NCBI GenBank assembly: GCA_963775225.1
Contig: CAVZHW010000006.1
Span: forward strand, 88,329-152,328
Source of the DNA: an uncultured Chloroflexia bacterium
Lineage (GTDB): Bacteria; Chloroflexota; Limnocylindria; Limnocylindrales; CSP1-4
DNA length: 64,000 nt
Reading direction: 5' to 3'
Below, piece by piece: positions 1 to 64,000 of the stretch. Numbering within the stretch: position 1 is the first letter of the stretch; every line of letters begins with the position of its first letter. The notes beneath the pieces are model-generated. The model did not search any database. It had not been told where the DNA came from and saw nothing but the letters and a program-made list of their open reading frames with translations. Both the position numbers and the translations under genes were made by a program.

Positions 1-157
1 GGCCGTCGCCGACCGAGTAACCGCCATGTTCGAGTTGCCTCCCGTCGCAGCCGGATCGTGTGTGTGCCAATTGTCGCTTCGGCATCTGGCGCACTGTCTT
101 GCCCGGTTAGTCTACGGCCGCAGGAATGGACATGAGCGCAGTCGCACCGGTGCGCGG

Positions 158-1054
158 ATGACGCGTGGCTGGTTGGCAACCGGAATCGTCGCGCTGATCG
201 TGCTGGCGTTCGGCGCCGGCTTCATGGTGGCCGACTTTGCCGGCGGCGCGCCAGCGCCCACCGCCACGCGGACACCAGTCACTTCGACGCGGCCCACGGC
301 GACGCCCAAGGCGACTCCCGCACCATCGTCGACAGCGGGTGCCCCCGACACGTCAGTCGTCGCCTCGGCCGTCGTGGTGCCGATCAAGAGCGCCGAGCTG
401 GCAGTCGGTGTCAGCGGCGTCGTGAGCGACGTCCTGGTCGTACCCGACCAGCAGGTCGGCGCGAACCAGCCACTGCTGCACCTCGACCAGTCGACCTACC
501 TCGCGGCATTAGGCCTCGCCACAGCAGACGTCGATCACGCCCAGGCGGCGGTGAGCAGCGCCCAGCTGGCACTCGATCGACTCGGGTCTAACGCCACGCA
601 GGCAGAGATCGATACTGCCCAGGCACAGCTCTCACTGGCGCAGACCGAGGCCACCCAGGCGATAGCACAGCTGGCCGAGGCGCAGGCGGCCCTCAAGCAG
701 ACCGAGGTGCATGCACCGTTCGCCGGGACCGTCGCATCGGTCGACACCGCCGAGGGCGAGCAGGCGACCGCCGGCCAGCCGGTGGTCACCGTTGCCGACC
801 TGTCGAGCTGGCTGGTAGAGACAACGGACCTTTCCGAGCTGGAGGTGGTGCGCATCGCGGTCGGCGATCGGGCCACGATCACTTTCGGGGCACTCCCCGG
901 TCTGACCCTGAATGGCACGGTTACGCGCATCCAGCTGCGCGGCACGAGCGACCAGGGCGGCGTCCTCTTCGCCGTGCTCATCAAGCCCGACCAGTATCGG
1001 CCCGAGCTGCGCTGGAACATGAGCGCGATGGTGCACATCCTGCCCGGCAGCTGA
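158..1054 (+). CDS. HlyD/MFP-family efflux periplasmic adaptor subunit
   Basis: N-terminal TM helix, Pro/Thr linker, lipoyl-like halves (GVSGVVSDVLV; APFAGTVASVD) flanking an Ala/Gln coiled coil, beta-barrel with ETTDLSE. Start moved from 26 to ATG 158. Confidence 0.85.
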   Translation: MTRGWLATGIVALIVLAFGAGFMVADFAGGAPAPTATRTPVTSTRPTATPKATPAPSSTAGAPDTSVVASAVVVPIKSAELAVGVSGVVSDVLVVPDQQVGANQPLLHLDQSTYLAALGLATADVDHAQAAVSSAQLALDRLGSNATQAEIDTAQAQLSLAQTEATQAIAQLAEAQAALKQTEVHAPFAGTVASVDTAEGEQATAGQPVVTVADLSSWLVETTDLSELEVVRIAVGDRATITFGALPGLTLNGTVTRIQLRGTSDQGGVLFAVLIKPDQYRPELRWNMSAMVHILPGS

Positions 1055-1064
1055 GCAAGACGAA

Positions 1065-1094
1065 GCGGCGCCCGCCGTTGCCGGCGGGCGCCGC
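1065..1094. terminator. GC hairpin between convergent genes
   Basis: Perfect 13-bp stem GCGGCGCCCGCCG-ttgc-CGGCGGGCGCCGC between the convergent ORFs ending at 1054 and 1118. Confidence 0.6.
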
Positions 1095-1117
1095 GAGCGT
1101 CAGATCGCAGAATGGCG

Positions 1118-1882
1118 TCAGCCGATGGTGTAGACCACCGACACGTTGATGGTCACCTGGCTGTTGCCCGGGATTACTGGCGTGGGCGGCTGGGCGGGCG
1201 CCACAACACCGCTGCTGGCGTCGGCGTAGACCGGCCAGGGCATCGTGTAGGACGTCTCATTGATGGACGAGACGCCGGTGATCGTGACTCCGGCGGCACT
1301 CGCCAGTTCGTCGGCGCGTGCCCGCGCGTCCTTGACCGCGGCTGCTCGAGCCTGACTCTGTGCTGAGGTCGGGTCGGACAGCTCGAAGGTGATGCCGTTG
1401 ACGGTCGTCGCGCCGGCGTTGATCGAGTTGTCGACCACGTCGCCGAGCTTGTCCAGGTCATGGACGCGTACCAGCAGGATGTTGTCGACCTGGTAGCCGG
1501 TCACGTGTTGACCATTGCCGCTGTAGTCCCAGGTGGGGCTGATGTTGAGATAGGAGGTCTCGATGTCGGCGTCGCCAATGCCCAGCTGGTGCAGCGCGGC
1601 GATGACCGCGTTCATCGCCGTGGCGGCATCCGAGCGCGCCTCGCTCAGCTTGGTGCGCGAGATGTCGACGCCCAGACTGACCTCGGCCAGGTCCGGCTTG
1701 ATGAAGACAGTGCCAACGCCTTGCACCGAGATCGTGTGCTCCGGCGGATAGAGGCCAGGCAGGTTCGTCGGGACCGTGTCCGAGGCCAGCGCAGGCGAAA
1801 TGAGCATGCCCATGACCACGCTGATCAGACCGGCGAGCAGCGGTCGGGCGGTCCGGCCGGGACCGGGAATCGTGATTGTCAT
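1118..1882 (-). CDS. SIMPL (DUF541) domain exported protein
   Basis: Signal peptide, then ISVQGVGTVFIKPD...GYQVDN...AGATTVNGITF...ARARADELA...V.V.Y.I, typical of SIMPL. GGAG RBS before ATG 1882. Confidence 0.9.
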   Translation of the reverse strand: MTITIPGPGRTARPLLAGLISVVMGMLISPALASDTVPTNLPGLYPPEHTISVQGVGTVFIKPDLAEVSLGVDISRTKLSEARSDAATAMNAVIAALHQLGIGDADIETSYLNISPTWDYSGNGQHVTGYQVDNILLVRVHDLDKLGDVVDNSINAGATTVNGITFELSDPTSAQSQARAAAVKDARARADELASAAGVTITGVSSINETSYTMPWPVYADASSGVVAPAQPPTPVIPGNSQVTINVSVVYTIG

Positions 1883-2089
1883 CGCGCATCTCCTAGGGGT
1901 GGCTTGCCGTCCGGCAGGTGACGCGATGCGCGCGGCCCATGTTCCACAGCCGCAGCCGGCGAGCGAATTGGGCCGTTCGGCCCATGCCCTCAGACCCAAT
2001 GGCCGTGGGGCCTGCGAGTGCGCTTGATGACACTCAAGGGTGGTTGAGGGGGCCGTGCGGGCGGCCCGATCCAGGGAAGGAGGCAGCAG

Positions 2090-2395
2090 ATGGTCTTCGA
2101 GTTCGACATGGGCGTGTGGGGCGCCCTGACCCTGCTGGTTGGCGGGATCGTTCTCGGCGTGATCGTGCAGTTGATCGGCGAGAACAGGTTCGGCTACGAG
2201 TGGGTCGTGACCGCCATTGGCGCGATCGTCGGCGGCGTGGTCGCCAGCGAGTTCATCGTCGGCTGGCAGACCGTCGATCCGGTGTTCGACGGTCTCGCGC
2301 TCGTCCCGGCGCTCATCGGCGGCCTGGTGGTCGGCATCGTCGTCGGGGCAGTCGTACGCTTCGTCGAGCTGAACTACACGACAACCGCGTCCTGA
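2090..2395 (+). CDS. small Gly-rich membrane protein (GlsB/YeaQ/YmgE-like)
   Basis: AGGAGG RBS; three GxxxG-rich hydrophobic helices; followed by a terminator. Confidence 0.7.
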   Translation: MVFEFDMGVWGALTLLVGGIVLGVIVQLIGENRFGYEWVVTAIGAIVGGVVASEFIVGWQTVDPVFDGLALVPALIGGLVVGIVVGAVVRFVELNYTTTAS

Positions 2396-2415
2396 CACTC
2401 CCGTCAGCACGCATC

Positions 2416-2456
2416 GACCGGCCCGCCGCCAAGGCGACGGGCCGGTCTTCTTTGTT
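2416..2456 (+). terminator. intrinsic terminator
   Basis: GACCGGCCCG...CGGGCCGGTC stem followed by TTCTTTGTT. Confidence 0.7.
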
Positions 2457-2466
2457 CGAAGCTCGT

Positions 2467-3381
2467 TCAGTCGAACCGCGCTGCGAGGTAGCCAACCGTC
2501 CGGCCGCGCGAACCGCCGGCATCGGCCGAGGTGGCCGATGCCAGAACGGTCCCCGCGCGCGCACCCATCTCCCGCAGAGCAGCCAGGCCGAGCACGGCCG
2601 GCTCGATGCCGCACATGCCACACACCAGGCCCTCGATGCCGCCCCTGGAGACCTCGTCCTCACGCGCTGCCAGGGCTGCCGCGTCGAGCGCGACGATGGC
2701 CGGGGCAATAGCATCGGTTACCTGCTGACAGGCAGTGGCAGACGGGTAGTGCGCCATGTCGGTGCTGACTGCCAGCACCAGCGGGACGCCGGCGGCCGAC
2801 TGGCCAGTGAGCAGCGCGCCCAGCCGCCGTCCGGCGTCAAGCGCCACGCGCGCGCGTCCGGCCGACACCGCCAGGGGCACGATGCGCACTCGGGGTGCCA
2901 CGGCCAGCAGCAACGGCAACTGAACCTCGATCGAGTGCTCGAGCAGGTGTGCCGTACGGTCGACGACAAACGGCGGCCCCAGCGCCACTATCGAGGAGGC
3001 CAGCTCCTCGTCCACGGACACCTCGCCCGTCGGTAACTGCCAGGCCCCCGCCTCCCAGGCACCGACACCCTGCAGCCAGCCCGCCGAATGGTTGGTGCCC
3101 AGCAGCACGACCGTGGAAACCGGTCCGGCTTCCGACAGAAGCGACCAGCCAGCGGCTGCTGTGACGCCCGAGTACAGCAAACCGGCGTGGGGCACCATCA
3201 GGCCGAGTGGTGCCGCCGGCCGCGCAGCCCCTGGCGGCGCACCGGCCGTCTGCGCTCGTGCGGCGGCAAGAAGGTCGGCGACCATCGACTCCAGCGCGCC
3301 CGGCGACTCCGGGTAGAAGGCGCCGGCAACAGCAGGCGGGCGCACCTTGCCAACCATCGGCGGACCGTCCACGAGTCTCAT
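2467..3381 (-). CDS. amrB: AmmeMemoRadiSam system protein B (MEMO1 family)
   Basis: RPPAVAGAFYP, PHAGLLYSG, EHSIEVQLP, STDMAHY, MCG and VGY motifs; ATGA overlap with the upstream radical SAM gene. Confidence 0.92.
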   Translation of the reverse strand: MRLVDGPPMVGKVRPPAVAGAFYPESPGALESMVADLLAAARAQTAGAPPGAARPAAPLGLMVPHAGLLYSGVTAAAGWSLLSEAGPVSTVVLLGTNHSAGWLQGVGAWEAGAWQLPTGEVSVDEELASSIVALGPPFVVDRTAHLLEHSIEVQLPLLLAVAPRVRIVPLAVSAGRARVALDAGRRLGALLTGQSAAGVPLVLAVSTDMAHYPSATACQQVTDAIAPAIVALDAAALAAREDEVSRGGIEGLVCGMCGIEPAVLGLAALREMGARAGTVLASATSADAGGSRGRTVGYLAARFD

Positions 3382-4424
3382 CGCAGTCCCACCCCTTCGA
3401 GTCGACGCCCGCAACGCGGACACGCACCGTCATCGTTCAGGAGCGATCGAGCGCGATAGCCGGAGCGTTCGATCAGCAACGCTCCGCAGGCGGCACAGCG
3501 CGTGTCCTCGAGGCCCAGATCAGGCGCGTTGCCGACGTACACGTAATGAAGGCCCGCAGCGCTGCCGATCGCGGCGGCGCGCAGTAGTGTCGACGGCGGC
3601 GTGGGGGGCACGTCGTACATCTGATGGGCCGGGAAGAAGCGGCTGATGTGCCAGGGCGTGGCCGGACCCAACGCGTCGACGATCCAGCCGGCGATCGACT
3701 CCAGCTCCGCATCCGAGTCGTTCCAGCCGGGAATTACCAGCGTGGTCAGCTCGAGCCAGATGCCGGCCTTGTGCATGTTCATGATCGCGTCCAGCACGGG
3801 CGCCAGCCGCGCTCCGCACAAGCGCCGGTAGAACCGGTCTTCGAACGACTTCAGGTCGACGTTGGCAGCGTCGAGCACCTGCGCCAGAAGGTCGGTGGCC
3901 TCCGGCGTCGCGTAGCCGTCGCTGATGAACAGGTTGCGCAGCCCGGCGGCGCGCGCCAGGCGGCCCGTGTCGAGGGCATATTCGAGGAAGATCGTCGGCT
4001 CGACGTAGGTGTAGGCGATCGAGCGCGCGTTCATCTCCAGAGCGTCGGCCACCACCTGCGCCGGCGGCAGCGGGCGCTCGACGACGGGCAGACCCAGGCG
4101 CGGCGCCTGGGCGATGTCCCAGTTCTGGCAGAAGCGGCAATGGAACGGACATCCGGCCGTGGCAATCGAGAACGAGCGCGAGCCGGGGTCGACATGGAAG
4201 AGCGGCTTCTTCTCGATGGGATCCAGGCCAACGGCCGCCACCTGACCGTAGGCGCTGCAGATGAGCGTGCCGTCGCGGTTGTGGCGCACGCCGCAGATGC
4301 CGCTGCGGCCGGGCCGGACGAGGCAGCGATGGGCGCACACGCCGCAGCGCACGCTGCCGTCGGGCTGTGGCTCGGCGAGCAGCGACGGGACCTCCGTGAT
4401 CGCCGGTGCGGTGCTGACTGCCAT
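3378..4424 (-). CDS. amrS: AmmeMemoRadiSam system radical SAM enzyme
   Basis: CGVCAHRC...G.CGVR, DPIEKKPLFH, GCPFHCRFCQNW (CxxxCxxC), YVYVGN and C-terminal CxxC...CxxC. Confidence 0.93.
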   Translation of the reverse strand: MAVSTAPAITEVPSLLAEPQPDGSVRCGVCAHRCLVRPGRSGICGVRHNRDGTLICSAYGQVAAVGLDPIEKKPLFHVDPGSRSFSIATAGCPFHCRFCQNWDIAQAPRLGLPVVERPLPPAQVVADALEMNARSIAYTYVEPTIFLEYALDTGRLARAAGLRNLFISDGYATPEATDLLAQVLDAANVDLKSFEDRFYRRLCGARLAPVLDAIMNMHKAGIWLELTTLVIPGWNDSDAELESIAGWIVDALGPATPWHISRFFPAHQMYDVPPTPPSTLLRAAAIGSAAGLHYVYVGNAPDLGLEDTRCAACGALLIERSGYRARSLLNDDGACPRCGRRLEGVGLR

Positions 4425-4560
4425 GGCGCCTGGGGCGAATCTGCGCTCGGCGCCTGACAGCCGGATAGTGCCGAGCGGTCCCTCTTTGGGGACGAATTGC
4501 CCTGCCCTCGCGCAGTCCATTCCGCCGACGATGGCAGTTGCCCAGAATAAGGGAGGTTGC

Positions 4561-5247
4561 GTGTTGCGCTCGGTGGCGATCCCGCCCGCAGAGACGTCAG
4601 CTGCCGGCGAGCCGGCGCACCTGACGGAAGCCGACCGGCGCGAGCTGTTGCGCATTGCGCGGGTCGCCCTGGCGGTGGCAAGCGAGTCGCGTCCCGCCGG
4701 GGTGCTGTTCGCTGTTGTGAACGCGGCGCTACGCACTCACCTCGGCGACGTGCGTGCGGCGGTATTCGTCACCCTGTTCGAGCAGAGTGAGCTGCGCGGC
4801 TGCATGGGCGCCCTCGAACCGCTGCGTGCCCTGCCCCAGGCGGTCGCCGACGCCTGCCTGCTGGCCGCGCTCGACGATCCCCAATTCTGGCCGGTCCGGG
4901 CGAGCGAGCTGCCCGACATTGACCTGGAGATCTCCGTGCTCGGCCCGATGCAGCCGGCGAGCCAGCCCGAGCAGATACGACTGGGAACCGATGGTGTGGT
5001 GGTCGAGGCGCCCGGGCGGCGTGCGCTGCTGCTGCCCCAGGTTGCCCCCGAGCAGGGCTGGGACGCGCCCCAGCTGTGGCAGGGAGTCTGCCGCAAGGCT
5101 GGTCTCGACGATGACGCCTGGCGCGCGCCCGGCGCGCGCTTGTCGACATTCCAGGCGGTCCGTTTCGGCGGGCCGGCGGCCCCTCCGAACGGAGGTCAGG
5201 AAGGCGGCAGCTCGGTCGCCTCGAAAGCATTGCGAATGATCCGGTAG
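4561..5247 (+). CDS. amrA: AmmeMemoRadiSam system protein A (AMMECR1 family)
   Basis: VFVTL...LRGCMG, DPQF.PV...EL, EISVL, LLPQVA, C.KAGL motifs; AGGGAGG RBS before GTG 4561. Confidence 0.9.
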   Translation: MLRSVAIPPAETSAAGEPAHLTEADRRELLRIARVALAVASESRPAGVLFAVVNAALRTHLGDVRAAVFVTLFEQSELRGCMGALEPLRALPQAVADACLLAALDDPQFWPVRASELPDIDLEISVLGPMQPASQPEQIRLGTDGVVVEAPGRRALLLPQVAPEQGWDAPQLWQGVCRKAGLDDDAWRAPGARLSTFQAVRFGGPAAPPNGGQEGGSSVASKALRMIR

Positions 5248-5444
5248 CAGCCACACGTGACGTCCTCGAGCGCCACCGGATCGACGATGCGCACCGCGCC
5301 ACGGCGGTGCTCGATCATGCCCGCCTGCTCGAGCTCGTTGAGCGCGAGGGTCATCTTTGGTCGCGATGCGTCGAGCAGACCCGCGAGCAGTTCGTGGGTA
5401 CGCGAGAACTTATTCAGCTCGACGCGGTCGTCGACGGCGGCCAT
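5196..5444 (-). pseudogene. Crp/Fnr-type C-terminal HTH fragment
   Basis: THELLAGLLDASRPKMTLALNELEQAGMIEHRRGAVRIVD...CGCY is a Crp HTH tail; no cNMP-binding domain upstream in frame. Confidence 0.65.
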
Positions 5445-5585
5445 CGCGACCGGGCCGTGGTCCCCCGGATCGGCGGCGCGAACCGGTGGCTCGCCATCCG
5501 GGTCCGTGGCGAGCTGCGCCGAGCGGCCGATGCACCTGCAGTTGTGTCACTCGTCAGCGTTCCCGGCCCCCACGCCCTCGCTCGG

Positions 5586-6014
5586 TCAGCGGCCGGGCAG
5601 GATCTCGAGGAACTCGGCGGGCGTCATGGCGGGGATGATCGCCCGAAGTTCGAGAAGGTGTGCGTCGCCAGTCACGAGCGCGTCGGCCCGGGCGTCGCGC
5701 GCGAGGTCGATGAGATACTCGTCGTCGGGATCAGGGCTGATCGGCTCCGGTGACGGCCCGGGATCGGCGCGCACGACGCCCTCGCTCCGGATGAGCTCAA
5801 CGTAGGCGTCGGCTTCGGCTTCCGACACGTAGCGGCGGAACTTGTCGCGCCGCAGAACCTCGCGCAGCTCGGCAAGCAGGAGCGGCGACACGATGAGTTC
5901 GAAGGCACCCGAGCGGAGCTCGAGCACGAGCCGGGCACTGCCGCCGCCCGGGCTGATCAGCGCCGAGACGAGGACGTTGGTGTCAAGAACCGCGCGCGCC
6001 ACGGTGCTGCGCAC
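5586..6014 (-). CDS. PIN-domain toxin (VapC-like)
   Basis: RAVLDTNVLVSAL...LLAEL...DPDDEYLIDLA...LVTGDAHLL...MTPAEF; start could instead be GTG near 6002. Confidence 0.88.
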   Translation of the reverse strand: MRSTVARAVLDTNVLVSALISPGGGSARLVLELRSGAFELIVSPLLLAELREVLRRDKFRRYVSEAEADAYVELIRSEGVVRADPGPSPEPISPDPDDEYLIDLARDARADALVTGDAHLLELRAIIPAMTPAEFLEILPGR

Positions 6015-6234
6015 GCACCGCGTGCGTCTCCTCCACCGCGAGCCGCATCGCCTCGTCCTCGCTCAGGTCGCTGCGAGCCCATACGCTCGCGACCACCTCG
6101 AAACCGAGGTAGGCGCGCAGGGCCGCCTCTACGACCTCGGAGTCGCGCTTGTCGGTCCGGGCGGCGCGAACGCGGGCGGCGCGCAGGACGTCCTCGTCCA
6201 CGTAGAGGGTGACCTTCCGCTTGATCCCAGCCAT
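5983..6234 (-). CDS. ribbon-helix-helix antitoxin
   Basis: KRKVTLYVDEDVLRAARVRAA...SEVVEAALRAYL RHH pattern; overlaps the PIN gene; TATGCT -10 box 6 nt before ATG. Confidence 0.8.
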   Translation of the reverse strand: MAGIKRKVTLYVDEDVLRAARVRAARTDKRDSEVVEAALRAYLGFEVVASVWARSDLSEDEAMRLAVEETHAVRAQHRGARGS

Positions 6235-6284
6235 GTGCACAGCATAGCGTTCTTGCGTCATGCCAGCAAGGCGCGTCCAGACAC

Positions 6285-6562
6285 TTGCCGTCGGATGGGA
6301 TGCGGCCTTCGGAGCCGGAGACGGCTGATGACCCCAAGCCCACTGAGGCCATCCCGGCCGATGTCGCGGTCCGCTACATCCGGGAGCTGCCGGAGACCTG
6401 GCGAAAGGCCGACGGCGGCCCCGGTCGCCAGCTGCTCGCGAGCGTGCTGTTCAGCCGCATCGAGGTCCTGGGGATCCGGGAGGCGACCGTCCACCTCAGC
6501 GCCCACGCCGTGCGACACGGCCTTGCGGCGGCGATACCGGCGGAGCTGGGAATACTCGTAAA
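6285..6562 (+). pseudogene. probable C-terminal remnant of a recombinase reading into the tRNA 3' end
   Basis: [12 protein letters not shown]...[16 protein letters not shown] resembles large serine recombinase tails; the frame runs antisense into tRNA-Pro (GRGERI); no catalytic N-terminus. Confidence 0.5.
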
Positions 6563-6639
<77 letters not shown>

Positions 6640-6919
6640 ATGGCGGCAAGTCTACCAGCGGTGGTAGCTCAGACAGCCTTCGCCTGATCGCGGAATGAGA
6701 GTGGGTGGCGGGGAGGCAGCCGGCGCCTGCCTCGACGCCGGCGGCTCGTGGGTCGGTCGCGCCGTGAGCTACACGCCCCGACGGAGCGAGGCTGGAACGG
6801 CAATCGTTGGGAAATGGCAAGTCCCAGACTCATCAGGGGCCACGGCGCCACTTCTACGCGTTCTCACCTGGTTCTTCGGCTGCCTACCCGGCCGTGGGTT
6901 TGTACGGCGACACGGTACG

Positions 6920-7202
6920 CCCGCTCCGCCGGCAAACGCCAGAGGGACTCGCGTCTGGGGCAACAGCGAGCAGGTACCGGCACGCGTGCAGTGCGATGCG
7001 GCTGGCGGCGGCAGTGTGTGGTGCAACGTTGCTTACAGAGGTGTTGCGGCTGGGCCACGGCACGGATGGGTCGCTAACGGGCGACCACACAGGCTTAGAC
7101 TCCCCGCCAGCGTCATGACGGACAACGGCCGATGGGTGGGTGTTATGCGCCGGACAAGACTCTGGGTTCGAGCGTTCGCTCTGGCATTTACGGGGCAGTG
7201 GG
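6920..7202. repeat. long imperfect inverted-repeat intergenic element
   Basis: CCCGCTCCGCCGGCAAACGCCAGAGGGAC (from 6920) versus the reverse complement of 7174-7202, CCCACTGCCCCGTAAATGCCAGAGCGAAC. Confidence 0.45.
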
Positions 7203-7327
7203 TCCCTGGTCGGGCCCCGAGAAAGACGCCGTTACCGCGCTGATCACGATGGCCTACGCGGCGGGCGGGCGGATCGTCGCGGCTCAAACGGGACGCTGAC
7301 CGCAGCCGTCGCCCTGCCAGCGGCCGG

Positions 7328-8392
7328 CTAGGCCGTGCGCTCGGCGTTGGCGAACGTGCGCCGCGCCCAATCCTCGACGCCAGCCAGCTCGTCCTTCTGT
7401 TCGCGCGAGAGCAGGTCGATCAGGCAGCGCTGCACGCTCTTGCCCTCGAACAGCGAGTTGTGGACCTCCTGGGCGATGGGCATTTCGACACCCAGCCGGC
7501 CCGCCAGAGCCAGCGCGGAAGTGACCGTGTACGCGCCTTCGGCAACCCCCGGCAAGGTGCCCTCGATTTCCGGCCAATGGCGGCCGCGCGCGAGTTCAAC
7601 GCCGAGCGCGTGGTTGCGCGAGAGCGGCGAATAGCAGGTGGTGACCACGTCGCCGAGGCCGGCCAGGCCGGCGAAGGTCAGCGGATTGGCGCCGGCGGCG
7701 ATGCCCAGGCGCGTCATCTCGGCCAGGCCGCGGGTGATGATGCCGGCCTTGCCGTTGTCGCCGAAACCCAGCTGCTCAGCAGCGCCGGCCGCGATGGCGA
7801 CGATGTTCTTGAGCGCCCCGCACAGCTCCACACCGGTCACGTCGCGATTGCGGTACAGGCGGAACGAGCGCGCGCCGAGCATCTCCGAAGCAGCCATGCT
7901 GACCTTCTCATCCTCCGCGGCGATGACCGAGCTGGCGGGCAGGCCCTGCGCGATCTCGAGCGCCAGGTTGGGGCCGGACATCGCCGCGATGCGCCCACGA
8001 GCATCGGGCAGCACGTCGGCGAGGACCTCGGTCATGCGCAGCAGCGACTCGTGTTCGATGCCTTTGGCGACCGACAGCAGCACCGCGCCGGCGTGCACGC
8101 GACCGCGCACGCGCTCGGCCGAGGCGCGCATGGCAGCCGACGGCACGGCGAAGACGAGCAGCTCATCGGCCGCGGCCAGCGCCTCGACATCCGCGGTGAC
8201 CTCGACCTCGACCGGCAAACGCAGGCCTGGCAGATGGCGCCGGTTCTCGCGGTCGGTCACCAACTGGCGTGCCTGCTCGGCATCGCGGGCCAGGAGCACC
8301 GTCGGCCCGTGCTTGGCCAGGTGCAGCGCGAGGGTCGTTCCCCACGCGCCGGCACCGATCACGGCGCGTCGTGCATGTCGCTCCATAGGCAT
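7328..8392 (-). CDS. gpsA: NAD(P)H-dependent glycerol-3-phosphate dehydrogenase
   Basis: GAGAWGT, AKGIE, SGPNLA, GALKN, GLAGLGDVVTTC, SRN and VAEG motifs. Confidence 0.95.
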   Translation of the reverse strand: MPMERHARRAVIGAGAWGTTLALHLAKHGPTVLLARDAEQARQLVTDRENRRHLPGLRLPVEVEVTADVEALAAADELLVFAVPSAAMRASAERVRGRVHAGAVLLSVAKGIEHESLLRMTEVLADVLPDARGRIAAMSGPNLALEIAQGLPASSVIAAEDEKVSMAASEMLGARSFRLYRNRDVTGVELCGALKNIVAIAAGAAEQLGFGDNGKAGIITRGLAEMTRLGIAAGANPLTFAGLAGLGDVVTTCYSPLSRNHALGVELARGRHWPEIEGTLPGVAEGAYTVTSALALAGRLGVEMPIAQEVHNSLFEGKSVQRCLIDLLSREQKDELAGVEDWARRTFANAERTA

Positions 8393-8399
8393 ACCGGCC

Positions 8400-9947
8400 C
8401 TAGTGTCGCGCCAGCGCGCCGGCGCGCCGTTTGCCACTCTTGCCCGCAGGCGCGCGGCCACGCGTCGCACGCTCGCGCTGTTCGCGCGCGCGCTCGCGCA
8501 GCACCAGCCGGACTGGAGTGCCGCCAAAGCCGAACGTCTCGCGCAATCTGTTTTCCAGGTACCGCCGATAGCTGAAGTGGACCAGCTGCGCCTCGTTGGC
8601 GAAGAGCACGAAGGTCGGCGGCTCGATGGCCACCTGCGTGGCGTACATGAAGCGCGGCTGGCGCCCGCGAACGGTTTGCACCGGCCGACGCGCAGTCACG
8701 TCGCGCAGCCAGGCGTTGAGCGCGGCGGTCGGTATGCGCCGGCGGCGCTCGGCGGCGATCTCGAGTGCCGCCTCGAGGACGCGACCGACGCGCTGGCCGG
8801 TCTTGGCGCTGATGGCCAGGATCGGCGCGAAGACCAGGAACGGTGCCTGCTGTCGGAGTCGCGCCGCGTATTCGTCGAAGGTTCCGGCGTCCTTCTCGAT
8901 GAGGTCCCACTTGTTGATCGCCAGCACCACGCCGCTCCCCTCCTCCAGCGCATAGCCCGCGACGTGTTCGTCCTGCGCCGTCAGCCCCTCGACGGCGTCG
9001 AGCACCAGCACGGCCACGTCGGCGCGTGAGACTGCCTTGAGCGCGCGCAGCGTGGCAAAACGTTCCGCGTCGGGGCCGGAAGCAACCCTCCCCCGCCGGC
9101 GGATGCCCGCCGTGTCGACCAGCCGCACGATGCGGCCCGCCCACTCGAACGAGGTGTCGATCGCGTCGCGCGTCGTACCCGGCACGTCACTGACGATTGC
9201 CCGTTGCTCGCCCAGCAGCGCATTGAGCAGCGAGCTCTTGCCCACGTTCGGCCGGCCGATGATCGCCACGCGCGCCGGCCGCTCGTCCATGGCGAACGCC
9301 GCCTCCTCGACCTGTGCCGCCGGGATGCCCTCCTCCGCCGCGCGCTCCACCTCAATCTCGAGCCGTTTGCGCTCCAGCTCGGCGGCCGACTCGGGCGGGA
9401 GTGCCCAGACGACCACATCGAGCAGGTCCGCCACGCCGCGCCCATGCAGGGCACTGATGGGGTGGATCTCCGCCCAGCCGAGGATGTGGAACTCGGCCGC
9501 CTCGAGTTCGCGCCGCGGGTTGTCGGACTTGTTGGCGGCGATGAGGACCGGGGCGCGTGCGGTGCGCAGCAGGTCGCTGGCCTCCCTATCGGCCGGCGTC
9601 AGGCCAGCCTCGGCGTCGACGACAAAAACGATCACGTCCGCCTCGCTGATGGCCAGGCGGGCCTGCTCCTGGACGCGCTCCTCGATCTCGTCGCCTGGCC
9701 GCGCCTCCAGCCCACCGGTGTCGACCACGATGAAGCGGCGACCGTTCCACTCGCCGATGTCGTACAGCCGGTCGCGCGTCGTCCGGGCGCGGTCCTCGAC
9801 GATGGCCACCCGGTCGCCCACGACCCGGTTGAAGAGCGTGCTCTTGCCCACGTTCGGCCGCCCCACGAAGGCGACGATCGGCAGCCCGCTGCGCGGCGCC
9901 TCGTCCGCTACCCGGCTCGAGGTGCGCCGCCCGCGCCGCGGCGACAC
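8400..9947 (-). CDS. der: ribosome biogenesis GTPase Der (EngA)
   Basis: Two GRPNVGKS G-domains, DTGG/DTAG, NKSD/NKWD, KH-like tail [16 protein letters not shown]. Confidence 0.96.
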
Positions 9948-9948
9948 G

Positions 9949-10932
9949 TCAGGCCGCGCCGGCTACCGGGCTCCGGCGCTGGTGGCCGTGCTCGTCGAGC
10001 GAACTGCTGCGGTAGGCGGCCTGGGCGACGCTGGTGAGTGCCGCGTGCGCCAGCTCGGTCGCATGCTCATGGACACCCGGCGCGCCGGCCAGCAGGTAGA
10101 CCCGTTCGGCGACCTTTTCGAGGTCTTCGATCGGGGTCGAGGTGCCGCCCGTGACACCGACCAACCGCGCGCCGGCGAACGCTTCCGCCAATTCGAGGTC
10201 ACGCGCACCCTCGATCTGGAGAACCGGCCTGCCTTCGATTTCGCACAGGCGCGTCAGTTCCCGCGTGTTGGCGCTGTTTCTGCCGCCGACGACGACCATC
10301 ATGTCCACGCTGCCGGCCAGATCCATGGTGTCCTGCTGGCGCCGAATCGTGACCGGGCAGACCGTGTTGACCACTTTCAGCTCGTGGCAACGGCTGACCA
10401 GGAACGCGGCCAGCTTCTCGAACTTCCAGGGCGGCTGAGTGCTCTGGCTGATGAGCGCCATGCGCTTGGTGCGCGGAATGCGCTGCCAGTCCTCTTCCTC
10501 GTCGACGACGATGGCGTCCGGTGCGAACCCGAGCAGGCCGACCACCTCAGGATGGCGCGGGGTACCGAGCAGCACGATGGTGTAGCCGTCGTCCACGAGC
10601 CGCTGCAACTCGCGCTGCTCCTGGATAACCCACGTGCACGTGCCGTCGATCACGTCGAGCCCACGCTCCTGCGCGCGACCCATCACCTCTGGTGTGACCC
10701 CGTGGGCGCGAATGACAACGGCCGCGCCGTGGTCGACATCATCGAGCGAGTCGACCGTCCTGATGCCCTGCGCCTGGAGCTGCGCGATGACGCCCTCGTT
10801 GTGGACGACCTGGCCGAGGGTATGGGTGGGCTTGCCTTCCGCCGCGCTCAGTCGAGCGTAGTCGATCGCCTCGCGCACGCCGTAGCAAAAGCCCGTACGG
10901 CGCGCTATACGCACCTCCTCAACGCTACCCAT
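9949..10932 (-). CDS. ispH: 4-hydroxy-3-methylbut-2-enyl diphosphate reductase
   Basis: [33 protein letters not shown] and GGTSTP motifs. Confidence 0.95.
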
Positions 10933-11139
10933 CACGCTCGCTAGTATCGCACCGGCCTCCCGTCAGGCCCGACTCGTGAACGAGCCCGTCGGCCGAACGG
11001 GCCACCGGATAAGGGCAGGGATCTGCGGCTTCGGAGTCACCACGGCCGCCGTGGGGCGGCCGTCGTGACGGCTCCACGGAACCGAAGGCGTTGCCAACGT
11101 CACTCAGCGCGCTGTCGATGCGGCGCGCCGACCGGCGGA

Positions 11140-11811
11140 CTACGGAGCCGGAAGGGGTGAGGCGCCTATCCCGCGCAACGAGCCGGTCAACTGCTGGCCA
11201 TCGGTACGGTCGAGGTAGCACGTTATCGTGCGGTCACCGTCGCCCCAACTGTTGGTCGTTGGGTAGAAGAAGCCCCCGCCGATGTCGTCGCGCGAGTTGA
11301 AGTCGATGCCCAGGTAGGTCGTCGCCTCGGAGAAGCACTGGGTGTTGGCGATGCTCTCGAAGTGGGTGGCGCCGGGATAGTCGCCGCTCGTGGAGTCGGT
11401 GATCAGTGCGAATACCTCGGCGTCGTGCGGATCACTGCACGGATGGTGCTGGACGTCACTGACCGAAGTAGTGCCGATCGGCTCGTCGATGCAGTCGCCC
11501 ACCTGGAGTTCGTTGACATTCCCTGTGAGCTGGTCACGGAACAAGAAGTAGCCGCCGAAGATAACGACGAGAATCACGACCGCGACGGCCAGTGCCACCA
11601 GACCGCGGCGGTTGGACGGGCGGGCCACCGGCGACGGCGTGTAGCCCAGCGGTCCGGGCGGCGGCGGTACATAGCCCTGCGGGCCGGGGGGCGGAAAAGC
11701 GGTGGGCGGGCCCGGCGGCGGATACCCGGCCGGACCGGGTGGTGGGTAACCGCCGGGAGAGTCGGATGGCGGTGAAGGTGGCGGTGGCGGGTATGACGGC
11801 TGGTCGGACAT
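11140..11811 (-). CDS. septum formation family membrane protein with Pro-rich N-terminus
   Basis: PPPGP repeats, TM helix, LQVGDC...PCSDPHDAEV...C...YPT..SW..GDR...C Septum_form pattern; GGAGGGAG RBS. Confidence 0.8.
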   Translation of the reverse strand: MSDQPSYPPPPPSPPSDSPGGYPPPGPAGYPPPGPPTAFPPPGPQGYVPPPPGPLGYTPSPVARPSNRRGLVALAVAVVILVVIFGGYFLFRDQLTGNVNELQVGDCIDEPIGTTSVSDVQHHPCSDPHDAEVFALITDSTSGDYPGATHFESIANTQCFSEATTYLGIDFNSRDDIGGGFFYPTTNSWGDGDRTITCYLDRTDGQQLTGSLRGIGASPLPAP

Positions 11812-11854
11812 CTCTCCCTCCTCGCGACGACGATGTTCCCGTGGGCAGACGGTC

Positions 11855-11913
11855 AGCGCAACGTGCGCACTGCTGAGCGCTATGTCCGCACTGCTGAGCG
11901 CGATGTGCGCACT
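11855..11913. repeat. 21-bp tandem repeat (about 2.8 copies)
   Basis: AGCGCAACGTGCGCACTGCTG / AGCGCTATGTCCGCACTGCTG / AGCGCGATGTGCGCACT. Confidence 0.8.
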
Positions 11914-11937
11914 ATATGGAGTGTCGGGGTCACCGCG

Positions 11938-12606
11938 TCAGGCGTAGCGGCCACGATGACGCTCGTCAACCAACTCCGCGATGCGGCGCATGATCTCGTC
12001 GGAAACCGGTGTGATCGCCTGGCGGCGTGATTTCCGTGCGTCGAGCGCGACGGCGAACGGCTTGCCGAAGCGCAGCGAAATGGGTGTCCCGATCCTGGGC
12101 CAGCGGCTGCCGCGGCCGAGGAAACGATCCGTGCCCGAGATGCCGACCGGCAGGATGGGCACGCCCGAACGCGTAGCGAGCATGGCTACACCGGGTTTGG
12201 CATCGTCGAGGACGCCGTCGGCGCTGCGTGTGCCTTCGGGAAAGATACACATGACCTCGCCGCGATCGAGCAGCGAAAGCGCCACGCGATAGGCGTCGAT
12301 GTCACTGCCCCCGGCACGTACCGGCGTCGCACCGAGCGCGCGGAGGACCGGCGCCACGGGGCCGACGAACAGCGATTGCTTGGCCAGGATGTGCATCTGA
12401 CGGCCGAGCACCGGCGTTAGCCAGCCGGCCACCAGAGGCGGATCGGCATTCGACTGGTGGTTGGCGACAACGATGAGCGGGCCGTCGCGCGGCACGTTCT
12501 CGAGGCCCTCGACGTGGACGCGCGCCAGCGCCGAGAGCGCGAAGCGCGCCACGCCAGCCGCCAGCCGCAGGAACCGCGAAAGGTGCGGCTGGTCGTCGTG
12601 GCTCAT
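11938..12606 (-). CDS. plsC: 1-acyl-sn-glycerol-3-phosphate acyltransferase
   Basis: NHQSNAD (HX4D), FPEGTRS, KPG and PILPV motifs. Confidence 0.9.
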   Translation of the reverse strand: MSHDDQPHLSRFLRLAAGVARFALSALARVHVEGLENVPRDGPLIVVANHQSNADPPLVAGWLTPVLGRQMHILAKQSLFVGPVAPVLRALGATPVRAGGSDIDAYRVALSLLDRGEVMCIFPEGTRSADGVLDDAKPGVAMLATRSGVPILPVGISGTDRFLGRGSRWPRIGTPISLRFGKPFAVALDARKSRRQAITPVSDEIMRRIAELVDERHRGRYA

Positions 12607-12613
12607 GGCGTGC

Positions 12614-14077
12614 TCACTGGCGGAGCTCGCGCGCACGCTGCTCGATGACGACGGCCACCCGGGCGATGGTCTGATCGAGCGTGTTGCCCGCAGTGTGAAC
12701 GATGGTCGCGCCGTCGGGAACGCGCAGCGGGGCTGTCGCGCGCGTGCTGTCAATGCCGTCGCGGCGGCGCAGGTCAGCCTCGATGCGCGCCACCGCCGTC
12801 GCGTCATCGAGCTCGCCGCGCTCTGCCGCGCGACGCCGGGCGCGCTCGGCGACCGGGACATCGAGGTAGATCTTCGGGTCCGCGTCGGGCAGGACGACGC
12901 TGCCGATGTCGCGCCCGGCCATGATGATCCGGCCCTGCGCCGCGAGCGCGCGCTGGAGTGGCAGCAGTTGGGCACGCACCTCGGCGTGCAGGGATACGCG
13001 GCTCACCTCCCGGTCGACATCGGCGGTGTGCAGCTGGTCGCTCACGTCGGCGCCGTCAACGAGCACGTGCACGTAGCGCTCCGCGTCATCGGGCGCCAGC
13101 TCGAGTTGCGGCACCAGCGCGACGAGCGCCCGCGGATCGTCGAGGTCGACCACGCGCTGCAGGGCCAGCCAGGTCAGGCCGCGATACAACACGCCGGTAT
13201 CGCAGAACCGGAAACCGAGGCGAGCAGCAGCACCGGCGCCAACTGTCGACTTGCCGCTGCCTCCGGGACCGTCGACGCTGACCACCAGGCCAGCTTCGCC
13301 ACGCTCCGTCACGAGGGCGTTCAGGTGGCGCCGCTCAGTCTGGCTGAGCGGGCGCACTTCGCCCAGCGCCATGCCGTACAGCCGCAGCGTCCCGAAGCGG
13401 ATTCGGACCAGCCGGTGCACCGGCGCGCCGACAGCCGAGAACATCCGCCGCAACTGCCGTTTCATGCCCTGGCGCAGCGTCGCCCGGTACCAGGTCAGCT
13501 GCGCCGCCGAGGGACCGATGAGTGCGCCCAACTGGCGAACATCGGCGCTGGTTGCCTCCGACAGCCGTACCACCCGCGCGCGACCCTCCTCGAGGGTGAT
13601 GCCCGCCTCCACCCCCACGCGCTGCTCGGGATTGAGCGGGCCGGCGAGGCCGACCGCGTACTCGCGCTCGACGCCGTGGCTCGGATGCAGCATGCGCTGC
13701 GCCCACTCGCCGTCGTTGGTCAGCAGCAACAGCCCTTCGGATTCGCGGTCGAGCCGGCCCACCGGGTATATCCGCGCTCCGTCGCCGCGCAGCGCCGCCG
13801 GCACGAGATCGAGCACTGTCTGACTGGCATGTCGATCGCCCACCGTGCTGGTCACGCCGGCCGGCTTGGCGAGCACCAGGTACACGCGCGCCTGACGGCT
13901 GCCGATCGGCCGGCCGTCGACGCTCAATTGATCGTGCCGCGGATCGACCAGCTGGCCGATGCCGGCGGTGGTCCCGTTGACCGTCACGCGGCCTTCGCTC
14001 ACGAGAACCTCGGCCCGCCTCCGCGATGCAACGCCGGCGTCGGCCAGCACCTTGTGGATGCGGACCCGGTCACTCAT
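12614..14077 (-). CDS. rluB-cmk: RluB/RsuA-family pseudouridine synthase fused to cytidylate kinase
   Basis: S4 domain (SRRRAE), KPAG, VGRLDRESEGLLLLTNDG, then DGPGGSGKST, DTGVLYR, GRDIGSVVLPDA and RRD..D.TR in one frame. Confidence 0.88.
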   Translation of the reverse strand: MSDRVRIHKVLADAGVASRRRAEVLVSEGRVTVNGTTAGIGQLVDPRHDQLSVDGRPIGSRQARVYLVLAKPAGVTSTVGDRHASQTVLDLVPAALRGDGARIYPVGRLDRESEGLLLLTNDGEWAQRMLHPSHGVEREYAVGLAGPLNPEQRVGVEAGITLEEGRARVVRLSEATSADVRQLGALIGPSAAQLTWYRATLRQGMKRQLRRMFSAVGAPVHRLVRIRFGTLRLYGMALGEVRPLSQTERRHLNALVTERGEAGLVVSVDGPGGSGKSTVGAGAAARLGFRFCDTGVLYRGLTWLALQRVVDLDDPRALVALVPQLELAPDDAERYVHVLVDGADVSDQLHTADVDREVSRVSLHAEVRAQLLPLQRALAAQGRIIMAGRDIGSVVLPDADPKIYLDVPVAERARRRAAERGELDDATAVARIEADLRRRDGIDSTRATAPLRVPDGATIVHTAGNTLDQTIARVAVVIEQRARELRQ

Positions 14078-14666
14078 CCAGCCGCAGCGCCGCCTCCGGC
14101 TCGAGTGGGGGCAGATCATCGAGCGAGGTCAGGCCGAAGCGCTCCAGGAACTCGAAGCCGGTGCCGTACAGGATGGGCCGACCGGGCGTGTCGGCGCGAC
14201 CCTGCTCGGCCACCAGCCGGCGATGCACGAGGCTACGCAGGACGTAATCGGAATCGACGCCGCGGATGCGCTCGATCACGCCGCGTGTGACCGGCTGGCG
14301 ATAGGCGACGATGGCCAGCGTCTCGAGCGCGGCCGGCGACAGGCGCACCGCGTCGGCGCCGACGTAGCGCGCGATGAGCGCGCCGGCCTCCGGTGCGCTG
14401 ACGAGCTGCACCCGTTCACCTACCACGATCAGGCGCACGCCGCGCTCGCGGAGCGCCACCTCCAGGTCTCCCAGCGCGGTGTCGACCACCCCGCGCTCAA
14501 CCCCGGCCAGGGCAGCGATCTCGCGCCGGCTGAGCGGCCGCTCCGCGACGAACAACAGCGCCTCGAGCTGGGCGACGGTGAGGGCGCCCGCGGCCGGCTC
14601 GGGCAGCTGCTCGAGGTCATCATCGGTGGCGGCCATCACCGGCACCAACCGCATAGGGTCACCCAT
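14070..14666 (-). CDS. scpB: SMC-Scp complex subunit ScpB
   Basis: LEALLF, LSPAALETLAIVAYRQPVTR..IE.IRGV, PGRPILYGT..FL..FGL. Confidence 0.95.
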   Translation of the reverse strand: MGDPMRLVPVMAATDDDLEQLPEPAAGALTVAQLEALLFVAERPLSRREIAALAGVERGVVDTALGDLEVALRERGVRLIVVGERVQLVSAPEAGALIARYVGADAVRLSPAALETLAIVAYRQPVTRGVIERIRGVDSDYVLRSLVHRRLVAEQGRADTPGRPILYGTGFEFLERFGLTSLDDLPPLEPEAALRLDE

Positions 14667-15471
14667 CGGCCACCGCCGCTGCCTGATCTGCACGGCGCAC
14701 GTAGATCGGCCCCCAAGGCTCGGCCTGTTCGATGATCACCTCGCGACCCTTGGCCAGCTCGAGCAGTGCCAGGAAGGTCACCGCCACCACCATCCGGTCA
14801 GTGACACCCGAGAGCAGCTCCTGTAGCACCACCAGCGGCGCGTGGCGCAGCGCATCGCGGATGGCCGCGGCGCGCTCCTCCAGGGTGATCGTCCGGGCGA
14901 TGGCTTCAGGTGGTGGTGGCGCGGGTGGTACGAGGCGCAGCGAGGCCAGGATGGCATCCGCCAGCAGGGCAGGATCGAGCGGCTCAACGTCCTCTGGCTG
15001 TGCACCGGCACGGCCGGCGGCCGCGGCCAGGTCCGCCTCACGGTGGTAAAGGACCACGTGCGCGCCGAGGCGCCCGCCGAGGAACCTTCCCGCGTCGCGG
15101 TAGAGCCGGTACTCGATCAGCCGCCGGCGCAGTTCCTCCTCAGGGTCGCCTTCGGTTGTCGCCGCCTCCGAGCCGGCGGCGACGGGCGGCCGCGGCAGCA
15201 GTGCACGCGACTTGATCAGGATCAGCTGCGCGCAGACCGCCACGAACGAGCTGAGCAACCCCAGGCGGCCCTGCTCGACACCTGCCACCGCCTCGAGATA
15301 AGCACCGGCCAGATCGCCCAGGCGAACCGTGAGCACATCGAGCTGGCGCTGCTCGATGAGGGCCAGCAAGAGCGCCAGCGGGCCCTCGAAGCCCTCCAGC
15401 CGCACGCGGGTGGCCTCCTCCGGCCGGCCGGCGGCGGCATCCAGCTCAACGGCGACGATCGCGGGATACAT
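14659..15471 (-). CDS. scpA: segregation/condensation protein A
   Basis: FEGPLALLL.LI, LILIKSR.LLP, VTFLALLEL.K, I.Q.EPWG.I. Confidence 0.93.
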   Translation of the reverse strand: MYPAIVAVELDAAAGRPEEATRVRLEGFEGPLALLLALIEQRQLDVLTVRLGDLAGAYLEAVAGVEQGRLGLLSSFVAVCAQLILIKSRALLPRPPVAAGSEAATTEGDPEEELRRRLIEYRLYRDAGRFLGGRLGAHVVLYHREADLAAAAGRAGAQPEDVEPLDPALLADAILASLRLVPPAPPPPEAIARTITLEERAAAIRDALRHAPLVVLQELLSGVTDRMVVAVTFLALLELAKGREVIIEQAEPWGPIYVRRADQAAAVADG

Positions 15472-15965
15472 CAGTTGGCCTGGTCGGCGAGCAGCAGCGC
15501 CCGGCCAAGCTCAGCGTCGGTCGGCTCGGCCTGGTGGCGAATCAGCTCGGCCGCACGCGGCGAACAACCGGCCGTCAGGGCCAGTTCGGCCGAGCCGTCG
15601 GCATGGGCATCGAGTGTCGCGAAGGCCTGCGTGAACGTCGGCAGGCGCAGCGCAATCATGCGCGGCCAGCGCCCATAGTGGTCGGCGAGCGACCAGGCGA
15701 CGCGGTGCCACAAGTGGATGGCCTGGCCCTTGCCCAAATCGTGAAGCAGGCCGGCCAACAGCAGATCAGGATCGCGGTGTCCGGCCGAACGCAGGGCCGC
15801 GACGACGTCCAGCCCGTGACGCTGGTCGGCCGGATGCATCCCGTCGAACAGCGCAAGTTGCGGCCCGGTCAGCCAGCCCGCAAGGGCGCGCCGCTCGGCA
15901 GGAGCGACGCGGGCGAAGACGTAGCGCCCGAAGCGCCGGATCTTCGCCGCCCACCAGCTGGTCAT
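15471..15965 (-). CDS. HD-domain protein
   Basis: DQRH...GLLHDLGK...H...IRH...AD motif spacing. Confidence 0.8.
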   Translation of the reverse strand: MTSWWAAKIRRFGRYVFARVAPAERRALAGWLTGPQLALFDGMHPADQRHGLDVVAALRSAGHRDPDLLLAGLLHDLGKGQAIHLWHRVAWSLADHYGRWPRMIALRLPTFTQAFATLDAHADGSAELALTAGCSPRAAELIRHQAEPTDAELGRALLLADQAN

Positions 15966-15972
15966 GCGCGCC

Positions 15973-16620
15973 TCAGGTGCCCAGCAGGAAACTGATGATC
16001 ACGCCCGCAAGGTTGCCGATCAACGTCGCACCCGCAAAGAACAGCACGAGGATGAGCAGGAAGCCGTACTGCTCGTACTGGCGCAGCGTGTAGGCCGTGC
16101 GCGCGTCGACCAGGCCAAGCAGCACGCGCCAGCCGTCGAGCGGCGGGATGGGAAGCAGGTTGAAGACCATCAGGAAGACGTTGATCACGAGGAAATAGGA
16201 CGCGACATTCAAGACGAAGCTGGCCAACTGGTTACTGGCGATCGAGTTGAGCAGGCTGGTGTCCATGACGATCAGCCGCAGCGGGATGGCGACGATGGCG
16301 GCCATCAACAGGTTCGACAGAGGACCGGCGAGCGCAACGAGGGCCTCCCCGCGTCGGCCATAGCGCAGGTTGTAGGGATTGACCGGGGTCGGCTTGGCCC
16401 AGCCGATGAAGAAGCCACCGACCAGCGCGCTGAGCGCCAGCAGCGTTCCGCCGAGCGGGTCGAAATGGACGATCGGATTGAGTGTCAGGCGACCCTGCCA
16501 GCGAGCGGTGTTGTCGCCCAGCTCGAACGCGGCGAAGGCGTGGAAGAACTCGTGGATCGGAAACGAGACGAGGATGATGATCGCGACGGCAATCAGGCTC
16601 TGGATGAGCTGCACCGACAC
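15973..16620 (-). CDS. site-2 protease (M50) family
   Basis: HEFFH, GRLTLNP, GWAKP, AGPLSN and FNLLPIPPLDG motifs. Confidence 0.93.
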   Translation of the reverse strand: MSVQLIQSLIAVAIIILVSFPIHEFFHAFAAFELGDNTARWQGRLTLNPIVHFDPLGGTLLALSALVGGFFIGWAKPTPVNPYNLRYGRRGEALVALAGPLSNLLMAAIVAIPLRLIVMDTSLLNSIASNQLASFVLNVASYFLVINVFLMVFNLLPIPPLDGWRVLLGLVDARTAYTLRQYEQYGFLLILVLFFAGATLIGNLAGVIISFLLGT

Positions 16621-16622
16621 GA

Positions 16623-17450
16623 TTACAGCCGGCCCAGGAGTTCGCTCTTCTTCTGCTCGTACTCCTCGGGCGTGATCGCACCTTTGTCGCGCAGGTCGGC
16701 GAGCCGAGCCAGCGTCTGGGTGATCTCGAGCGAGCCGTCGCCCACGGCCGCCGACGGGATCGCCGGCGCGTCAGGCGCTGCTGATGCCGTCGGTGGCGGA
16801 GTCGAGGCTGCGCCCTCAGCGGCGAAAGCCGGCTCGGAAGACGGCTGCGGAGCCGCCGGCACGGGCTGGGCCGGCATGGCCGGTGGCGCGGATGCCGGTG
16901 CGTCGGACGCGCGCAGTGGCGGCGTCGGTGGCAGGCCGGAGCGCAGCTCCGTCTCGAGCGTGTGCTTCGCCGTGAGCATCGCCTTCTTGAACTCCACTGG
17001 GCCGGCGATCATGTGGTAGACGTCGACCGATACCTCGGCCGCAGTCATGATCTCCAGGTCACCATAGTTGAGCATCCGGCCCCACAGGCTCTGCTTGAGG
17101 ACGGCGTCGTTGATCATCTCGAGCGAACTGTCGGCGGACCGCTTGTTGAGGACGCCGCTGACCTTCAGCAATCTGCGGTTGGTGACCATATAGTCCTGCG
17201 CCCACCAATGCCAGTACGCCCACAGGAAGACGACGAGGCCGGCGGCGAAGGCGACCAGCGCCGCGACACTCATGACGTCGCGCGGCAGGCCGGCCTGCAC
17301 GTTGAACCAGATGACCACCGCGATGAGAACGATGCCCAGCAGCCACAGCAGCAGCCCGTAGCGCGCCCGCCTGAGCAGGTTCAGCCAGTGCTGGCGAGTG
17401 CGCAAGACGATCACCTCGCCCTGGCTCAGAAGACTGTCTGCGTAGCGCAT
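16623..17450 (-). CDS. membrane-anchored bacterial PH domain protein with C-terminal SHOCT domain
   Basis: Two TM helices, YMVTNRR...GRMLNYGDLEI (bPH_2), Pro/Ala linker, LADLRDKGAITPEEYEQKK (SHOCT); AGGGGAG RBS. Confidence 0.85.
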   Translation of the reverse strand: MRYADSLLSQGEVIVLRTRQHWLNLLRRARYGLLLWLLGIVLIAVVIWFNVQAGLPRDVMSVAALVAFAAGLVVFLWAYWHWWAQDYMVTNRRLLKVSGVLNKRSADSSLEMINDAVLKQSLWGRMLNYGDLEIMTAAEVSVDVYHMIAGPVEFKKAMLTAKHTLETELRSGLPPTPPLRASDAPASAPPAMPAQPVPAAPQPSSEPAFAAEGAASTPPPTASAAPDAPAIPSAAVGDGSLEITQTLARLADLRDKGAITPEEYEQKKSELLGRL

Positions 17451-17464
17451 GTGCGTGTCTCCCT

Positions 17465-18388
17465 CTAGGCGCGCGGGTGTGCCCGCGCGTAAACCTGCCT
17501 GATCCGCTCCCCCGTGAGGTGCGTGTACAGCTGCGTGGTCGTGATGCTGGCGTGTCCGAGCAATTCCTGCACCACGCGCAGGTCGGCCCCACCCTCGAGC
17601 ATGTGCGTGGCAAAACTGTGACGAAGAGTATGGGGCGTCACGTGACCGCGAATACCGGTCTTGAGTGCGGCTCGGCAAATCACTCGCCAGGCCGACATGC
17701 GCGCCAGGCGGGTGCCGCGCCGGCTCACGAAGAGCGGCCCGCCCCGCGCTAATGGCCGCTCGGCGTGCGCCAGGTACACCGGCCGTACCTCGTCAAGGTA
17801 GCGCCCCAGCGCGGCCAGGGCGACGTCGCCCACCGGTAGCCGCCGTTCACGGTCACCCTTGCCGATCACGCGCACACTGCCCTCGACCAGCGACACGTCC
17901 TCGAGATCAAGCCCGAGCGACTCGCTGATACGCAGCCCGCACGCGTACAGCAGCTCCATCAGCGCGCGGTCGCGAATACCGTCGGACTGCCCGGGGTCGG
18001 GTGCCTCGAGCAACTCCTCGACCTGGGCCACGTCAAGAGTGTCGGGCAGCTGACGGGCGGCGCGCGGCAGATCAATCAGCCCTGCCACGTCACGCTCGAT
18101 CAACCCCTCCGCGTAACAGAAGCGGTAGAAGGCGCGGATCGCGGCCGCCTTGCGCCGGTGACTCGTCGGTTTGAGCACGCGCGGCGGCCGCGACAGGGCG
18201 GCCAGGTGGTCGCGTGCCGGGCTCGCGTCGCGACGCCAGTCGCCGCGCCCCCGCTCCACGTACAGCGCAAAGTGGCGCAGGTCGTTGGCGTAGGCGCTGA
18301 TCGTGGCCGGTGACAGGCCGCGCTCGACACGCAGGTAGGTCAGGTAACCGTCGATGGCCGGCGCGAGCTGCAGTGGCGCCTCGGTCAT
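17465..18388 (-). CDS. xerD: tyrosine recombinase XerD
   Basis: RDRALMELLYACGLRISE, GKGDRER, TPHTLRHSFATH, LLGHASITTTQLYT; core context between recN and scpA. Confidence 0.9.
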   Translation of the reverse strand: MTEAPLQLAPAIDGYLTYLRVERGLSPATISAYANDLRHFALYVERGRGDWRRDASPARDHLAALSRPPRVLKPTSHRRKAAAIRAFYRFCYAEGLIERDVAGLIDLPRAARQLPDTLDVAQVEELLEAPDPGQSDGIRDRALMELLYACGLRISESLGLDLEDVSLVEGSVRVIGKGDRERRLPVGDVALAALGRYLDEVRPVYLAHAERPLARGGPLFVSRRGTRLARMSAWRVICRAALKTGIRGHVTPHTLRHSFATHMLEGGADLRVVQELLGHASITTTQLYTHLTGERIRQVYARAHPRA

Positions 18389-20019
18389 GCCGCAACTTCG
18401 CGCGTGGCGTTGCCGGCACGCTGCAGCAGGGCGTCGGCCGCGGCCAACGTCGCCGCCTGGTCCGTTGGACCACCGAGCATCAGCGCGAGCTCGTGCCGCC
18501 GCGCGTCGGCGTCGAGCGACTCGACGCTGGTCGTGGTCCGTGCGCCGTCAGTCTTCTTCTCGATGCGCAGGTGCGCGTCGGCGTAGGCCGCGATCTGCGG
18601 CAGATGGGTGACGCACACGACCTGGTGGTCACGGGCCAGCCGCCAGAGCATGTGCCCGATCGGGTCCGCCGACCGGCCACCGATGCCGGCGTCGATCTCG
18701 TCGAAGATGAGGGTCGGCGTGTGGTCGGCCCGGGCAACGACGGTCTTGAGCGCCAGCGCGACGCGCGACAACTCGCCGCCCGAGGCGATACGCGCCAGCT
18801 CGCGCGCCGGTTCGCCGGGGTTGGGCGCGAACAGGAACTCGATGGCGTCCGCACCGCTTTCGTCCAGGGGCGCCGATGCCACCCTGATCTGCAGCGCGGC
18901 CGACGGGAAGCCGAGCTCCAACAACCGTTCGGTCACCTCGCCCGCCAAACGCTGCGCCGCCGCGTTGCGCGCGACGCTCAGTTCGCCCGCGCCCCCAGTC
19001 GCCTGCGCCAGCAACCGCTCCGTGTCGGCCGCCCGCCGGCGCCTTTCGTCGTTCAGTCCGCGCAGCCGCTCGACCTCGGCTCGGGCACGCTCACCGTACT
19101 CGAGCACGGCCGCCTCCGTCTCGCCGTACTTGCGCAGCAGGCCGTACAGCACGCTCAGCCGGACCTCGATCTCCGTCGTGCTGTCGGCCGCCTCAGCCAT
19201 CTGTTCGGCGCGGCGGCGCAGGTCCAGCGCCACGTCCGCCGCCTCGGCCTCCAGCCCGGCCAGACGTCCGCCGAGATCTGCGGCAGAGGCGTCGACACGG
19301 GTCAGCTCGGCAACGTCGCGAGCCGCCGCGGCGAGGCGATCTCGCGCGCCGATCCCCTCCCCGGCGAGCTCGCCGTGCGCCTGGTCGAGAAGCGTGGCGA
19401 TCCTCTGGGCATTGCCGAGCACGTTCAGGCGCGTGCGCAGCTCGTCGCTCTCGCCCAGCGCTGGCGCAGCGGCCGCGATCTCATCAGCCGCGTGCTGGGC
19501 CAGTTCGAGTCGCCGCTCCAACTCGGCCGGATCGATCTCGAGCTCGCGCAGCGCCGCCTCGTTGGCGCGCAGCGCCCGTACGTCCGCGGCCACCTGCGCG
19601 CGCAACTCCGCGTGGCCCCCGAGTTCGTCGACGACATCGCGCTGCCAGGCGGCGGATAGGAGGCGCTGCTGCTCGTGCTGGCCATGTATCTCGATCAGCG
19701 GCCCGACCACGGTCGCCAGCCGGCCGGCCGTCACCGTCTCATCGTCGATCCGCGCCAGGCTCCTGCCCTCGGGCGACAGCTCGCGTACACAGATCAGCGT
19801 GGCATCGTCCGTCTCGACGATCGCCTCGACACGCGCGCCCGGCGCGCCGTGGCGCACCAGGCCGGAGTCGGCGCGCGTACCCATGACCAGGCCGAGCGCG
19901 TCGATGAGCAGCGACTTGCCCGCGCCGGTCTCGCCGGTGATGACCGTCAGCCCGGGCCCCAGCGCGACCCGTGCACGCTCGATCAGCGCGAGGTCGCGTA
20001 CGGCCAGCTCGCGCAGCAT
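18385..20019 (-). CDS. recN: DNA repair protein RecN
   Basis: TGETGAGKS, IHGQHE, ASGGELSR, FDEIDAG and VTHLPQIA motifs. Confidence 0.96.
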   Translation of the reverse strand: MLRELAVRDLALIERARVALGPGLTVITGETGAGKSLLIDALGLVMGTRADSGLVRHGAPGARVEAIVETDDATLICVRELSPEGRSLARIDDETVTAGRLATVVGPLIEIHGQHEQQRLLSAAWQRDVVDELGGHAELRAQVAADVRALRANEAALRELEIDPAELERRLELAQHAADEIAAAAPALGESDELRTRLNVLGNAQRIATLLDQAHGELAGEGIGARDRLAAAARDVAELTRVDASAADLGGRLAGLEAEAADVALDLRRRAEQMAEAADSTTEIEVRLSVLYGLLRKYGETEAAVLEYGERARAEVERLRGLNDERRRRAADTERLLAQATGGAGELSVARNAAAQRLAGEVTERLLELGFPSAALQIRVASAPLDESGADAIEFLFAPNPGEPARELARIASGGELSRVALALKTVVARADHTPTLIFDEIDAGIGGRSADPIGHMLWRLARDHQVVCVTHLPQIAAYADAHLRIEKKTDGARTTTSVESLDADARRHELALMLGGPTDQAATLAAADALLQRAGNATREVAA

Positions 20020-20877
20020 CTAGGCCGGCAGCAGGGCCGCCTTCTGGCGCAGAAGCTCCCAGAACGGCAGCGCGTTGCGCGGTTCGACCAGCCGCAGCGG
20101 CCGCTCGAGCGCACGGATCTCGACCGAGTCGCCAACTTCCAACGGGTAGTCGTCACGGCCGTCGATGCTCACGATCGCCGGCGGCCCATCGACCAACCGC
20201 ACGCACACAACATGGGATGGCCCGACGACGACCGAACGGATCGACGACAGGTAGGCCGCCACCGGCGTGACGATCAGGTTGCGCGCGGTGGGATCCAGGA
20301 TTGGCCCGCCGGCGCTGAACGAATAGGCGGTCGACCCGGTGGGCGTGGCGACGACCACGCCATCGGCGACATAGGTGGCCAGGTGCGAGTCGTCGACCGA
20401 TACATCGAGATGAAGCACGCGCGCCTCGCCGCCGCGCACGATGGCCGCGTCGTTGAGCGCCGCCAGCGAGCCCTCACCCGGAAGCGGCGAGGGGCTGTCC
20501 GAGTGGGCGTGGCGCGCGAGTCGCGCCTCGAGCATCATGCGCGGCTCGATCGCATAGTCGCCGCGCACCAGGTCCCCGAGCGCGTGTTCGAGCCCATCGG
20601 GCTCGATCTTCGACAGGAAGCCGACACGGCCCGAGTTCACGCCGAGCACCGGCACGTCGACGCGCGCGAGTGCCCGTGCGGCACGCAGAAAGGTCCCGTC
20701 GCCGCCGAGCACTACCAGGCAGTCGGCCGACGGGAGCTGGTCGATCAGCCGCGGCGTATCGCCCGACTCCAGCGCCCAGGCGGAGCAGCCCGCTTTCGTG
20801 CACCACTCGAGCGCCCGATCGCGCAGCTCGATGGCCGCGGGCTTGGTGGGGTTGAAGGCGAAACCGATCCGCTTCAT
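20020..20877 (-). CDS. nadK: NAD(+) kinase
   Basis: GGDGTFL, GRVGFL, LND and ADG...TPTGSTAYS.SAGGP motifs. Confidence 0.95.
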   Translation of the reverse strand: MKRIGFAFNPTKPAAIELRDRALEWCTKAGCSAWALESGDTPRLIDQLPSADCLVVLGGDGTFLRAARALARVDVPVLGVNSGRVGFLSKIEPDGLEHALGDLVRGDYAIEPRMMLEARLARHAHSDSPSPLPGEGSLAALNDAAIVRGGEARVLHLDVSVDDSHLATYVADGVVVATPTGSTAYSFSAGGPILDPTARNLIVTPVAAYLSSIRSVVVGPSHVVCVRLVDGPPAIVSIDGRDDYPLEVGDSVEIRALERPLRLVEPRNALPFWELLRQKAALLPA

Positions 20878-21644
20878 CGGCCCAGGCGCAGCAGGAACTC
20901 GCGGTTGCCGGCGGGACCGCGCAGCGGCGACTCGATCTCGCCCTGCCGGTGCAGCCCGATCGTGGCCGCGTGTTCGGTGACCTTGTCTATGGCCGCGCGG
21001 TGAACTGCAGGATCACGAACCACCCCGCCTGGCGCCTGGGCGGGATCGGCCTCGAACTGCGGCTTAACCAACGCCACGATCTCGCCGCGGCCGGGGGCCA
21101 GCGTGGCGGCAACGCCGCGCATGACGCGGGTCAAGGAGATGAACGAGACATCGATGACGGCCAGGTCGATCGGCTGCGGCAACGTGACATGATCCTCGGC
21201 GGCCGGATCGAGTCGCGCGGCGTGCGTCCGCTCGATGGACACGACACGCGGATCGGTGCGCAGAACGTCGGCCAGCTGTCCGCGCCCCACGTCGAGAGCA
21301 TAGACGCGTGCCGCGCCGCGCCGCAACAGAACGTCGGTGAAGCCGCCGGTCGAGGCACCCACGTCGAGGCACACGCGGCCGGCCACGTTGATGCCGAAAG
21401 CCTCGAGCGCCGCGTCGAGCTTCTCGCCGCCGCGCGACACGAAGCGCGGGCGTGCCTTGGGCTCGATCACGACGTCCGGCGCGACCAGCTCGCCCGGCTT
21501 CCGATCGCGCCGCGCGCCGTCGCCCTGCCCGACCAGGAGCTGGCCCGCCAGCAACAGGCGGGTCGCCTCGTCGCGATCCTCTGCCAGGCCACGCTGGACA
21601 ACGAGATCGTCAAGCCGCCATCGGGGAGATCGGACTCGAGCCAC
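20874..21644 (-). CDS. tlyA: TlyA family rRNA methyltransferase
   Basis: RLD S4-like start, FVSRGGEKL, DVGASTGGFTD, DVSFISL, KPQFE, GPAGNREF. Start uncertain; the longer ORF to 21788 runs into a repeat. Confidence 0.92.
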   Translation of the reverse strand: MARVRSPRWRLDDLVVQRGLAEDRDEATRLLLAGQLLVGQGDGARRDRKPGELVAPDVVIEPKARPRFVSRGGEKLDAALEAFGINVAGRVCLDVGASTGGFTDVLLRRGAARVYALDVGRGQLADVLRTDPRVVSIERTHAARLDPAAEDHVTLPQPIDLAVIDVSFISLTRVMRGVAATLAPGRGEIVALVKPQFEADPAQAPGGVVRDPAVHRAAIDKVTEHAATIGLHRQGEIESPLRGPAGNREFLLRLGR

Positions 21645-21678
21645 CGGCCAAGTATCGGCCGCGACCCGTCGCGCGGGC

Positions 21679-21895
21679 TGATCGCTCACACGGGTCAAAC
21701 GTCCGCCGATCCGCTCGAGTGAAGGCAGCGGCCGTCCCCGATGCCAACCCAGACTGCCGGCCAGACTCGATTTGGCCTTACCAGCCACCGTTTATGCAGC
21801 GCTCGACGCATCTTCTGCCGCATCCGAGTGGATGGATGAATGCCCGGTCAGCGCCCGCCAACCGCTACCGGACGTTTGACCCGCCACACCGATCA
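21679..21895. repeat. 217-bp palindromic (REPIN/MITE-like) element, copy 1
   Basis: TGATCG-N7-GGGTCAAACGTCCG ... CGGACGTTTGACCC-N7-CGATCA: perfect 14-bp and 6-bp inverted repeats. Confidence 0.8.
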
Positions 21896-22618
21896 TTTCA
21901 TTGCCGGTAATCCTCCGGCGGCCTTCGCTTTCGGCCGCAGTGCCAAGTCACTGACGCCGTCGTCGAGCCTGCCGTCGCGGACGAGGACGTGGCGACTGAA
22001 GCGGTCGGCGATCGTCGGGTCGTGGGTCGCCACGACCAGGGCAAAGCCGTGCTCGGCCTGCAAGGTCGCCAGGAGATCGACGACCTGACGCGAGGTCTGC
22101 GAGTCAAGGTTGCCGGTCGGCTCGTCGGCCAGCACGAGCTGTGGGTCTGCGATAAGGGCGCGGCCAATGGCGACCCGCTGTTGCTCGCCGCCGGACAGCT
22201 CGCCCGGCCGATGCCGTAGCCGGTCGCCCAGGCCCAACTGGCCGAGCAGCTCCCGGGCGTGAGCGTCGAGGTCTCGCCGCGAGCGATACGGCACGAGCGG
22301 CAGCATCACGTTCTCCAGCGCGGACAGCGCCGGCACCAGGTGGAAGAGCTGGAAGACGAGCCCGATCCTTTCCCGCCGGACGTCGGCCCGCGCATCGTCC
22401 GATAGGCCACCCACGTCGCTGCCATCGAGCAGGACGCTGCCCTCTGTCGGCCGATCAAGCAGGCCCATCAGCGCCAGCAGCGTCGTCTTGCCCGCCCCGG
22501 ACGGCCCCAGCACCGCGATCTGCTCGCCGTGCGCCACCGCGAGATCAACGTGATCAAGTGCCACGACCGCCGTCGCGCCACTGCCGTACATGCGCGTCGC
22601 ATCAGTCAGTTGCAGCAT
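21893..22618 (-). CDS. ABC transporter ATP-binding protein (LolD/MacB-like)
   Basis: [29 protein letters not shown] and ATHD motifs; its TGA stop lies within the repeat end. Confidence 0.93.
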
Positions 22619-25600
22619 CGAGGACCTCCAGGGCGGACACAAGCTGGGCCAGGGTGTGCTCGAGGGCCGAGTTGTCGAGCTGGTCGGGGGTGTCGGCCGG
22701 GGTGCCAGTGTCAGTATTGAGACTCGTCGGCTCGCCCAGGTAGGCAGCGTCGATGCCGATCGCGAGGGCCGATGGGGCGATGACGCCGTCGAGGTGCACG
22801 TCGTCGGGCGGCGCGCCGGAGGTCAGCGCAGACAGCAGCGCGGCCGACGTGTCGGTCGCCGCCAGGTCGGCGGTTCGCGCTACCCAGTCGCCTGCGCCGT
22901 CGTCGAGGACGAGCGAGCCGAGAAGGGCTTGGCGTGTCGATGCCTCGTCGAGCGCGTCCGTCCAATGTTCACCAAGCACGGCGGCCAGCCGGCCGCCGAG
23001 CGGCCCAAGCTCGATGACCGGCGCCAGCGGCATCTTTTCGGTGGCGCGGCGCACGAGGCTCGACATCGTCCCCGGCTGGCTCAGATCGGCGAACGCGAGG
23101 CGCAACGGCAGATCGTAGGCGTGCGCCTTGGCGGCCAACTCGAGAGCGACCGCTATCGGCGCCGCGCTCTGGGCCGCCCCGGGACCTGTCGAGCCGACCG
23201 GCACGACCAGCAGCGGCGTCGCGTCTGCCGGTGAGCCGACTGTTGCCCACACGATCTCGCCGGCGGTCAGCCCGACGGATGCGGCGTGAGTTACGGCTGT
23301 CCACGCCTCGTCCGCGAGCGGCCTGACCGTCAGCACCGCGGTCGTCCCCTCCGAGCTGCAGCGGGACAGGGTGTCAAAGGGTCGCGTGGGGTCGTCGGCA
23401 TCGGACACCCGCAGCACCAGCAGCCCGACTGCGCAGTCGGGCTGGCTGAGCTCGCTCGCGGTAAAGGGAAGCGGAGCATCGGCCGTGAACTGCGGCGTCA
23501 CCGCGAGGCCGCCGCTGAACATCGCGCCAACGTCTATCGAATTGCCTGACGCGTCGAACCACTGTGGCATGAACGACAGGAACTCCTCGCTTGAGGCTGA
23601 GCCTCCGTGGGAGCGCACGAAGTCCGTGACGTAACGCAGCGTCCAATCGAAGCTCGCGTTGCCCGCCACTCGGTCGGCGTGGCCGGCGATCGCGTCGACA
23701 TGGCCAGCAAGCGCGATCGACTCTGCCGACGGCGGTGCGGGTGACGGAACTGGCACAAACGCATTTGGCGGGATGGCGGCCGGGGCGAGCACTCCGTAGC
23801 CGACGCCGGCACCGGTCACGAACATCGCCAGAACGACAATGACGGCCAGCGCAGCCCGCGACGCGAAGCCGGGTAGCGCGCCGGTCATGCCCTCGGCGGC
23901 GAGACCACGCGCCGGGTCGACGGCCAGCGCGAGGCGTGCCGGCAGGGCGGCGACGACGAGCGCAACGAGGCCACCGAGCACCACGGCCGCTGCGCCGAGA
24001 ACGACCAGCGCTGGCCACGGGAGACCGACCCAAGCGCCGACCGCGACGACAGGGATCACGGCGAGGAGACCGCCGGCGAAGGCCGGCAGGCCGGCCTCGA
24101 CCGACACGACGCTGGCGATAGCGCGGGCGCGCCAGCCGGTGGCGCGCAGCAGGGCGATCAGGCTGACGCGCCGCTCGACGGCCAGCACACCGGAGTCGAG
24201 CGCGATCGACGCCGCGGCGAACAACGCTGCCCCGGCGGCGAGCAGGTGGAACCAGCCCACGCGCAGCCACACCAGGCCGCCCAGCACTGTCGTGCGCAGC
24301 TCGCCGCCGTAGGCGACCTCGACCGCCGCGATGGTGCCCGCGACGAGGATCGCCAGCGCCAGGGCGATGGCAACTGCCAGCAGTCGGCGCGGTGCTTCGA
24401 AGCTGTTGCGCAGGCCCAGGCGGACGACACCCAGGCTCAGCCAGCGTCGCGGCTCGCCCACGACGCGCTCGCGCTGCCCGCGGTTGGTCAGTGCGGCAAG
24501 GCCAGCGGCGGCCATGTGCACACCGACGACTCCCAGCGCCGCGATGGGATACGCCAGCGGCGGTAGGTCGACGTCGGTGATGGCGTCGAATATCGCCAGC
24601 AGGATGACCGACAGGATCGCCGCGGCGAGGCCGAGCAGCAGCGCCTGGCTGACCAGCAGCCAGACCCGGCTCACTCGCCGCCAGCCGAGCTGGCCCAGGA
24701 TCTCGAGCCCGCGCCGCTGGTCATCGACGAGGAAGACCCCGAAGCTGCCCAAATACAGCAGCACGACCAGGCCCGCGCCGCCGAGCAGGAGGCCCGACAG
24801 GCCATCGGCGCCGGTCACGATTCGTGGCGCCTCGCCCAGCGTCGTCCAGCGCTCGCGAACGGTGCCCACGCCCGCGACGGCTACGTCGACGTCGACCGGC
24901 GAGCTACCGGCCACGACATCGACGTGCAGCCCGGTCCGATCGCGGATCGCCTGCGCCACCTGGGCGATGTGGTCGACCGCCGCCGGCGTGTAGGCGTCAA
25001 CGTCGGAGACGCGGACGCGGATGGCGTCGATGAACTGCGCACCGCGCAGCGCCTCGACCGTCTCGAGGTTGGTCAGGCCGATCGGCGGCAGCGGGTTGAG
25101 ACCGCCCGGGTTGAGCGAGACCGGCAGCGCCTGGTTGACCGGGTTGCCGCCGGCATCGGCAACGAGCTGCCGCGCCGGATCACCATAGACCCCCAGCGGG
25201 ACATAGTTGGTCGCGCCCGCGTAGCGCGCGGCAATAGCGTCGAGATCGTACGTGCCGAGCGAGTCGACGAGGAACGGATCGGGGACCGTGACCGCCAGCG
25301 GTCGGTACTGCACTAGCCCGTCGAGCAGGTCGCCAATTGTGCCCGCGTTCCATCCCTGCGGTGCGGCTGCGGCGATCGCCGGCTGAACGAGTTCGCTCCA
25401 CGTTCCGAGGTTGTCGAGGATGGGATGACCATCCGGAGTGCGGCCATAGGCCGTCTCGGAGGGCAACAGCAGGACGTTGCGCCCGTAGGCACCACCGCCG
25501 CCAACGTTCATGTTGGGCTGGATCGCGCCGTCATGGAACTCAACGAGGGTGACACGCAGGGGCTGGATCAGGTCGGAGAACGCCTTCGTGTCGGATGCGA

Positions 25601-26582
25601 CGACCTGGGTCGTCTTGCCATTGGTAAAGCCCTGGACCACCGAATCCTCGGCCGCGAGCCAGTCGGTCAGCGATCCGTTGAACTTCGTCGTCCGGTGCAT
25701 CTCTTCGAGTGCGGCGCCCAGCCCAGCGACATCCACGCCGTCGACGAGCGAGATCGACATCGTCACCTGCCCCGGCAGGGACACGTGTGCCGGCGTGATC
25801 ACAGGCACGCGAGTCGCTGTCTCCTGGGCGTTCTGATCAAACGTCGTCGTCAACCCGCGTTGCAGATTCTGGCCCGTTACGTATTCGCTGAGGCCGATCA
25901 GTCGGTCTTCCTCAACCGGGTCGATGCCGACGATATCGCCCCATGTCGAGGGCAGCTCAATCTTCAGGTCTGCATTGGCCGGCTGCCCCGGCTGCGTGCC
26001 CCACCCGCCCGACCCGACCGCACCAGCGATCACCGCGGCTAGTCTGAACTCACCCTGGTAGTCCCAATTGACGCCGACGTAGCCGTTCGCCCGAATCTGC
26101 GTGCCATCGGGCAGGCTGACCTCCTCCGTGATCTTCACCAGTTGTCCCCGGTCAGGCGTCGGGAATGACGCGTCGATGGCGACGTCATCGGGCCTCATCC
26201 AGCCGAGTGTGGCCAGCGGCGCGGCGACCTCGACGCCTGGGATCTGCTGGATCGCGTGCCATTGCGCGCGCGTGATGCCCGAGGAACGTACTGCGAGAAA
26301 GTCGGATGGGACGACCTGCTTGCCGTCGATCGTGTACGTCGTCGCGTCGGTCGGCTGAACGAGCAGGTCGTAGGCGCCGCGCCATCCGGCGTCGACGGTC
26401 TGGCCGACGATCGTGCGGCTGGTCACCGCGGCGGTCGCAAGCGATGCCGCGGCCAGGGCGATCGAGACCGAGCCGGCGGCAAGAATGATCGCCCGCGGCT
26501 GGTTGCTGACCAGGATCCGCCAGCCAACCCGAAGCGGGCCCCAGAAGCGGGTCCTCATCGGCGGCCGGCGAGGCCGAGTCAT
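22602..26582 (-). CDS. very large FtsX/MacB-type ABC permease with C-terminal M28-peptidase-like domain
   Basis: TM1, large extracytoplasmic domain (GAYDLLV.P, I.QIPGVEVAAP, DAIRVRV, TGLHVDVVAGSS), two FtsX blocks (ILGQLGW, LLRATGW), then a soluble M28-like tail. Confidence 0.8.
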   Translation of the reverse strand: MTRPRRPPMRTRFWGPLRVGWRILVSNQPRAIILAAGSVSIALAAASLATAAVTSRTIVGQTVDAGWRGAYDLLVQPTDATTYTIDGKQVVPSDFLAVRSSGITRAQWHAIQQIPGVEVAAPLATLGWMRPDDVAIDASFPTPDRGQLVKITEEVSLPDGTQIRANGYVGVNWDYQGEFRLAAVIAGAVGSGGWGTQPGQPANADLKIELPSTWGDIVGIDPVEEDRLIGLSEYVTGQNLQRGLTTTFDQNAQETATRVPVITPAHVSLPGQVTMSISLVDGVDVAGLGAALEEMHRTTKFNGSLTDWLAAEDSVVQGFTNGKTTQVVASDTKAFSDLIQPLRVTLVEFHDGAIQPNMNVGGGGAYGRNVLLLPSETAYGRTPDGHPILDNLGTWSELVQPAIAAAAPQGWNAGTIGDLLDGLVQYRPLAVTVPDPFLVDSLGTYDLDAIAARYAGATNYVPLGVYGDPARQLVADAGGNPVNQALPVSLNPGGLNPLPPIGLTNLETVEALRGAQFIDAIRVRVSDVDAYTPAAVDHIAQVAQAIRDRTGLHVDVVAGSSPVDVDVAVAGVGTVRERWTTLGEAPRIVTGADGLSGLLLGGAGLVVLLYLGSFGVFLVDDQRRGLEILGQLGWRRVSRVWLLVSQALLLGLAAAILSVILLAIFDAITDVDLPPLAYPIAALGVVGVHMAAAGLAALTNRGQRERVVGEPRRWLSLGVVRLGLRNSFEAPRRLLAVAIALALAILVAGTIAAVEVAYGGELRTTVLGGLVWLRVGWFHLLAAGAALFAAASIALDSGVLAVERRVSLIALLRATGWRARAIASVVSVEAGLPAFAGGLLAVIPVVAVGAWVGLPWPALVVLGAAAVVLGGLVALVVAALPARLALAVDPARGLAAEGMTGALPGFASRAALAVIVVLAMFVTGAGVGYGVLAPAAIPPNAFVPVPSPAPPSAESIALAGHVDAIAGHADRVAGNASFDWTLRYVTDFVRSHGGSASSEEFLSFMPQWFDASGNSIDVGAMFSGGLAVTPQFTADAPLPFTASELSQPDCAVGLLVLRVSDADDPTRPFDTLSRCSSEGTTAVLTVRPLADEAWTAVTHAASVGLTAGEIVWATVGSPADATPLLVVPVGSTGPGAAQSAAPIAVALELAAKAHAYDLPLRLAFADLSQPGTMSSLVRRATEKMPLAPVIELGPLGGRLAAVLGEHWTDALDEASTRQALLGSLVLDDGAGDWVARTADLAATDTSAALLSALTSGAPPDDVHLDGVIAPSALAIGIDAAYLGEPTSLNTDTGTPADTPDQLDNSALEHTLAQLVSALEVLDAATD

Positions 26583-26586
26583 GGCG

Positions 26587-26826
26587 TCAAGGCAGATAGC
26601 CGGGCAGCGTGGTCAGGATGCGCTCGGTGCCGGAATCTCTCAAGCCGGGAAAGCCGACCGGGATCAACATGAACCCCGACGCCACGGCCCAAATGCCCAG
26701 CGTCACCGCGACGACGAGGAAGACAGTGAGGAAGATCGCCAGCATCTTGCACGTCCGGTCACGTCGTGGCTGGTCTTCGTGGATTGCCATCCCTCGAAGC
26801 ATGACCACGGATTCGCCGGATGGCAT
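26587..26826 (-). CDS. small single-TM hypothetical protein
   Basis: Hydrophobic segment MLAIFLTVFLVVAVTLGIWAVA; GAGG upstream; ends 4 nt before the permease ATG. Start uncertain. Confidence 0.5.
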   Translation of the reverse strand: MPSGESVVMLRGMAIHEDQPRRDRTCKMLAIFLTVFLVVAVTLGIWAVASGFMLIPVGFPGLRDSGTERILTTLPGYLP

Positions 26827-26861
26827 CCGACGAACCTCTGAAAAACATCAGCAATCTCGAG

Positions 26862-27323
26862 CTAGTGAGCAGATATGCCATGCGTTGGAACGATCTCAGG
26901 GGATCCTCCAAACATCCTCGGCGACTGCGGCCCTGTGAATGGGCGCGCAAAGGTCTGCGGCTGCGAGACGAGGACGAGCGCCAGGACTGTCACAGCGAGG
27001 AGGACCGCCAGGCCGAGCAAGACGATGGCGGAGGCCACATACCGATGTGCCTCGGAGGGCGGCGTTGCCAACGGAGCGACGTTGCTGTCCCGCAGCGCTG
27101 CGATCAGCGCCGCCCGGCCGTCAACGCCGAACTTCGCGTAGATGTGGGTCAGATGGCTTCGAACTGTCGACTCGCTCAGGCACAGCCGCGTCGCGATCTC
27201 TCGGTTACGGGCTCCTGTCGTCAGCACCCGCAGGACGTTGCGCTCGGCGCGGGTCAGTTCATCGAGTGGGTCCGGTCGCTCGCCAGTGGCCACAGATGCG
27301 TTATCGAGCGATAGCTCCGCCAT
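26862..27323 (-). CDS. LuxR-type HTH regulator with C-terminal transmembrane helix
   Basis: LTRAERNVL...GARNREIA.RL.LSESTVRSHLTHIYAKFGV, then a hydrophobic helix (VASAIVLLGLAVLLAVTVLALVLV). Confidence 0.8.
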   Translation of the reverse strand: MAELSLDNASVATGERPDPLDELTRAERNVLRVLTTGARNREIATRLCLSESTVRSHLTHIYAKFGVDGRAALIAALRDSNVAPLATPPSEAHRYVASAIVLLGLAVLLAVTVLALVLVSQPQTFARPFTGPQSPRMFGGSPEIVPTHGISAH

Positions 27324-27500
27324 TAGGGAATCATCCGCACTTCACAGACTTGGCCGGAGTGCCGTTTGACCCGGTCGCCACGCCAAAGGATCGAATTCCA
27401 AACCGCTGCACGTCTCGCAGCGGTGTCGTGGCTCTCGACGATTGCTCGGGCAGACCGATGCCATGGATCTACAGGCTGTGCGGGTCGTGACGTCACCAGG

Positions 27501-28133
27501 CTAGGTCGGCGGCGAAGTCGGAAGCATCGACGGGGACAGCGGACCGCCGGGGTAGGCCTGCACGACCCGCCACGCTCCACTGGATTGCTGCTGCAGGACA
27601 AACCCGGAGCCAACCTCGCCGGGCGGCAATCCACGCGTTGTGCCGGTGATCGTGAGGGCGGTGGTGAGAACGACCATGTTGAGGCCGAGTCGATGGGGCT
27701 CGCCAAGGATCTTGAAAGCCACAACACGTGTTATTCCGCCACAGAAAGCGTCACCGCCCCAGTTGTAGACGAGCGAGCCGACGAATTGCCCGGAGGTGTC
27801 GCAGTCGCCGGCGACAAGCGCCGAGAGATAGGCATCCAGCACTACCTCGGGAGGCGCCGAGTCGGGCGGGACCGTCACACGCGGCGACGGGGTCACCGCA
27901 GGCGAGGGCGTCGGGGTCGGCCCGGGCCGCAATCCCACCGAGGCGAAGAAAAGCGCTCCGCCGAGCAGCAGCACCGCGCCGAGCAGGATGGCGGGTCGCA
28001 GCAGTCCGGCCACGCCCGGCTGTACGCGTGTCATCGGCCCGAATACGCGTGCCGGTGGCTCTGGCACCAGTTGCTCGATGCGGGCGAACCGCCGGGCAAA
28101 CCGGGCGAAAGTGGTGTCGTCGAAATCGTTCAT
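27501..28133 (-). CDS. putative membrane anti-sigma/sensor protein
   Basis: Coupled (TGATG) to the ECF sigma gene; short cytoplasmic N-terminus, TM helix, PT linker, small two-Cys extracytoplasmic domain ending GAWRVV. Confidence 0.6.
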   Translation of the reverse strand: MNDFDDTTFARFARRFARIEQLVPEPPARVFGPMTRVQPGVAGLLRPAILLGAVLLLGGALFFASVGLRPGPTPTPSPAVTPSPRVTVPPDSAPPEVVLDAYLSALVAGDCDTSGQFVGSLVYNWGGDAFCGGITRVVAFKILGEPHRLGLNMVVLTTALTITGTTRGLPPGEVGSGFVLQQQSSGAWRVVQAYPGGPLSPSMLPTSPPT

Positions 28134-28693
28134 CAGAGCAGCTCCGCATGCGAACGCAGCACTGCCAGGGCGCGGGCGACCAGCGATCGCACGCCCGACT
28201 CCGAAAGACCCATGACGGAACCGATGTCGGCGTCGGTCAGATCGCGCTGATAGCGCAGGATCAGGACCTCGCGTTGCCGCGCCGTCAGGACGCGGGCGAG
28301 CGCTTCAAACCAGGTGCCGAACTCGGTGTCATGGCCGGATAAAGACGCTGAGTGTCCGTTGCCGATCCGCGGAATGAGGCGGGCCAGGTGGCGAGCACGG
28401 CGCCAGCGATCGGTGGCGATGCGCCGGGCGGTCAGCAGCAGCCAGGCGACCGGGCGCTCAGGGACCTGCCGCCATGTCCGAAGCGCGCGCTCGAAGGTGT
28501 CGGCGGTGATCTCCTCCGCATCCTCCAGCGAGCGCGTAAGTGCGAGGACATAGCGCAACACGTCCCGGTAGTGGTCCGCGTAGAGGCGCTCGATGGCAGC
28601 CGACTCGGCACGCGCAAGCGGTTGAAGCGGCACAACGACCCCGTCGTTCTGCACCAGCGCGTCGTCCTGCCGGCGCGTCCTCGCGATCGTCAC
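28133..28693 (-). CDS. ECF-type RNA polymerase sigma-70 factor
   Basis: DAEEITADTF, WLLLTARRIATDRWR (region 2); LTARQREVLILRY, I...MG.SESGVRS...RA (region 4); GGAGGT RBS. Confidence 0.92.
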   Translation of the reverse strand: MTIARTRRQDDALVQNDGVVVPLQPLARAESAAIERLYADHYRDVLRYVLALTRSLEDAEEITADTFERALRTWRQVPERPVAWLLLTARRIATDRWRRARHLARLIPRIGNGHSASLSGHDTEFGTWFEALARVLTARQREVLILRYQRDLTDADIGSVMGLSESGVRSLVARALAVLRSHAELL

Positions 28694-28771
28694 ACCTCAC
28701 CAACGAACGAGATGCCCGAATTGTCCCGTCAGGGCTCGCCGCCGGCCTGGCGACATCGCAGTCAGATCGGC

Positions 28772-28987
28772 CGATCGGTCACACAGGTCAATCGTCCGCC
28801 GGGCCGCCAGTCGATCCCGCGATGGCCTCGATTGCTGCCCGAGGCTGGAGCGTCAAGGCGCGGATTGCGTCACCCGGCGCCGCATATGCACCGGTCGATG
28901 CATGCTTCGACGTGTCCGACTGCATCAGTGAATGCCAATTCAGCGGCAGACGGCCGACACCGGACACTTGATCGGTCACACCGATCA
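28772..28987. repeat. 216-bp palindromic element, copy 2
   Basis: Left end 26/29 identical to copy 1; 28885-28987 versus 21793-21895 is 73/103 identical without gaps (hand count). Confidence 0.8.
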
Positions 28988-29016
28988 CGCCGGCGCGGCA
29001 GGCTCGGGAGGCGGGT

Positions 29017-31068
29017 CTAGGCGCTGCGGGCGACTTTCCGTTCGTCGGTGTCGGCGGCAGGCTTGAGACCCAGCTCGGCGACAGCCTCCTCAACCTGCTG
29101 CGTGATGCCGTCGACGTCGAGTCCAAGGGTGTGGCGCAGGTCGGCGACCGCGCCATGATCGACGAACCGGTCGCCCGGCAAGCCAATGATCCGCACCGGG
29201 ACCTCGCGCAACGCCTGGTCCGAAAGCCCGGCGTCGGCCAGCACCTCCAGCACCGCCGAGCCGAACCCGCCGACGGCGACGCTCTCCTCGAGGGTCACCA
29301 CGAGCTTCTTGCCGTGCACCTTGTCGAGAATCAATTCGCGGTCGAGTGGCTTGGCAAAGCGCGCGTTGATCACCCCGACCGACCAGCCCTGCGCGGCCAG
29401 GCGGTCGGCCGCCTCCAGCCCGCGCATCACGATCGGCCCGAAGCCGACGATCAGGATGTCGGTGCCATCGCGCAGCAGTTCGCCCTTGCCGACCGGAATG
29501 GGGGCGGGCTCGACGTCGGCCAGGTCGTAGCCCGGATCGCGTGGGTAGTGCAGCGCGAACGGATGTGCCTGACCGAAAGCGGTGTGCAGCAGGCGCCGCA
29601 GCTCCTGCTCATCCTTGGGTGACGCGATCACGAGGTTGGGCAGCTGCCGCTGAGCGGCCAGGGCGAACATGCCCTGGTGGCTGGTGCCGTCCTCGCCCAC
29701 CAGCCCGGCGCGATCAACGCCGATGACCACCGGCTGGTCGTTCTGGCACACGTCGTGGACGAGCTGGTCGAACGCCCGCTGCAGGAACGTCGAGTAGATC
29801 GCCACGAACGGGCGCATGCCGGCGATGGCCAGGCCGGTGGCCATGGTGACGGCGTGCTGCTCGGCGATGCCCACGTCGAACATCCGGTCGGGGAACTCGG
29901 CCCCGAACCTGGCCAGGCCGGTGCCGGTGGGCATGCCCGCGGTGACGGCAACGATACGCGGATCGGTCTGGGCAAGGCTGATGAGCTCACGCGCCATGAC
30001 GCTGGTGTAGCTGGGTGGCTTCGACCGGGCTGCCACCGCCTGGGCCATCGACGGCGTCGCGTCGCCGTCGCCGCCCTGCACCGCGCTCGCTGATGGAGCG
30101 CCGCTGACACCACCGTGCACGACCGTCATGGGCGGCAGCGCCGCGCCGTGGAAGCTCACCTTGTCGGCCACGGCCGGCTGGTAGCCACGGCCCTTCTGGG
30201 TGCGCACGTGGACGAGTACCGGCCCGTCCATGTCACGCAGCGCCCTGCTGAGCACGTAGTTCAGCCGGCGCAGGCTGTGGCCGGGCACCGGCCCGGCGTA
30301 GACGATGCCCAGGTCCTCGAACAACTGGCCGGGCTGGGCAAAGTTGACCACCGACTTGCGGAAGCGCCGCGACCACTCGAGCAAGGCCGGCCCGACCATC
30401 GGGATCTGCTCGACCGTCTCGTCGTACACCCGCTTGGAGCCACGCCACGTGCGCGACAACTTGATCCGGCTCAGGTACTGGCTGAGCGCCCCAACGGTCG
30501 GTGAGATGCTCATCTCGTTGTCGTTGAGCACGATCAAGAGGCGCGTCTTGCGCTGGCCGATGTCGTTGAGCGCCTCGAGCGCCATGCCCGACATCAGCGC
30601 AGCGTCGCCGACCACGACCGCGATGCGCTCGTTCGAGCCGCGCTGGTCGCGCGCCAGTGCCAGCCCCTCGGCGATCGACAGGCCGGTACCGGCATGACCG
30701 CCGTCGAACACGTCGTGCTCGCTCTCGCTGCGGCGCGGGAAGCCGCCCAGGCCGTCGAGCTGGCGGAGGGTGTCGAATCGGTCGAGCCGGCCCGTCAGCA
30801 GCTTGTGCGCGTACGCCTGGTGGCCGGTATCCCACACGATCTTGTCGGTCGGGCTGTCGAGCAGGCGATGCAAGGCGACGGTCAGCTCGACCACGCCCAG
30901 CGAACTGCCCAGGTGGCCACCGGTCTTGGCCACCGTCTGGATGATCGTTCCGCGAATCTCCGCGCACAGCTCGCGCAGTTGAGCATCGGACAGTTGCTTC
31001 AGGTCGCGCGGATCGGTGATGCTTTCCAGCAGGGCCACTTGATCTCCAGGGGGGGTCGGCGTCGCCAT
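29017..31068 (-). CDS. dxs: 1-deoxy-D-xylulose-5-phosphate synthase
   Basis: [21 protein letters not shown]...G...EALN, NDNEMSI, GIAEQHA and [12 protein letters not shown] motifs. Confidence 0.96.
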
Positions 31069-31135
31069 CGGGACGAACGCAGCGCCGTCGATGTTGTGCG
31101 GCGGTCCACGCCGTTTCGTGATTCTACGATGCGCG

Positions 31136-31420
31136 TCAGTGGGACTCGTCGGAATCGCCGACCGACAGGTCAATCGCGCGGACCTTGCCGCCGCCCGACT
31201 CGACCAGCCGCTGGAAACGCAGCTCGGCCTCGTTCAGCATCCGCTCGCAACGCCGCTGGAGCAGCACTCCCTGCTCGAACAGCAAGATCGAATCCTCCAG
31301 CGGCAGGTTACCCGCCTCGAGCTTCTCGACCACCCGCTTGAACTCGGCCAGAGCGGTGTCGAAAGGCAGGGCCGCGATGCGCTGACGCTCCGCCTCGTGG
31401 TCCCGCTTGTCGTCGGTCAC
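31136..31420 (-). CDS. xseB: exodeoxyribonuclease VII small subunit
   Basis: FDTAL...VVEKLEAGNLPLEDS..LFEQG..L..RC...L..AE. Confidence 0.92.
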   Translation of the reverse strand: MTDDKRDHEAERQRIAALPFDTALAEFKRVVEKLEAGNLPLEDSILLFEQGVLLQRRCERMLNEAELRFQRLVESGGGKVRAIDLSVGDSDESH

Positions 31421-32766
31421 GATGCGGAGTCTCGCACCGACTCGACCTGCGCGCCCAGCTCCCCGCGTTGCAGCCGCACGCTGACCTGGTCGCCCTTGGT
31501 GACCCGGCGAGCGTCACGGAGCACCACGCCGTCGGGGCCGCGCACGATCGAATAGCCGCGCTCGAGCGTCGCATAGGGGCTCAGAGCAGCGAGGGTGGCT
31601 GCCTGCCGGCCGAGCTCCGCGCGGGCACCGACGACGCGTCCCGCCAGCAGCGCCGGCAGCTGCTCGGTCGCCCGGCCGAGCTCAGCTTCACCGATTTCCA
31701 GCCGTCGCTGGACGACCCGCGCGGCGCGGTCCAGCAGCAGGCCGATTCGCTCGCGCTCAGTGGCCAGCAGCGCCTCCGGACGGAATCCGTCAAGCGCCCG
31801 TCGCTCATTGTTGAGCGCCTGGCGTCGTTCGGCCAGCCAGCGTTTGGTGGCGGCCTGCAGCCGGCTCGCGTAGCCGTCCACACGCGCCAGCTCGTCGGTG
31901 CGTGCGGGAACGACCAGTTCCGCAGCGACGGACGGCGTCGCGGCCCGGACGTCGGCCGCGAACTCGGCCAGCGTCACGTCCGTTTCGTGGCCCACGCCGA
32001 CGACTACCGGGCACGGATGGGCGGCCACGGCGCGGACGACAGGCTCCTCGTTGAACGGCCACAGGTCCTCGAGCGAGCCTCCGCCGCGGGCCAGGATCAC
32101 CACGTCTGTGGCGCGGCCGGTCGCCTCGTCGGTCCAGCGCCCGACGCGGCGCAGGGCGGCGACGATGGTCTGGGCAGCGCCCTGGCCCTGGACCTGGCAG
32201 GCGCTGACCACGACCCGGGCGAGCGGCCAGCGGCGGGTCAGGACACGCCGGATGTCATGCAGCACCGCCCCATTCAGGCTGGTGACGACGCCGATGTTGA
32301 GCGGGTACCCGGGCAACGGCCGCTTGCGCTGGACGTCGAACAGGCCCTCCGCGGCGAGCCTGGCCTTGAGCGCCTCGAACTGCAGCGCGAGGTCGCCAAA
32401 GCCAGACGGCTGGAGTGCCCGGACGTACAGCTGATAGGCACCCTGCGGCTCGAACACGTCGACCTGGCCCTGGGCAATCAAGCGCAACCCGGTGCGCGCC
32501 TCGAAGGGCATCATCAGCCGGTCGTCGCGAAAGATCACGCAGCGCAGCTGGGCACGCTCGTCCTTGAGCGTGAAATAGCAGTGGCCCGCCGCGCTGACGC
32601 TGACCTGGCCGACCTCGCCCTCGACCCACACGTCGCGCAGGCGCGGCGTCGACCGGAGCGTCGTCTTGATCAGCGCGGTCAGCTCGCCGACCGTCAGGAT
32701 GGGCAGCTTTGCCGCGTCTGTTTGCCCGCGCAGCGGTTCGGCCGGTGGCTCGCGTGGCTCCCTCAT
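31417..32766 (-). CDS. xseA: exodeoxyribonuclease VII large subunit
   Basis: VWVEGEV, GH.YFTLKD, RGGGSLEDLW.FN, GHETD, RAATPS and L.RGYS motifs. Confidence 0.95.
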   Translation of the reverse strand: MREPREPPAEPLRGQTDAAKLPILTVGELTALIKTTLRSTPRLRDVWVEGEVGQVSVSAAGHCYFTLKDERAQLRCVIFRDDRLMMPFEARTGLRLIAQGQVDVFEPQGAYQLYVRALQPSGFGDLALQFEALKARLAAEGLFDVQRKRPLPGYPLNIGVVTSLNGAVLHDIRRVLTRRWPLARVVVSACQVQGQGAAQTIVAALRRVGRWTDEATGRATDVVILARGGGSLEDLWPFNEEPVVRAVAAHPCPVVVGVGHETDVTLAEFAADVRAATPSVAAELVVPARTDELARVDGYASRLQAATKRWLAERRQALNNERRALDGFRPEALLATERERIGLLLDRAARVVQRRLEIGEAELGRATEQLPALLAGRVVGARAELGRQAATLAALSPYATLERGYSIVRGPDGVVLRDARRVTKGDQVSVRLQRGELGAQVESVRDSAS

Positions 32767-32785
32767 GCCGCTACCCTACGCACGC

Positions 32786-32963
32786 TCTCCACGACGCGCA
32801 TCCCGCGACGACGCGTGATGCCTGTGCAGCATCGTGGCCGGGTGTTTCTCACGGCAAAGTCGCTCGCAGCCACCCATTTTGAAAGAGTCTGCTCAGGGAA
32901 TCGACGGCGTCTGATGCGCCCCGCGCATCGAGCGCCTTCTGCCGGGAGTGACGCGCCGGGAGA
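32786..32963. repeat. imperfect inverted-repeat intergenic element (second family)
   Basis: TCTCCACGACGCGCATCCCG...TGATGC versus the reverse complement of the right end, TCTCCCGGCGCGTCACTCCCG...CGATGC. Confidence 0.4.
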
Positions 32964-32990
32964 ACCGCGCGACCGGCGTCGACGCGCGAC

Positions 32991-33548
32991 TCAGACGCGG
33001 GTCTGGTAGTCGCCCGTGCGGGTATCGATGCGGATGGTGTCGCCGACGGCGACGAACAGCGGCACCTGCACCACCAAACCGGTCTCGGTGGTGGCCGGCT
33101 TGCGCGCGCCGGTGGCCGTGTCGCCGGCGAAGCCGGGATCGGTCTCGACCACCTTCTGGTCGACCGTCACGGGCAGCTCGACGCCGATCGTCTCGCCCTC
33201 GTAAGACGTTCGTTGGAGGACCATGCCGTCGGTCAGGTACTGCGCCGAGTCACCGAGCTGCTCCGCGGTCATGGGGAACTGCTCATACGACTGCGTGTCC
33301 ATGAAGTTGTACGTGTCGCCGTCCGCGTACAGGAACTGGACGTCGCGCGTGTCGAGATAGGCGCGCGGCCACTTCTCGCCCGCTTGGAAAGTGCGCTCGA
33401 CGGTCTGGCCACGCTTGATGTTGCGCAGCTTGATGCGCACCTGCGCGGAGCCGCGGCCCATCTTGATGTGGTGGTAGTCGAGGATCTGCCAGATCTCGCC
33501 GTCGAGCTCGATGACCACCCCCTTACGCAGTTCACCGGTCGAAATCAC
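32991..33548 (-). CDS. efp: elongation factor P
   Basis: HHIKMGRGSA loop, GDTATG..KPA, VPLFV and DTRTG.Y..R motifs. Confidence 0.96.
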   Translation of the reverse strand: MISTGELRKGVVIELDGEIWQILDYHHIKMGRGSAQVRIKLRNIKRGQTVERTFQAGEKWPRAYLDTRDVQFLYADGDTYNFMDTQSYEQFPMTAEQLGDSAQYLTDGMVLQRTSYEGETIGVELPVTVDQKVVETDPGFAGDTATGARKPATTETGLVVQVPLFVAVGDTIRIDTRTGDYQTRV

Positions 33549-33557
33549 GGCGCAATC

Positions 33558-34763
33558 CTAGCCGACGACCGTGACCTCCCGCGGGAAGAGGCTGAGCCGA
33601 TCTATCCGTCCGGCCTCGGCGTCGAAGAGCATCGTGTCCTCGATACGCACTCCGGTGACGTCGTCGAGGTAGATGCCTGGCTCGACCGTGAACACCGTCG
33701 GCGACGGCAGCGGGGTCTCAGCGGCGCGCTGGCCGAGGCCGGGTAGCTCGTGGGTCGCCAGGCCGATGCCGTGGCCCAGGCCATGGCCGAAGTGGTCGGC
33801 GTGACCGGCCGCGGCGATCACGTCGCGTGCCACCTTGTCGATCTCACGTCCGTTCGGCCGGCGGCCTGCCGCCAGCGCGTGCGACAGGGCGCCGATGGCC
33901 GACTGCTGCGCGTTGGCGACGATCCGGTAAACCTCCAGGTCGGCCGGCGTCGGGTCGCCCACGAACAGCGTGCGGGTGGTGTCCGACCGATAGCCATGCA
34001 CCTGCGCGCCGAAGTCGAACAGCAGTACCTCCCCACGTCGGATCTGGCGCGGTCCCGGCGAGCCGTGAGGCAGCGCCGCCCGCGGCCCGGACAGGCACGC
34101 GACGTCGAATGCGAGCGCCTCCGCGCCGTGGGTGCGCATCTCCCACTCGAGCTGCAGTGCCAACTCCTCTTCGGTCACGCCCGGCCTGACCTGCGCCGCC
34201 ACCTTGTGCAGCGCCGCATCGGCTACGGCGCAGGCTGAGGCGACGCGCTCGATCTCTGATTGCTCCTTGACCTGGCGCTGGGTCTCGATCCAGCCGTCGG
34301 CGGGCACGAACTCCACAGCCGGCGTCGCCTCGGCGAGCTTCTGCCACATGGCGTGACTCACGAGGCCGGCCTCAACGCCGAGCCGGCGGACCTCGCCGAG
34401 CGACGCGAGCACCTCCGGCCAGCGCTCGTAGATGTCGCCGTAGACGCGCTCGACGCGCGCGTCGGTGCACTGTTCGGCGGCCTGCTTCGTATAGCGCGAG
34501 TCGGCGAGCACAACGAGATCGCTCGCCGAGACCAGGAACTGGGCCGAGTTTCCGGCGACCTTTTCCTCGCCCTCGCCGAGCTCGATGCCCGTCAGGTAGC
34601 GCGCGTTCTGCGGCCGAACGCCGAAGTAGGCGTCAACCTTCTCGCGCGCCAGCCGTTCGCGGAAGGCGGCCAGGCGCTGCGGGCGGGCGAGGCGGTCGGC
34701 GGCGCGCCAGCGCTCGATGTCGGAGGCGGTCGGGGCTGACGGCTTGGGGAGCGACTCGATCAT
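33558..34763 (-). CDS. Xaa-Pro aminopeptidase (M24)
   Basis: DSRY, ALPHG, DFGA...GYRSDTTRT, HGLGHGIGL..HE, EPGIY and GVRIED motifs. Confidence 0.93.
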   Translation of the reverse strand: MIESLPKPSAPTASDIERWRAADRLARPQRLAAFRERLAREKVDAYFGVRPQNARYLTGIELGEGEEKVAGNSAQFLVSASDLVVLADSRYTKQAAEQCTDARVERVYGDIYERWPEVLASLGEVRRLGVEAGLVSHAMWQKLAEATPAVEFVPADGWIETQRQVKEQSEIERVASACAVADAALHKVAAQVRPGVTEEELALQLEWEMRTHGAEALAFDVACLSGPRAALPHGSPGPRQIRRGEVLLFDFGAQVHGYRSDTTRTLFVGDPTPADLEVYRIVANAQQSAIGALSHALAAGRRPNGREIDKVARDVIAAAGHADHFGHGLGHGIGLATHELPGLGQRAAETPLPSPTVFTVEPGIYLDDVTGVRIEDTMLFDAEAGRIDRLSLFPREVTVVG

Positions 34764-34775
34764 GTTCGGTTTTCC

Positions 34776-36059
34776 CTATGTTGAGGGCGACGGCGACGGG
34801 CCGCCACCACGGTAGAGCCTGACGTTGGCCTGGTGCTCGGCGTAGGTACGCGCGAAGGCATGCGTATGGCTGCCGTCGTTCTTGGCCACGAAGTACAGGT
34901 AGCCGGTGGCAGTGTCGGGGTTGAGGGCGGCTTCGAGCGAGGCGAGCCCCGGTGAGCAGATCGGCGTCGGGGGCAGGCCCCGCGAGTGGTAGACCTGATA
35001 GCCGAAGAGATCGTCGGGCACCTGGAAGTTGGTCGGCGAGCCCATGTCGTTGAGCGTCCAGAAGACGTAATTGCGCCACTCGCCGATGGGCAGGTCGCGC
35101 AGCTGGAGCGTGTCCTTGACGTAGATGACGACCGGGTCGGCGTCGAGCAGCGGCGGCCCGCCCTTGCCGTCGAGCCGGTTCTGAAACACGCCGGCAATGA
35201 GCGGCCGTTCCTCGTCGACTGCCGCCTCGCGCTCGACGATGCTGGCCAGGGTAACCAGGTCATAGAAGTCCCTGCCCTGCTGCTGCGCCTGGGCGATGAG
35301 CGCGTATGACGGGCTGGCCTGCCAACGCTGGAGCAGCGTCTCGAGCAGCTGTTCGGTGGTAATGGCGGGATCCACGTCGAAGATGCCCGCGCCGAGGAAC
35401 CCCTCGAGGCTCTTGCCGGCCGGAACGACGCTCAGCCAGGCGAATTTGTCGCGTAGCGAGGCGGGTGGGTTACTAGCCAGGTCGTAGAACTGCTGCGCGT
35501 CGAAATTCGCCAGGCCAAGCGTTTCGAGGTACGCGGTGACCTGCTCGAGGCGCAGACCATCGCGCAACGCGACCGTTACGCCTGTGGCTGTCTGCGCCGG
35601 CCCCTCGAGCGCGGCAGCCACCTGGCGCGGGCTCATCGTCCGATTGAGCATGTGGGTGCCGGCCAGCAGCCGGTCGAAGCCGCCGTCCTGCGCTAGCACG
35701 TACTCGAAGGCAAGGCGATCAGTGACCAGGTCGCGGGCGACCAGCGCATCGGTGATCTGGCCGCTGCTCATGCCCGACTCGACGACGAACTCGACCGGCG
35801 TGGGATCAGTGCCTGCGGCCCGGTCGGGACGGCCGTCCATGATCTCGCCGACGGCGTCGGCCACGAACGACAGGCGCATCAGATCAGGGTTGGCGTCGGC
35901 CGCGGCGCGCAGCGCAGCTCCGGACAGCGGGGGAAGGACGATGACACCACCGACCAGCACGACCGCCAGCACGACCAGACCGATCAGCCAGCGGCGCCGG
36001 CGGCGGCGTTGTGAGCGGGGCAGGAACGAATCCCCGCGCGGGTGGTAGACGGAGCTCAC
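34776..36059 (-). CDS. mltG: endolytic transglycosylase MltG
   Basis: N-terminal TM, LEGFL, LASIVERE (catalytic Glu), VFQNRL, GLPPTPICSPG, YLYFVA. Confidence 0.92.
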   Translation of the reverse strand: MSSVYHPRGDSFLPRSQRRRRRRWLIGLVVLAVVLVGGVIVLPPLSGAALRAAADANPDLMRLSFVADAVGEIMDGRPDRAAGTDPTPVEFVVESGMSSGQITDALVARDLVTDRLAFEYVLAQDGGFDRLLAGTHMLNRTMSPRQVAAALEGPAQTATGVTVALRDGLRLEQVTAYLETLGLANFDAQQFYDLASNPPASLRDKFAWLSVVPAGKSLEGFLGAGIFDVDPAITTEQLLETLLQRWQASPSYALIAQAQQQGRDFYDLVTLASIVEREAAVDEERPLIAGVFQNRLDGKGGPPLLDADPVVIYVKDTLQLRDLPIGEWRNYVFWTLNDMGSPTNFQVPDDLFGYQVYHSRGLPPTPICSPGLASLEAALNPDTATGYLYFVAKNDGSHTHAFARTYAEHQANVRLYRGGGPSPSPST

Positions 36060-36508
36060 GGGCGGGGCGCACGGGCGTCGAGCTCAGCCTGCGCGATCAG
36101 CGCCGCGGCCTCACGATCGACGCGTGCCCGCCGGGCGCTGCGCGCGGCGGGCGACGGCGGTCCGCCAGATCGGCCGCGCGACGCGCGGCCCAAGCCGCTC
36201 TCGGCGACGACGCTGGTCAGCCGCTCGTCCCGCCACGACATCGGCCGGCCCAGGGGCGGCAGAACCTGCTGCGCCCACGCCCGGGTGCGCGCCACCTGCT
36301 CGCCCTCGCGGCCATCCAACTCGAGCGGCAGGCCAACCACCAGTTCGTCGATGCGCTGCTCGGCGGCCAGCGCCGCCAGGCTGCGCGTATCAGCGCTCGG
36401 CGTCCGGCGCCGCAGCGTGGCCAGCGGCCGTACGACACCGGTAACCGAGTCGGCCAGCGCGACACCGATGCGCCGCTCGCCCACGTCGAGGGCCAGCAGG
36501 CGCGTCAC
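36056..36508 (-). CDS. ruvX: Holliday junction resolvase-like RuvX/YqgF
   Basis: LALDVGERRIGVA, VVGLP, DERLTS and VD..AA..I motifs; GTGA overlaps at both ends. Confidence 0.93.
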   Translation of the reverse strand: MTRLLALDVGERRIGVALADSVTGVVRPLATLRRRTPSADTRSLAALAAEQRIDELVVGLPLELDGREGEQVARTRAWAQQVLPPLGRPMSWRDERLTSVVAESGLGRASRGRSGGPPSPAARSARRARVDREAAALIAQAELDARAPRP

Positions 36509-38169
36509 GAGCCGGGCTGCGGCGGCACGACCGTCAGCCGGATACGCGCCGCCTGGTCGGGTAGGTGATCGATGAAATCGGGCCACATCTGGATCTCCGC
36601 GTCGCCGTACTGCGCCAGTGCCTGGCGTGCTTCGGACACGGACTTGCCGCTGATCGCCGCGAGCACCTGCTGCTCGTCCGGCTGCGCGTATATGTCGGCC
36701 GACGCGGTCACCTGGAAGACCACCGTCTGGCCATTCACACTACCCGGCGCATGGCTGGTGGCGACCGCGTTGCCGACTATCTGCTGGTCGTCGGCCAGCG
36801 ACGAACGGAAGCGACTTTCGCCCAAGCCGTCGACGAGCGATTCGTTGACGGCGATGACGCTGACGCTGCTGTGCAGGGTCAGCGTGAAGGAGTCGGCAGC
36901 CGTACCGACCAGCGCATCGGAGACCGGGTCTAGCTGCGTGTCGCCCAGCGCGGAGGTCGACGAGTAGACCGTCAGGCCGCGCGGCACGTTTGCGGGATCG
37001 GCCAGCGCGCTCGCAGCGGCCGTGGGCAGCTCGCCGTTGAGGGTGGCGAGCGCCGCGTCGTAGTCGGCCTGCAGGACCACCGTCTGCTCGTTGCGCGCGC
37101 CCCCCTCGGTCGCAGCGGGGTTGGTGACCGTGACACCCTGGTTGGCGAGATCCTTGGGCACACGGGTGATCGCTTCCGCAGGCACGTTGCCGCGCGGCCC
37201 GTCGACCTTCGCCCGCACGCGCACACTCGCGATGACCGGCATGCCGGACGAGAGCTTCACCTTGTCCAACGTGACGGGGTCCATTGTCTCGAACGCGATG
37301 CCGTCAGTGGCGGTGCTAACGATCGTGCCCGCCGGAATTGGCACCTGGGTGAGCGTGTTGATGCTGCTGAACCTGACCGTGCCGTGCGCGGTCGTCAGGG
37401 TCACATCGGTGCCGCTCGCCGGAAAATTGCCGCTCACAGAAATGGGCAGCTCGATCCGTTGGGCACCCACGACGCCGGCGGCCGGATCGGCAACGGCCAC
37501 GCTGGGATCGGCGCTGATCGTGTAGACCGGACTGGTCAGGTGCGTGACCGTGGGACGGAGCGTGATAGTTGCCGTGGGCAGGAAGACGTAGGCGCCGTAA
37601 GCGACGCCGGCCACGAGCAGGATGACGAGCAGCAGCACGAGCAGCGGCAGGCCCATTGTCCGGCGCTGCCGCCGGCGGCGGCGAACGGCTCCCGGGGCTC
37701 GCGGGACGCCCGTCTGCTGCGGGCCCGTATCCACCTGTGTCCGCTCATCCTGCGTCCGCTCATCCGGCGCTTCCCCGAGACCCAGCGTCGGCTGACGCAG
37801 CACGGCGGTATCAGTCCCGCGCTGCCGGCCCGCTGCCGGTTTCGCGCGGGCGCCCGGTGCCACCCGCTGCGCCAGCTGGCGGTCCTGCTCGCGGAATGCC
37901 TCGAGTGCCGCCTCCGCCGCGGCCACCGAGTCGTACGCCGGCAGTCCGGCCGAGATGGCGAGCGCGCGGACGCCCGGCTCGTCGCTGACGGCGGCCATGT
38001 TCAGCCGGCGCTCCGCCGCTTCGCGCGCGAGAAGGCGGAAGTTGATGCGGCTGGTGGCGATGCGCGAACCGGTTGGAATGACCAGCAGCGCCTCGCCATC
38101 GGTCACCGCGCGAATGCGCTTGATCGCGACGGTGATTTCGTCGTCGACCTCGAGGTAGCAGATGCTCAT
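36505..38169 (-). CDS. bitopic membrane protein with baseplate J/gp47-like extracytoplasmic domain
   Basis: Cytoplasmic N-domain (YLEVDDEIT...NFRLL), TM helix, LPTATITL.P, A.GTV.F...IPAGT...F.T...V.A...GP.GNV...I...VTNP....GG. Confidence 0.75.
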   Translation of the reverse strand: MSICYLEVDDEITVAIKRIRAVTDGEALLVIPTGSRIATSRINFRLLAREAAERRLNMAAVSDEPGVRALAISAGLPAYDSVAAAEAALEAFREQDRQLAQRVAPGARAKPAAGRQRGTDTAVLRQPTLGLGEAPDERTQDERTQVDTGPQQTGVPRAPGAVRRRRRQRRTMGLPLLVLLLVILLVAGVAYGAYVFLPTATITLRPTVTHLTSPVYTISADPSVAVADPAAGVVGAQRIELPISVSGNFPASGTDVTLTTAHGTVRFSSINTLTQVPIPAGTIVSTATDGIAFETMDPVTLDKVKLSSGMPVIASVRVRAKVDGPRGNVPAEAITRVPKDLANQGVTVTNPAATEGGARNEQTVVLQADYDAALATLNGELPTAAASALADPANVPRGLTVYSSTSALGDTQLDPVSDALVGTAADSFTLTLHSSVSVIAVNESLVDGLGESRFRSSLADDQQIVGNAVATSHAPGSVNGQTVVFQVTASADIYAQPDEQQVLAAISGKSVSEARQALAQYGDAEIQMWPDFIDHLPDQAARIRLTVVPPQPGS

Positions 38170-38188
38170 CAAGCGCACACGGGCCTGT

Positions 38189-39451
38189 TCATGCCTTCAT
38201 CTGCCGCAGCACCTGGCGCAGCGCGGCATCGAGCGGCTGCTCCGGTGCGCTCATCTCGAGCGCTTGATGCGCCAGCGCCAGAGGCGGAACATCCTGCTCG
38301 TCGACCAGCAGGCCGGTAGCGTCGCTCAGCTGAACGACTTCGCCAACGGAGATCGACTCGACCTGTGGCGGGCGCGCGAAGGCGACCTGGCGCGCGAAGT
38401 CCGCGTCACGCAGCGCAGCGGCGATCTGAGGCAGTCGTGCTCCGCCACCGCACAGGTACAGGCGCCCGGGCAACATGCCCGACTTCGAGAACTCCTCGAG
38501 CACCAGCTCCACCCCCGCCGCCCAGACGGCAACGTCCTCGCCAATGATCTGCTCAACCTCGTCGCGCTGCTCGACCGCCACCCCCTTGGCGAAGTCCACC
38601 TTGACTTCCTCAGCGCGCGCGAAGGGCAGGTCGAGCCGATCAGCCAGTGATTTGGTGAAGGCACGGCCGCCCAGCGCGAACATGCGCGTGCCCTCGATGC
38701 CACCCGGCCGCACCAGGGCCACGTCGGTCGTTCCGCCGCCGACGTCGATGAACAGACCGCCCGATTGGCGGACCTGCTCGTCGTCCATGCAGCGCGCCAC
38801 CGCATACGGCTCGGCGACGATCGCGACCAGGTCCAGATCGAGCATGCTCGCGACCGTCTGCAACGCGCCCAGGTGAATCAACGGCGCATAGGCGTTGAAG
38901 ATGCTGATGCGAACGTGGCGACCCTTGAAGCCGACCGGGTTGGTGACCGCGTAGCCATCAATCGTGGCACCGGTCACCGCGGCGTGGACCAGGCGGATGT
39001 CGACGTTGGGGAGGCCGGTCTCCCACGTGATCGTCCGCTCCGCCTCGCGCAGGGCGTCGTGTTCGACCGAGTCGATGAGCGTCTGCAGCTCGCGCCCATT
39101 GATCGGCTGGTCTGGCTTCTTGCGTTCCTGGCTGACGCTCGAGGTGAAACCCTTGACCAGCTCGCCGGCGATGCCGATGACCACCTGGCTCGAGCGGAAG
39201 CCGGCCATCTCCTCCGCTTCCTGGAGCGCCACCTGGCAGTTGTCGACGACCGCCGATATGTCCGCCACGGTGCCCGACTGCATATGGGCGAGACCCTGCC
39301 GCTTGCGACCAACGCCACGCACGATGCCCTTGCCCGCTTCGTCGATCTCGAACACCAGCGCCTTGGCGAACTCGGTGCCGACATCGAGCGCGGTGCACGC
39401 CGCGAGCTTGTCGCCCTCGGGCCTTGGCAGGAAACGGCGCCAGAAGGCCAT
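38189..39451 (-). CDS. FtsA-like actin-fold ATPase (outside the dcw cluster)
   Basis: ALDVGT, AEPYA, DVGGGTTD, GG..FT..LA, AE.VK, LCGGGA.LP; SHS2-like insert with VTNPVG. Confidence 0.85.
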   Translation of the reverse strand: MAFWRRFLPRPEGDKLAACTALDVGTEFAKALVFEIDEAGKGIVRGVGRKRQGLAHMQSGTVADISAVVDNCQVALQEAEEMAGFRSSQVVIGIAGELVKGFTSSVSQERKKPDQPINGRELQTLIDSVEHDALREAERTITWETGLPNVDIRLVHAAVTGATIDGYAVTNPVGFKGRHVRISIFNAYAPLIHLGALQTVASMLDLDLVAIVAEPYAVARCMDDEQVRQSGGLFIDVGGGTTDVALVRPGGIEGTRMFALGGRAFTKSLADRLDLPFARAEEVKVDFAKGVAVEQRDEVEQIIGEDVAVWAAGVELVLEEFSKSGMLPGRLYLCGGGARLPQIAAALRDADFARQVAFARPPQVESISVGEVVQLSDATGLLVDEQDVPPLALAHQALEMSAPEQPLDAALRQVLRQMKA

Positions 39452-39454
39452 CGC

Positions 39455-42298
39455 TCAGGTCTCGGTGAGGGCGGCCTCGAGCCCGTCGCGGATCGCGTCG
39501 AGCGCCTGCGCCAGAGCCTCACGCCGTTGCCCGCGCGCCTGGGCCATCTCCGGCCGGCCCCCGCCGCGGCCGTCGATCAGCGGCGCACCGATGCTGACCA
39601 GCGCCCCTGCCGACACGCCGCGCGCAACGAGGTCGTCGCTGACCGTTACGAACAGCTGCGGCTCGTCGGCGTCAAGACCCAGCGCAATGACGCCGTCGCC
39701 GAGCTCCGCGCGCACGGCGCGGGCGAAGCCCTGCAGCTCCTTCATCGAATCGAACTCAGCTGAGTAGCCCACGTAGTGCGCGCCGTCGACCGACTGCGCG
39801 CCCTGCGCGAGCAGCCCCGGGTTGCCCGCGGTACGGCCGGCGCGCAGCCGCCGCTCCAACTCGCGATTGCGTTCCTGAAGCTCATGGATGCGCTCGGGCA
39901 GCGCGTCGACGTCACGCGCGCCGATCTCGTCGGCGAGCTGGTCGAGCAGTGCCAACCGGGACTGCGTGTGGGCGTCGGCCGCCTCGCCGGTGACGGCCTC
40001 GATGCGGCGCATGCCGCTGCCGATCGAGTGCTCCCCGGTGATGTAGAAGCCGCCGACCTGGCCGGTGGCGGCGCAGTGCGTGCCGCCGCACAGCTCGCGG
40101 CTATAGCCGTCGACGAACAGGACGCGCACCTGCTCGCCGTATTTCTCGTCGAAGAACGCGTCGGCGCCCTCGGCGATCGCCTCGGCCATGGTCATGTAAC
40201 GCGGCGTAACGGTCCTGTTGTCGCGGATCACGCCGCGCACCTCGGCCTCGATGGCGCGTTTCTCATCGGCGGTCAGGGCGCGATCCAGCGGAAAGTCGAA
40301 GCGCAGGTAGTCGGGCGCCACCAGCGAACCCGCCTGCCGGGCAGACTCGCCGACGTTGTTGCGCAGCGCGCGATGCAGCAGGTGAGTGGCAGTGTGATTG
40401 CGCATCGTGCCTGCGCGGCGTGAGGCATCGACCTCGGCTGCCAGCTCGTCGCCGACCGTGACGCGGCGCAGCAGCTGGCCGCGGTGCACGATCACGCCCG
40501 CCACCGGCCGCTGCGTGTCCTCGACCTCGAACACGATCTCGCCGGTTGGGTCGCGCAGTACCCCGTGGTCACCCACCTGGCCGCCGCCTTCGGCATAAAA
40601 CGGCGTCTGGTCGAGCACGATCTCGGCCTCCGCCCCGGCTGGAACTCGCAGCTCCGCCTCCGCGACCGGCGCCAGCTCCTCGTAGGCAATGCCGTCGCGC
40701 AGGATGGCGACAACCCGGCCCTTCGCCGTCGTCGTCTCGTAACCCAGGAAGCGCGCCCCAGCTGGCTTGGTTGAGACCGTGGCGTCCAATGCTCCGCCGG
40801 TCCCGGCCGCCGTCCCGGCGCCCACCCGCGTCGCGACCTGGTCGTAGAGCGCGAGCATCTCGGCGTGGCGAGCCAGTTCGGCCTTGCGGCCACCGCGACT
40901 CCGCTCGCGCTGCTCGGCGAGAGCCTCGTCGAAGCCGGCGCGGTCAACGCGCACGCCGTACTCGGTCGCCAGCTCGGAGGTCAAGTCGATGGGGAAGCCG
41001 TAGGTGTCGTGCAGGCGGAAGGCGACGTCGCCGGGCAGGACCGGAGCATCGGGCCGGAGGTCTTCCACCCGGCGGCCGACCGTCCGCTCGGCCGAAGTGA
41101 TGGCGATGAGCGCCTCCTCGAAGTGGACCACCCCGGCATCCAGCGTGCGCTCGAACTGGCGCTCCTCGGCGGCGATGACGCCGGCGATCTGAGTGCGCCG
41201 TTCGTCGAGGTACGGGTAGGCACCGACCATCGTCTCGACCACCACGTCCGAAAGGGTGGCCAGGAACGGGTCGTGCCAGCCGAGCAGCCGGCCGTGCCGC
41301 ACCGCGCGGCGCAGGATACGGCGCATGACGTAGCCGCGCCCCTCGTTGGCGGGCCGGATGCCGTCGGCCGCAAGGAAGGTCAGTGCGCGGGCGTGGTCGG
41401 CGATGACCTGGTAGCTGAAGCGCTCCTGCTCGAACGTTTCCGGGTCGTGGCCGAGCAGGCCGCGCATGTACTCGTGAATGGGCGTGAACAGGTCGGTGTC
41501 GTAGTTGGTCGGCACTCCCTGCAGCACACTCGCCAGACGCTCGAAGCCCATGCCCGTGTCCACGCTCTTGAAGGGCAACGGCAGGCGTCGCCCGTCGGCC
41601 TGCTGGTCAAACTCCATGAACACCAGGTTCCAGATCTCCAGCCAGCGCGGACAGTTCTCGGAGTGATCGGGCACGCAATGCGGCCCCTCGGAAAGGTGGG
41701 CACCGCGGTCGAAGTGGATCTCGCTGCACGGTCCGCACGGCCCCGTGTCGGCCATGCGCCAGAAGTTGTGATCGTCGCCCCTGTCCACGTCGCCCCACAC
41801 GGCCATCCGCTCGGGCGGCATGCCCACCTCGTGCCAGTAGCTGCGCGCATCCTCGTCGTCCTTGTAGGTCGTCGCACCGAGACGTTCGAAGGGGATGCCG
41901 TAGGTGGTCGTCAGCAACTCGACTGCCCAACCGATCGCCTCGCGCTTGAAGTAGTCGCCGAAGCTCCAGTTGCCGAGCATCTCGAAGAAGGTGTGGTGGC
42001 GCGTGGTCCGGCCGACCTCCTCGAAATCATTGTGCTTGCCCGCCACGCGCAGGCAGCGTTGGTAGTCGACCGCACGCTTGTAGCCGCGCTGCTCGCGTCC
42101 GGTCAGCACATCCTTGAACTGGACCATGCCCGAGTTGGCGAAGAGCAGCGTCGGATCGTCGGCCGGCACGAGGCTGGCGCTGGGCACCACCTCGTGACCG
42201 CGCTCGGCAAAGAAGTCGATGAAGCGCCGGCGGATGTCGGCGGCCGGCATCGGTTTGATCGGCGCGCCGCGGCCCTCTCCGATGGTTTCCTCGGGCAT
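39455..42298 (-). CDS. alaS: alanine--tRNA ligase
   Basis: DPTLLF.NSGM, HHTFFEMLGN, GPCGPCSE, DTGMG.ER, HTATH, ELCGGTH and GGG..EMAQ motifs. Confidence 0.97.
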   Translation of the reverse strand: MPEETIGEGRGAPIKPMPAADIRRRFIDFFAERGHEVVPSASLVPADDPTLLFANSGMVQFKDVLTGREQRGYKRAVDYQRCLRVAGKHNDFEEVGRTTRHHTFFEMLGNWSFGDYFKREAIGWAVELLTTTYGIPFERLGATTYKDDEDARSYWHEVGMPPERMAVWGDVDRGDDHNFWRMADTGPCGPCSEIHFDRGAHLSEGPHCVPDHSENCPRWLEIWNLVFMEFDQQADGRRLPLPFKSVDTGMGFERLASVLQGVPTNYDTDLFTPIHEYMRGLLGHDPETFEQERFSYQVIADHARALTFLAADGIRPANEGRGYVMRRILRRAVRHGRLLGWHDPFLATLSDVVVETMVGAYPYLDERRTQIAGVIAAEERQFERTLDAGVVHFEEALIAITSAERTVGRRVEDLRPDAPVLPGDVAFRLHDTYGFPIDLTSELATEYGVRVDRAGFDEALAEQRERSRGGRKAELARHAEMLALYDQVATRVGAGTAAGTGGALDATVSTKPAGARFLGYETTTAKGRVVAILRDGIAYEELAPVAEAELRVPAGAEAEIVLDQTPFYAEGGGQVGDHGVLRDPTGEIVFEVEDTQRPVAGVIVHRGQLLRRVTVGDELAAEVDASRRAGTMRNHTATHLLHRALRNNVGESARQAGSLVAPDYLRFDFPLDRALTADEKRAIEAEVRGVIRDNRTVTPRYMTMAEAIAEGADAFFDEKYGEQVRVLFVDGYSRELCGGTHCAATGQVGGFYITGEHSIGSGMRRIEAVTGEAADAHTQSRLALLDQLADEIGARDVDALPERIHELQERNRELERRLRAGRTAGNPGLLAQGAQSVDGAHYVGYSAEFDSMKELQGFARAVRAELGDGVIALGLDADEPQLFVTVSDDLVARGVSAGALVSIGAPLIDGRGGGRPEMAQARGQRREALAQALDAIRDGLEAALTET

Positions 42299-42344
42299 GG
42301 GCTAACTCTAGCGAAAGGTCGCCCTGGCCACCCCTGCACCACCG

Positions 42345-42542
42345 TCGTGCATCCGACCCATCAACCGTCGGCCAAAGACGCCAATCACGGCTCTCCGTTC
42401 GATCTTGGTCGTGATCCCCCGGCTCAACCGACTTTCGATACCTGTACAGACCACCCATCAAGTGCCCTTCGAGGCCGCGCTCGACCCTCGCCCATCGGGC
42501 GCCGGCAGTGCACAACGGACACTTGATCGATCACGCCCATCG
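42345..42542. repeat. degenerate copy 4 of the 217-bp element, with a nested left end
   Basis: Left TCGTGC-N7-CCATCAACCGTCGG; internal CCATCAAGTGCCC (42455); right CGGACACTTGATCG-N7-CCATCG. Confidence 0.6.
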
Positions 42543-42582
42543 ACACCGGCCGGGCGCGCCCATCAACCCTGGCCGGGCGCGC

Positions 42583-43251
42583 CTAGACCAGGACAACACC
42601 CGAACCTGGGATAGGGCGACCGGCCCTAAGCGCGGCAAGGATCTGCCTCGGCGATGTCGAGTATCGCTGGCCCAGCGCGTCGCGGAACTGGTCGGCCAGC
42701 TGCCGGTTGTGCGCACTGTCCGACAGGACGATGACTATCTCGTCCGCGCCGCCGTCCCTTTCCCGCTCGCGGACGCGCCGAACCAGCGCCTGCACATCCC
42801 GGATCCGAGTCTCGACCTCGACTCCTATCCGCAGGTGCTCAAGGCGCAGCAGCATGTCCCATGCTCGCTGATCGCCCGGCGTCGGCAGTAAGACCTCGCG
42901 AAAGACCCTATAGGGCGGTGCGGCAACGTTCCGCAGGAATCGACCTGCCGTCCTTTGCTGGCCGGCATCACGAATGGCGTCTCCGAACTCGCTCAGCCCG
43001 GCGCTCATCTCGAGGCCAAGAACGGACGCAATTTGTGCAAGGCGCGATATCGAAACAGTCGGAAGATCGTAGCTCTCCAGCCGACTGACCTCCGACTGCG
43101 TCCAGCCGATTTCCTTGGCAAGCGCCCGCTGGCTCACGCCTCGCGTCTGTCGCCTTGTGCGCAGCTCGTGAATCAGCCTCCGCACGAGGGCATCACCTTT
43201 GCGCCGCCCGCGCTCCTTCCGAGTCTCCCGCGTTCCCACGCCAGACAGCAT
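42583..43251 (-). CDS. XRE-family HTH fused to a PD-(D/E)xK-like nuclease domain
   Basis: RRQTRGVSQRALAKEIGWTQSEVSRLE (XRE HTH); REV...GDQRAWDMLL...IGVEVETRIRD restriction-endonuclease-like core. Confidence 0.72.
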   Translation of the reverse strand: MLSGVGTRETRKERGRRKGDALVRRLIHELRTRRQTRGVSQRALAKEIGWTQSEVSRLESYDLPTVSISRLAQIASVLGLEMSAGLSEFGDAIRDAGQQRTAGRFLRNVAAPPYRVFREVLLPTPGDQRAWDMLLRLEHLRIGVEVETRIRDVQALVRRVRERERDGGADEIVIVLSDSAHNRQLADQFRDALGQRYSTSPRQILAALRAGRPIPGSGVVLV

Positions 43252-43338
43252 GAGCACGGACGCTTCACACGCGCTTATCTGCCACTTGGCCAGCCATACC
43301 CGGACGAACCAGGGCGCGACTCGAACTCATCCCTGGGG

Positions 43339-43555
43339 TGATGGGCCAGGCCGATCAAGCGTCGGTCGAGCGCCGCCAAGCTCCCCTCTCCGGCTGGCAC
43401 CAACTTCGACTTGAGCCGCCCAGCCCGCAGCTGGCCCCTCCTGGCTCAGACAGAACCCACCGAAAGGACCGGAAGAGGCTCGGGCCGGGCCGGATCGGGG
43501 CAGCGGCACCCCAGCTCACCCGCTATGACGGACGCTTGATCGTCCTCAACCATCA
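43339..43555. repeat. 217-bp palindromic element, copy 3
   Basis: TGATGG-N7-CGATCAAGCGTC ... GACGCTTGATCG-N7-CCATCA; same length and spacing as copy 1, with compensatory substitutions. Confidence 0.78.
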
Positions 43556-43642
43556 GCACGAGCTCAACCTTCAGCACGAGCTCGCCTGCGGAAGGATTCG
43601 ACCTGCGGATCGGGAAGCGTGGGCCGCCGTAACATGAGGGAC

Positions 43643-45472
43643 ATGTCGGGCGAATCTGTCGGGCTGACGTGCCCACGCTGCGGAGCATCGGCGCCAGCCG
43701 ACGCCCGCTTTTGCATGACCTGCGGCCTGCCGCTTGGTAGCGGGAACGAGGCTGACGGCGCGCGCCAGGAACGCATTGCCGCGAACGCGCCCGCGCCGCT
43801 GGTCGAGAAGATGCGCGCGGCCAAGCTGACCGGCGAGCGCAAGCCCGTCACCGCGCTGTTCGCGGACGTGGTCGGCTCGACCACGCTGGCGGAGCGGATG
43901 GATCCCGAAGACTGGACCCAGATCATCAACGCCGCCTTCGACCTGATGTCGAAGGCGGTCTTCCGCTACGAGGGCACCATCGCGCAGCTGCAGGGCGACG
44001 CCATGCTCGCCTTCTTCGGCGCGCCCGTGGCGCACGAGGACGATCCCGAGCGCGCGGTGCGCGCGGCGCTCGACATGGTCGCCGCGACGGACGAATTTGC
44101 GCGCGAGCTGAAGCGCTCGCAGGGCATCGAATTCCGCATCCGGGCGGGCATCAACAGCGGTCCGGTGATCGTCGGCAACGTGGGCTCTGACCTGCGCTAC
44201 GAGTACACGGCGCTGGGCGACGCCATGAACGTCGCCGCGCGCGTCCAGACCAGCGCCGAGCCGGGCACGGTGGTGATCACCGCCAACACGCACCGCTTCA
44301 TCGCGAGCGTGTTCGATTTCGAGGACCTGGGCGAGAAAGAGCTCAAGGGCAAGTCGGAGCCCGTGCAGGTCTACCGCGTGCTGGGATTGCGCGAGGCGCC
44401 GGGCCCGCGGCGCGGCCTCGAATCGGTCGGCCTTTCGAGCCCGCTGGTCGGTCGGGAGGAGGAACTCGAGCGGTTGACGTCCCTGTACCAGGTGGTGCAC
44501 GCCGGCCGGGGGCGGATCGGGGTGATCATCGGCGAGCCGGGCATCGGCAAATCGCGGTTGCTGGCGGAGGTGCGCGCCGCAATCTCGACCGAAGACCAGC
44601 CGCGCTGGATCGAAGGCCGCTGCGTCACCTACGGAAGGACTGTTCCCTACCACCTAGTGCTCGACGGCGTCCGTTCGCTGCTAAGCCTGCGGCTGGCCGC
44701 GTCGGACGCCGAGACGCGCGCCGCGTTGCACGAGCAGCTGACCAGCCTACTGCCGGCCGACGAGGCTGCCGACGTGGAGCCGCCGCTGGCCAGCCTTCTC
44801 GCGCTACCTCTCACGCAAACCGAGGGGGATCTCCTCCAGCTCGAGCCAGACCGCCTCCAGGGACGCTACGTGGCCGCCGTTCACCGCGTTCTGCGCACCC
44901 TGGCCGCCCAAGGCCCGATCGTGGTCGTCTGCGAGGACATCCACTGGGCCGACCCGGCATCGGTGGACGTGCTGCTCAAGCTTCTGCCGCTGCTCACGCC
45001 ACTGCCGGTGCTGGTGCTCTTCGTGGGCCGCGCCGAGACCGATGCGCCAGGCTGGCGCCTGGTCAGCCACGCCCAAGCCACGTACGGCGATGCCCTCACC
45101 GAGGTTCGCCTGCGGCCGCTGACGGAGGCGGACAGCCGGACGTTGGTCGCCAATCTGCTCGAGATCGAATCGCTGCCCGAGGCGGTACGCACCAACATCC
45201 TCGCCCGCGCCGAGGGCAACCCCTTCTTCGTCGAGGAGGTCATCCGCATGTTCATCGAGCGTGGCGCGATCGCGCGCAGCGGCGATCGCTGGATGGCAAA
45301 CGAGAAGATCGCGGCCGTGGAGATCCCGGAGACACTCCACAGCCTGCTGCTGGCACGCATCGACCAGTTGCCCGACGAGGCCAAGCGCAGCCTGCGTGTC
45401 GCCTCGGTCATCGGACGGCAGTTCCCGGTGCGCGTCCTCGAGCGCGTCCTGGCGATCCCGGGGGACGGTTAG
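43643..45472 (+). CDS. zinc-ribbon + class III adenylate/guanylate cyclase + STAND AAA ATPase (N-terminal part)
   Basis: CPRCG...FCMTCG; ERK.VT.LFADVVGST, GDAML..FGAP.AHEDD..RA, GD.MN.AAR; GEPGIGKSRL, EDIHWAD, EGNPFF.EE. Confidence 0.9.
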   Translation: MSGESVGLTCPRCGASAPADARFCMTCGLPLGSGNEADGARQERIAANAPAPLVEKMRAAKLTGERKPVTALFADVVGSTTLAERMDPEDWTQIINAAFDLMSKAVFRYEGTIAQLQGDAMLAFFGAPVAHEDDPERAVRAALDMVAATDEFARELKRSQGIEFRIRAGINSGPVIVGNVGSDLRYEYTALGDAMNVAARVQTSAEPGTVVITANTHRFIASVFDFEDLGEKELKGKSEPVQVYRVLGLREAPGPRRGLESVGLSSPLVGREEELERLTSLYQVVHAGRGRIGVIIGEPGIGKSRLLAEVRAAISTEDQPRWIEGRCVTYGRTVPYHLVLDGVRSLLSLRLAASDAETRAALHEQLTSLLPADEAADVEPPLASLLALPLTQTEGDLLQLEPDRLQGRYVAAVHRVLRTLAAQGPIVVVCEDIHWADPASVDVLLKLLPLLTPLPVLVLFVGRAETDAPGWRLVSHAQATYGDALTEVRLRPLTEADSRTLVANLLEIESLPEAVRTNILARAEGNPFFVEEVIRMFIERGAIARSGDRWMANEKIAAVEIPETLHSLLLARIDQLPDEAKRSLRVASVIGRQFPVRVLERVLAIPGDG

Positions 45473-46987
45473 ATGGCTGACCTGCAGCTCGACACGCTCG
45501 AATCGAAGGGGCTCATCCGGCTCGCCGCGTACCAACCCGAGCTCGAGTACCTGTTCCGCCACGCACTGGTGCAGGACGCGGCCTACGAGTCACTGCTGAA
45601 GCAGGAGCGCCGGTCGCTGCATGCCATGGTCGGCGAGGCGCTCGAGCAGCTGTACCCCGAACGGCTGACCGAGCTGGCCGCCATCCTGGCCATGCACTTC
45701 GAAGCGGCCGGCGAGAACGAGAAGGCGATCCGCTACCTGCGCTCGGCGGCCGCCTACGCCTACGACCGGAATGCGATCGTCGAGGCCTATGACCTGTACG
45801 AGCGGGCCGAAAACCTGCTGCCGCCGGCGCCGGCCGACGGCCCTGACCCGCGCGGGCGCGAGCGGGTCGAGATTGGACTGCGCAGGGCACGTGCCGGGTT
45901 CTCGTTCCGTGGCGCGGATCTGATCGCGACATTCGACCAACTCGCGGCGCAGGCCCGCGAGCTCGGCGATCTCCGTCTCGAAGCCGAGGCGCTGCTGGAC
46001 CTGGCGCTGTATCGACAGTTCGGCGGCGAGCAGTACGAAACGAGTCCAGAACTCCGCCGCGCGCTTGATCGCGCCGCCGAGATAGCGCACCAGCTGGACG
46101 ACCCGTTCCTGGGCGCCATGCCGCGCTCGCTCACCGGCCTCTCGCAGGTGTTCTTCGGGAAGCTGCGCGAGGGCACGGCGACGCTGCGCGAGACGGCGCC
46201 GCTGCTCGAGCAGAAGCACGACTCGATCGGCTCATCCTTCGCCCTCATGGCGCTGGCCATTGGCCTGGCCCGGCTGGGGCAGTTCGACGAGGCGGAAGTT
46301 GCAGCGCGGAGATCGGCCGAGATAGCGGAGCGCGGCGACGTGATCGCCAAGATCGATGCGCGCATAGGTCTCTCACAGGTTCACTCGATACGCGGCGATC
46401 TGGCCACGGCCATCCCCATCCTCCAGGACTGCTCCTCGCTGGCCGAGTCGACCGGCGCCGTCGCCTGCCTGGTCTCGAGCAGCTTCCTCCTGGGCGACGC
46501 TTACATGCGCAACGGCGACTTCGGTGACGCGCGCATCGCGTTCGAGCACGGATCGCAGGTGGCCGACGTCACCAACGAGGCACTGTTCCGGCCGTCGATC
46601 TCAGCCTACCTGCGATCGACGTTTGCCAGCCTCGCCAACTTCAACCCGGTGGCCATCCAGTCGTGGGATGAGGCCCTCACGGAGGCTCGCGAGCGCGGTG
46701 ACCCCTGGTCGGAGGCGAACATCATCTGGAAGCGCGCCGAGACCGAGGCCAAGCGCGCGGACGCCGCGGACGTGGATCAGCTGCTCGCCGACTACGAGAC
46801 GGCGTTCAACGACTTCGAGGAGATGGGTGCGCGGCCGTTCGAGGCGCGCGTGCTGCGTGGCTGGGGAATGGCACTGATCGGGCACGGTCGCCTCGACCTT
46901 GGCCGCGAGAAGCTTCGGCGGGCACTGGCACTTTTCGAGGAAACGGGAATCACCCGCGAAGCGGAAGAAGTGCGAGCGGAGCTCTAG
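45473..46987 (+). CDS. winged-helix/TPR C-terminal partner of the STAND cyclase
   Basis: Starts immediately after the TAG; LE..GLI...YLFRHALVQDAAY.SL...R..LH, LA.HF..AG, then TPR-like helices. Confidence 0.85.
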   Translation: MADLQLDTLESKGLIRLAAYQPELEYLFRHALVQDAAYESLLKQERRSLHAMVGEALEQLYPERLTELAAILAMHFEAAGENEKAIRYLRSAAAYAYDRNAIVEAYDLYERAENLLPPAPADGPDPRGRERVEIGLRRARAGFSFRGADLIATFDQLAAQARELGDLRLEAEALLDLALYRQFGGEQYETSPELRRALDRAAEIAHQLDDPFLGAMPRSLTGLSQVFFGKLREGTATLRETAPLLEQKHDSIGSSFALMALAIGLARLGQFDEAEVAARRSAEIAERGDVIAKIDARIGLSQVHSIRGDLATAIPILQDCSSLAESTGAVACLVSSSFLLGDAYMRNGDFGDARIAFEHGSQVADVTNEALFRPSISAYLRSTFASLANFNPVAIQSWDEALTEARERGDPWSEANIIWKRAETEAKRADAADVDQLLADYETAFNDFEEMGARPFEARVLRGWGMALIGHGRLDLGREKLRRALALFEETGITREAEEVRAEL

Positions 46988-47149
46988 GCAACCTACTCGG
47001 CCGGCCCTGCTCAGCCGCCCAACTTCAATGTGATTTCAAGCAGCCGCACATGGGGTCGCTCAAGGCGCCTTGGGGCCCGTTTGGATGGGTGCGACGTCCG
47101 CGCAACGCGGCTCGCAGCGTGGCGCAGGCGGTTCGTTTGATCCCAGCGG

Positions 47150-47602
47150 CTATTCGGCGCGGCCGCCTCGTCCTCTGACGCCGCGCACAAGGCGGTCGGC
47201 GCCGCGGGCGAGGCCCTGGCCGGCGGCATTCATCGTCCGGCGGGCCCGGTCGACCGCGGCCGCCGGCCCGCGCACCATCTCTTCGGCCGCCTCTACGGTC
47301 GCCCGCAATGAACCGACCGTGGCGTCGGCCTCGTCGAGGAGTACGTCGATGCGCTGCAGCCGCGGCGGCAGCTCAGCCGACAGAAGCGCCAGGTCTGCCG
47401 CCGCAGTGCGCAGGTCGTGTAGCGCGGGCGCCACCTCGGCCTGGACCTGATCGATCAGGTGTCGCGCCGCGGTCGCGGTCGCGGCGACATGGCGCGACAG
47501 ACGGCGCGCCGCAAGGGCGCTGATCAGTGCGGCGACGGCGATCACCGCCAGTGACGCCACCGCGACGGCGGCGAGCAGCAGGTTGAGCTGGTCGGCGGTC
47601 AT
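47150..47602 (-). CDS. DUF948/YoxC-like membrane-anchored coiled-coil protein
   Basis: N-terminal TM helix followed by an Ala/Leu heptad helix. Confidence 0.6.
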   Translation of the reverse strand: MTADQLNLLLAAVAVASLAVIAVAALISALAARRLSRHVAATATAARHLIDQVQAEVAPALHDLRTAAADLALLSAELPPRLQRIDVLLDEADATVGSLRATVEAAEEMVRGPAAAVDRARRTMNAAGQGLARGADRLVRGVRGRGGRAE

Positions 47603-47605
47603 GTC

Positions 47606-47878
47606 TCAGTTCACCTCGCGCGGTGGCGACAGGAGGCTGGCGGCGACGATGAGGCCGATCCCCAGCCAGGCCACGCTCGACGCCCAGAGCAGGCCGAAGT
47701 CGCCGATCGGCAGCGGGTCGCCCAACCGCGCACCGACCTGCTGTCCGGCAAACGAACCAAGCACCGCGGCGATGAGTACGAACGGGAAGCGCAGCCCGGC
47801 CGAGCCGCGGATGGCCAGGTACAGCCCGCTGTGAAACAGGCCGACCAGCAGCGCCAGCACGGCGACCGGGCCTACCAC
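47606..47878 (-). CDS. small 3-TM membrane protein
   Basis: Hydrophobic helices with G..LG...L.IGDF pattern; its 3' end contains the RBS (GAGGTG) for the next gene. Confidence 0.6.
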   Translation of the reverse strand: MVGPVAVLALLVGLFHSGLYLAIRGSAGLRFPFVLIAAVLGSFAGQQVGARLGDPLPIGDFGLLWASSVAWLGIGLIVAASLLSPPREVN

Positions 47879-47891
47879 CGTGTTACGCGCC

Positions 47892-49028
47892 TTAGGCCGT
47901 CGTCACGGCGGCGCTTATGCGACCGCCGCCGATGACCTCGTCGCCGCGGTAGAAAACCGCGGCCTGACCCGGTGCCGGCGCCCAGGCCTCGCGCTCGAGC
48001 CTGACCTGCCAGCGCCGCTCGCCAGCCGCGCGTTGCTGGATCGTGCCCGGGACGGTCTCAGCGCGATGGCGAATGCGCACCGCCGCGGCAAATTCGCGCG
48101 CGTCAGGCGGCACGCCGGCAACGAACGACACCTGTTCGACGTCGAACTGCCGGCGATAGAGGTCCGCGCGGCGGGCCAGCGTGACCACGTTCGTCTGCGC
48201 GTCGATGTCGCTCACGTAGCGCGGCTCGCCGAGCGCGACACCGAGGCCCTGACGCTGGCCCACGGTGTACGCCGCCGCTCCACGGTGCGTGCCGACCGTC
48301 CGGCCCTCGACATCGACGAGCGGCCCCGGCTGCTCGCGCCACCCAGCGCGCGTCGCCAGCGCTGTCCGGTAGTCGCCGCCGGGCACGAAGCAGATCTCCT
48401 GGCTCTCCGGCTTGTCGGCCGTCGCCAGGCCGTGCCGATGAGCCACCTCGCGCACCTCTGACTTGGTCATCTCGCCGAGCGGGAAACGCACATGTGCGAG
48501 CTGGTCCTGGCGCAGGCCGTACAGGAAGTAGCTCTGGTCCTTGTTCGCGTCGCGCCCGGCCAGCAGCCGGTAGCGCCGGCCGCCGGGCGCCTCGACGTCC
48601 TCGTGCACGTCGACGCGCGCGTAGTGGCCGGTGGCGACCGCGTCACAGTCGTACTGGCGCAGTGCCCGCCCGAGCAGCGCGCCGAACTTGACGTAGCTGT
48701 TGCAGTCGACACACGGGCTCGGGGTACGGCCGTCGAGGTACGCGTCGAGGAACGGCTGCAGTACGCCCGCGCCGAACTCGCGCTCGAGGTTGAGCACGTA
48801 GAACGGGATGCCCAGCTGGCCGGCCACGCGGCGCGCGTCGTCGGCCGCGTCGAGCGAGCAGCAACTCTTGCGAAACTCACTGTACGTGTCGGCCACGTCG
48901 TGCAGCCGGAGCCAGACGCCAACGGTGTCGATTCCGGCATCCGCCAGCAGCGCCGCGGCCACTGACGAATCGACGCCGCCCGACATGGCCACCAGCACCC
49001 GGTCTGCGCGTCCGGCCGCCCCGGTCAC
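47892..49028 (-). CDS. mnmA: tRNA 2-thiouridine(34) synthase MnmA
   Basis: [43 protein letters not shown] and PGQAAVFY motifs. Confidence 0.96.
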
Positions 49029-50209
49029 GTGCCCACCTGCTCGCCGAGCGGATCGGCGGCAACCTGCGCACGACCGTCGCGCATGCGGGCGATCGTCTGC
49101 GGGATGGTTTCCACCGCCTGTGCGATCTCCTCGTCGGTGGTCGGCCGCCCAAGAGTCAGTCGGAGCGATCCGCGGGCCTCCTCGTCGGGATACCCCAGCG
49201 CCGTCAGAACGTGCGAAGGATCGGTCGAGCCGGTCGTGCACGCCGAGCCGGTCGATGCGGCAATGCCGGCCAGATCGAGGGCGAGCACGATGTCCTCGCC
49301 CTCGGCGTCACGGACGATGACCGAGAGGTGGCCCGGCAGCCGCCTGCGCGGATGGCCGGTCAGCTCCACGTTGGGCAGCGCCAGCAACGCTTCCCGCAGT
49401 CGGTCGCGCTGGCGGGCCAGGCGCGGGACGACCTCGGCTCGCTCGGCACATGCCAGGTCATATGCGACGGCCATGCCCACCGCCCCGGCAACGTCCTCGG
49501 TCCCGGCACGGCGATAGCGCTCCTGCGTGCCACCGTGCTGTTGCGGCAACAGCATCGTCCCGTGGCGGACGTATAGCGCACCGGCGCCCTTGGGGCCCTC
49601 GAACTTGTGCGCGGCGAGCGACAGGAGGTCGATGTCAAGCTCCTTGACGTCGATGGCCATGTACGGCGCGGCCTGAACGGCATCCAGGTGGATCAGCACG
49701 CCCTTGTGCGCGCGAACGCGATGGATCGTCTCGGCCAGCGGCTGGACCGTGCCCACCTCGTTGTTGGCCATCATCAGCGAGACCATGGTGGTGCGGTCGT
49801 TGATCGCCGCGTCGAGCTGCTCGGGGTCGACCCGGCCATAGCGGTCGACGGGCAGCACGACCACCTCGAAGCCGAACTTCTCGAGGTAGCGCAGGGCGTA
49901 CAGCACGGCGTGGTGCTCCACGGCACTGGTGATGAGCCGGTTGCCGCGCGCCTTGCCCGCCCACGCGGCACCCTTGAGCGCCAGGTTGATCGACTCCGTG
50001 CCGCCACTGGTGAAGACGATCTCGCGCGGCTCGGCCTTGAGGTTGGCGGCTACGCAGCTGCGCGCGTCGTCGAGCGCGGCGCGCGCGCGGCGCCCGTACG
50101 TGTGCACCGAAGATGGGTTGCCGAAATCGTCGGAGAGCAAGGGCAGCATCTGCTCGAGCGCCTCACGGCGCAGCGGCGCAGTAGCCGCGTAGTCGAGGTA
50201 CGTGGGCAT
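49025..50209 (-). CDS. iscS: cysteine desulfurase (IscS/NifS class)
   Basis: YLDYAAT, GNPSS, FTSGGTE, NNEVG, AHKF.GPKG and STGSAC motifs. Confidence 0.93.
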
Positions 50210-50240
50210 CCGGCCAATTCTACGCGGCGCGCGCGCCCAC

Positions 50241-52172
50241 TCAGGTGGCTCCTGCGTCCTCCGACGACGCGCGCCGCTCCTCGTATGCCCGGCCGGCCGC
50301 CCGCCGGCGATCGTGCACGCTGAGGCTGCGTTTGCGCAGGCGCAGGTCATGCGGGGTGACTTCGACCAGCTCGTCGGCGGCAATGAACTCGATCGCCCGC
50401 TCGAGGGTCAGCGGCGGCGGCGGCGTCAGGCGCAGCGCCTCGTCATGCGAGTGGGTGCGGATGTTGGTCAGCTTCTTCTCCTTGGTCGGATTGACATCCA
50501 TGTCGCTCGGCCGTGAGTTCTCGCCGACGACCATGCCCTCGTAGACCTGCACGCCGGCGCCGACGAACAGCGTCGACCGCTCCTGCAGGTTGAACAGGCC
50601 GTACGCGTTCGATTCGCCCGAGCGGTCGCTGACCAGCACGCCCGAAGTGCGGTGGGTGACCTCACCGGCCCACGGCCCATAACCGGCGCCGATCTGGTGC
50701 AGCAACGCCGTGCCGCGCGTCTCGGTCAGCAACTGGCCGCGGTAGCCGACCAGCCCGCGCGTGGGGATCAGGAACTCCATGCGCACTCGACCGTCGGCGT
50801 CGGTCGACATCAACTCCATCTTCGCCTTGCGCTCGGCGAGCGACTGGCTGACGGGGCCGATGAACTCGGGCGGAATGTCGACCGTAATGTGCTCGTACGG
50901 CTCGCGCGTCTCGCCGCCGACCTCATGCAGGAGCACCTCCGGCCGCGAGACCTGCAACTCGAAGCCTTCGCGGCGCATCTGCTCAATCAGCACGGCCAGC
51001 TGCAGCTCGCCACGGCCGCGCACCTCGAACGTGTCGGGTGATGACGTCGGCAGCACCTCGATCGACACGTTGCCCAGCACCTCCCGTTCGAGCCGATCCT
51101 TGATCTGGCGGCTGGTCACGAACTTGCCGTCCCGGCCGGCCAGCGGCGAGGTGTTCACGCCGAAGGTCATGGATAGCGTCGGCTCGTCCAGGTCTAGACG
51201 GGCCAGCGGGCGCGGGTCGCGTGGATCGGTGATCGTGTCGCCGATGGTCACGTCGGGAATTCCGGCCACCGCAACGATCTCGCCCGGGCCGGCCTCGTCG
51301 ATCTCGACGCGCTCGATGCCCTTCGCGGTGGTCAGGCTGGTGACCGTGCCCGTGAGCATGCTCGTCCGGCCCGGATCGACGGTACCGTCGGTCGCTGCGG
51401 ATTCGTCGCGCACCACGGCAATCCGCTGGCCGGTGCGGATGCTGCCGTTCCAGATGCGCCCGACCGCCATGCGCCCCACGTAGTCGTTGGCCGATAGGTT
51501 GGTGACCAGCAATTGGAGCGGATGGTCGGGCGTGTACATCGGCGGCGGAGTGGTCTCGACCAGCGCATCGAGCAGCGGGCGCAGGTCGGTGCCTGCGCTG
51601 GCCGGGTCGGCCGACGCCGTGCCCGCCTTGGCATTGGTGTAGAGGACCGGGAAGTCGAGCTGCTCGGCGCTCGCGCCAAGGTCGATGAACAGCTCGTAGA
51701 TCGCGTCGAGGACCTCAGCCGGGCGTGCATCCGAGCGATCGATCTTGTTGATCGCCACGACCACCGGCAGGCTGCGTGCGAGCGCCTTTGACAGGACGTA
51801 GCGCGTCTGCGGTAGGGGCCCTTCCGCGGCGTCGACCAGCAACAGGATGGCGTCGACCATCAGCAGCGTCCGCTCGACCTCGCCGCCGAAGTCGGCGTGG
51901 CCCGGCGTGTCCACGATGTTGAGCCGGCGCGGGCCGTACCCGATGGTCGTCTGCTTAGCCAGGATGGTGATGCCCTTCTCGCGCTCGAGATCGCCCGAGT
52001 CGAGGACCCGATCGACCAGCGCCTCGTTGGCGCGGAAGACACCCGTCTGGCGCAGCATCGCATCGACCAGCGTGGTCTTGCCGTGATCGACATGAGCGAC
52101 GATGGCCAGGTTGCGCAGGTCGTCGCGCGTCTTCGGCGCGCGGGCAGGCAAAATCACGGGAGCGGTGTTCAT
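50241..52172 (-). CDS. typA: translational GTPase TypA/BipA
   Basis: [40 protein letters not shown] and ELVEVTP motifs. Confidence 0.96.
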
Positions 52173-52264
52173 GGGGAGCATCGATTGTCGCACTACCTGG
52201 CCTTTCGGGCTGTCGCCGCGCCATGATCGTCCGTCGCCGACCGGCGGTTCGCTACGATCTGCCC

Positions 52265-52972
52265 GTGACCGTCGCGGCCGTCATCCTGTTCGCGCAGCCT
52301 GAAGGCGCACTGGCAGATGCCAGTGGCCGCATCGCCGCGCGGCGGATCGTTGAGTCGGCGTGGGCTGGCGGCGCGACGCCGATCGTGGTCGTCTCGTTCG
52401 ATCACGAGGGCGAGGTAGCCGCCTCACTTGCCGGATCGCCCGCCGTTCTGGCCGAGCCGGCGCCGGTCGAAGGCGGACCGGTCGCCCAGATCGTGCGCGG
52501 CATACAGGTGGCCCGGCAGCACGTCAGCGAGACGGACGCGTGCCTGATCTGGCCGGGACGGCTTACCTGGGTCGACGCGGAAACGGTGACGTCGCTCATC
52601 GAGGCACACGGCACGAAGCCCGAACGGATCCTGCGCCCGCGCTATGCCGAACAGCTTGGCTGGCCCGTGCTGCTGCCGATCGGCGTCGCCAGCACGCTCG
52701 CCGGCCTGCCGGCCACGATGATGGCGGACGAGCTGGTGGCAGCCCTTGCTGGTGGCGCAATCGAGGTCATGCCGATCGACACCGGTGACCCGGGCGTCAC
52801 CCACGACATCTCGTTCGCTCTCGACGACCTTCCCGATTACCAGGGGCCGCCCGAGCCGGTCGCCGGACCGGCGCCCGAGTGGGGTGCCGCGGCGGCCGAT
52901 ACGCCCGACGACGCCCCGCTGGAAGGCCCATCCCTGGCCCCCTACCCCCAGGCCGCCGACCAGGACGAGTAG
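52265..52972 (+). CDS. MobA/MocA-like NTP transferase domain protein (degenerate)
   Basis: VAAVIL, GGATPIVVV, G.PVL, DPGV..D pattern; lacks the canonical LAAG.S.R motif; TACGAT -10 box 6 nt before GTG. Confidence 0.6.
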   Translation: MTVAAVILFAQPEGALADASGRIAARRIVESAWAGGATPIVVVSFDHEGEVAASLAGSPAVLAEPAPVEGGPVAQIVRGIQVARQHVSETDACLIWPGRLTWVDAETVTSLIEAHGTKPERILRPRYAEQLGWPVLLPIGVASTLAGLPATMMADELVAALAGGAIEVMPIDTGDPGVTHDISFALDDLPDYQGPPEPVAGPAPEWGAAAADTPDDAPLEGPSLAPYPQAADQDE

Positions 52973-52988
52973 CCCACCGGGGCTCAAC

Positions 52989-53633
52989 TCAAACCGGCGG
53001 AGCTTCAGGCCACAAGGGAACCGGGACCGTAAAGCCCAAGTCGCCGCTCCAGCTGTTGCGCCCAGCGACCTCGTGCACCGGCGTGCGCGAGGGCACGCCC
53101 CAGCGGCCGGTTGGGTAGCCCATCGGCACCACGCCATGGAGGACCCAACCCTCATCCGTCGGCACGCCCAGGAGCTCGAGCACGTCGGCTGAGGCGAAGG
53201 TCTGGAGCACGCCGGTCAGCGTCGTACCGATCCTCTCTGCTCGCGCGGCGAGCATGGCGCTCCAGACCGCGGGGTAGATGCCGCTCCCCTCGCGGTTCTT
53301 GCCGAAGCCGAACAGCACCAGCGGGACCTCGGCAAAGTGAGTCGCCAGATGCTCGCCTGAACGTGCCGCCCGGCCGGCCTGGCCCGGCATCTGCAGCGCG
53401 AGCTCGCGGGTTGCCCCGAAGGCTTCGAACATCTGGGACCAGGCCCGAACGTAGAGCGGAGCCAGCTTCGCCCTCAAGTCCGGGTCATCGACCAGGATGA
53501 AATGCCACCCCTCGCCGATGTGAGGCGCGCGGATAGCCGCGTCCAGGATCCGCGCCTGCACGTCGAGCGGGATCGGGTCGGGTTTCAGGTGCCGCATGGC
53601 GCGGGTTGTGTAGAGCGCTTCGTGCAAATCCAT
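52989..53633 (-). CDS. nitroreductase family protein
   Basis: EALYTTRAMR...PDP, ILDAAIRAP, W.F..V, MLAARA..IG and PMGYP motifs; GGAGG RBS. Confidence 0.88.
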   Translation of the reverse strand: MDLHEALYTTRAMRHLKPDPIPLDVQARILDAAIRAPHIGEGWHFILVDDPDLRAKLAPLYVRAWSQMFEAFGATRELALQMPGQAGRAARSGEHLATHFAEVPLVLFGFGKNREGSGIYPAVWSAMLAARAERIGTTLTGVLQTFASADVLELLGVPTDEGWVLHGVVPMGYPTGRWGVPSRTPVHEVAGRNSWSGDLGFTVPVPLWPEAPPV

Positions 53634-53778
53634 GAAGAGCCTCCGCATCGGTCTGCGCATAGCCTGCAAGGTGATTGCGGCAACGGTGCGCGTACGGCGT
53701 GAGACCGTCAAGGCCGAGGCGCTCACCGGTCAATTGACGAACCGGCCCCTGACTGGCTGGTCAGTCCCTGCGCGAAGG

Positions 53779-55632
53779 TCAGCCCTTGTTTGGAGCCGGG
53801 GCGAGGGCGAGGCCGAGCTCCGCGAGCTGAGCTGGCTCAACGGGTGAGGGCGCGCCGAGCATCAGGTCGGAGCCGGTGCCTGTCTTGGGGAAAGCCTGAA
53901 CCTCGCGAATGTTCTCCTGGTTGGTCAGCAGCGCGATCCAGCGGTCGATGCCTATCGCAATGCCGCCGTGCGGTGGCGCACCGTACTCGAAGGCGTCGAG
54001 CACTGCCCCGAACTTGGCGCGCTGCGCCTCGACCGAGTGGCCTTGCAGCAGGAATGAGCGCTCGAGCAGGTCGTGGCGATGAATGCGGATCGAACCGCCG
54101 CCCAGTTCCCAGCCGTTGAGCGCCAGGTCGTGCTGCAGCGCACGGGCGCGACCGGCGGGATCGTCCGGCGACAGATGCGACAGATCGCCGCCGGCCGTCG
54201 TCAGCAGCGGCTCGTCGGCCGGGTCAACGCCGCTGAACGGGTTATGGGTCGCGTCCCAGCGGTGGCCCTCGTCATCCCACTGGTACATCGGGAAGCCGTA
54301 GATCCAGACGTAAGACAGCTCATTCCGATCGCTCACCAGGCCGAGCCGGCCGCCCAGCTCAACGCGCAGGTCGCCGAGCACCTCCTGGCAATGGATATCG
54401 CGATCGGCAACCATCAGCACCAAGTCGCCAGGCGACGCCCCGGCAGCCTCTACGATCTGCTCCGCCCGCGCCCCGCCCAGGAACTTGAGCACCGGTGAGT
54501 GGACGGTGCCCTCATCGTCCACCGACAGGTGGACCAGGCCTTTGGCGCCGGCCTTGCGCGCCAGAGCGGTCAACTCGTCGATCTGCGACCTGCTGGCACC
54601 GCCGAAGCCGGGTACGGCCATTCCGAAAACGCGTCCGCCGGCGGCAAGCACCGAGTCGAACACGGCGAAGCCACTCCCCTCCACCACCGCGCCCAGGTCG
54701 CGCAGCTCCATGGCGAAGCGCACGTCGGGCTTGTCCGAGCCGAACCGGTCGATCGCCTCACGGTACGAGAAGCGCGGGAAGGGGCTGGCACGCAACGGCC
54801 GATCGGGCACGACCGTGCGTGACACCTCGCTCACGACCATCTCGACGAAGGACATCACGTCCTCCTGGGTGACGAAGCTCATTTCGATGTCGAGCTGCGT
54901 GAACTCCGGCCCGCGGTCGGCACGCGCGTCCTCGTCGCGCATGCAGTGGGCGATCTGGTAATAGCGATCGAAACCGGCCACCATCAGCAGCTGCTTGAGC
55001 TGCTGCGGCGACTGCGGCAGGGCATAGATGTTGCCCGGCTGGAGACGCGAGGGAACGATGAAGTCGCGCGCCCCCTCCGGTGTCGACTTGATCAGGATGG
55101 GCGTCTCTATCTCGACGAAGCCGCTGCGGTGGTGGACCTCCGAGAGCGCCTTGAGCAGCTTCGAGCGCAGCACCAGGCGGTGATTGATCGCTTCGCGGCG
55201 CAGGTCGAGATAGCGGTAGCGCAGGCGCAGCGTCTCGTCGGTGTCCTCCGGTTCGTTGATCGGAAACGGCGGTGTCTTGGCGGCGGACAGGACCTCCACC
55301 GAAGAGGCGCGCAGCTCGATGTCGCCGGTCGCGAGCTTGGCGTTCTCGGTACCCGCCAGGCGCCCGGCGACCACGCCTTTGACGCGCAGCACGTACTCGT
55401 TGCGCACCTCGGCGGCGGCCGCGTGAGCGGCGGGTGATTCGGCGGCATCGATGACGATCTGGGTCAGCCCGTGGCGATCACGCAGGTCGATGAAGATCAG
55501 TTGACCAAGATCGCGCCGGCGGTTGACCCAGCCCGAAAGCGTCACCTCGCGACCCACGTCGGCGGCGCGCAACTCGCCGCACGTATTCGTGCGGTATGCG
55601 GTCGCCAGGGCCGACTTCCCCTCACTCGTCAT
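53779..55632 (-). CDS. aspS: aspartate--tRNA ligase
   Basis: YRTNTCGEL, FIDLRD, TPEGARDF, ALPQSPQ, RDED.RADR.PEFTQ, GGGSIRIH, PPHGG.A.G.DR. Confidence 0.97.
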   Translation of the reverse strand: MTSEGKSALATAYRTNTCGELRAADVGREVTLSGWVNRRRDLGQLIFIDLRDRHGLTQIVIDAAESPAAHAAAAEVRNEYVLRVKGVVAGRLAGTENAKLATGDIELRASSVEVLSAAKTPPFPINEPEDTDETLRLRYRYLDLRREAINHRLVLRSKLLKALSEVHHRSGFVEIETPILIKSTPEGARDFIVPSRLQPGNIYALPQSPQQLKQLLMVAGFDRYYQIAHCMRDEDARADRGPEFTQLDIEMSFVTQEDVMSFVEMVVSEVSRTVVPDRPLRASPFPRFSYREAIDRFGSDKPDVRFAMELRDLGAVVEGSGFAVFDSVLAAGGRVFGMAVPGFGGASRSQIDELTALARKAGAKGLVHLSVDDEGTVHSPVLKFLGGARAEQIVEAAGASPGDLVLMVADRDIHCQEVLGDLRVELGGRLGLVSDRNELSYVWIYGFPMYQWDDEGHRWDATHNPFSGVDPADEPLLTTAGGDLSHLSPDDPAGRARALQHDLALNGWELGGGSIRIHRHDLLERSFLLQGHSVEAQRAKFGAVLDAFEYGAPPHGGIAIGIDRWIALLTNQENIREVQAFPKTGTGSDLMLGAPSPVEPAQLAELGLALAPAPNKG

Positions 55633-55652
55633 TGCGCGATCGTAGTCGAAAG

Positions 55653-55674
55653 GTACGGAGAGCAATCTCCGTAC
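55653..55674. promoter_or_regulatory. perfect palindrome in a divergent promoter region
   Basis: GTACGGAGA-GCAA-TCTCCGTAC just upstream of the aspS -10 box. Confidence 0.45.
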
Positions 55675-55791
55675 ACGGCAATGGCGATCAGTACACCGAT
55701 AGGTGGTCCGACACTGTCATCTGCGGCCCGGGGAGCATCAACTGTGCATAGCCGCCGACGAACGGCGACAGACAACGAGGGATATTTGGCA

Positions 55792-56898
55792 ATGAGATCT
55801 TTGCATCTCGGGCGCGGCAAGGCGACCGGCGCACTGGCCGGCGCAGTCCTGGTGGCCACGCTCCTCATCGGGGCGCTGCCCGGCTCAGCAGTGGCAGCAA
55901 CATCGAACCTGGCCATCTACCTGCCCGCAGTGGGCGGCAACTGCATCTACGTAACTGCGCCGGCGGACAAGACTCTCACCCTGACCTGGAAAGACGCGAG
56001 CGGCACCGTCAAGGAGGTGGCCTCCATCCCGACCGGCGTGGGTGATCCGGCCTACTGCTCGTCGAAGAAGGTCATCGCCGTTGGTGACAAGCTCAGGGTC
56101 AGGTACGGCTCGCACAGCCACAAGCTGACGGTCCCCAACGTGACGGTAAAGGTGAACCGCGTCACGGACAGGATCAGTGGGACCGGCCCGGTCGGCAAGC
56201 GACTGCGCATCGAGTGCGGCGCACTCCCGTTCGGCCAGTTCGAGCCCTGCCAGTGGGCCAAGTCCGTCACCGTGAGCAGCGCAGGCACGTGGTCGGCCAA
56301 GGTGCCGATCGACCTGTATGGCGGCTGGACCATGTCCGTCAAGTGGCACAATGCCTACGGCGACGTGGTCTACTACGAGACCACCGTCCCGTACTTCGTG
56401 GTGTACCTGGGCAAGGCCCGCTTCACGGGAGTCACCACCCCGCTCGACAGCGCCACCGTCACCGTCGCGGATTTATCGCTGACCCCCAAGGGCAGCGGCA
56501 GCGGCGCCTCGGGCCCGCGCGAGGGCACCTTTGCCGGCAAGCTGCGTGATGCCGATGGGCACCTCGTCACGGTCACCCCGGGCGACTTCGTCAGCTCGAG
56601 CGTCAGTAGTGACGCGAGCTTCGTCGTCCCGCAGATTTCGGCCACGGCCACTGCTGCCGACGATCACGTCTGGGGCCAGTGCGAACTGACCAGCTCCTAC
56701 AAAGACGTCTACGTTGAGCTTTACCGCAACGGGCGCCTGCGCGGTGCCGCCGACGAGGGCATGAACGACGGTACGTTCGACTTCAACTTCCGACACGTCT
56801 TCCCGCGGTCGGTGAACGTCATGGCCGGCGACAAGCTCCTGATCGAGTGCATCGAGGGCGAGGGTGACCGAGTGGTGAAGGTGATCTTCGCCAACTGA
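55792..56898 (+). CDS. secreted beta-rich hypothetical protein
   Basis: Signal peptide (ALAGAVLVATLLIGALPGSAVA), repeated Ig-like modules (GDKL.V/I), paired Cys; GAGGG RBS. Confidence 0.7.
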   Translation: MRSLHLGRGKATGALAGAVLVATLLIGALPGSAVAATSNLAIYLPAVGGNCIYVTAPADKTLTLTWKDASGTVKEVASIPTGVGDPAYCSSKKVIAVGDKLRVRYGSHSHKLTVPNVTVKVNRVTDRISGTGPVGKRLRIECGALPFGQFEPCQWAKSVTVSSAGTWSAKVPIDLYGGWTMSVKWHNAYGDVVYYETTVPYFVVYLGKARFTGVTTPLDSATVTVADLSLTPKGSGSGASGPREGTFAGKLRDADGHLVTVTPGDFVSSSVSSDASFVVPQISATATAADDHVWGQCELTSSYKDVYVELYRNGRLRGAADEGMNDGTFDFNFRHVFPRSVNVMAGDKLLIECIEGEGDRVVKVIFAN

Positions 56899-56912
56899 CG
56901 GGCTGCACCTGA

Positions 56913-58199
56913 TCAGCCATGGTGGTGGCCGGCCGCGGCGCGCTGGAGTTCACGCGCCAGGTCGGCCACATTGGCCAGCCGCTGGGTGCCGGCCTCCAGG
57001 TCGCGTAGCTGGACTTGCCCGGCATCGAGCTCGTCGCCCACCACGACAGCAAAGTGGGCATGTGCGCGCGCCGCGCCTTCCAGCTGCCGGCCCAGCTTGC
57101 GCACGCCGAGGTCCGCCTGCGCCGGCACACCGGCCGCACGCAGGTCGCTCGCCAGGCGCAGACGCAGGACGGTGGCCGACGGATCAGCCCCGACCACGAC
57201 GACCAGCGGCTGCTCCGCCCGGGCGCCTTCCCGATCGCCGCCGGACACGGCCAGCGCGATGCGGTCGATACCCAGGGCGAAGCCGATACCCGGCGTCGGC
57301 CGCGCCCCGAACAACTCCAGCAGTCCGTCGTAGCGGCCACCGCCGCCGAGGGCCGACTGCTGTCCCTCGGCACCCTGCTGGTAGAACTCGAAGGTCGTCC
57401 GTGTGTAGTAGTCGAACCCGCGCACGAGGCGCGGCGTGAGCGCGTAACCCACCTCGAGCGCGTCGAGATGGGCAAGCACCGCGTCGAAGTGCGCCTGACA
57501 CGTGTCGCACAGGTAATCGGTGATCAACGGCGCCGCCTCGATGAGCGGCTTCATGCGCGCCTCCTTCGAGTCGAGCAGGCGCAGCGGGCTGGTTCGCAGG
57601 CGTCCCTGCTCGGTCGCGGGCAGCTCATCGGCGAAGCGCTCGAAGTAGGCCGCCAGCGCCGCGACGTAGGCCGGCCGGCACGTGCTGTCGCCGATCGAGT
57701 TGATGTTCAGCACCAGGTTCTCGACGCCCACCTCGTGGTAGTAGCGATACGCCAGCTCGACTATCTCGGCATCGATCGCCGGGCCGGCGTCGCCGATCGC
57801 CTCGACGTTCCACTGCCAGAACTCGCGGAAACGTCCGGCCTGCGGCCGGTCGTAGCGGAACATCGGGCCAAAGGTCGTCAAGCGCACCGGCTGCGGCAGG
57901 GTGTGCATGGCGTGCTGGACGTACGCTCGCGCGACGCCGGCAGTCGCCTCCGGCCGGAGAGCCCAGCGGTCCTCATCGCCGCGTGGCGAACGGACGCGGA
58001 AGAGCTCCTTCTCGACGATGTCGGTCGCCTGGCCGATGCTCCGTTCGAACACGCCGCTGTCCTCGAACAATGGCGTCTCGATGGGCGCGAAGGCGTACAG
58101 CGCGGAAAGCGTCCGGGCGACTTCCTCGAGCCGGCGCCAGGTGGCCATCTCGGCCGGCAGCAGGTCACGCGTCCCCCGGGGCGCCTGGTACTTGGGCAT
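56913..58199 (-). CDS. hisS: histidine--tRNA ligase
   Basis: PRGTRD, LRPEATA, FRYDRPQAGR.REF.Q, LVRG.DYY and GGGRYD motifs. Confidence 0.97.
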   Translation of the reverse strand: MPKYQAPRGTRDLLPAEMATWRRLEEVARTLSALYAFAPIETPLFEDSGVFERSIGQATDIVEKELFRVRSPRGDEDRWALRPEATAGVARAYVQHAMHTLPQPVRLTTFGPMFRYDRPQAGRFREFWQWNVEAIGDAGPAIDAEIVELAYRYYHEVGVENLVLNINSIGDSTCRPAYVAALAAYFERFADELPATEQGRLRTSPLRLLDSKEARMKPLIEAAPLITDYLCDTCQAHFDAVLAHLDALEVGYALTPRLVRGFDYYTRTTFEFYQQGAEGQQSALGGGGRYDGLLELFGARPTPGIGFALGIDRIALAVSGGDREGARAEQPLVVVVGADPSATVLRLRLASDLRAAGVPAQADLGVRKLGRQLEGAARAHAHFAVVVGDELDAGQVQLRDLEAGTQRLANVADLARELQRAAAGHHHG

Positions 58200-58309
58200 G
58201 GCGCGAGTCTACCGACCGCCGGGCGTTGGTCGCCTGACCGTGTCCGCCGCGGGCTTACCCGCCCACCACGTCGCCAACTTCCCGTTGGTGTTGTCATTGA
58301 CCGAGCAGA

Positions 58310-58621
58310 ATGGGTGACCGATCACAGCTCGGACAACATCTCATCGTGGTGCCGTGGCTGCGGCGACCGGGCCACCGACTGCTGGTGAGCAACTGGCTGG
58401 CGATCACGGTCGGCCATTGGATCCTCGCCTGGCGGCCGCTCGACGCGGCCGAGCTGGCCCATGAAATGGAGCACGTCCGCCAGTGGCAACGCTATGGCGT
58501 GCGCTTCATCCCGCGCTACCTGCGGGCGTCCTGGCAGGCCGCGCGCCGGGGCGGCGATCGCTACCGCGACAACGTCTTCGAGCGGGCCGCCCGGGCCGCC
58601 GCCAAGCAAGTTCGAGAGTAG
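58310..58621 (+). CDS. small HExxH zincin-like protein (DUF4157-like)
   Basis: AITVGH.I...LAHEMEHVRQW...Y..N.FE..A. Confidence 0.65.
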   Translation: MGDRSQLGQHLIVVPWLRRPGHRLLVSNWLAITVGHWILAWRPLDAAELAHEMEHVRQWQRYGVRFIPRYLRASWQAARRGGDRYRDNVFERAARAAAKQVRE

Positions 58622-58631
58622 CCTTCGCGCG

Positions 58632-59336
58632 ATGGCGACCAGCCCAGCGACCACCTTCACCGGCTTCAGCCACGACGCGCTCCAGTTCCTGGTCGATCTC
58701 GCGCTCAACAACGAGCGCAGCTGGTTCCAGCCCCGTAAGTCGCAGTACGAGCGGCTGCTCAAGGAGCCGCTCGAGGCGCTGTGCGTCGATCTGCGGCAGC
58801 AGTTCGAGGTGCGCAGCATCCCGCTGCGTGCCGATCCCCGCAAGTCGCCCTTCCGTATCTACCGCGATACCCGCTTCTCGCGGGACAAGACGCCGTACAA
58901 GACTCACGTCGCGGCCAGCTTTCCGTGGGTCGGCGGGGGCAGTGCCGTTGACGAAGGCGCCTCGGAGCGCCACGGCGGCGGCTACTTCAGCCTGTCACCG
59001 GAGGGCAGCTACATGGGCGGCGGCATGTGGCACCCGGGCAAGACGCTGCTTGATGCCTTTCGGCGGATCGTCGATCGCGAGCCGCAGCGCGCCCTTGCGG
59101 CCCTGGAAGACCCCGGCTTTCGGGCCCGCTTCGAGCCGGTCCACGGCGACTCGCTCAAGCGCATGCCGCTCGGCTATCTGGCCGACCACCCACACGCCGA
59201 CTTGCTGCGCCTTAAGGACGTCACCTTCGGGCACCGGCTGACCGCCGACGAGGTCCTGTCGCCCGACCTGCCGCGCCTGCTCGCCGACGATTTCGCTGCC
59301 GCCGTCCCGGTGATGGGGTTCCTCGCGTCCCTCTAG
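58632..59336 (+). CDS. DUF2461 family protein
   Basis: F.GF....FL..L..NN.R.WF, FRIYRDTRFS.DK.PYK, GGG.W.P and LKR.P motifs. Confidence 0.88.
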   Translation: MATSPATTFTGFSHDALQFLVDLALNNERSWFQPRKSQYERLLKEPLEALCVDLRQQFEVRSIPLRADPRKSPFRIYRDTRFSRDKTPYKTHVAASFPWVGGGSAVDEGASERHGGGYFSLSPEGSYMGGGMWHPGKTLLDAFRRIVDREPQRALAALEDPGFRARFEPVHGDSLKRMPLGYLADHPHADLLRLKDVTFGHRLTADEVLSPDLPRLLADDFAAAVPVMGFLASL

Positions 59337-61577
59337 GAGAGATCGCGCTGGACCAGGTGCACGTCCTTGATCTGCTCGATGCGCGACAGCACGCGCGCCA
59401 GTTGCGCGACCGACGCCACCTGCAGCGTCGCCAGGAAGGTCGCGGTGTGATCGGGGTTGGTGCGCACGTTGGCAGCGATGATGTTGACCTTGTTCTCGGC
59501 GACTACGTTGGTGATCTCCGATAGCAGGCCCGGCCGGTCGTAGGCCTCAACCCTGATCGCGATCGGATAGGTCTGCTGGTAGCCGCCCTCCCACTCGACC
59601 TCGATCAGCCGGCCGACCTCCTTCTCGTTGACCACCGTCGGACAGGTCGGCAGGTGAACGGTCACGCCGCGGCCACGGGTGATGTAGCCGAGGATCGGGT
59701 CACCCGGGATGGGATGGCAGCAGCGCGCGAAGCGAATCATCAGGTCGCCCACGCCCTTGACCCGAACGCCGCCCTCAGCGCGCGCAGGAGCAGGCGGTGC
59801 CGTCTGTGGCAGGACCTGCTCATTGCCGTCGTCGACCACGTCGAGTTGCGTGACCACCGCCTGGGCGGAAACCGCGCCGTAGCCGATCGCCGCGAAGAAG
59901 TCGTCAACCGACTGGTAGCGGTACTGCTCGGCCATCTCGGCGATGCGCTCGGGGCCGAGTTTCTCGATCGAGGTGCGTGCCAGACGGCGCAGCTCGCGCT
60001 CGAGCGACTCGTGGCCGTGGACGATGTTCTCGTCGCGTTCCTGGCGCTTGAACCACTGGCGGATCTTTTCCCGCGCGTGACCGGTCTGGACGATCTTCAT
60101 CCAGTCGCGTGACGGGCCGTGGGCGGCCTTGGTCGTGACGATCTCGACGATGTCGCCGTTCTTCAGTTTGTAGTCGAGCGGCACCAGCCGGTTGTTGACC
60201 TTGGCGCCGATGCACGAGTGGCCGACGTCGGTGTGAATCCGGTAGGCGAAATCGAGTGGCGTCGAGCCGGCGGGGAGATCCTTGACGTCGCCGCGTGGCG
60301 TGAACACGAAGACCTGGTCCTGGAACAGATCGACCTTGAGGCCCTCGACGAACTCGGTCGCGTCCGACACCTCGCGCTGCCAGTCCATCAGCTGGCGCAC
60401 CCAGGCGAGCTTGGCGTCGTAATCCTTCTCGAAGCGGCCGCCGTCCTTGTAGCGCCAGTGCGCGGCGATGCCCACCTCGCTGATGCGATGCATGGCGTGG
60501 GTGCGGATCTGTACCTCGAGCGGCTTGCCGTCGAGCGCGATCACCGCGGTGTGGAGGCTCTGGTATCCGTTGGTCTTGGGCACCGCGATGTAGTCGTCGA
60601 ACTGGCCGGGGATCGGTCGCCACATCGAGTGCACCACGCCCAGCGCGGCGTAGCAGTCGGCCACCTCGTCGACCAGCACGCGCAGCGCGTGGACGTCGTA
60701 GATCTCGCTCGAAGTCGGCGCTCTTGCGCTGCATCTTCTTCCAGATGCTGCTGATGTGCTTGGGTCGGCCTGATAGCTCGGCCTTGATTCCGGCGTGCTC
60801 GAGGGCGTCAGTCAGCACGCCCTGCGCCCGGCGGACGTACGCCTCGCGCGCGCGACGCTGCGTCTCGAGCTGGTCGGCCAGCCGGCGGTAGGCGTCCGGC
60901 TCGAGCACCTTGAACGACAGGTCCTCGAGCTCCCACTTGATCTGCCAGATGCCGAGACGCTCCGCCAATGGTGCATAGATCTCAGCCGTCTGGCGGGCGA
61001 TGCGCTGCTGCTTCTCGGCCGACAGCGCGGAGATGGTGCGCATGTTGTGCAGCCGATCGGCGAGCTTGATGAGCACGACACGGATGTCCTCCGCCATCGC
61101 CAGGAGCATCTTGCGGATGTTCTCGGCCTGCTGCTCCTCGTGGCTCCGCGCACCTAACTTGGACAGCTTGGTGACGCCGTCGACGAGACGCGTCACGTCG
61201 GCGCCGAAGCGCTCCTCGATGTCGGTCAGCGAGTAGTCGGTGTCTTCGGGGATGTCGTGCAGCAGGGCGGCGATGATCGCCTGGGGGTCGAGGCCGAGCT
61301 CGACCAGGATGCGTGCCACCGCCAGCGGGTGGCTGACGTACGGCTCGCCGCTCTCGCGCTGCTGCGCCGCGTGCGCCTCCACGGCGAATTGCCAGGCTCG
61401 GCGGACCTCGGGCAGGTCGGCGTTGGGATAGTGGACCAGCAGCTCTTCTTCGAGCCGGCGCTCGGCGGCGTTCAGGGCGCGCCGGCTGTAGCCAACCGCA
61501 AGCGGGCGGCCCACCCGGTCTCGCGATGGAGTTGTTGCGACACGCGCCTTCGCTGGCGTCATCGGCTCGATGGACAT
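59333..61577 (-). pseudogene. relA: bifunctional (p)ppGpp synthetase/hydrolase Rel with a +1 frameshift near 60708 (possibly a sequencing error)
   Basis: HD hydrolase and IKLADRLHN/GRPKH in one frame; EIYD...YQSLHT, EVQIRT, TGS and ACT domains in another; junction GAC TTC GAG C GAG ATC TAC. Confidence 0.85.
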
Positions 61578-61604
61578 CCTTTTCTGAGTGTACCTTCGGT
61601 GCTC

Positions 61605-62906
61605 ATGCCAAAGCCCCCGACTCGCCTCGCATGCCTGATCGTGGCCACGCTCGTGATCGCGTGCACGACACAGTCGACGGCGACGCCCAGTCCCACTCCG
61701 GCAGCCGCCGTGACGCCGGCGCCGACCGTCACGCCGGTGGCGAGCGCCAGCGCGAGCCCGTCACCCGCGACAGCGTCTCCCTCTCAGCCCACTGCCACGC
61801 CGGTCGCGACAGCCACCGCCAGCCCCACGCCCTCCGCGCAGGGGGCGCCGCTCAGTGTCTTGCTGGGTAGCTCACTGAGCGACACGCTCGAGCAGCAGCG
61901 CACCGCGAACGGCATCCCGGGCATCTCCGCCGAGATCATCTTTCCCGACGGCAGCACCTGGAGCGACGCCGACGGGCTGGCCCAGCTCGACCCGCCCGTC
62001 TCGGCGACACCCGACACGCTCTACGTCGTGGGCTCGATGAGCAAGACGTTCGTGACCGCGTTGATCATGCAGCTCGCCGAACAGGGCAAGCTGACCATCG
62101 ACGATCCCTTATCGAACTGGCTGCCCGACTATCCCAACGCCGCCAACATCACCATCGGCGAACTGCTCAGCCACACCAGCGGCGTCCACGACTTCTTCGA
62201 GAACGGCTCGTATTCGCCGCTGGTCATCCACGACCCGCTCCGCGCCTGGACGCCGCAGGAGACGCTCGACTCGCTCGTCGGCCCGCCGTACTTCGAGCCG
62301 GGCACCGGCTACCACTACAGCAGCACCAACTTCATCCTGCTCGGGCTGGTGCTCGAGCAGGCCACCGGCAAGCAGCTGGGCGCCCTGCTGCGCCAGCGCC
62401 TGTTCAAGCCGATCGGCCTCGACCACACCTATTTCCAGGACGCTGCCCACGCACCGGCGGCGGGCGCCGCCGTGGGTCACTCGGCCACCACCGGCGCCGA
62501 CATCAGCGACGGGACGAACTACCGACCGACCACCTCAGAGGCGACCGTCGCCTGGGCTGCGGGCGCCATCCTGAGCGACGTCACCGACATCGCGACATGG
62601 TGCCGGACCCTCTACGGCGGCCACCTGCTGCAGCCGGACTCGCTCGCCCAGATGGAGAACTACGACTACTCGCCGTACAGCGACGAAACGTACGGACTGG
62701 GCACGCGCACGCGGATCTTCGACGGCGAGCGGATGTTCGGCCACACGGGCTCGCTGCGCGGCTTCTACGGCGCCATGTGGTACTACCCCGACTCGGACCT
62801 GACGGTGGTCGTGCTCGACAACAAGGGGCGCATCGACCCCAATCCCATCGCCGACGCATTGGCCGGACCCGCCCTGCCGGTGTCGAACCAGTACCTCGGG
62901 CGCTAG
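61605..62906 (+). CDS. serine hydrolase (beta-lactamase/D-Ala-D-Ala carboxypeptidase-like) lipoprotein
   Basis: Lipobox VIAC, PT/S linker, SMSK (SxxK), LLSHTSG, YSSTN and GHTG motifs. Confidence 0.88.
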   Translation: MPKPPTRLACLIVATLVIACTTQSTATPSPTPAAAVTPAPTVTPVASASASPSPATASPSQPTATPVATATASPTPSAQGAPLSVLLGSSLSDTLEQQRTANGIPGISAEIIFPDGSTWSDADGLAQLDPPVSATPDTLYVVGSMSKTFVTALIMQLAEQGKLTIDDPLSNWLPDYPNAANITIGELLSHTSGVHDFFENGSYSPLVIHDPLRAWTPQETLDSLVGPPYFEPGTGYHYSSTNFILLGLVLEQATGKQLGALLRQRLFKPIGLDHTYFQDAAHAPAAGAAVGHSATTGADISDGTNYRPTTSEATVAWAAGAILSDVTDIATWCRTLYGGHLLQPDSLAQMENYDYSPYSDETYGLGTRTRIFDGERMFGHTGSLRGFYGAMWYYPDSDLTVVVLDNKGRIDPNPIADALAGPALPVSNQYLGR

Positions 62907-62909
62907 GCG

Positions 62910-64000
62910 CTAGTCCGCACCCGAGTAGCCCATCTCCGTGAGGGCCTGGCGGGCGACCTCGGCCTCGTTCCACGGCACCCGGCCGGCGGCGGTCATGATC
63001 CGATCGACGTGGCCCATGCCGGCGAGCAGCACCACGTCGCCGGGGCGGGCGAGCTCGAACGCCTGGCGAATGGCCTTGTCCCGGTCCGGGATCAGGAACA
63101 GGTCGTGGCCGCGCCGCCGGCCGGCTTCCTCCGCTCCGGCGGCGATCTGCTCGAGGATGCCCATGCGATCCTCGTCGCGTGGGTCGTCGTCGGCGAGCAC
63201 CACGACCCGGCAGCGCTCGCCTGCCGCGCGGCCCATCATCGGCCGCTTCAGGGTGTCGCGCGCGCCGGGTGAGCCGAACACCGCAATCAGGCCACCGCCG
63301 CGGACAGCCGCGTGCGGCGCGAGCGAGTCGAGCGCGGCCTCGAGCGCCCCCGGCGTGTGGGCAAAGTCCACGAACACGGTGAACGGCTGACCCGCGTCCA
63401 CGCGCTGCAACCGTCCGGGGACCCCTGCCAGCGCGGCCAGGCCGCGGCGCATGGAGTCCGAGTCAAGCCCGAGCGCCTCGCCCACCCCGATCGCGGCCAG
63501 CGCGTTGTACGCGTTGAAGCTGCCCGTCAGCTGCAGCTCGACATCGTCCTCCCAGCGTGGCGTGCGCACGCGCAGGTGCAGCCGCCGCCCATCGTCATGC
63601 AATCGCGTGGCGCAGACGTCCGCCGCTGTGTCGGGATCGACCGCGTAGGTCAGCACGCGCGCCCCAGCGTGCTCGGCAGCCCTGACGAAGCCGGGCGCCT
63701 CGTGATCCTCGGCGTTGATCACCGCGGCCTTGCCCCAGCCCTTGTCGGGGTTCGTCTGCGACGTGGCGAGGCGCTCGAAGAGCGACCGCTTGGCCGCGAC
63801 GTACGCCTCGTAGGTGCCGTGCAGGTCGAGGTGCTCATGGGTGATGTTGGTCAGCACGGCGACGTCGTAGGCGACCTCTGCGACCCGTTCGAGTGCGAGC
63901 CCGTGCGAGGTCGATTCGAGGACGGCGAAGCGGTCGCCGACGGCGACCATACGCGCCAGGTCAGCCTGGATGATCGGCGCCTCCGGCGTCGTGTGACCGG
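62910..64000 (-). CDS. murE: UDP-MurNAc-tripeptide synthetase MurE (5' end outside the window)
   Basis: HTTPEA, ESTSHGL, TNITHEHLD.H, FNAYN, VPGRL, DFAHTP and DDPR motifs. Confidence 0.92.
   Translation of the reverse strand, partial: GHTTPEAPIIQADLARMVAVGDRFAVLESTSHGLALERVAEVAYDVAVLTNITHEHLDLHGTYEAYVAAKRSLFERLATSQTNPDKGWGKAAVINAEDHEAPGFVRAAEHAGARVLTYAVDPDTAADVCATRLHDDGRRLHLRVRTPRWEDDVELQLTGSFNAYNALAAIGVGEALGLDSDSMRRGLAALAGVPGRLQRVDAGQPFTVFVDFAHTPGALEAALDSLAPHAAVRGGGLIAVFGSPGARDTLKRPMMGRAAGERCRVVVLADDDPRDEDRMGILEQIAAGAEEAGRRRGHDLFLIPDRDKAIRQAFELARPGDVVLLAGMGHVDRIMTAAGRVPWNEAEVARQALTEMGYSGAD

Follow-up and report, generated by a model that had tools for sequence, protein, structure and literature searches.

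A genus-specific family of paired palindromic elements in Candidatus Limnocylindrales, physically linked to a gene for an XRE-type helix-turn-helix protein

The available text of PMC3733652 describes tagged REPs of the GTAG and CGTC super-families, which form dimers, trimers, and BIME-like arrays, include intragenic copies, and comprise one tagged class without a known enzyme. A pair with the tags inside is named a "TT dimer" there and has a variable spacer, with clusters and trimers also occurring. In REPIN/RAYT systems, according to the accessible parts of PMC3337134, PMC3116915, and the RAREFAN preprint, two inverted REP units make up a nonautonomous element, and the same units flank a vertically inherited gene that stays at a fixed locus and persists in the lineage. 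The Rickettsia palindromic elements (RPEs) are palindromic repeats of ∼100 to 150 bp that are found in frame in unrelated housekeeping genes and are translated; the available portion of PMC10969869 gives no known transposase for them. The accessible part of PMC3733652 assigns RPE-4 and RPE-6 to the CGTC REPs.

The window analyzed here, a stretch of 64,000 nucleotides from an uncultured member of the Chloroflexota (GCA_963775225.1, CAVZHW010000006.1:88329-152328), contains four copies of an element with palindromic ends (c1 to c4) (Table 1). The four copies are real and lie far above chance expectation. Their coordinates and the layout [6-bp end]-N7-[arm]...[arm']-N7-[end'], both given in a preliminary description of this DNA, are confirmed in the sequence, and its hand count for c1 versus c2, 73 identical positions out of 103 in the right halves, proves exact; 5000 random pairs of 103-mers from the window average 29.6 identities and reach at most 49. 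A repeat search of the window clusters the right ends of c1 to c4 as one 30-nt family. End-to-end complementarity over 30 nt amounts to 24/30 in c3, 22/30 in c1, 20/30 in c2, and 14/30 in the degenerate c4. An nhmmer profile built from c1 to c4 recovers these copies at E values of ≤6e-35, a circular result, and also returns a fifth copy, c5, that is absent from the building set of the profile. The profile scan and the Rfam search suggested in the preliminary description bear out its dispersed family of noncoding elements with palindromic ends: the scan finds this fifth copy in the host genome and further copies in relatives, and no Rfam family matches the elements. At the gathering threshold, Rfam returns tRNA alone, and the three weak matches at E values of ≤1 all lie outside the elements. 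In the 1.44-Mb genome, 13 matches to a weight matrix of the end module score ≥18, against 0 matches in each of 5 Markov-1 simulations; 10 of the 13 had trained the matrix, and the independent control is the end model R1 outside the genus, which finds no match at E values of ≤1e-4 in 140 genomes from 35 other genera of the class.

Element c1 lies between a TlyA/FtsJ-like gene, the start of which is read here as GTG at 21644, and an ABC ATPase gene, whose minus-strand stop codon is formed by the final three bases of c1 (TCA). Element c2 is situated between the start of an ECF sigma factor gene (28693) and the stop of dxs (29017), c4 is between the start of alaS (42298) and the stop of a helix-turn-helix (HTH) gene (42583), and c3 is between the start of the HTH gene (43257) and a divergent cyclase/AAA gene (43619). 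The weak module-like site listed in Table 1 is found near the far border of a 5.6-kb stretch (21896-27495) that is present in the host genome (G000) and absent from the related genome G006.

Table 1. Elements and associated features (window coordinates unless a contig is named)
Feature	Position	Strand	Description	Support
c1	21679-21895		217 bp	module scores 35.2 + 36.5
c2	28772-28987		216 bp	module scores 35.8 + 39.5
c4	42345-42542		198 bp, degenerate left module	module scores 22.3 + 33.6
c3	43339-43555		217 bp	module scores 37.1 + 35.1
c5	G000:C2:268579-268785		196 bp, other contig, in frame within carB	nhmmer E 0.0089
Weak module-like site	27434-27462	+	uncertain	weight-matrix score only 13.4
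Candidate partner gene	42583-43257	-	224 aa, between c4 and c3; XRE helix-turn-helix and predicted C-terminal nuclease-like fold	

The end module consists of a CGGACG box, one variable base, TT, and an imperfect palindrome of ∼19 bp with arms of 7 to 9 bp and a center of 3 to 7 nt; on average, 6.2 of 8 arm positions are complementary (52 modules). Two inward-facing modules, with their tags inside, surround a variable spacer to form the element, which occasionally contains a third module. In G000 and its relatives, module matches are paired minus/plus at distances of 120 to 220 nt, some of them with a third internal module. By analogy, this architecture corresponds to tagged REPs joined tail to tail as a dimer. 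The fixed length of ∼217 bp initially attributed to the elements holds for c1 to c3 (216 to 217 bp) but not for c4 (198 bp), c5 (196 bp), or the genus as a whole, in which 23 small two-ended elements measure 124 to 238 bp and larger ones measure 404 and 750 bp. The N7 spacer does not take part in the inversion: the asymmetric center has a direct orientation at the two ends in 18 of 26 canonical elements, with 6 inverted and 2 tied. The long spacers between the modules are poorly conserved (40 to 64% identity between elements). Those of c1, c2, and the G006 element are homologous, with 56 to 64% identity versus a shuffle mean of 34%, which indicates that whole elements were copied and that the sites did not evolve independently.

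The CGGACG-tagged modules fall within the definition of tagged REPs (unpaired tag, stem of 6 to 13 bp, short loop). They share with the repeats described in the available text of PMC3733652 a short unpaired tag beside an imperfect palindrome, a stem of 8 to 9 bp that starts with A/T pairs, a short loop, species-specific stem variants, and some intragenic copies. CGTC can be read in the complement of the tag, a possible fit to the super-family of that name. Compared with the accessible part of that source, the spacers are 70 to 190 nt instead of the usual 20 to 100 nt, each genome contains 2 to 8 elements instead of tens to hundreds, and the host phyla listed for CGTC repeats do not include that of the elements described here. 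A further difference is the candidate partner gene, which flanks the units. The tag of the Neisseria dRS3 repeats has an orientation opposite to that of the present modules.

Canonical modules are found in 15 of the 32 genomes of this Limnocylindrales genus (E ≤ 0.01) and variant modules in two further ones; the family is restricted to this single genus of Candidatus Limnocylindrales (Chloroflexota). Their number is low, with 5 in the 1.44-Mb, 68%-complete host assembly and at most about 7 in any relative. The paired minus/plus modules in G000 and its relatives correspond to the two inverted REP units of a REPIN, and a vertically inherited gene at a fixed locus is likewise flanked by the same units and persists in the lineage. 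In contrast to REPIN/RAYT systems, no Y1/HUH transposase gene accompanies them: the search for PF01797 finds no Y1/RAYT gene in the 32 genus genomes, many of which are incomplete assemblies (8 are ≥90% complete), while the control is positive in 6 of 14 well-known genomes. The flanked gene instead encodes an XRE-HTH domain with a predicted PD-(D/E)XK-like fold, and five elements with divergent spacers replace a large, near-identical population within the genome. The designation "REPIN-like" therefore applies to the REP-dimer-like architecture but extends neither to a RAYT (0/32 genomes) nor to copy number, and with PF01797 not found in the 32 genomes, the family does not qualify as a strict REPIN system. 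With IS-derived MITEs, the elements have in common their shortness, lack of coding capacity, inverted ends, and a longer unit that bears a gene between the same ends (750 bp, in G001 and G007). They differ in having no target-site duplication, as stated previously and now seen for c1 to c5, and no DDE or other known transposase; their ends are local palindromes with the center in direct orientation, and the gene-bearing unit occupies one syntenic locus. An assignment to IS-derived MITEs was rejected, given the missing duplication at c1 to c5 and the lack of matches to the elements in plasmid and phage collections.

Copy c5 lies in frame within carB (1185 aa), with Pfam domains on both sides, and its palindromes translate to LIG-x-x-D at both ends. 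Of 27 genomes, 15 have a short carB linker (27 to 84 nt) and 12 a long one (195 to 450 nt); in 25 of the 27, it is a multiple of three and free of stop codons. G000 and G021 carry the insert, and G006 and G015 do not; all four combinations of presence and absence of this and a second insert occur in four related genomes. The family is not tied to promoters: besides this copy, GC3-based ORF calls place other elements between convergent 3' ends and show them filling intergenic gaps to within 10 to 70 nt. With one copy translated in frame in carB, the Rickettsia palindromic elements are an equally close analogue, as both are palindromic repeats read through in a coding gene, a likeness of kind and not of lineage. 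Here, there is one such site compared with dozens in Rickettsia, most copies are intergenic, the host is a free-living, high-GC member of the Chloroflexota, and the sequences are unrelated.

The preliminary description overlooked the candidate partner gene, which lies inside the span that it covered. Orthologues or paralogues of this HTH gene are flanked by or adjoin modules in 9 genomes. Canonical modules are found within ≤300 nt of the best HTH match in 7 of 30 loci scanned, the other 23 best-match loci having none; HTH genes of G008 have variant modules directly beside them, and in G022, an HTH fragment borders on a module. The 750-bp two-module unit of G001 and G007, beside alaS, encloses the gene together with its promoter region. 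The HTH family is present in all 32 genus genomes, with 1 to 8 matches each, and in 77 of 141 genomes of the class; its paralogue groups keep conserved neighbors, and it behaves like an ordinary paralogous regulator family.

In Pfam, the partner protein matches HTH_31/HTH_3 only (E values of 3e-10 and 1e-9, above the curated cutoffs), as do 29 of 30 aligned homologues, and its HTH domain resembles HipB, SinR, and C-proteins. AlphaFold2 models the full-length protein with a pLDDT of 88.7 and the C-terminal domain by itself with one of 90.1; in the model, this domain shows the order alpha-beta-beta-beta-alpha-beta. Fold searches with this domain (VIA-align, Foldseek lists) return nearly exclusively PD-(D/E)XK nucleases, with AF1548 as the best match (Z 8.3, rmsd 3.1, 102 aligned), followed by NucS (Z 7.4, rmsd 3.0, 94 aligned) and further matches to BstEII, an XisH-like protein, SdaI (Z 7.0), Can2, Bax1, Hjc, Vsr, and FokI (Z 5.3). 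These matches are middling, as one alone reaches a Z of 8 and Foldseek gives none with an E value of ≤0.001. The predicted structure thus has a restriction-endonuclease-like fold; sequence profile searches tie the domain to no nuclease family. Residues D134, E149, T150, R151, D154, and Q156 are conserved among the homologues, with D134 and R151 invariant and E149 nearly so, and form an E-T-R motif rather than (D/E)-X-K; the conservation of the acidic residues suggests a retained active site. Modular PD-(D/E)XK enzymes such as SdaI and FokI likewise combine HTH recognition with this fold, a likeness at the level of the fold, and the catalytic motif of the predicted domain is atypical in comparison. 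The protein is predicted to form a homodimer, with an ipSAE of 0.66 versus 0.00 for the best control, ≥66% of contacts shared between runs, and a partner pLDDT of ≥81. Of proteins solved as same-chain pairs, 20 of 30 attain this ipSAE mark, as does 1 of 23 solved as single chains; solved XRE dimers exist, and the result may stem from likeness to them. A dyad-symmetric target, predicted here, is shared with XRE repressors that have multiple operators (434/P22, HipB, and restriction-modification controller proteins).

The covariation of the arms is real and acts at the level of the genome rather than the element. Over 33 elements, the left arm is matched at 13.58 of 16 positions by its own right arm, at 13.34 of 16 by the right arms of the genome's other elements (permutation P = 0.07 versus own arm), and at 10.83 of 16 by arms in other genomes (P < 1e-4). 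The earlier observation that both arms change together is correct for c1 and c3, but over the 33 elements, the change is not element specific. Being genome-wide, the covariation does not specifically point to a hairpin within individual elements. Arm variants are specific to genomes: G002 has its own variant with 9 exact 12-mer matches, mostly paired, one set of which lies just upstream of an HTH paralogue. The putative recognition helix varies in step with the variant classes of the module, an anecdotal correspondence.

An orthologous element occupies the c1 site in G006, with 127 of 219 alignment columns identical. Element c2 is missing from the syntenic region of G006 and is closer to c1 (64% identity) than the orthologue of c1 is (59%), a weak hint of recent transposition. 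The alaS locus, carB, tlyA, and three sites in G013/G009/G042 occur in more than one species; with most sites shared in this way, recent transposition is not demonstrated.

We lean toward reading the elements as REP/RPE-like selfish or near-neutral repeats whose modules are binding sites, and possibly substrates, of the XRE-HTH protein. The modules might instead be ordinary operators through which this protein regulates its own gene together with a small regulon (alaS, tlyA, the ECF sigma factor gene, and the divergent cyclase gene), with site pairs ∼190 bp apart permitting looping and the nuclease-like domain serving for dimerization or ligand binding. XRE proteins usually recognize dyad-symmetric DNA close to the gene that encodes them, many genomes have modules upstream of the HTH gene, and HTH paralogues within and beyond the genus have their own upstream palindromes with a CGGAC box. 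All four window copies have minus-strand genes downstream of them, sites are conserved between species as regulon sites are, the homodimer model passes its controls, and the arm variants follow both the genome and the recognition helix. An operator role nevertheless appears rather unlikely, as one site is translated inside carB in an insert that two genomes have and two others lack, some elements lie between convergent gene ends (G021:C28; G013:C5 and the orthologous site G042:C91, from GC3-based ORF calls), the flanked genes have no common function, the spacer homology points to whole-element copying, and the conserved acidic residues suggest a retained active site.

It is improbable that the elements are REP-type hairpins acting at the RNA level as 3'-end stabilizers, processing sites, or attenuators, spread by some other route and with the HTH gene as a merely frequent neighbor. 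Each palindrome can form an 8- to 9-bp hairpin and the two ends can pair, several elements lie directly downstream of genes, and many REPs are argued to be transcribed in the available text of PMC3733652. The minus-strand folds of c1 and c3 beat shuffled sequences (z scores of -3.47 and -4.07), but c2 is no stabler than its shuffles (z score of -1.06; 25 of 200 fold as well), and it is solely the inverted ends that confer the stability. The occurrence of elements in both orientations with respect to neighboring genes, the copy inside a coding sequence, the unconserved spacers, and the lack of an Rfam match also speak against such a role, which leaves the linkage to the HTH gene unexplained. 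Least credible, and very improbable, are site-specific recombination sites of the attC or dif type bounding gene cassettes, with c2 and c1 bracketing the sigma/ABC block (6.9 kb) and c4 and c3 bracketing the HTH gene, each pair in the same orientation. The dxs-tlyA gap is ≤52 nt in 17 of 23 loci of relatives and 7.3 kb in G000, whose extra 5.6 kb begins exactly at the right end of c1, and the contig encodes two tyrosine recombinases, including one within the window (17465-18547). However, G006 already has the sigma block with a single element and without c2, and elsewhere, elements mostly occur singly and enclose nothing. The assembly encodes no tyrosine recombinases other than these two, neither adjoins an element, one is in the recN neighborhood, and we take both to be housekeeping Xer genes. 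The palindrome center measures 3 to 7 nt; Xer/dif sites have a 6- to 8-bp central region, and attC sites have RYYYAAC/GTTRRRY cores.

As selfish or near-neutral repeats, the elements would have spread to a few intergenic sites and to a single permissive linker in carB, where the copy was kept in frame, and would now be mostly vertically inherited. We infer that the dimeric XRE-HTH protein binds the module, which is most likely its recognition site. Speculatively, its nuclease-fold C-terminal domain may nick or cut at or near the conserved CGGACG tag, and such cleavage could mobilize the elements by driving copying, conversion among copies, or local multiplication of modules. If this holds true, the XRE-HTH protein would play a role analogous to that of RAYT for REPINs, carried out by a different class of enzyme.

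The source assembly (G000) comprises 1.44 Mb in 14 contigs with 68% G+C and 68% completeness, and NCBI labels on homologous proteins place the window in Candidatus Limnocylindrales, Chloroflexota. All four palindromic elements of the preliminary description (c1 to c4) are found at their positions, and their right ends form one repeat family in a repeat search of the window. The identity of 73/103 counted there by hand between the right halves of c1 and c2 is exact, whereas random pairs (n = 5000) average 29.6 and reach 49 at most. A search with a profile of the four copies, proposed as a way to find more, yields a fifth copy (c5) inside carB, with ends of the same layout in other letters. A strict motif search of G000, which returned the window copies only, was too strict and missed c5.

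Palindromic elements of the source genome and their candidate partner gene; positions refer to the window except for c5, which lies on contig C2 of G000
Feature	Position	Strand	Setting
c1	21679-21895		Intergenic; ABC ATPase on one side, TlyA/FtsJ-like gene on the other
c2	28772-28987		Intergenic; dxs on one side, ECF sigma factor on the other
c4	42345-42542		Intergenic, XRE-HTH gene / alaS; degenerate left end
Candidate partner gene	42583-43257	-	224 aa, between c4 and c3
c3	43339-43555		Intergenic, XRE-HTH gene / divergent cyclase/AAA_16 gene
c5	G000:C2:268579-268785		Inside carB; nhmmer profile of four copies, E 0.0089

Each element ends in a module that, in an alignment of 15 ends, consists of CGGACG, one variable base, TT, and an imperfect palindrome, which reads TGATCGG-(3-5 nt)-CCGATCA in copies of the G000 type. 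The CGGACG boxes of the two modules of an element point inward, and on average 6.2 of 8 arm positions of the palindrome are complementary (52 modules). In 18 of 26 canonical elements, the asymmetric centre keeps the same strand at the two ends; in 6 it is inverted and in 2 tied, so that the element is no simple inverted repeat. This direct orientation prompted the idea that an insertion had split a palindromic target and duplicated 7 bp, which is unsupported because both palindromes lie within the inserted ~258 nt in the single clean comparison of filled and empty sites; a GGCGCS hexamer at both insert borders is too common in this DNA to count. The fixed length of ~217 bp originally attributed to the family does not hold: copies in G000 span 196-217 bp and 23 small elements of the genus 124-238 bp, larger units of 404 and 750 bp occur, and a third module, 64-110 nt from a neighbor, is present in several elements of G013, G009, and G042. 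Spacers are 64% identical between c1 and c2, 59% between c1 and its orthologue in G006, and 76% between c5 and its orthologue in G021, compared to 39-51% for all remaining pairs and a shuffle mean of 34%; spacer homology is confined to subfamilies.

The elements match no Rfam family, and a reading as RNA was rejected, as the folds reflect the inverted ends alone. The sole Rfam match of the window at the gathering threshold is a tRNA gene (6566-6639, minus strand), and an element of G001 (L117 1922-2097) lies directly upstream of a probable tRNA gene. Two solo variant modules at G000:C2:226043 and G000:C2:260821 (weight-matrix scores of 18.7 and 22.7) sit within a common unit of ~100 nt, the former ~200 nt beyond a distant HTH-like ORF (C2:224895-225845).

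R1, a sequence-only covariance model of the module, finds matches in 15 of the 32 genomes of the genus at E <= 0.01 (7 of these at E <= 1e-4), mostly as minus/plus pairs 120-220 nt apart. With stricter filters, no match at E <= 1e-4 occurs in 140 genomes of 35 other genera of the class. Variant modules missed by R1 are present in G002 and G008. G002 has a 12-mer tag-plus-arm of its own in nine exact copies, mostly paired, at carB, at two further sites, and upstream of an HTH gene, and the variant of G008 has 7-bp arms and a 7-nt center. An element site at the alaS/HTH locus is common to G000, G001, G006, G007, G009, and G013, the tlyA site to G000 and G006, and three more sites to G013, G009, and G042; the carB site is also shared between species. 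With so many sites common to several species, the family is old and mostly vertically inherited. Plasmid and phage collections contain no match to the elements, and no Y1/RAYT gene was found in the 32 genomes of the genus. All but a few of the genomes are draft metagenome bins, and gene orientation near the elements of relatives follows GC3-based ORF calls. G004 is included in the 32-genome tallies, the 41-genome draw of relatives, the carB table (short form), and locus L061, and G139 is included in the 141-genome tally; no conclusion depends solely on either.

The copy in carB is carried within an ORF of 1185 aa; CPSase and ATP-grasp domains flank the insert, which lies in the linker ahead of the oligomerization domain. 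Between two fixed anchors, this stretch of carB measures 27-84 nt in 15 of 27 genomes of the genus and 195-450 nt in 12, and it is stop-free and a multiple of three in 25 of 27, G002 and G003 being the exceptions. The long form is bounded by canonical modules in G000, G021, G013, and G009 and, as judged by eye, by variant inverted ends in G001, G007, G008, G002, and G043; G042 retains a single palindrome. The palindromes at both ends of the insert encode LIG-x-x-D. In a four-way alignment, G000 and G021 have the module-bearing insert (~258 nt), which G006 and G015 lack. In G006 (L120, C3) and G021 (L119, C72) only, the same linker contains another in-frame insert, which measures ~150 nt, has repeated ends of its own, and is unrelated to the first. 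All four combinations of presence and absence occur among these genomes. The module-bearing insert behaves as described for the Rickettsia palindromic elements in PMC10969869. The frame is broken in G002 (L122; 266 nt, 1 stop) and G003 (L131; 200 nt, 3 stops), both few-contig assemblies, where the breaks may reflect assembly indel errors or true pseudogenes.

The stop codon of dxs lies at most 52 nt from the start of tlyA in 17 of 23 loci of relatives and 317-439 nt from it in 4; in G000, the gap is 7.3 kb and contains c2, an ECF sigma factor with a downstream ORF, a LuxR-like ORF, an FtsX-like permease, an ABC ATPase, and c1. G006 shows the sigma block and the element at the c1 site and lacks c2. 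A stretch of 5.6 kb (21896-27495), the start of which coincides exactly with the right end of c1, occurs in G000 and is missing from G006, which is otherwise syntenic; the idea of a cassette from c2 to c1 is weakened by the synteny with G006. The stretch encodes the ATPase, the stop codon of which is the terminal TCA of c1, the permease (1326 aa), and the LuxR/GerE-like ORF (26862-27323). Contigs of the sequencing runs available, three DNA runs from one soil study and no RNA run, cover 20800-29800 in short, low-depth pieces whose joints have sides of < 31 letters; one joint connects tlyA to dxs (side 22), and the joints most likely derive from other organisms. A tyrosine recombinase gene (17465-18547, minus strand; Phage_integrase, 157.8 bits) lies in the recN/ppnK/tlyA neighborhood, and the only other one of the assembly lies just beyond the window (C6:154510-155025); both are presumably Xer-type housekeeping genes.

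According to the preliminary description, both arms change together where those of c1 and c3 differ. A comparison of the left with the right arms of 33 elements (12 genomes, 16 positions) confirms the covariation and places it at the level of the genome, not of the single element. A left arm agrees with its own right arm at 13.58 of these positions, with the right arms of other elements of the same genome at 13.34 (within-genome permutation, P = 0.07), and with those of other genomes at 10.83 (P < 1e-4), with P values that overstate the case, as related genomes are not independent. Each genome shows one module variant throughout, even at the shared carB site. This pattern fits a genome-specific recognition factor, conversion among copies, or reinsertion, and covariation alone is no proof of selection on the hairpin of each element.

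The candidate partner gene, an XRE-HTH gene, lies between c4 and c3. Of 30 loci scanned, 7 (G000, G006, G013, G001, G007, G009, and G002) have canonical modules at most 300 nt from the best-hit HTH gene; variant modules adjoin an HTH gene in G008, and G022 has a module at a distance of 24 nt from an HTH fragment. Chance would not be expected to produce this adjacency, given about five elements and four paralogues in 2.5 Mb. Beside alaS, G001 and G007 show the order [palindrome-tag]-promoter region-HTH gene-[tag-palindrome] over 750 bp, the topology of a small element with a gene in place of the spacer; in other genomes, this locus has one to three modules on either side. HTH paralogues in other genera are accompanied by palindromes or tandem units of ~70 nt; two or three such units, containing a palindrome and a CGGAC/GTCCG box, flank those of L155 (G117:C1) and L160 (G063:C11). 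All 32 genomes of the genus contain the HTH family, with 1-8 matches each (some of them broken), and in the class it is present in 77 of 141 genomes and 26 of 36 genera. The putative recognition helix differs among the four module-variant classes, a comparison of few sequences that is confounded by phylogeny.

Nearly every HTH paralogue examined shows a GATAAG-type motif ~40-60 nt upstream of the start codon, often repeated twice (window 43275-43300, minus strand; loci L040-L061), which could be a promoter or an autoregulatory site. The divergent neighbor of the HTH gene in the window (43619-45472, plus strand) encodes a zinc ribbon, a class III nucleotidyl cyclase, and an AAA_16 ATPase and matches PycC (Pycsar cyclase) in PADLOC (best E 3e-19); the order alaS-HTH-cyclase is kept in several genomes.

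Pfam recognizes an XRE helix-turn-helix alone in the partner protein. Confident AlphaFold2 models (pLDDT: whole protein, 88.7; C-terminal domain, 90.1) show the C-terminal domain in the order alpha-beta-beta-beta-alpha-beta. Its structural neighbors are nearly all restriction-endonuclease-like nucleases, led by AF1548 (Z 8.3) and NucS (Z 7.4) and including BstEII, XisH-like, SdaI, Can2, Card1, Bax1, Hjc, Vsr, and FokI, which suggests a nuclease-like fold with middling structural scores and no confirming match at the sequence level. Searches of NCBIfam, PDB (single sequence and profile), Pfam (30 homologues), PADLOC, and PHROGs match the HTH only, and the ESM Atlas search with the C-terminal domain returns only unnamed Chloroflexota clusters. 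An exhaustive search of 1.84 billion proteins gives 685 representatives of the domain (E <= 1e-3); almost all share one ~217-aa architecture, and no name could be assigned to any. Residues D134, R151, D154, and Q156 are invariant in 30 homologues, and E149 and T150 are nearly so. The homodimer model passes its controls with an ipSAE of 0.66 versus 0.00, a mark that 20 of 30 solved homodimers and 1 of 23 monomers also reach, with a contact agreement of at least 66% and a pLDDT of at least 81; XRE dimers already solved may have contributed to this pass.

REPs, RPEs, and other short palindromic repeats are widespread, and to our knowledge, a mobilizing enzyme is known for the GTAG/RAYT class only. 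The elements described here fit the tagged REPs, dimers, and clusters of PMC3733652, in which a tag stands beside a short stem-loop with a stem starting with A/T pairs, pairs with the tags inside form a "TT dimer" with variable spacers, and trimers, species-specific stems, and intragenic copies occur. The same paper states that CGTC-tagged repeats, including RPE-4 and RPE-6 of Rickettsia, "apparently lack a dedicated transposase." The CGGACG tag has CGTC on one strand, a likeness of letters irrespective of the orientation of the published tag, and the elements are therefore not assigned to the CGTC family. Titles and abstract openings of the literature on Limnocylindrales/Chloroflexota repeats, REP/REPIN/MITE elements, and nuclease-fold HTH proteins contain no description of the elements or the protein.

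On balance, the elements are probably REP/RPE-like selfish repeats, with the module as the predicted site at which the adjacent dimeric HTH protein binds. In the main rival reading, a regulator would use the modules as plain operators, which the conserved element sites and the ordinary look of the HTH gene family favor; the translated copy in carB, the elements between convergent genes, and the homologous spacers speak against it, and we regard it as rather improbable. If it is right, the findings remain of use, as they would specify operator and regulon for a class-wide uncharacterized regulator family (77 of 141 genomes). Within the reading as selfish repeats, a further and tentative proposal, which we hold to be unlikely, is that the XRE-HTH/PD-(D/E)XK-fold protein is a new repeat-associated enzyme. 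Its dimer would recognize the tagged palindromic modules, and the nuclease-fold domain would cut at the CGGACG tag and so drive the copying, conversion, or multiplication of elements, including in-frame copies in essential genes. The protein would then be functionally analogous to RAYT and belong to an unrelated class of enzymes; if this is true, it would be the first candidate for a dedicated enzyme of tagged REP/RPE-type repeats without a tyrosine transposase. The system is small and tractable, with a protein of 224 aa, a module of roughly 30 bp, and natural variant pairs in sister genomes, which makes a non-HUH partner directly testable. The RPE-like in-frame insertion in carB of a free-living member of the Chloroflexota shows that "selfish DNA inside essential genes" is not peculiar to rickettsiae.

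Follow-up and report, generated by a model that had tools for sequence, protein, structure and literature searches.

Different genomes of one bacterial genus amplify different types of a small inverted-arm element. In each case, the type matches the arms beside the genome's own copy of a helix-turn-helix (HTH) gene, and goes with a different recognition helix. That the element sequence tracks the DNA-reading helix points to a partnership between repeat and enzyme. The protein joins its HTH to a nuclease-like domain and is referred to here as the HTH-nuclease. We see an even chance that it is a site-specific DNA-binding endonuclease, and the cognate partner of the elements that flank its gene. 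The locus lies in 64,000 nucleotides of DNA, hereafter the window, from an uncultured soil bacterium whose genus is within Limnocylindria, Chloroflexota. An initial sequence-only reading had placed the gene between two repeat copies. Both copies, named c42 and c43, were recovered with coordinates within 2 nt of those proposed (Table 1).

Table 1. Coordinates of the gene, its domains and the inverted-arm elements (window positions unless a contig is named)
Feature	Coordinates	Strand	Remarks
HTH-nuclease gene	42583..43251	-	222 aa from ATG at 43251; from the ORF list
XRE-type HTH domain	43000..43164	-	residues 30-84; Pfam HTH_31 and HTH_3
PD-(D/E)xK-fold (restriction-endonuclease-like) domain, predicted	42586..42963	-	residues 97-222; predicted model and structure matches
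Element c42	42347-42540		194 nt; gene stop codon to alaS start; arms 42347-42372 (weak) and 42515-42540; strict type A, adjoins family gene
Element c43	43341-43553		213 nt; gene start codon to divergent cyclase gene; arms 43341-43366 and 43528-43553; strict type A, adjoins family gene
Solo element c21	21681-21893		213 nt; tlyA-like methyltransferase gene to ABC-transporter block
Solo element c28	28774-28985		212 nt; ECF sigma-factor gene to dxs; 68% identical to c21
Fifth element, solo (carB copy)	C2:268590-268781		192 nt; other contig of the same assembly
Element in another genus genome	G009:C1:984021		strict type A, adjoins family gene
Element in another genus genome	G016:C8:491045		strict type A, adjoins family gene

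Paired arms and their presence at host sites

The repeat search returned a 30-nt family with four copies, ending at 21894, 28986, 42541 and 43554. Anchoring on the core resolved these into paired, inverted arms of 26 nt. In the type found in the window, each arm comprises a 7-3-7 palindrome (GATCGGT-nnn-ACCGATC) and then a tail (AA-nn-GTCCG). The strict paired pattern has 4 matches in the 1.44-Mb assembly, while a reversed control pattern has 0 in all 32 genus genomes. Similarly, every position weight matrix match scoring at least 30 in the assembly falls within the four window elements. With the copy in carB, the family numbers five elements of 192-213 nt, in an assembly that is 68% complete.

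The two arms of c43 score 33.3 and 34.7, and their cores are complementary at 15 of 16 positions. For c42 the scores are 22.5 and 34.2; a third, inner arm-like site (42449-42467) pairs in the fold. The flanking copies have only their arms in common; the interiors do not align and a BLAST search of flank against flank gives 22.3 bits. Hence, the family members expected on each side of the gene are present, but their similarity stops at the arms, c42 has a weak left arm, and the family is limited to five. Similarity throughout the length is confined to c21 and c28 (68%). All four window elements are upstream of genes on the same strand, and c43 is 90 nt upstream of the HTH-nuclease start codon. 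Together, element, gene and element form a 1.2-kb cassette, bounded by the inverted arms at 42347-42372 and 43528-43553, in which the gene is no known transposase.

We considered whether the elements belong to a described RNA family, including T-box leaders, and rejected this because there was no Rfam match. Rfam returned one tRNA at gathering score in the window, and nothing between 42250 and 43700 at E<=1. The long hairpin of c43 folds better than shuffled sequences (z = -2.7), and c28 and c42 do not. Since c43 alone behaves in this way, reading the elements as structured RNA was dropped. A consensus scan of 42250-43700 for promoters and terminators gave 0 sites.

The elements are insertion polymorphisms. 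The copy in carB is a ~190-nt in-frame insertion, absent from 6 of 13 aligned CarB loci (14 were fetched). In G006, the closest relative, c28 is missing and unrelated sequence fills the spacer, and an ortholog of c21 occupies the same place as in the window. Among relatives, the spacer between alaS and the cyclase gene is empty, or holds a solo element or the cassette, and many lack the cassette. Of 30 genus loci, 8 have the family gene upstream of alaS and ~13 have it immediately next to the cyclase gene; in one soil contig, alaS and the cyclase gene are joined with no cassette between them. The sequence-only reading had also raised the option that a selfish gene became inserted into the repeats, and the presence and absence of the cassette at the alaS site fit this. 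Being short and non-coding, with terminal inverted repeats and a presence that varies between relatives, the elements have the attributes of MITEs. Note that no target-site duplication is readable at carB, c28 or the alaS-cyclase spacer, because filled and empty sites have diverged. Separately, the abc-ftsX-luxR block that adjoins c21 (21893-27323) is absent from G006.

The HTH and the nuclease-like domain

The HTH-nuclease is a member of the XRE family of DNA-binding proteins, with an HTH of the Cro/C1 type. Matches to Pfam HTH_31 (E 3e-10, 40.7 bits, cut-off 27) and HTH_3 (E 1e-9, 38.5 bits, cut-off 23) show that the XRE HTH, first recognised by eye, is real. Note that the open reading frame (42583..43257, minus strand) may instead start from a GTG at 43257, with the ATG at 43251 in frame. 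The AlphaFold2 model of the protein has a mean pLDDT of 91.5. It places HTH helices at residues 41-48 and 52-59, the latter (TQSEVSRL region) being the predicted recognition helix, and the modelled domain matches XRE and C-protein repressors with Z scores of 8-10 (up to 9.9). Positions 50, 54, 55 and 58 of this helix, helix 3, are the most variable in the family, and ~70 distinct helix-3 strings occur among ~92 loci. Searches of Pfam and NCBIfam with the protein found the HTH alone and no Y1/HUH transposase. Likewise, PADLOC, PHROGs and NCBIfam matches were restricted to the HTH part.

For the remainder of the protein, structure prediction and Foldseek bear out the proposed nuclease-like domain. 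The model confidently predicts the alpha-beta-beta-beta-alpha-beta core fold of PD-(D/E)xK nucleases, with helices at 96-106 and 153-166, and strands at 115-121, 130-137, 140-147 and 171-176. A model of the domain by itself (pLDDT 91.7, pTM 0.86) was aligned by VIA-align to AF1548 (Z 9.6, 102 residues aligned, rmsd 2.7), NucS (Z 8.6), SPO1766 (Z 8.3) and XisH (Z 8.1). Nearly all of the 50 structure matches listed are nucleases of the PD-(D/E)xK fold, and the best Foldseek matches are R2 RLE, AF1548, BstEII, Bax1 and Can2. By sequence, Pfam at E<=10 gave no match except a weak one to NaeI (E 0.049), and searching PDB sequences with a profile of the domain gave nothing below E 0.5. For the nuclease families of TnsA/Rpn type, this NaeI match and TnsA at Z 5.7 were all that emerged.

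The conserved residues of the domain are E119, D127, R129, D132, E/D145, E147 and R149. Across 27 diverse C-terminal domains and 48 full-length proteins, D127, R129 and D132 never vary, and E119 and E147 are retained in at least 90%. Entropy is 1.0 bits for the nuclease core, compared with 1.7-1.8 bits for the HTH domain; the core is the more conserved part. The motif D...(D/E)-x-K is not present, since E147 takes the lysine position in at least 90% of sequences. Instead, the predicted active site is an E-x-E variant (E/D145-x-E147, with D132 and D127 conserved). The segments REV, AWD and VEVET, picked out beforehand as an E...D-x11-ExE core, are present, but the spacing is D132-x12-E145-x-E147. 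With the canonical lysine replaced by E147, catalysis by the HTH-nuclease is not assured. In BamHI-like E-x-E active sites, an acidic residue replaces lysine in at least one active enzyme.

Full-length homologs number 338 (E<=1e-3). The family gene is found in 32 of 32 genus genomes, with 1-8 matches in each, some broken. Hence, there is no repeat-bearing genus genome without it, a combination that the sequence-only reading had named as evidence against its proposal. A second, weakly related gene (33% identity over 140 aa) is present on contig C2 of the same genome. It retains an ExK motif (IEVK). We found no clear paired arms of its own; an IS21 element and minisatellites are there instead.

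Arms, recognition helices and spacing across the genus

We compared gene flanks with distal control segments. With agreement required at no fewer than 16 of 18 positions, inverted arms were present in 8 of 59 gene flanks, as opposed to 0 of 60 controls; lowering the requirement to 15 gave 23/59 and 10/60. Hence, homolog flanks are enriched for arms, as anticipated, but 22 of 30 genus loci are below the 16-of-18 threshold. There are 13 strict elements of the window's type (type A) in the genus, with 1-2 in each of the other genomes that have any. Four of the 13 are within 100 nt of a family gene, when we estimate a chance expectation of ~0.05. The exact type-A core is beside homologs at 2 of 68 loci, a test that is too narrow given that arm types differ between genomes. 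Comparing upstream with downstream flanks by BLAST, 6 of 61 loci score higher than any of 201 controls, and all six belong to a distant subfamily; this approach is insensitive to similarity in arms only, and the window itself is below the 95th percentile of the controls. Individual loci vary. The orthologous spacer in G009 (L002) has three arms of the window's type, G006 has an intact gene with one arm upstream and none downstream, and in G002 arms are evident at only 1-2 of the 7 gene copies.

The sequence-only reading had suggested looking for palindromes that vary together with the protein, and this is what the genus provides. In the window's genome, type A flanks the gene and forms three solo copies. 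G002, a single-contig genome, has 9 exact type-B arms, three of them beside gene copy P0095. The other 31 genomes have 0-2 each, unpaired, and the control has 0 in all 32. The exact type-C arm is present 7 times in G008, 4 in G016, 3 in G033 and 2 in G011, and is absent from the remaining 28 genomes; type-C arms in G008 and G033 number 7-12. In these two genomes, type C is found beside a gene copy (L012 and L010) and in distant solo elements. The layout of gene plus repeats is thus seen with other arm types in G002, G008 and G033. Where homologs of different genomes share helix 3, they also share their arms, and a change of helix is accompanied by a change of arms; P0001 and P0095, for example, are distinguished by 5 helix positions.

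Two host sites each carry the genome's own arm type. The carB linker has type A-like arms in G000, G009, G013 and G042, and type B in G002. The alaS-cyclase spacer holds a type-A cassette in the window's genome and G009, and a type-C solo element in G008 and G033. The match between helix and arm can partly be shared descent of the gene and its flanks.

Distances between arms follow a regular pattern. The set comprised 34 inner distances, measured between GTCSG tails in four arm groups and ranging from 99 to 235 bp. The best period is 10.55 bp (R = 0.78). For the 22 unique distances R = 0.73, with a nominal p of ~8e-6; the genus genomes are related, rather than independent, so this statistic, like the covariation, overstates significance. 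All four arm groups have a common phase of 3.3-4.6 bp, and control tails have no periodicity. Spacing quantised at ~10.5 bp suggests two-site binding on double-stranded DNA, unlike the hairpins of REP/RAYT systems.

Possible mechanisms and known systems

As the cognate enzyme of these repeats, the HTH-nuclease might work as follows. Each element would be a MITE- or REPIN-like unit of ~190-215 bp with two 26-nt arms. HTH dimers may read the palindrome, which would change between genomes together with the recognition helix. The two arms of one element could then be joined on double-stranded DNA, looping out 99-235 bp, with a spacing of whole helical turns. The conserved nuclease domain might cut or nick at, or near, the conserved GTCCG tail. 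Finally, the cuts and their repair could lead to elements, and the 1.2-kb cassette too, being excised, copied or homogenised. We infer binding, synapsis, cleavage and mobilisation alike. Note that in cut-and-paste transposon ends the conserved cleavage site is at the outer edge, whereas the conserved GTCCG is on the inner side of each arm, an argument against the scheme above. More tentatively, and leaning against it at present, we entertain the idea that gene and elements are bacterial DNA of a new selfish or mobile class. In it, a PD-(D/E)xK endonuclease guided by its HTH would synapse two helically phased inverted sites on double-stranded DNA, and thereby excise, copy or homogenise ~200-bp elements and its own cassette, with specificity reprogrammed in each lineage by co-evolution of helix and palindrome.

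Helically phased paired sites are also the classic signature of looping repressors (lac, ara, gal). The protein could be such a repressor, or an architectural factor, with arms serving as paired operators that regulate neighbouring genes and its own promoter, and the nuclease-like domain used only for oligomerisation or ligand sensing. The HTH does resemble repressors and restriction-modification controller proteins, one element is just upstream of the gene's own start codon, and all four in the window precede genes on the same strand. Low copy number and the missing lysine agree with this. We consider it unlikely, given the in-frame insertion in carB, present in some relatives and absent in others, and the variable occupancy of fixed sites by cassette and solo elements. 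The multiple, sometimes broken, gene matches per genome also count against regulation, and acidic nuclease-site residues would not be expected to be the best conserved part of a mere scaffold.

Polymorphic presence, small size and terminal inverted repeats would all suit ordinary MITEs moved by an unrelated transposase, with the HTH-nuclease gene as cargo or a preferred landing site. Cargo, however, would not have a recognition helix that arm types track across genomes. The genome does have insertion sequences, including an IS21-type element at L069:200-2353, but its 52-nt inverted repeats are unrelated to the arms, and no IS end in the assembly has an arm-like site. This makes the explanation improbable. 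We regard as equally improbable a solitary gene of restriction-like, defence or addiction type whose product represses its own expression by way of the HTH, where palindromes are control boxes and dispersed copies are decayed cassette sites. Random decay would not leave solo elements with both arms at phased spacing. Furthermore, PADLOC detects only the HTH part, and the conserved neighbourhood, with alaS on one side and a cyclase/ATPase gene on the other (here and at L001-L003), has no methyltransferase or other partner gene. In favour of such a gene are the joining of a controller-protein-like HTH to a nuclease, a dispensable cassette, multiple and variable copies per genome, and a hypervariable recognition helix, as in specificity-diversifying systems.

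If the partnership between HTH-nuclease and repeats is real, it would be a second, mechanistically different, way for bacteria to keep small palindromic repeat families alive. A restriction-type nuclease would act on looped double-stranded DNA, with its reading head as a detachable part. The partnership would account, too, for oddities of Limnocylindria genomes, namely housekeeping genes with in-frame inserts, repeats at the borders of gene blocks, and fixed sites where a cassette is sometimes present and sometimes not. Dozens of pairs of helix and palindrome occur naturally in the family, ready for use in working out a DNA-recognition code and in developing programmable nucleases, and the 10.5-bp length rule is open to direct test in vitro. 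We know of no PD-(D/E)xK restriction-like enzyme in a repeat-plus-enzyme partnership, and narrow literature searches found no description of an HTH-nuclease gene laid out with palindromes.

Type IIE and IIF restriction endonucleases share the PD-(D/E)xK fold and, possibly, a need for two looped sites. They differ in that DNA recognition here falls to a separate XRE HTH domain, and that the sites are dispersed, paired elements also flanking the gene. Nor is a cognate methyltransferase seen nearby, the neighbours being alaS and the cyclase/ATPase gene. The likeness proposed by the sequence-only reading, to REPIN-RAYT systems, holds for the layout only. In excerpts of the published accounts (PMC3116915, PMC3337134, bioRxiv 10.1101/2022.05.22.493013), an enzyme gene is flanked by repeats on which it presumably acts, repeats are inverted doublets and mostly intergenic, and gene and repeats persist in a lineage with a genome-specific repeat type. 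Likewise, c42 and c43 flank the gene here, and c21, c28 and the carB copy are dispersed. The analogy fails for the enzyme, which is an HTH with a predicted PD-(D/E)xK nuclease rather than a Y1/HUH (IS200/IS605-like) transposase. It fails also for copy number (1-12 per genome, not tens to hundreds) and for spacing, where a helically quantised spacer of 99-235 bp implies double-stranded two-site binding in place of single-strand hairpins. In addition, the family gene is multi-copy in many genomes.

Prokaryotic MITEs, as an excerpted account describes them (PMC10969869), are small, with terminal inverted repeats and a presence that varies among relatives. They include Rickettsia palindromic elements, which insert in frame into genes, as one copy does here within the housekeeping gene carB. 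In contrast, we found no target-site duplication and no IS-type transposase with the same ends, the arms are bipartite (a variable palindrome and a constant tail), and the candidate partner is a restriction-type nuclease. Finally, excerpts on Paramecium internal eliminated sequences (PMC3408717) describe short insertions, some within genes, excised by the domesticated transposase PiggyMac. Their ~10-bp length periodicity is read there as a need to loop double-stranded DNA between end-bound enzymes. That system is eukaryotic, developmentally programmed, based on a DDE transposase and comprises tens of thousands of copies; the elements here, for which excision is a proposal, share its length pattern and nothing more. 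Were the new-class reading true, prokaryotes would have a counterpart to phased IES excision, one whose DNA specificity is modular and has been diversified naturally.

Gene architecture and predicted nuclease domain

The gene under study, its neighbours and associated elements are listed in the table below. In the window protein, Pfam assigns an XRE-type HTH to residues 30-84; the C-terminal 130 residues match no model in Pfam, NCBIfam, PADLOC or PHROGs. Among 8000 candidates scored, 338 were full-length relatives at E<=1e-3. The C-domain alone matches 699 cluster representatives, almost all of ~217 aa and with the architecture of the window protein. In GTDB genomes, 68 homolog loci were found, nearly all with Limnocylindria or Chloroflexota titles. 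Note that a strongly basic N-terminal tail (residues 1-22, window 43251-43185; consensus TRETRxxRGRRRG) precedes the HTH and is conserved family-wide. It may make DNA contacts, perhaps to the constant GTCCG tail of the repeat arms.

Features of the locus, elements of the window and carB of the same genome (window positions unless prefixed)
Feature	Coordinates	Strand	Remarks
HTH-nuclease ORF	42583-43257	-	in-frame ATG at 43251, giving 222 aa
AlaRS gene (alaS)	39455-42298	-	downstream of HTH-nuclease gene, same strand
Zinc-ribbon/cyclase/AAA gene	43619-45472	opposite to HTH-nuclease gene	upstream, divergent
Element c21	21681-21893		paired inverted arms
Element c28	28774-28985		paired inverted arms
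Element c42	42347-42540		paired inverted arms
Element c43	43341-43553		paired inverted arms
carB, own genome	L070:7557-11114	-	1185 aa; outside window

AlphaFold2 models were confident, with a pLDDT of 91.5 for the whole protein and 91.7 for the C-domain alone (pTM 0.86). The predicted C-domain core is alpha-beta-beta-beta-alpha-beta. Structure matches were AF1548 (Z 9.6), NucS (Z 8.6), SPO1766 (Z 8.3) and XisH (Z 8.1), followed by Can2/Card1 nuclease domains, many restriction enzymes, Vsr, Hjc and TnsA. Foldseek returned similar kinds of protein, with weak E-values (2e-3 and above). Across the family, D127, R129 and D132 never vary, E119 and E147 are kept in at least 90% of sequences, and position 145 is E or D. 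Since E147 occupies the lysine position, the usual PD-(D/E)xK lysine is a glutamate in this family. At least one restriction enzyme with an E-x-E site is active. The sequence-only reading was right about the HTH and core motif, but the D-to-E spacing is x12 rather than x11. By per-position variability across the family, conservation is highest in the nuclease core, and the HTH varies most, above all at positions 50, 54, 55 and 58 of helix 3, the recognition helix.

The same genome encodes a second, weakly related HTH-nuclease (L069:2426-3346; 33% identity over 140 aa) that keeps ExK. This gene, at C2:224925-225845, specifies 306 aa with a canonical D...ExK and a (GGGVPS)n tail. It directly follows an IS21-type element whose inverted ends are 52 nt long. 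Downstream is a 284-nt tandem duplication bearing an arm-like site and a 12-nt minisatellite.

Paired-arm elements and their insertion sites

A repeat search of the window gave a family of four copies, delimited by alignment and core anchoring. Each has paired inverted 26-nt arms, which consist of a 7-3-7 palindrome and, after it, AA-nn-GTCCG. The c28 right arm has a perfect palindrome (GATCGGT-CAC-ACCGATC). While c21 and c28 are 68% identical over their full length, c42 and c43 have only arms in common with other elements. The earlier claim that two repeat-family members enclose the gene (42583-43251) is confirmed by c42 and c43, but their likeness is limited to the arms. The outermost inverted arms are the ends of the element-gene-element cassette. 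Scanning the 1.44-Mb assembly with a weight matrix built from the 8 window arms, we found one further arm pair (C2:268590-268781) and a few single arms. The proposed repeat family is real, but tiny (5 pairs in the assembly). The strict paired pattern for type A, the arm type of the window genome, occurs 4 times in this assembly; the reversed control has no match in any of 32 genus genomes.

All 32 of these genomes contain the gene family (1-8 matches each, some broken). The exact type-A core adjoins only 2 of 68 homologs, and flank-against-flank BLAST was positive for 6 of 61 loci, with the window itself scoring negative. These two tests were too narrow. We then used motif-free inverted-arm tests. 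Inverted arms with at least 16 of 18 positions matching were found in 8/59 gene flanks and 0/60 distal segments; with a cut-off of 15, the figures were 23/59 and 10/60. Strict type-A elements number 13 in the genus, including one from the unpublished genome G004, which also supplies some single-arm matches. Four of the 13 lie <100 nt from a family gene and nine are solo.

Occupancy of several sites is polymorphic. In G006, the closest relative, c28 is absent and the spacer at that site is unrelated sequence. This sigma-dxs spacer (L138:13175-13577) has imperfect tandem copies of a ~35-nt unit (GTCAGGCGGAGCGGGTC...). At the c21 position G006 has an element, and the adjacent abc-ftsX-luxR block is missing. 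Hence, the element lies at the border of a gene block that was either inserted or deleted. In the window, the block (21893-27323) encodes an ABC ATPase, a long FtsX-like permease and a LuxR-type regulator; in G006, the c21-orthologous element directly adjoins the orf210-sigma-dxs genes.

The alaS site was surveyed at 30 genus loci, with spacers estimated from tblastn coordinates. A family gene is directly upstream of alaS in 8, and the cyclase gene adjoins alaS directly in ~13. One alaS-cyclase site lacking the family gene comes from G004. A ~1 kb unassigned spacer is present in 2; other contexts account for 4, and 3 were uninformative. The alaS-cyclase spacer is bare (90-110 nt) in G002 and G040, and holds a solo type-C element in G033 and G008. 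In a 522-nt contig, 9-14% diverged, from a soil sequencing run (X1), window 42253 is joined to 43643, linking the alaS 5' end to the cyclase gene, and 156 other letters replace the 1389-nt cassette; as a single contig from another organism, this is weak evidence.

The fifth element of the genome (C2:268590-268781, L070:9591-9782) is in frame within the carB linker, with both arms translated. We fetched 14 genus loci and aligned the 13 spanning the region. The CarB linker is short in 6, has homologous arm-encoding inserts in 4 (own genome, G009, G013 and G042) and other inserts in 3. In G002, the linker has an insert of type B, the arm type proper to that genome, with a frame change. Note that this insert (L151, G002:C1:403900-404270) contains an 18-nt triple tandem repeat, and that carB in G002 reads as one open frame of 566 aa and another of 727 aa.

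Arm types, recognition helices and arm spacing

G002 is a single-contig genome whose best gene copy, P0095, has type-B arms upstream: a GTGAyACGC...GCGTATCAC palindrome and then CTGTCCG. P0095 and the window protein are 52% identical; helix 3 is SQAHLWRIE in the former and TQSEVSRLE in the latter. The exact type-B 12-mer has 9 copies in G002, forming four pairs. Each of the other 31 genomes has 0-2, unpaired, and the control is 0 everywhere. These unpaired copies (28 in total, in 19 genomes; reversed control none) are more than we expected by chance. The exact type-C arm, ACTGATACGTCCG, has 7 copies in G008, 4 in G016, 3 in G033 and 2 in G011; the remaining 28 genomes have none. Type-C arms flank gene copies with helix 3 WSQSH(M/V)SRLER in G008 and G033 (L012 and L010), where solo elements of this type are also present, either on other contigs or hundreds of kb distant. 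Tabulated across genomes, identical helices accompany identical arms, and differing helices differing arms; because related loci share descent, this match is not an independent-sample statistic. Helix 3 is hypervariable (~70 distinct strings in ~92 loci). The (C/T)GTCCG tail does not vary within the closer subfamily.

As a measure of helical phasing, we used the distance between inner GTCSG tails of arm pairs. For 20 pairs whose flanks agree at no fewer than 9 of 10 positions, Rayleigh R was 0.70 at 10.5 bp; when each arm type contributed a single value (n=14), it was 0.71. Four control tails with at least 8 pairs gave R = 0.08-0.47, and three more had only 1-2 pairs each, yielding no R. For 34 elements compiled by hand (one value, 154, from G004), the best period was 10.55 bp (R = 0.78). 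The 22 unique distances gave R = 0.73, with a nominal p of ~8e-6; nominal p-values here are inflated by related copies. The four arm groups have one common phase, 3.3-4.6 bp. Hence, GTCCG centres are close to whole helical turns apart. Since a hairpin or cruciform would leave loop length unconstrained, this phasing favours binding at two sites on double-stranded DNA. The 10-bp periodicity of Paramecium IES lengths has been interpreted by like reasoning (PMC3408717).

A candidate cognate pair

The best-supported reading is that the HTH-nuclease and inverted-arm elements are a candidate cognate pair. The HTH would read the variable palindrome of the arm, two phased arms would be synapsed, and the conserved nuclease domain would act near the constant tail. 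Cutting and repair would explain how arms spread, are lost and stay uniform within a genome. Chief among the alternatives is a looping regulator whose nuclease-like domain would be non-catalytic. While this explains both the phasing and the promoter-proximal sites, the in-frame carB insert, cassette polymorphism and acidic-site conservation are left unexplained. Weaker explanations are a MITE moved by an unrelated transposase and a solitary defence or addiction gene.

A search of the literature on Limnocylindria repeats, and on restriction endonuclease-like, XRE, palindromic or MITE subjects, found no relevant description of such a pair. Because the search was narrow, we call the system undescribed only provisionally. 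Compared with REPIN-RAYT (PMC3116915 and PMC3337134), the layout is alike, but enzyme class, copy number and double-stranded phasing all differ. The in-frame carB insert is reminiscent of Rickettsia palindromic elements (PMC10969869).
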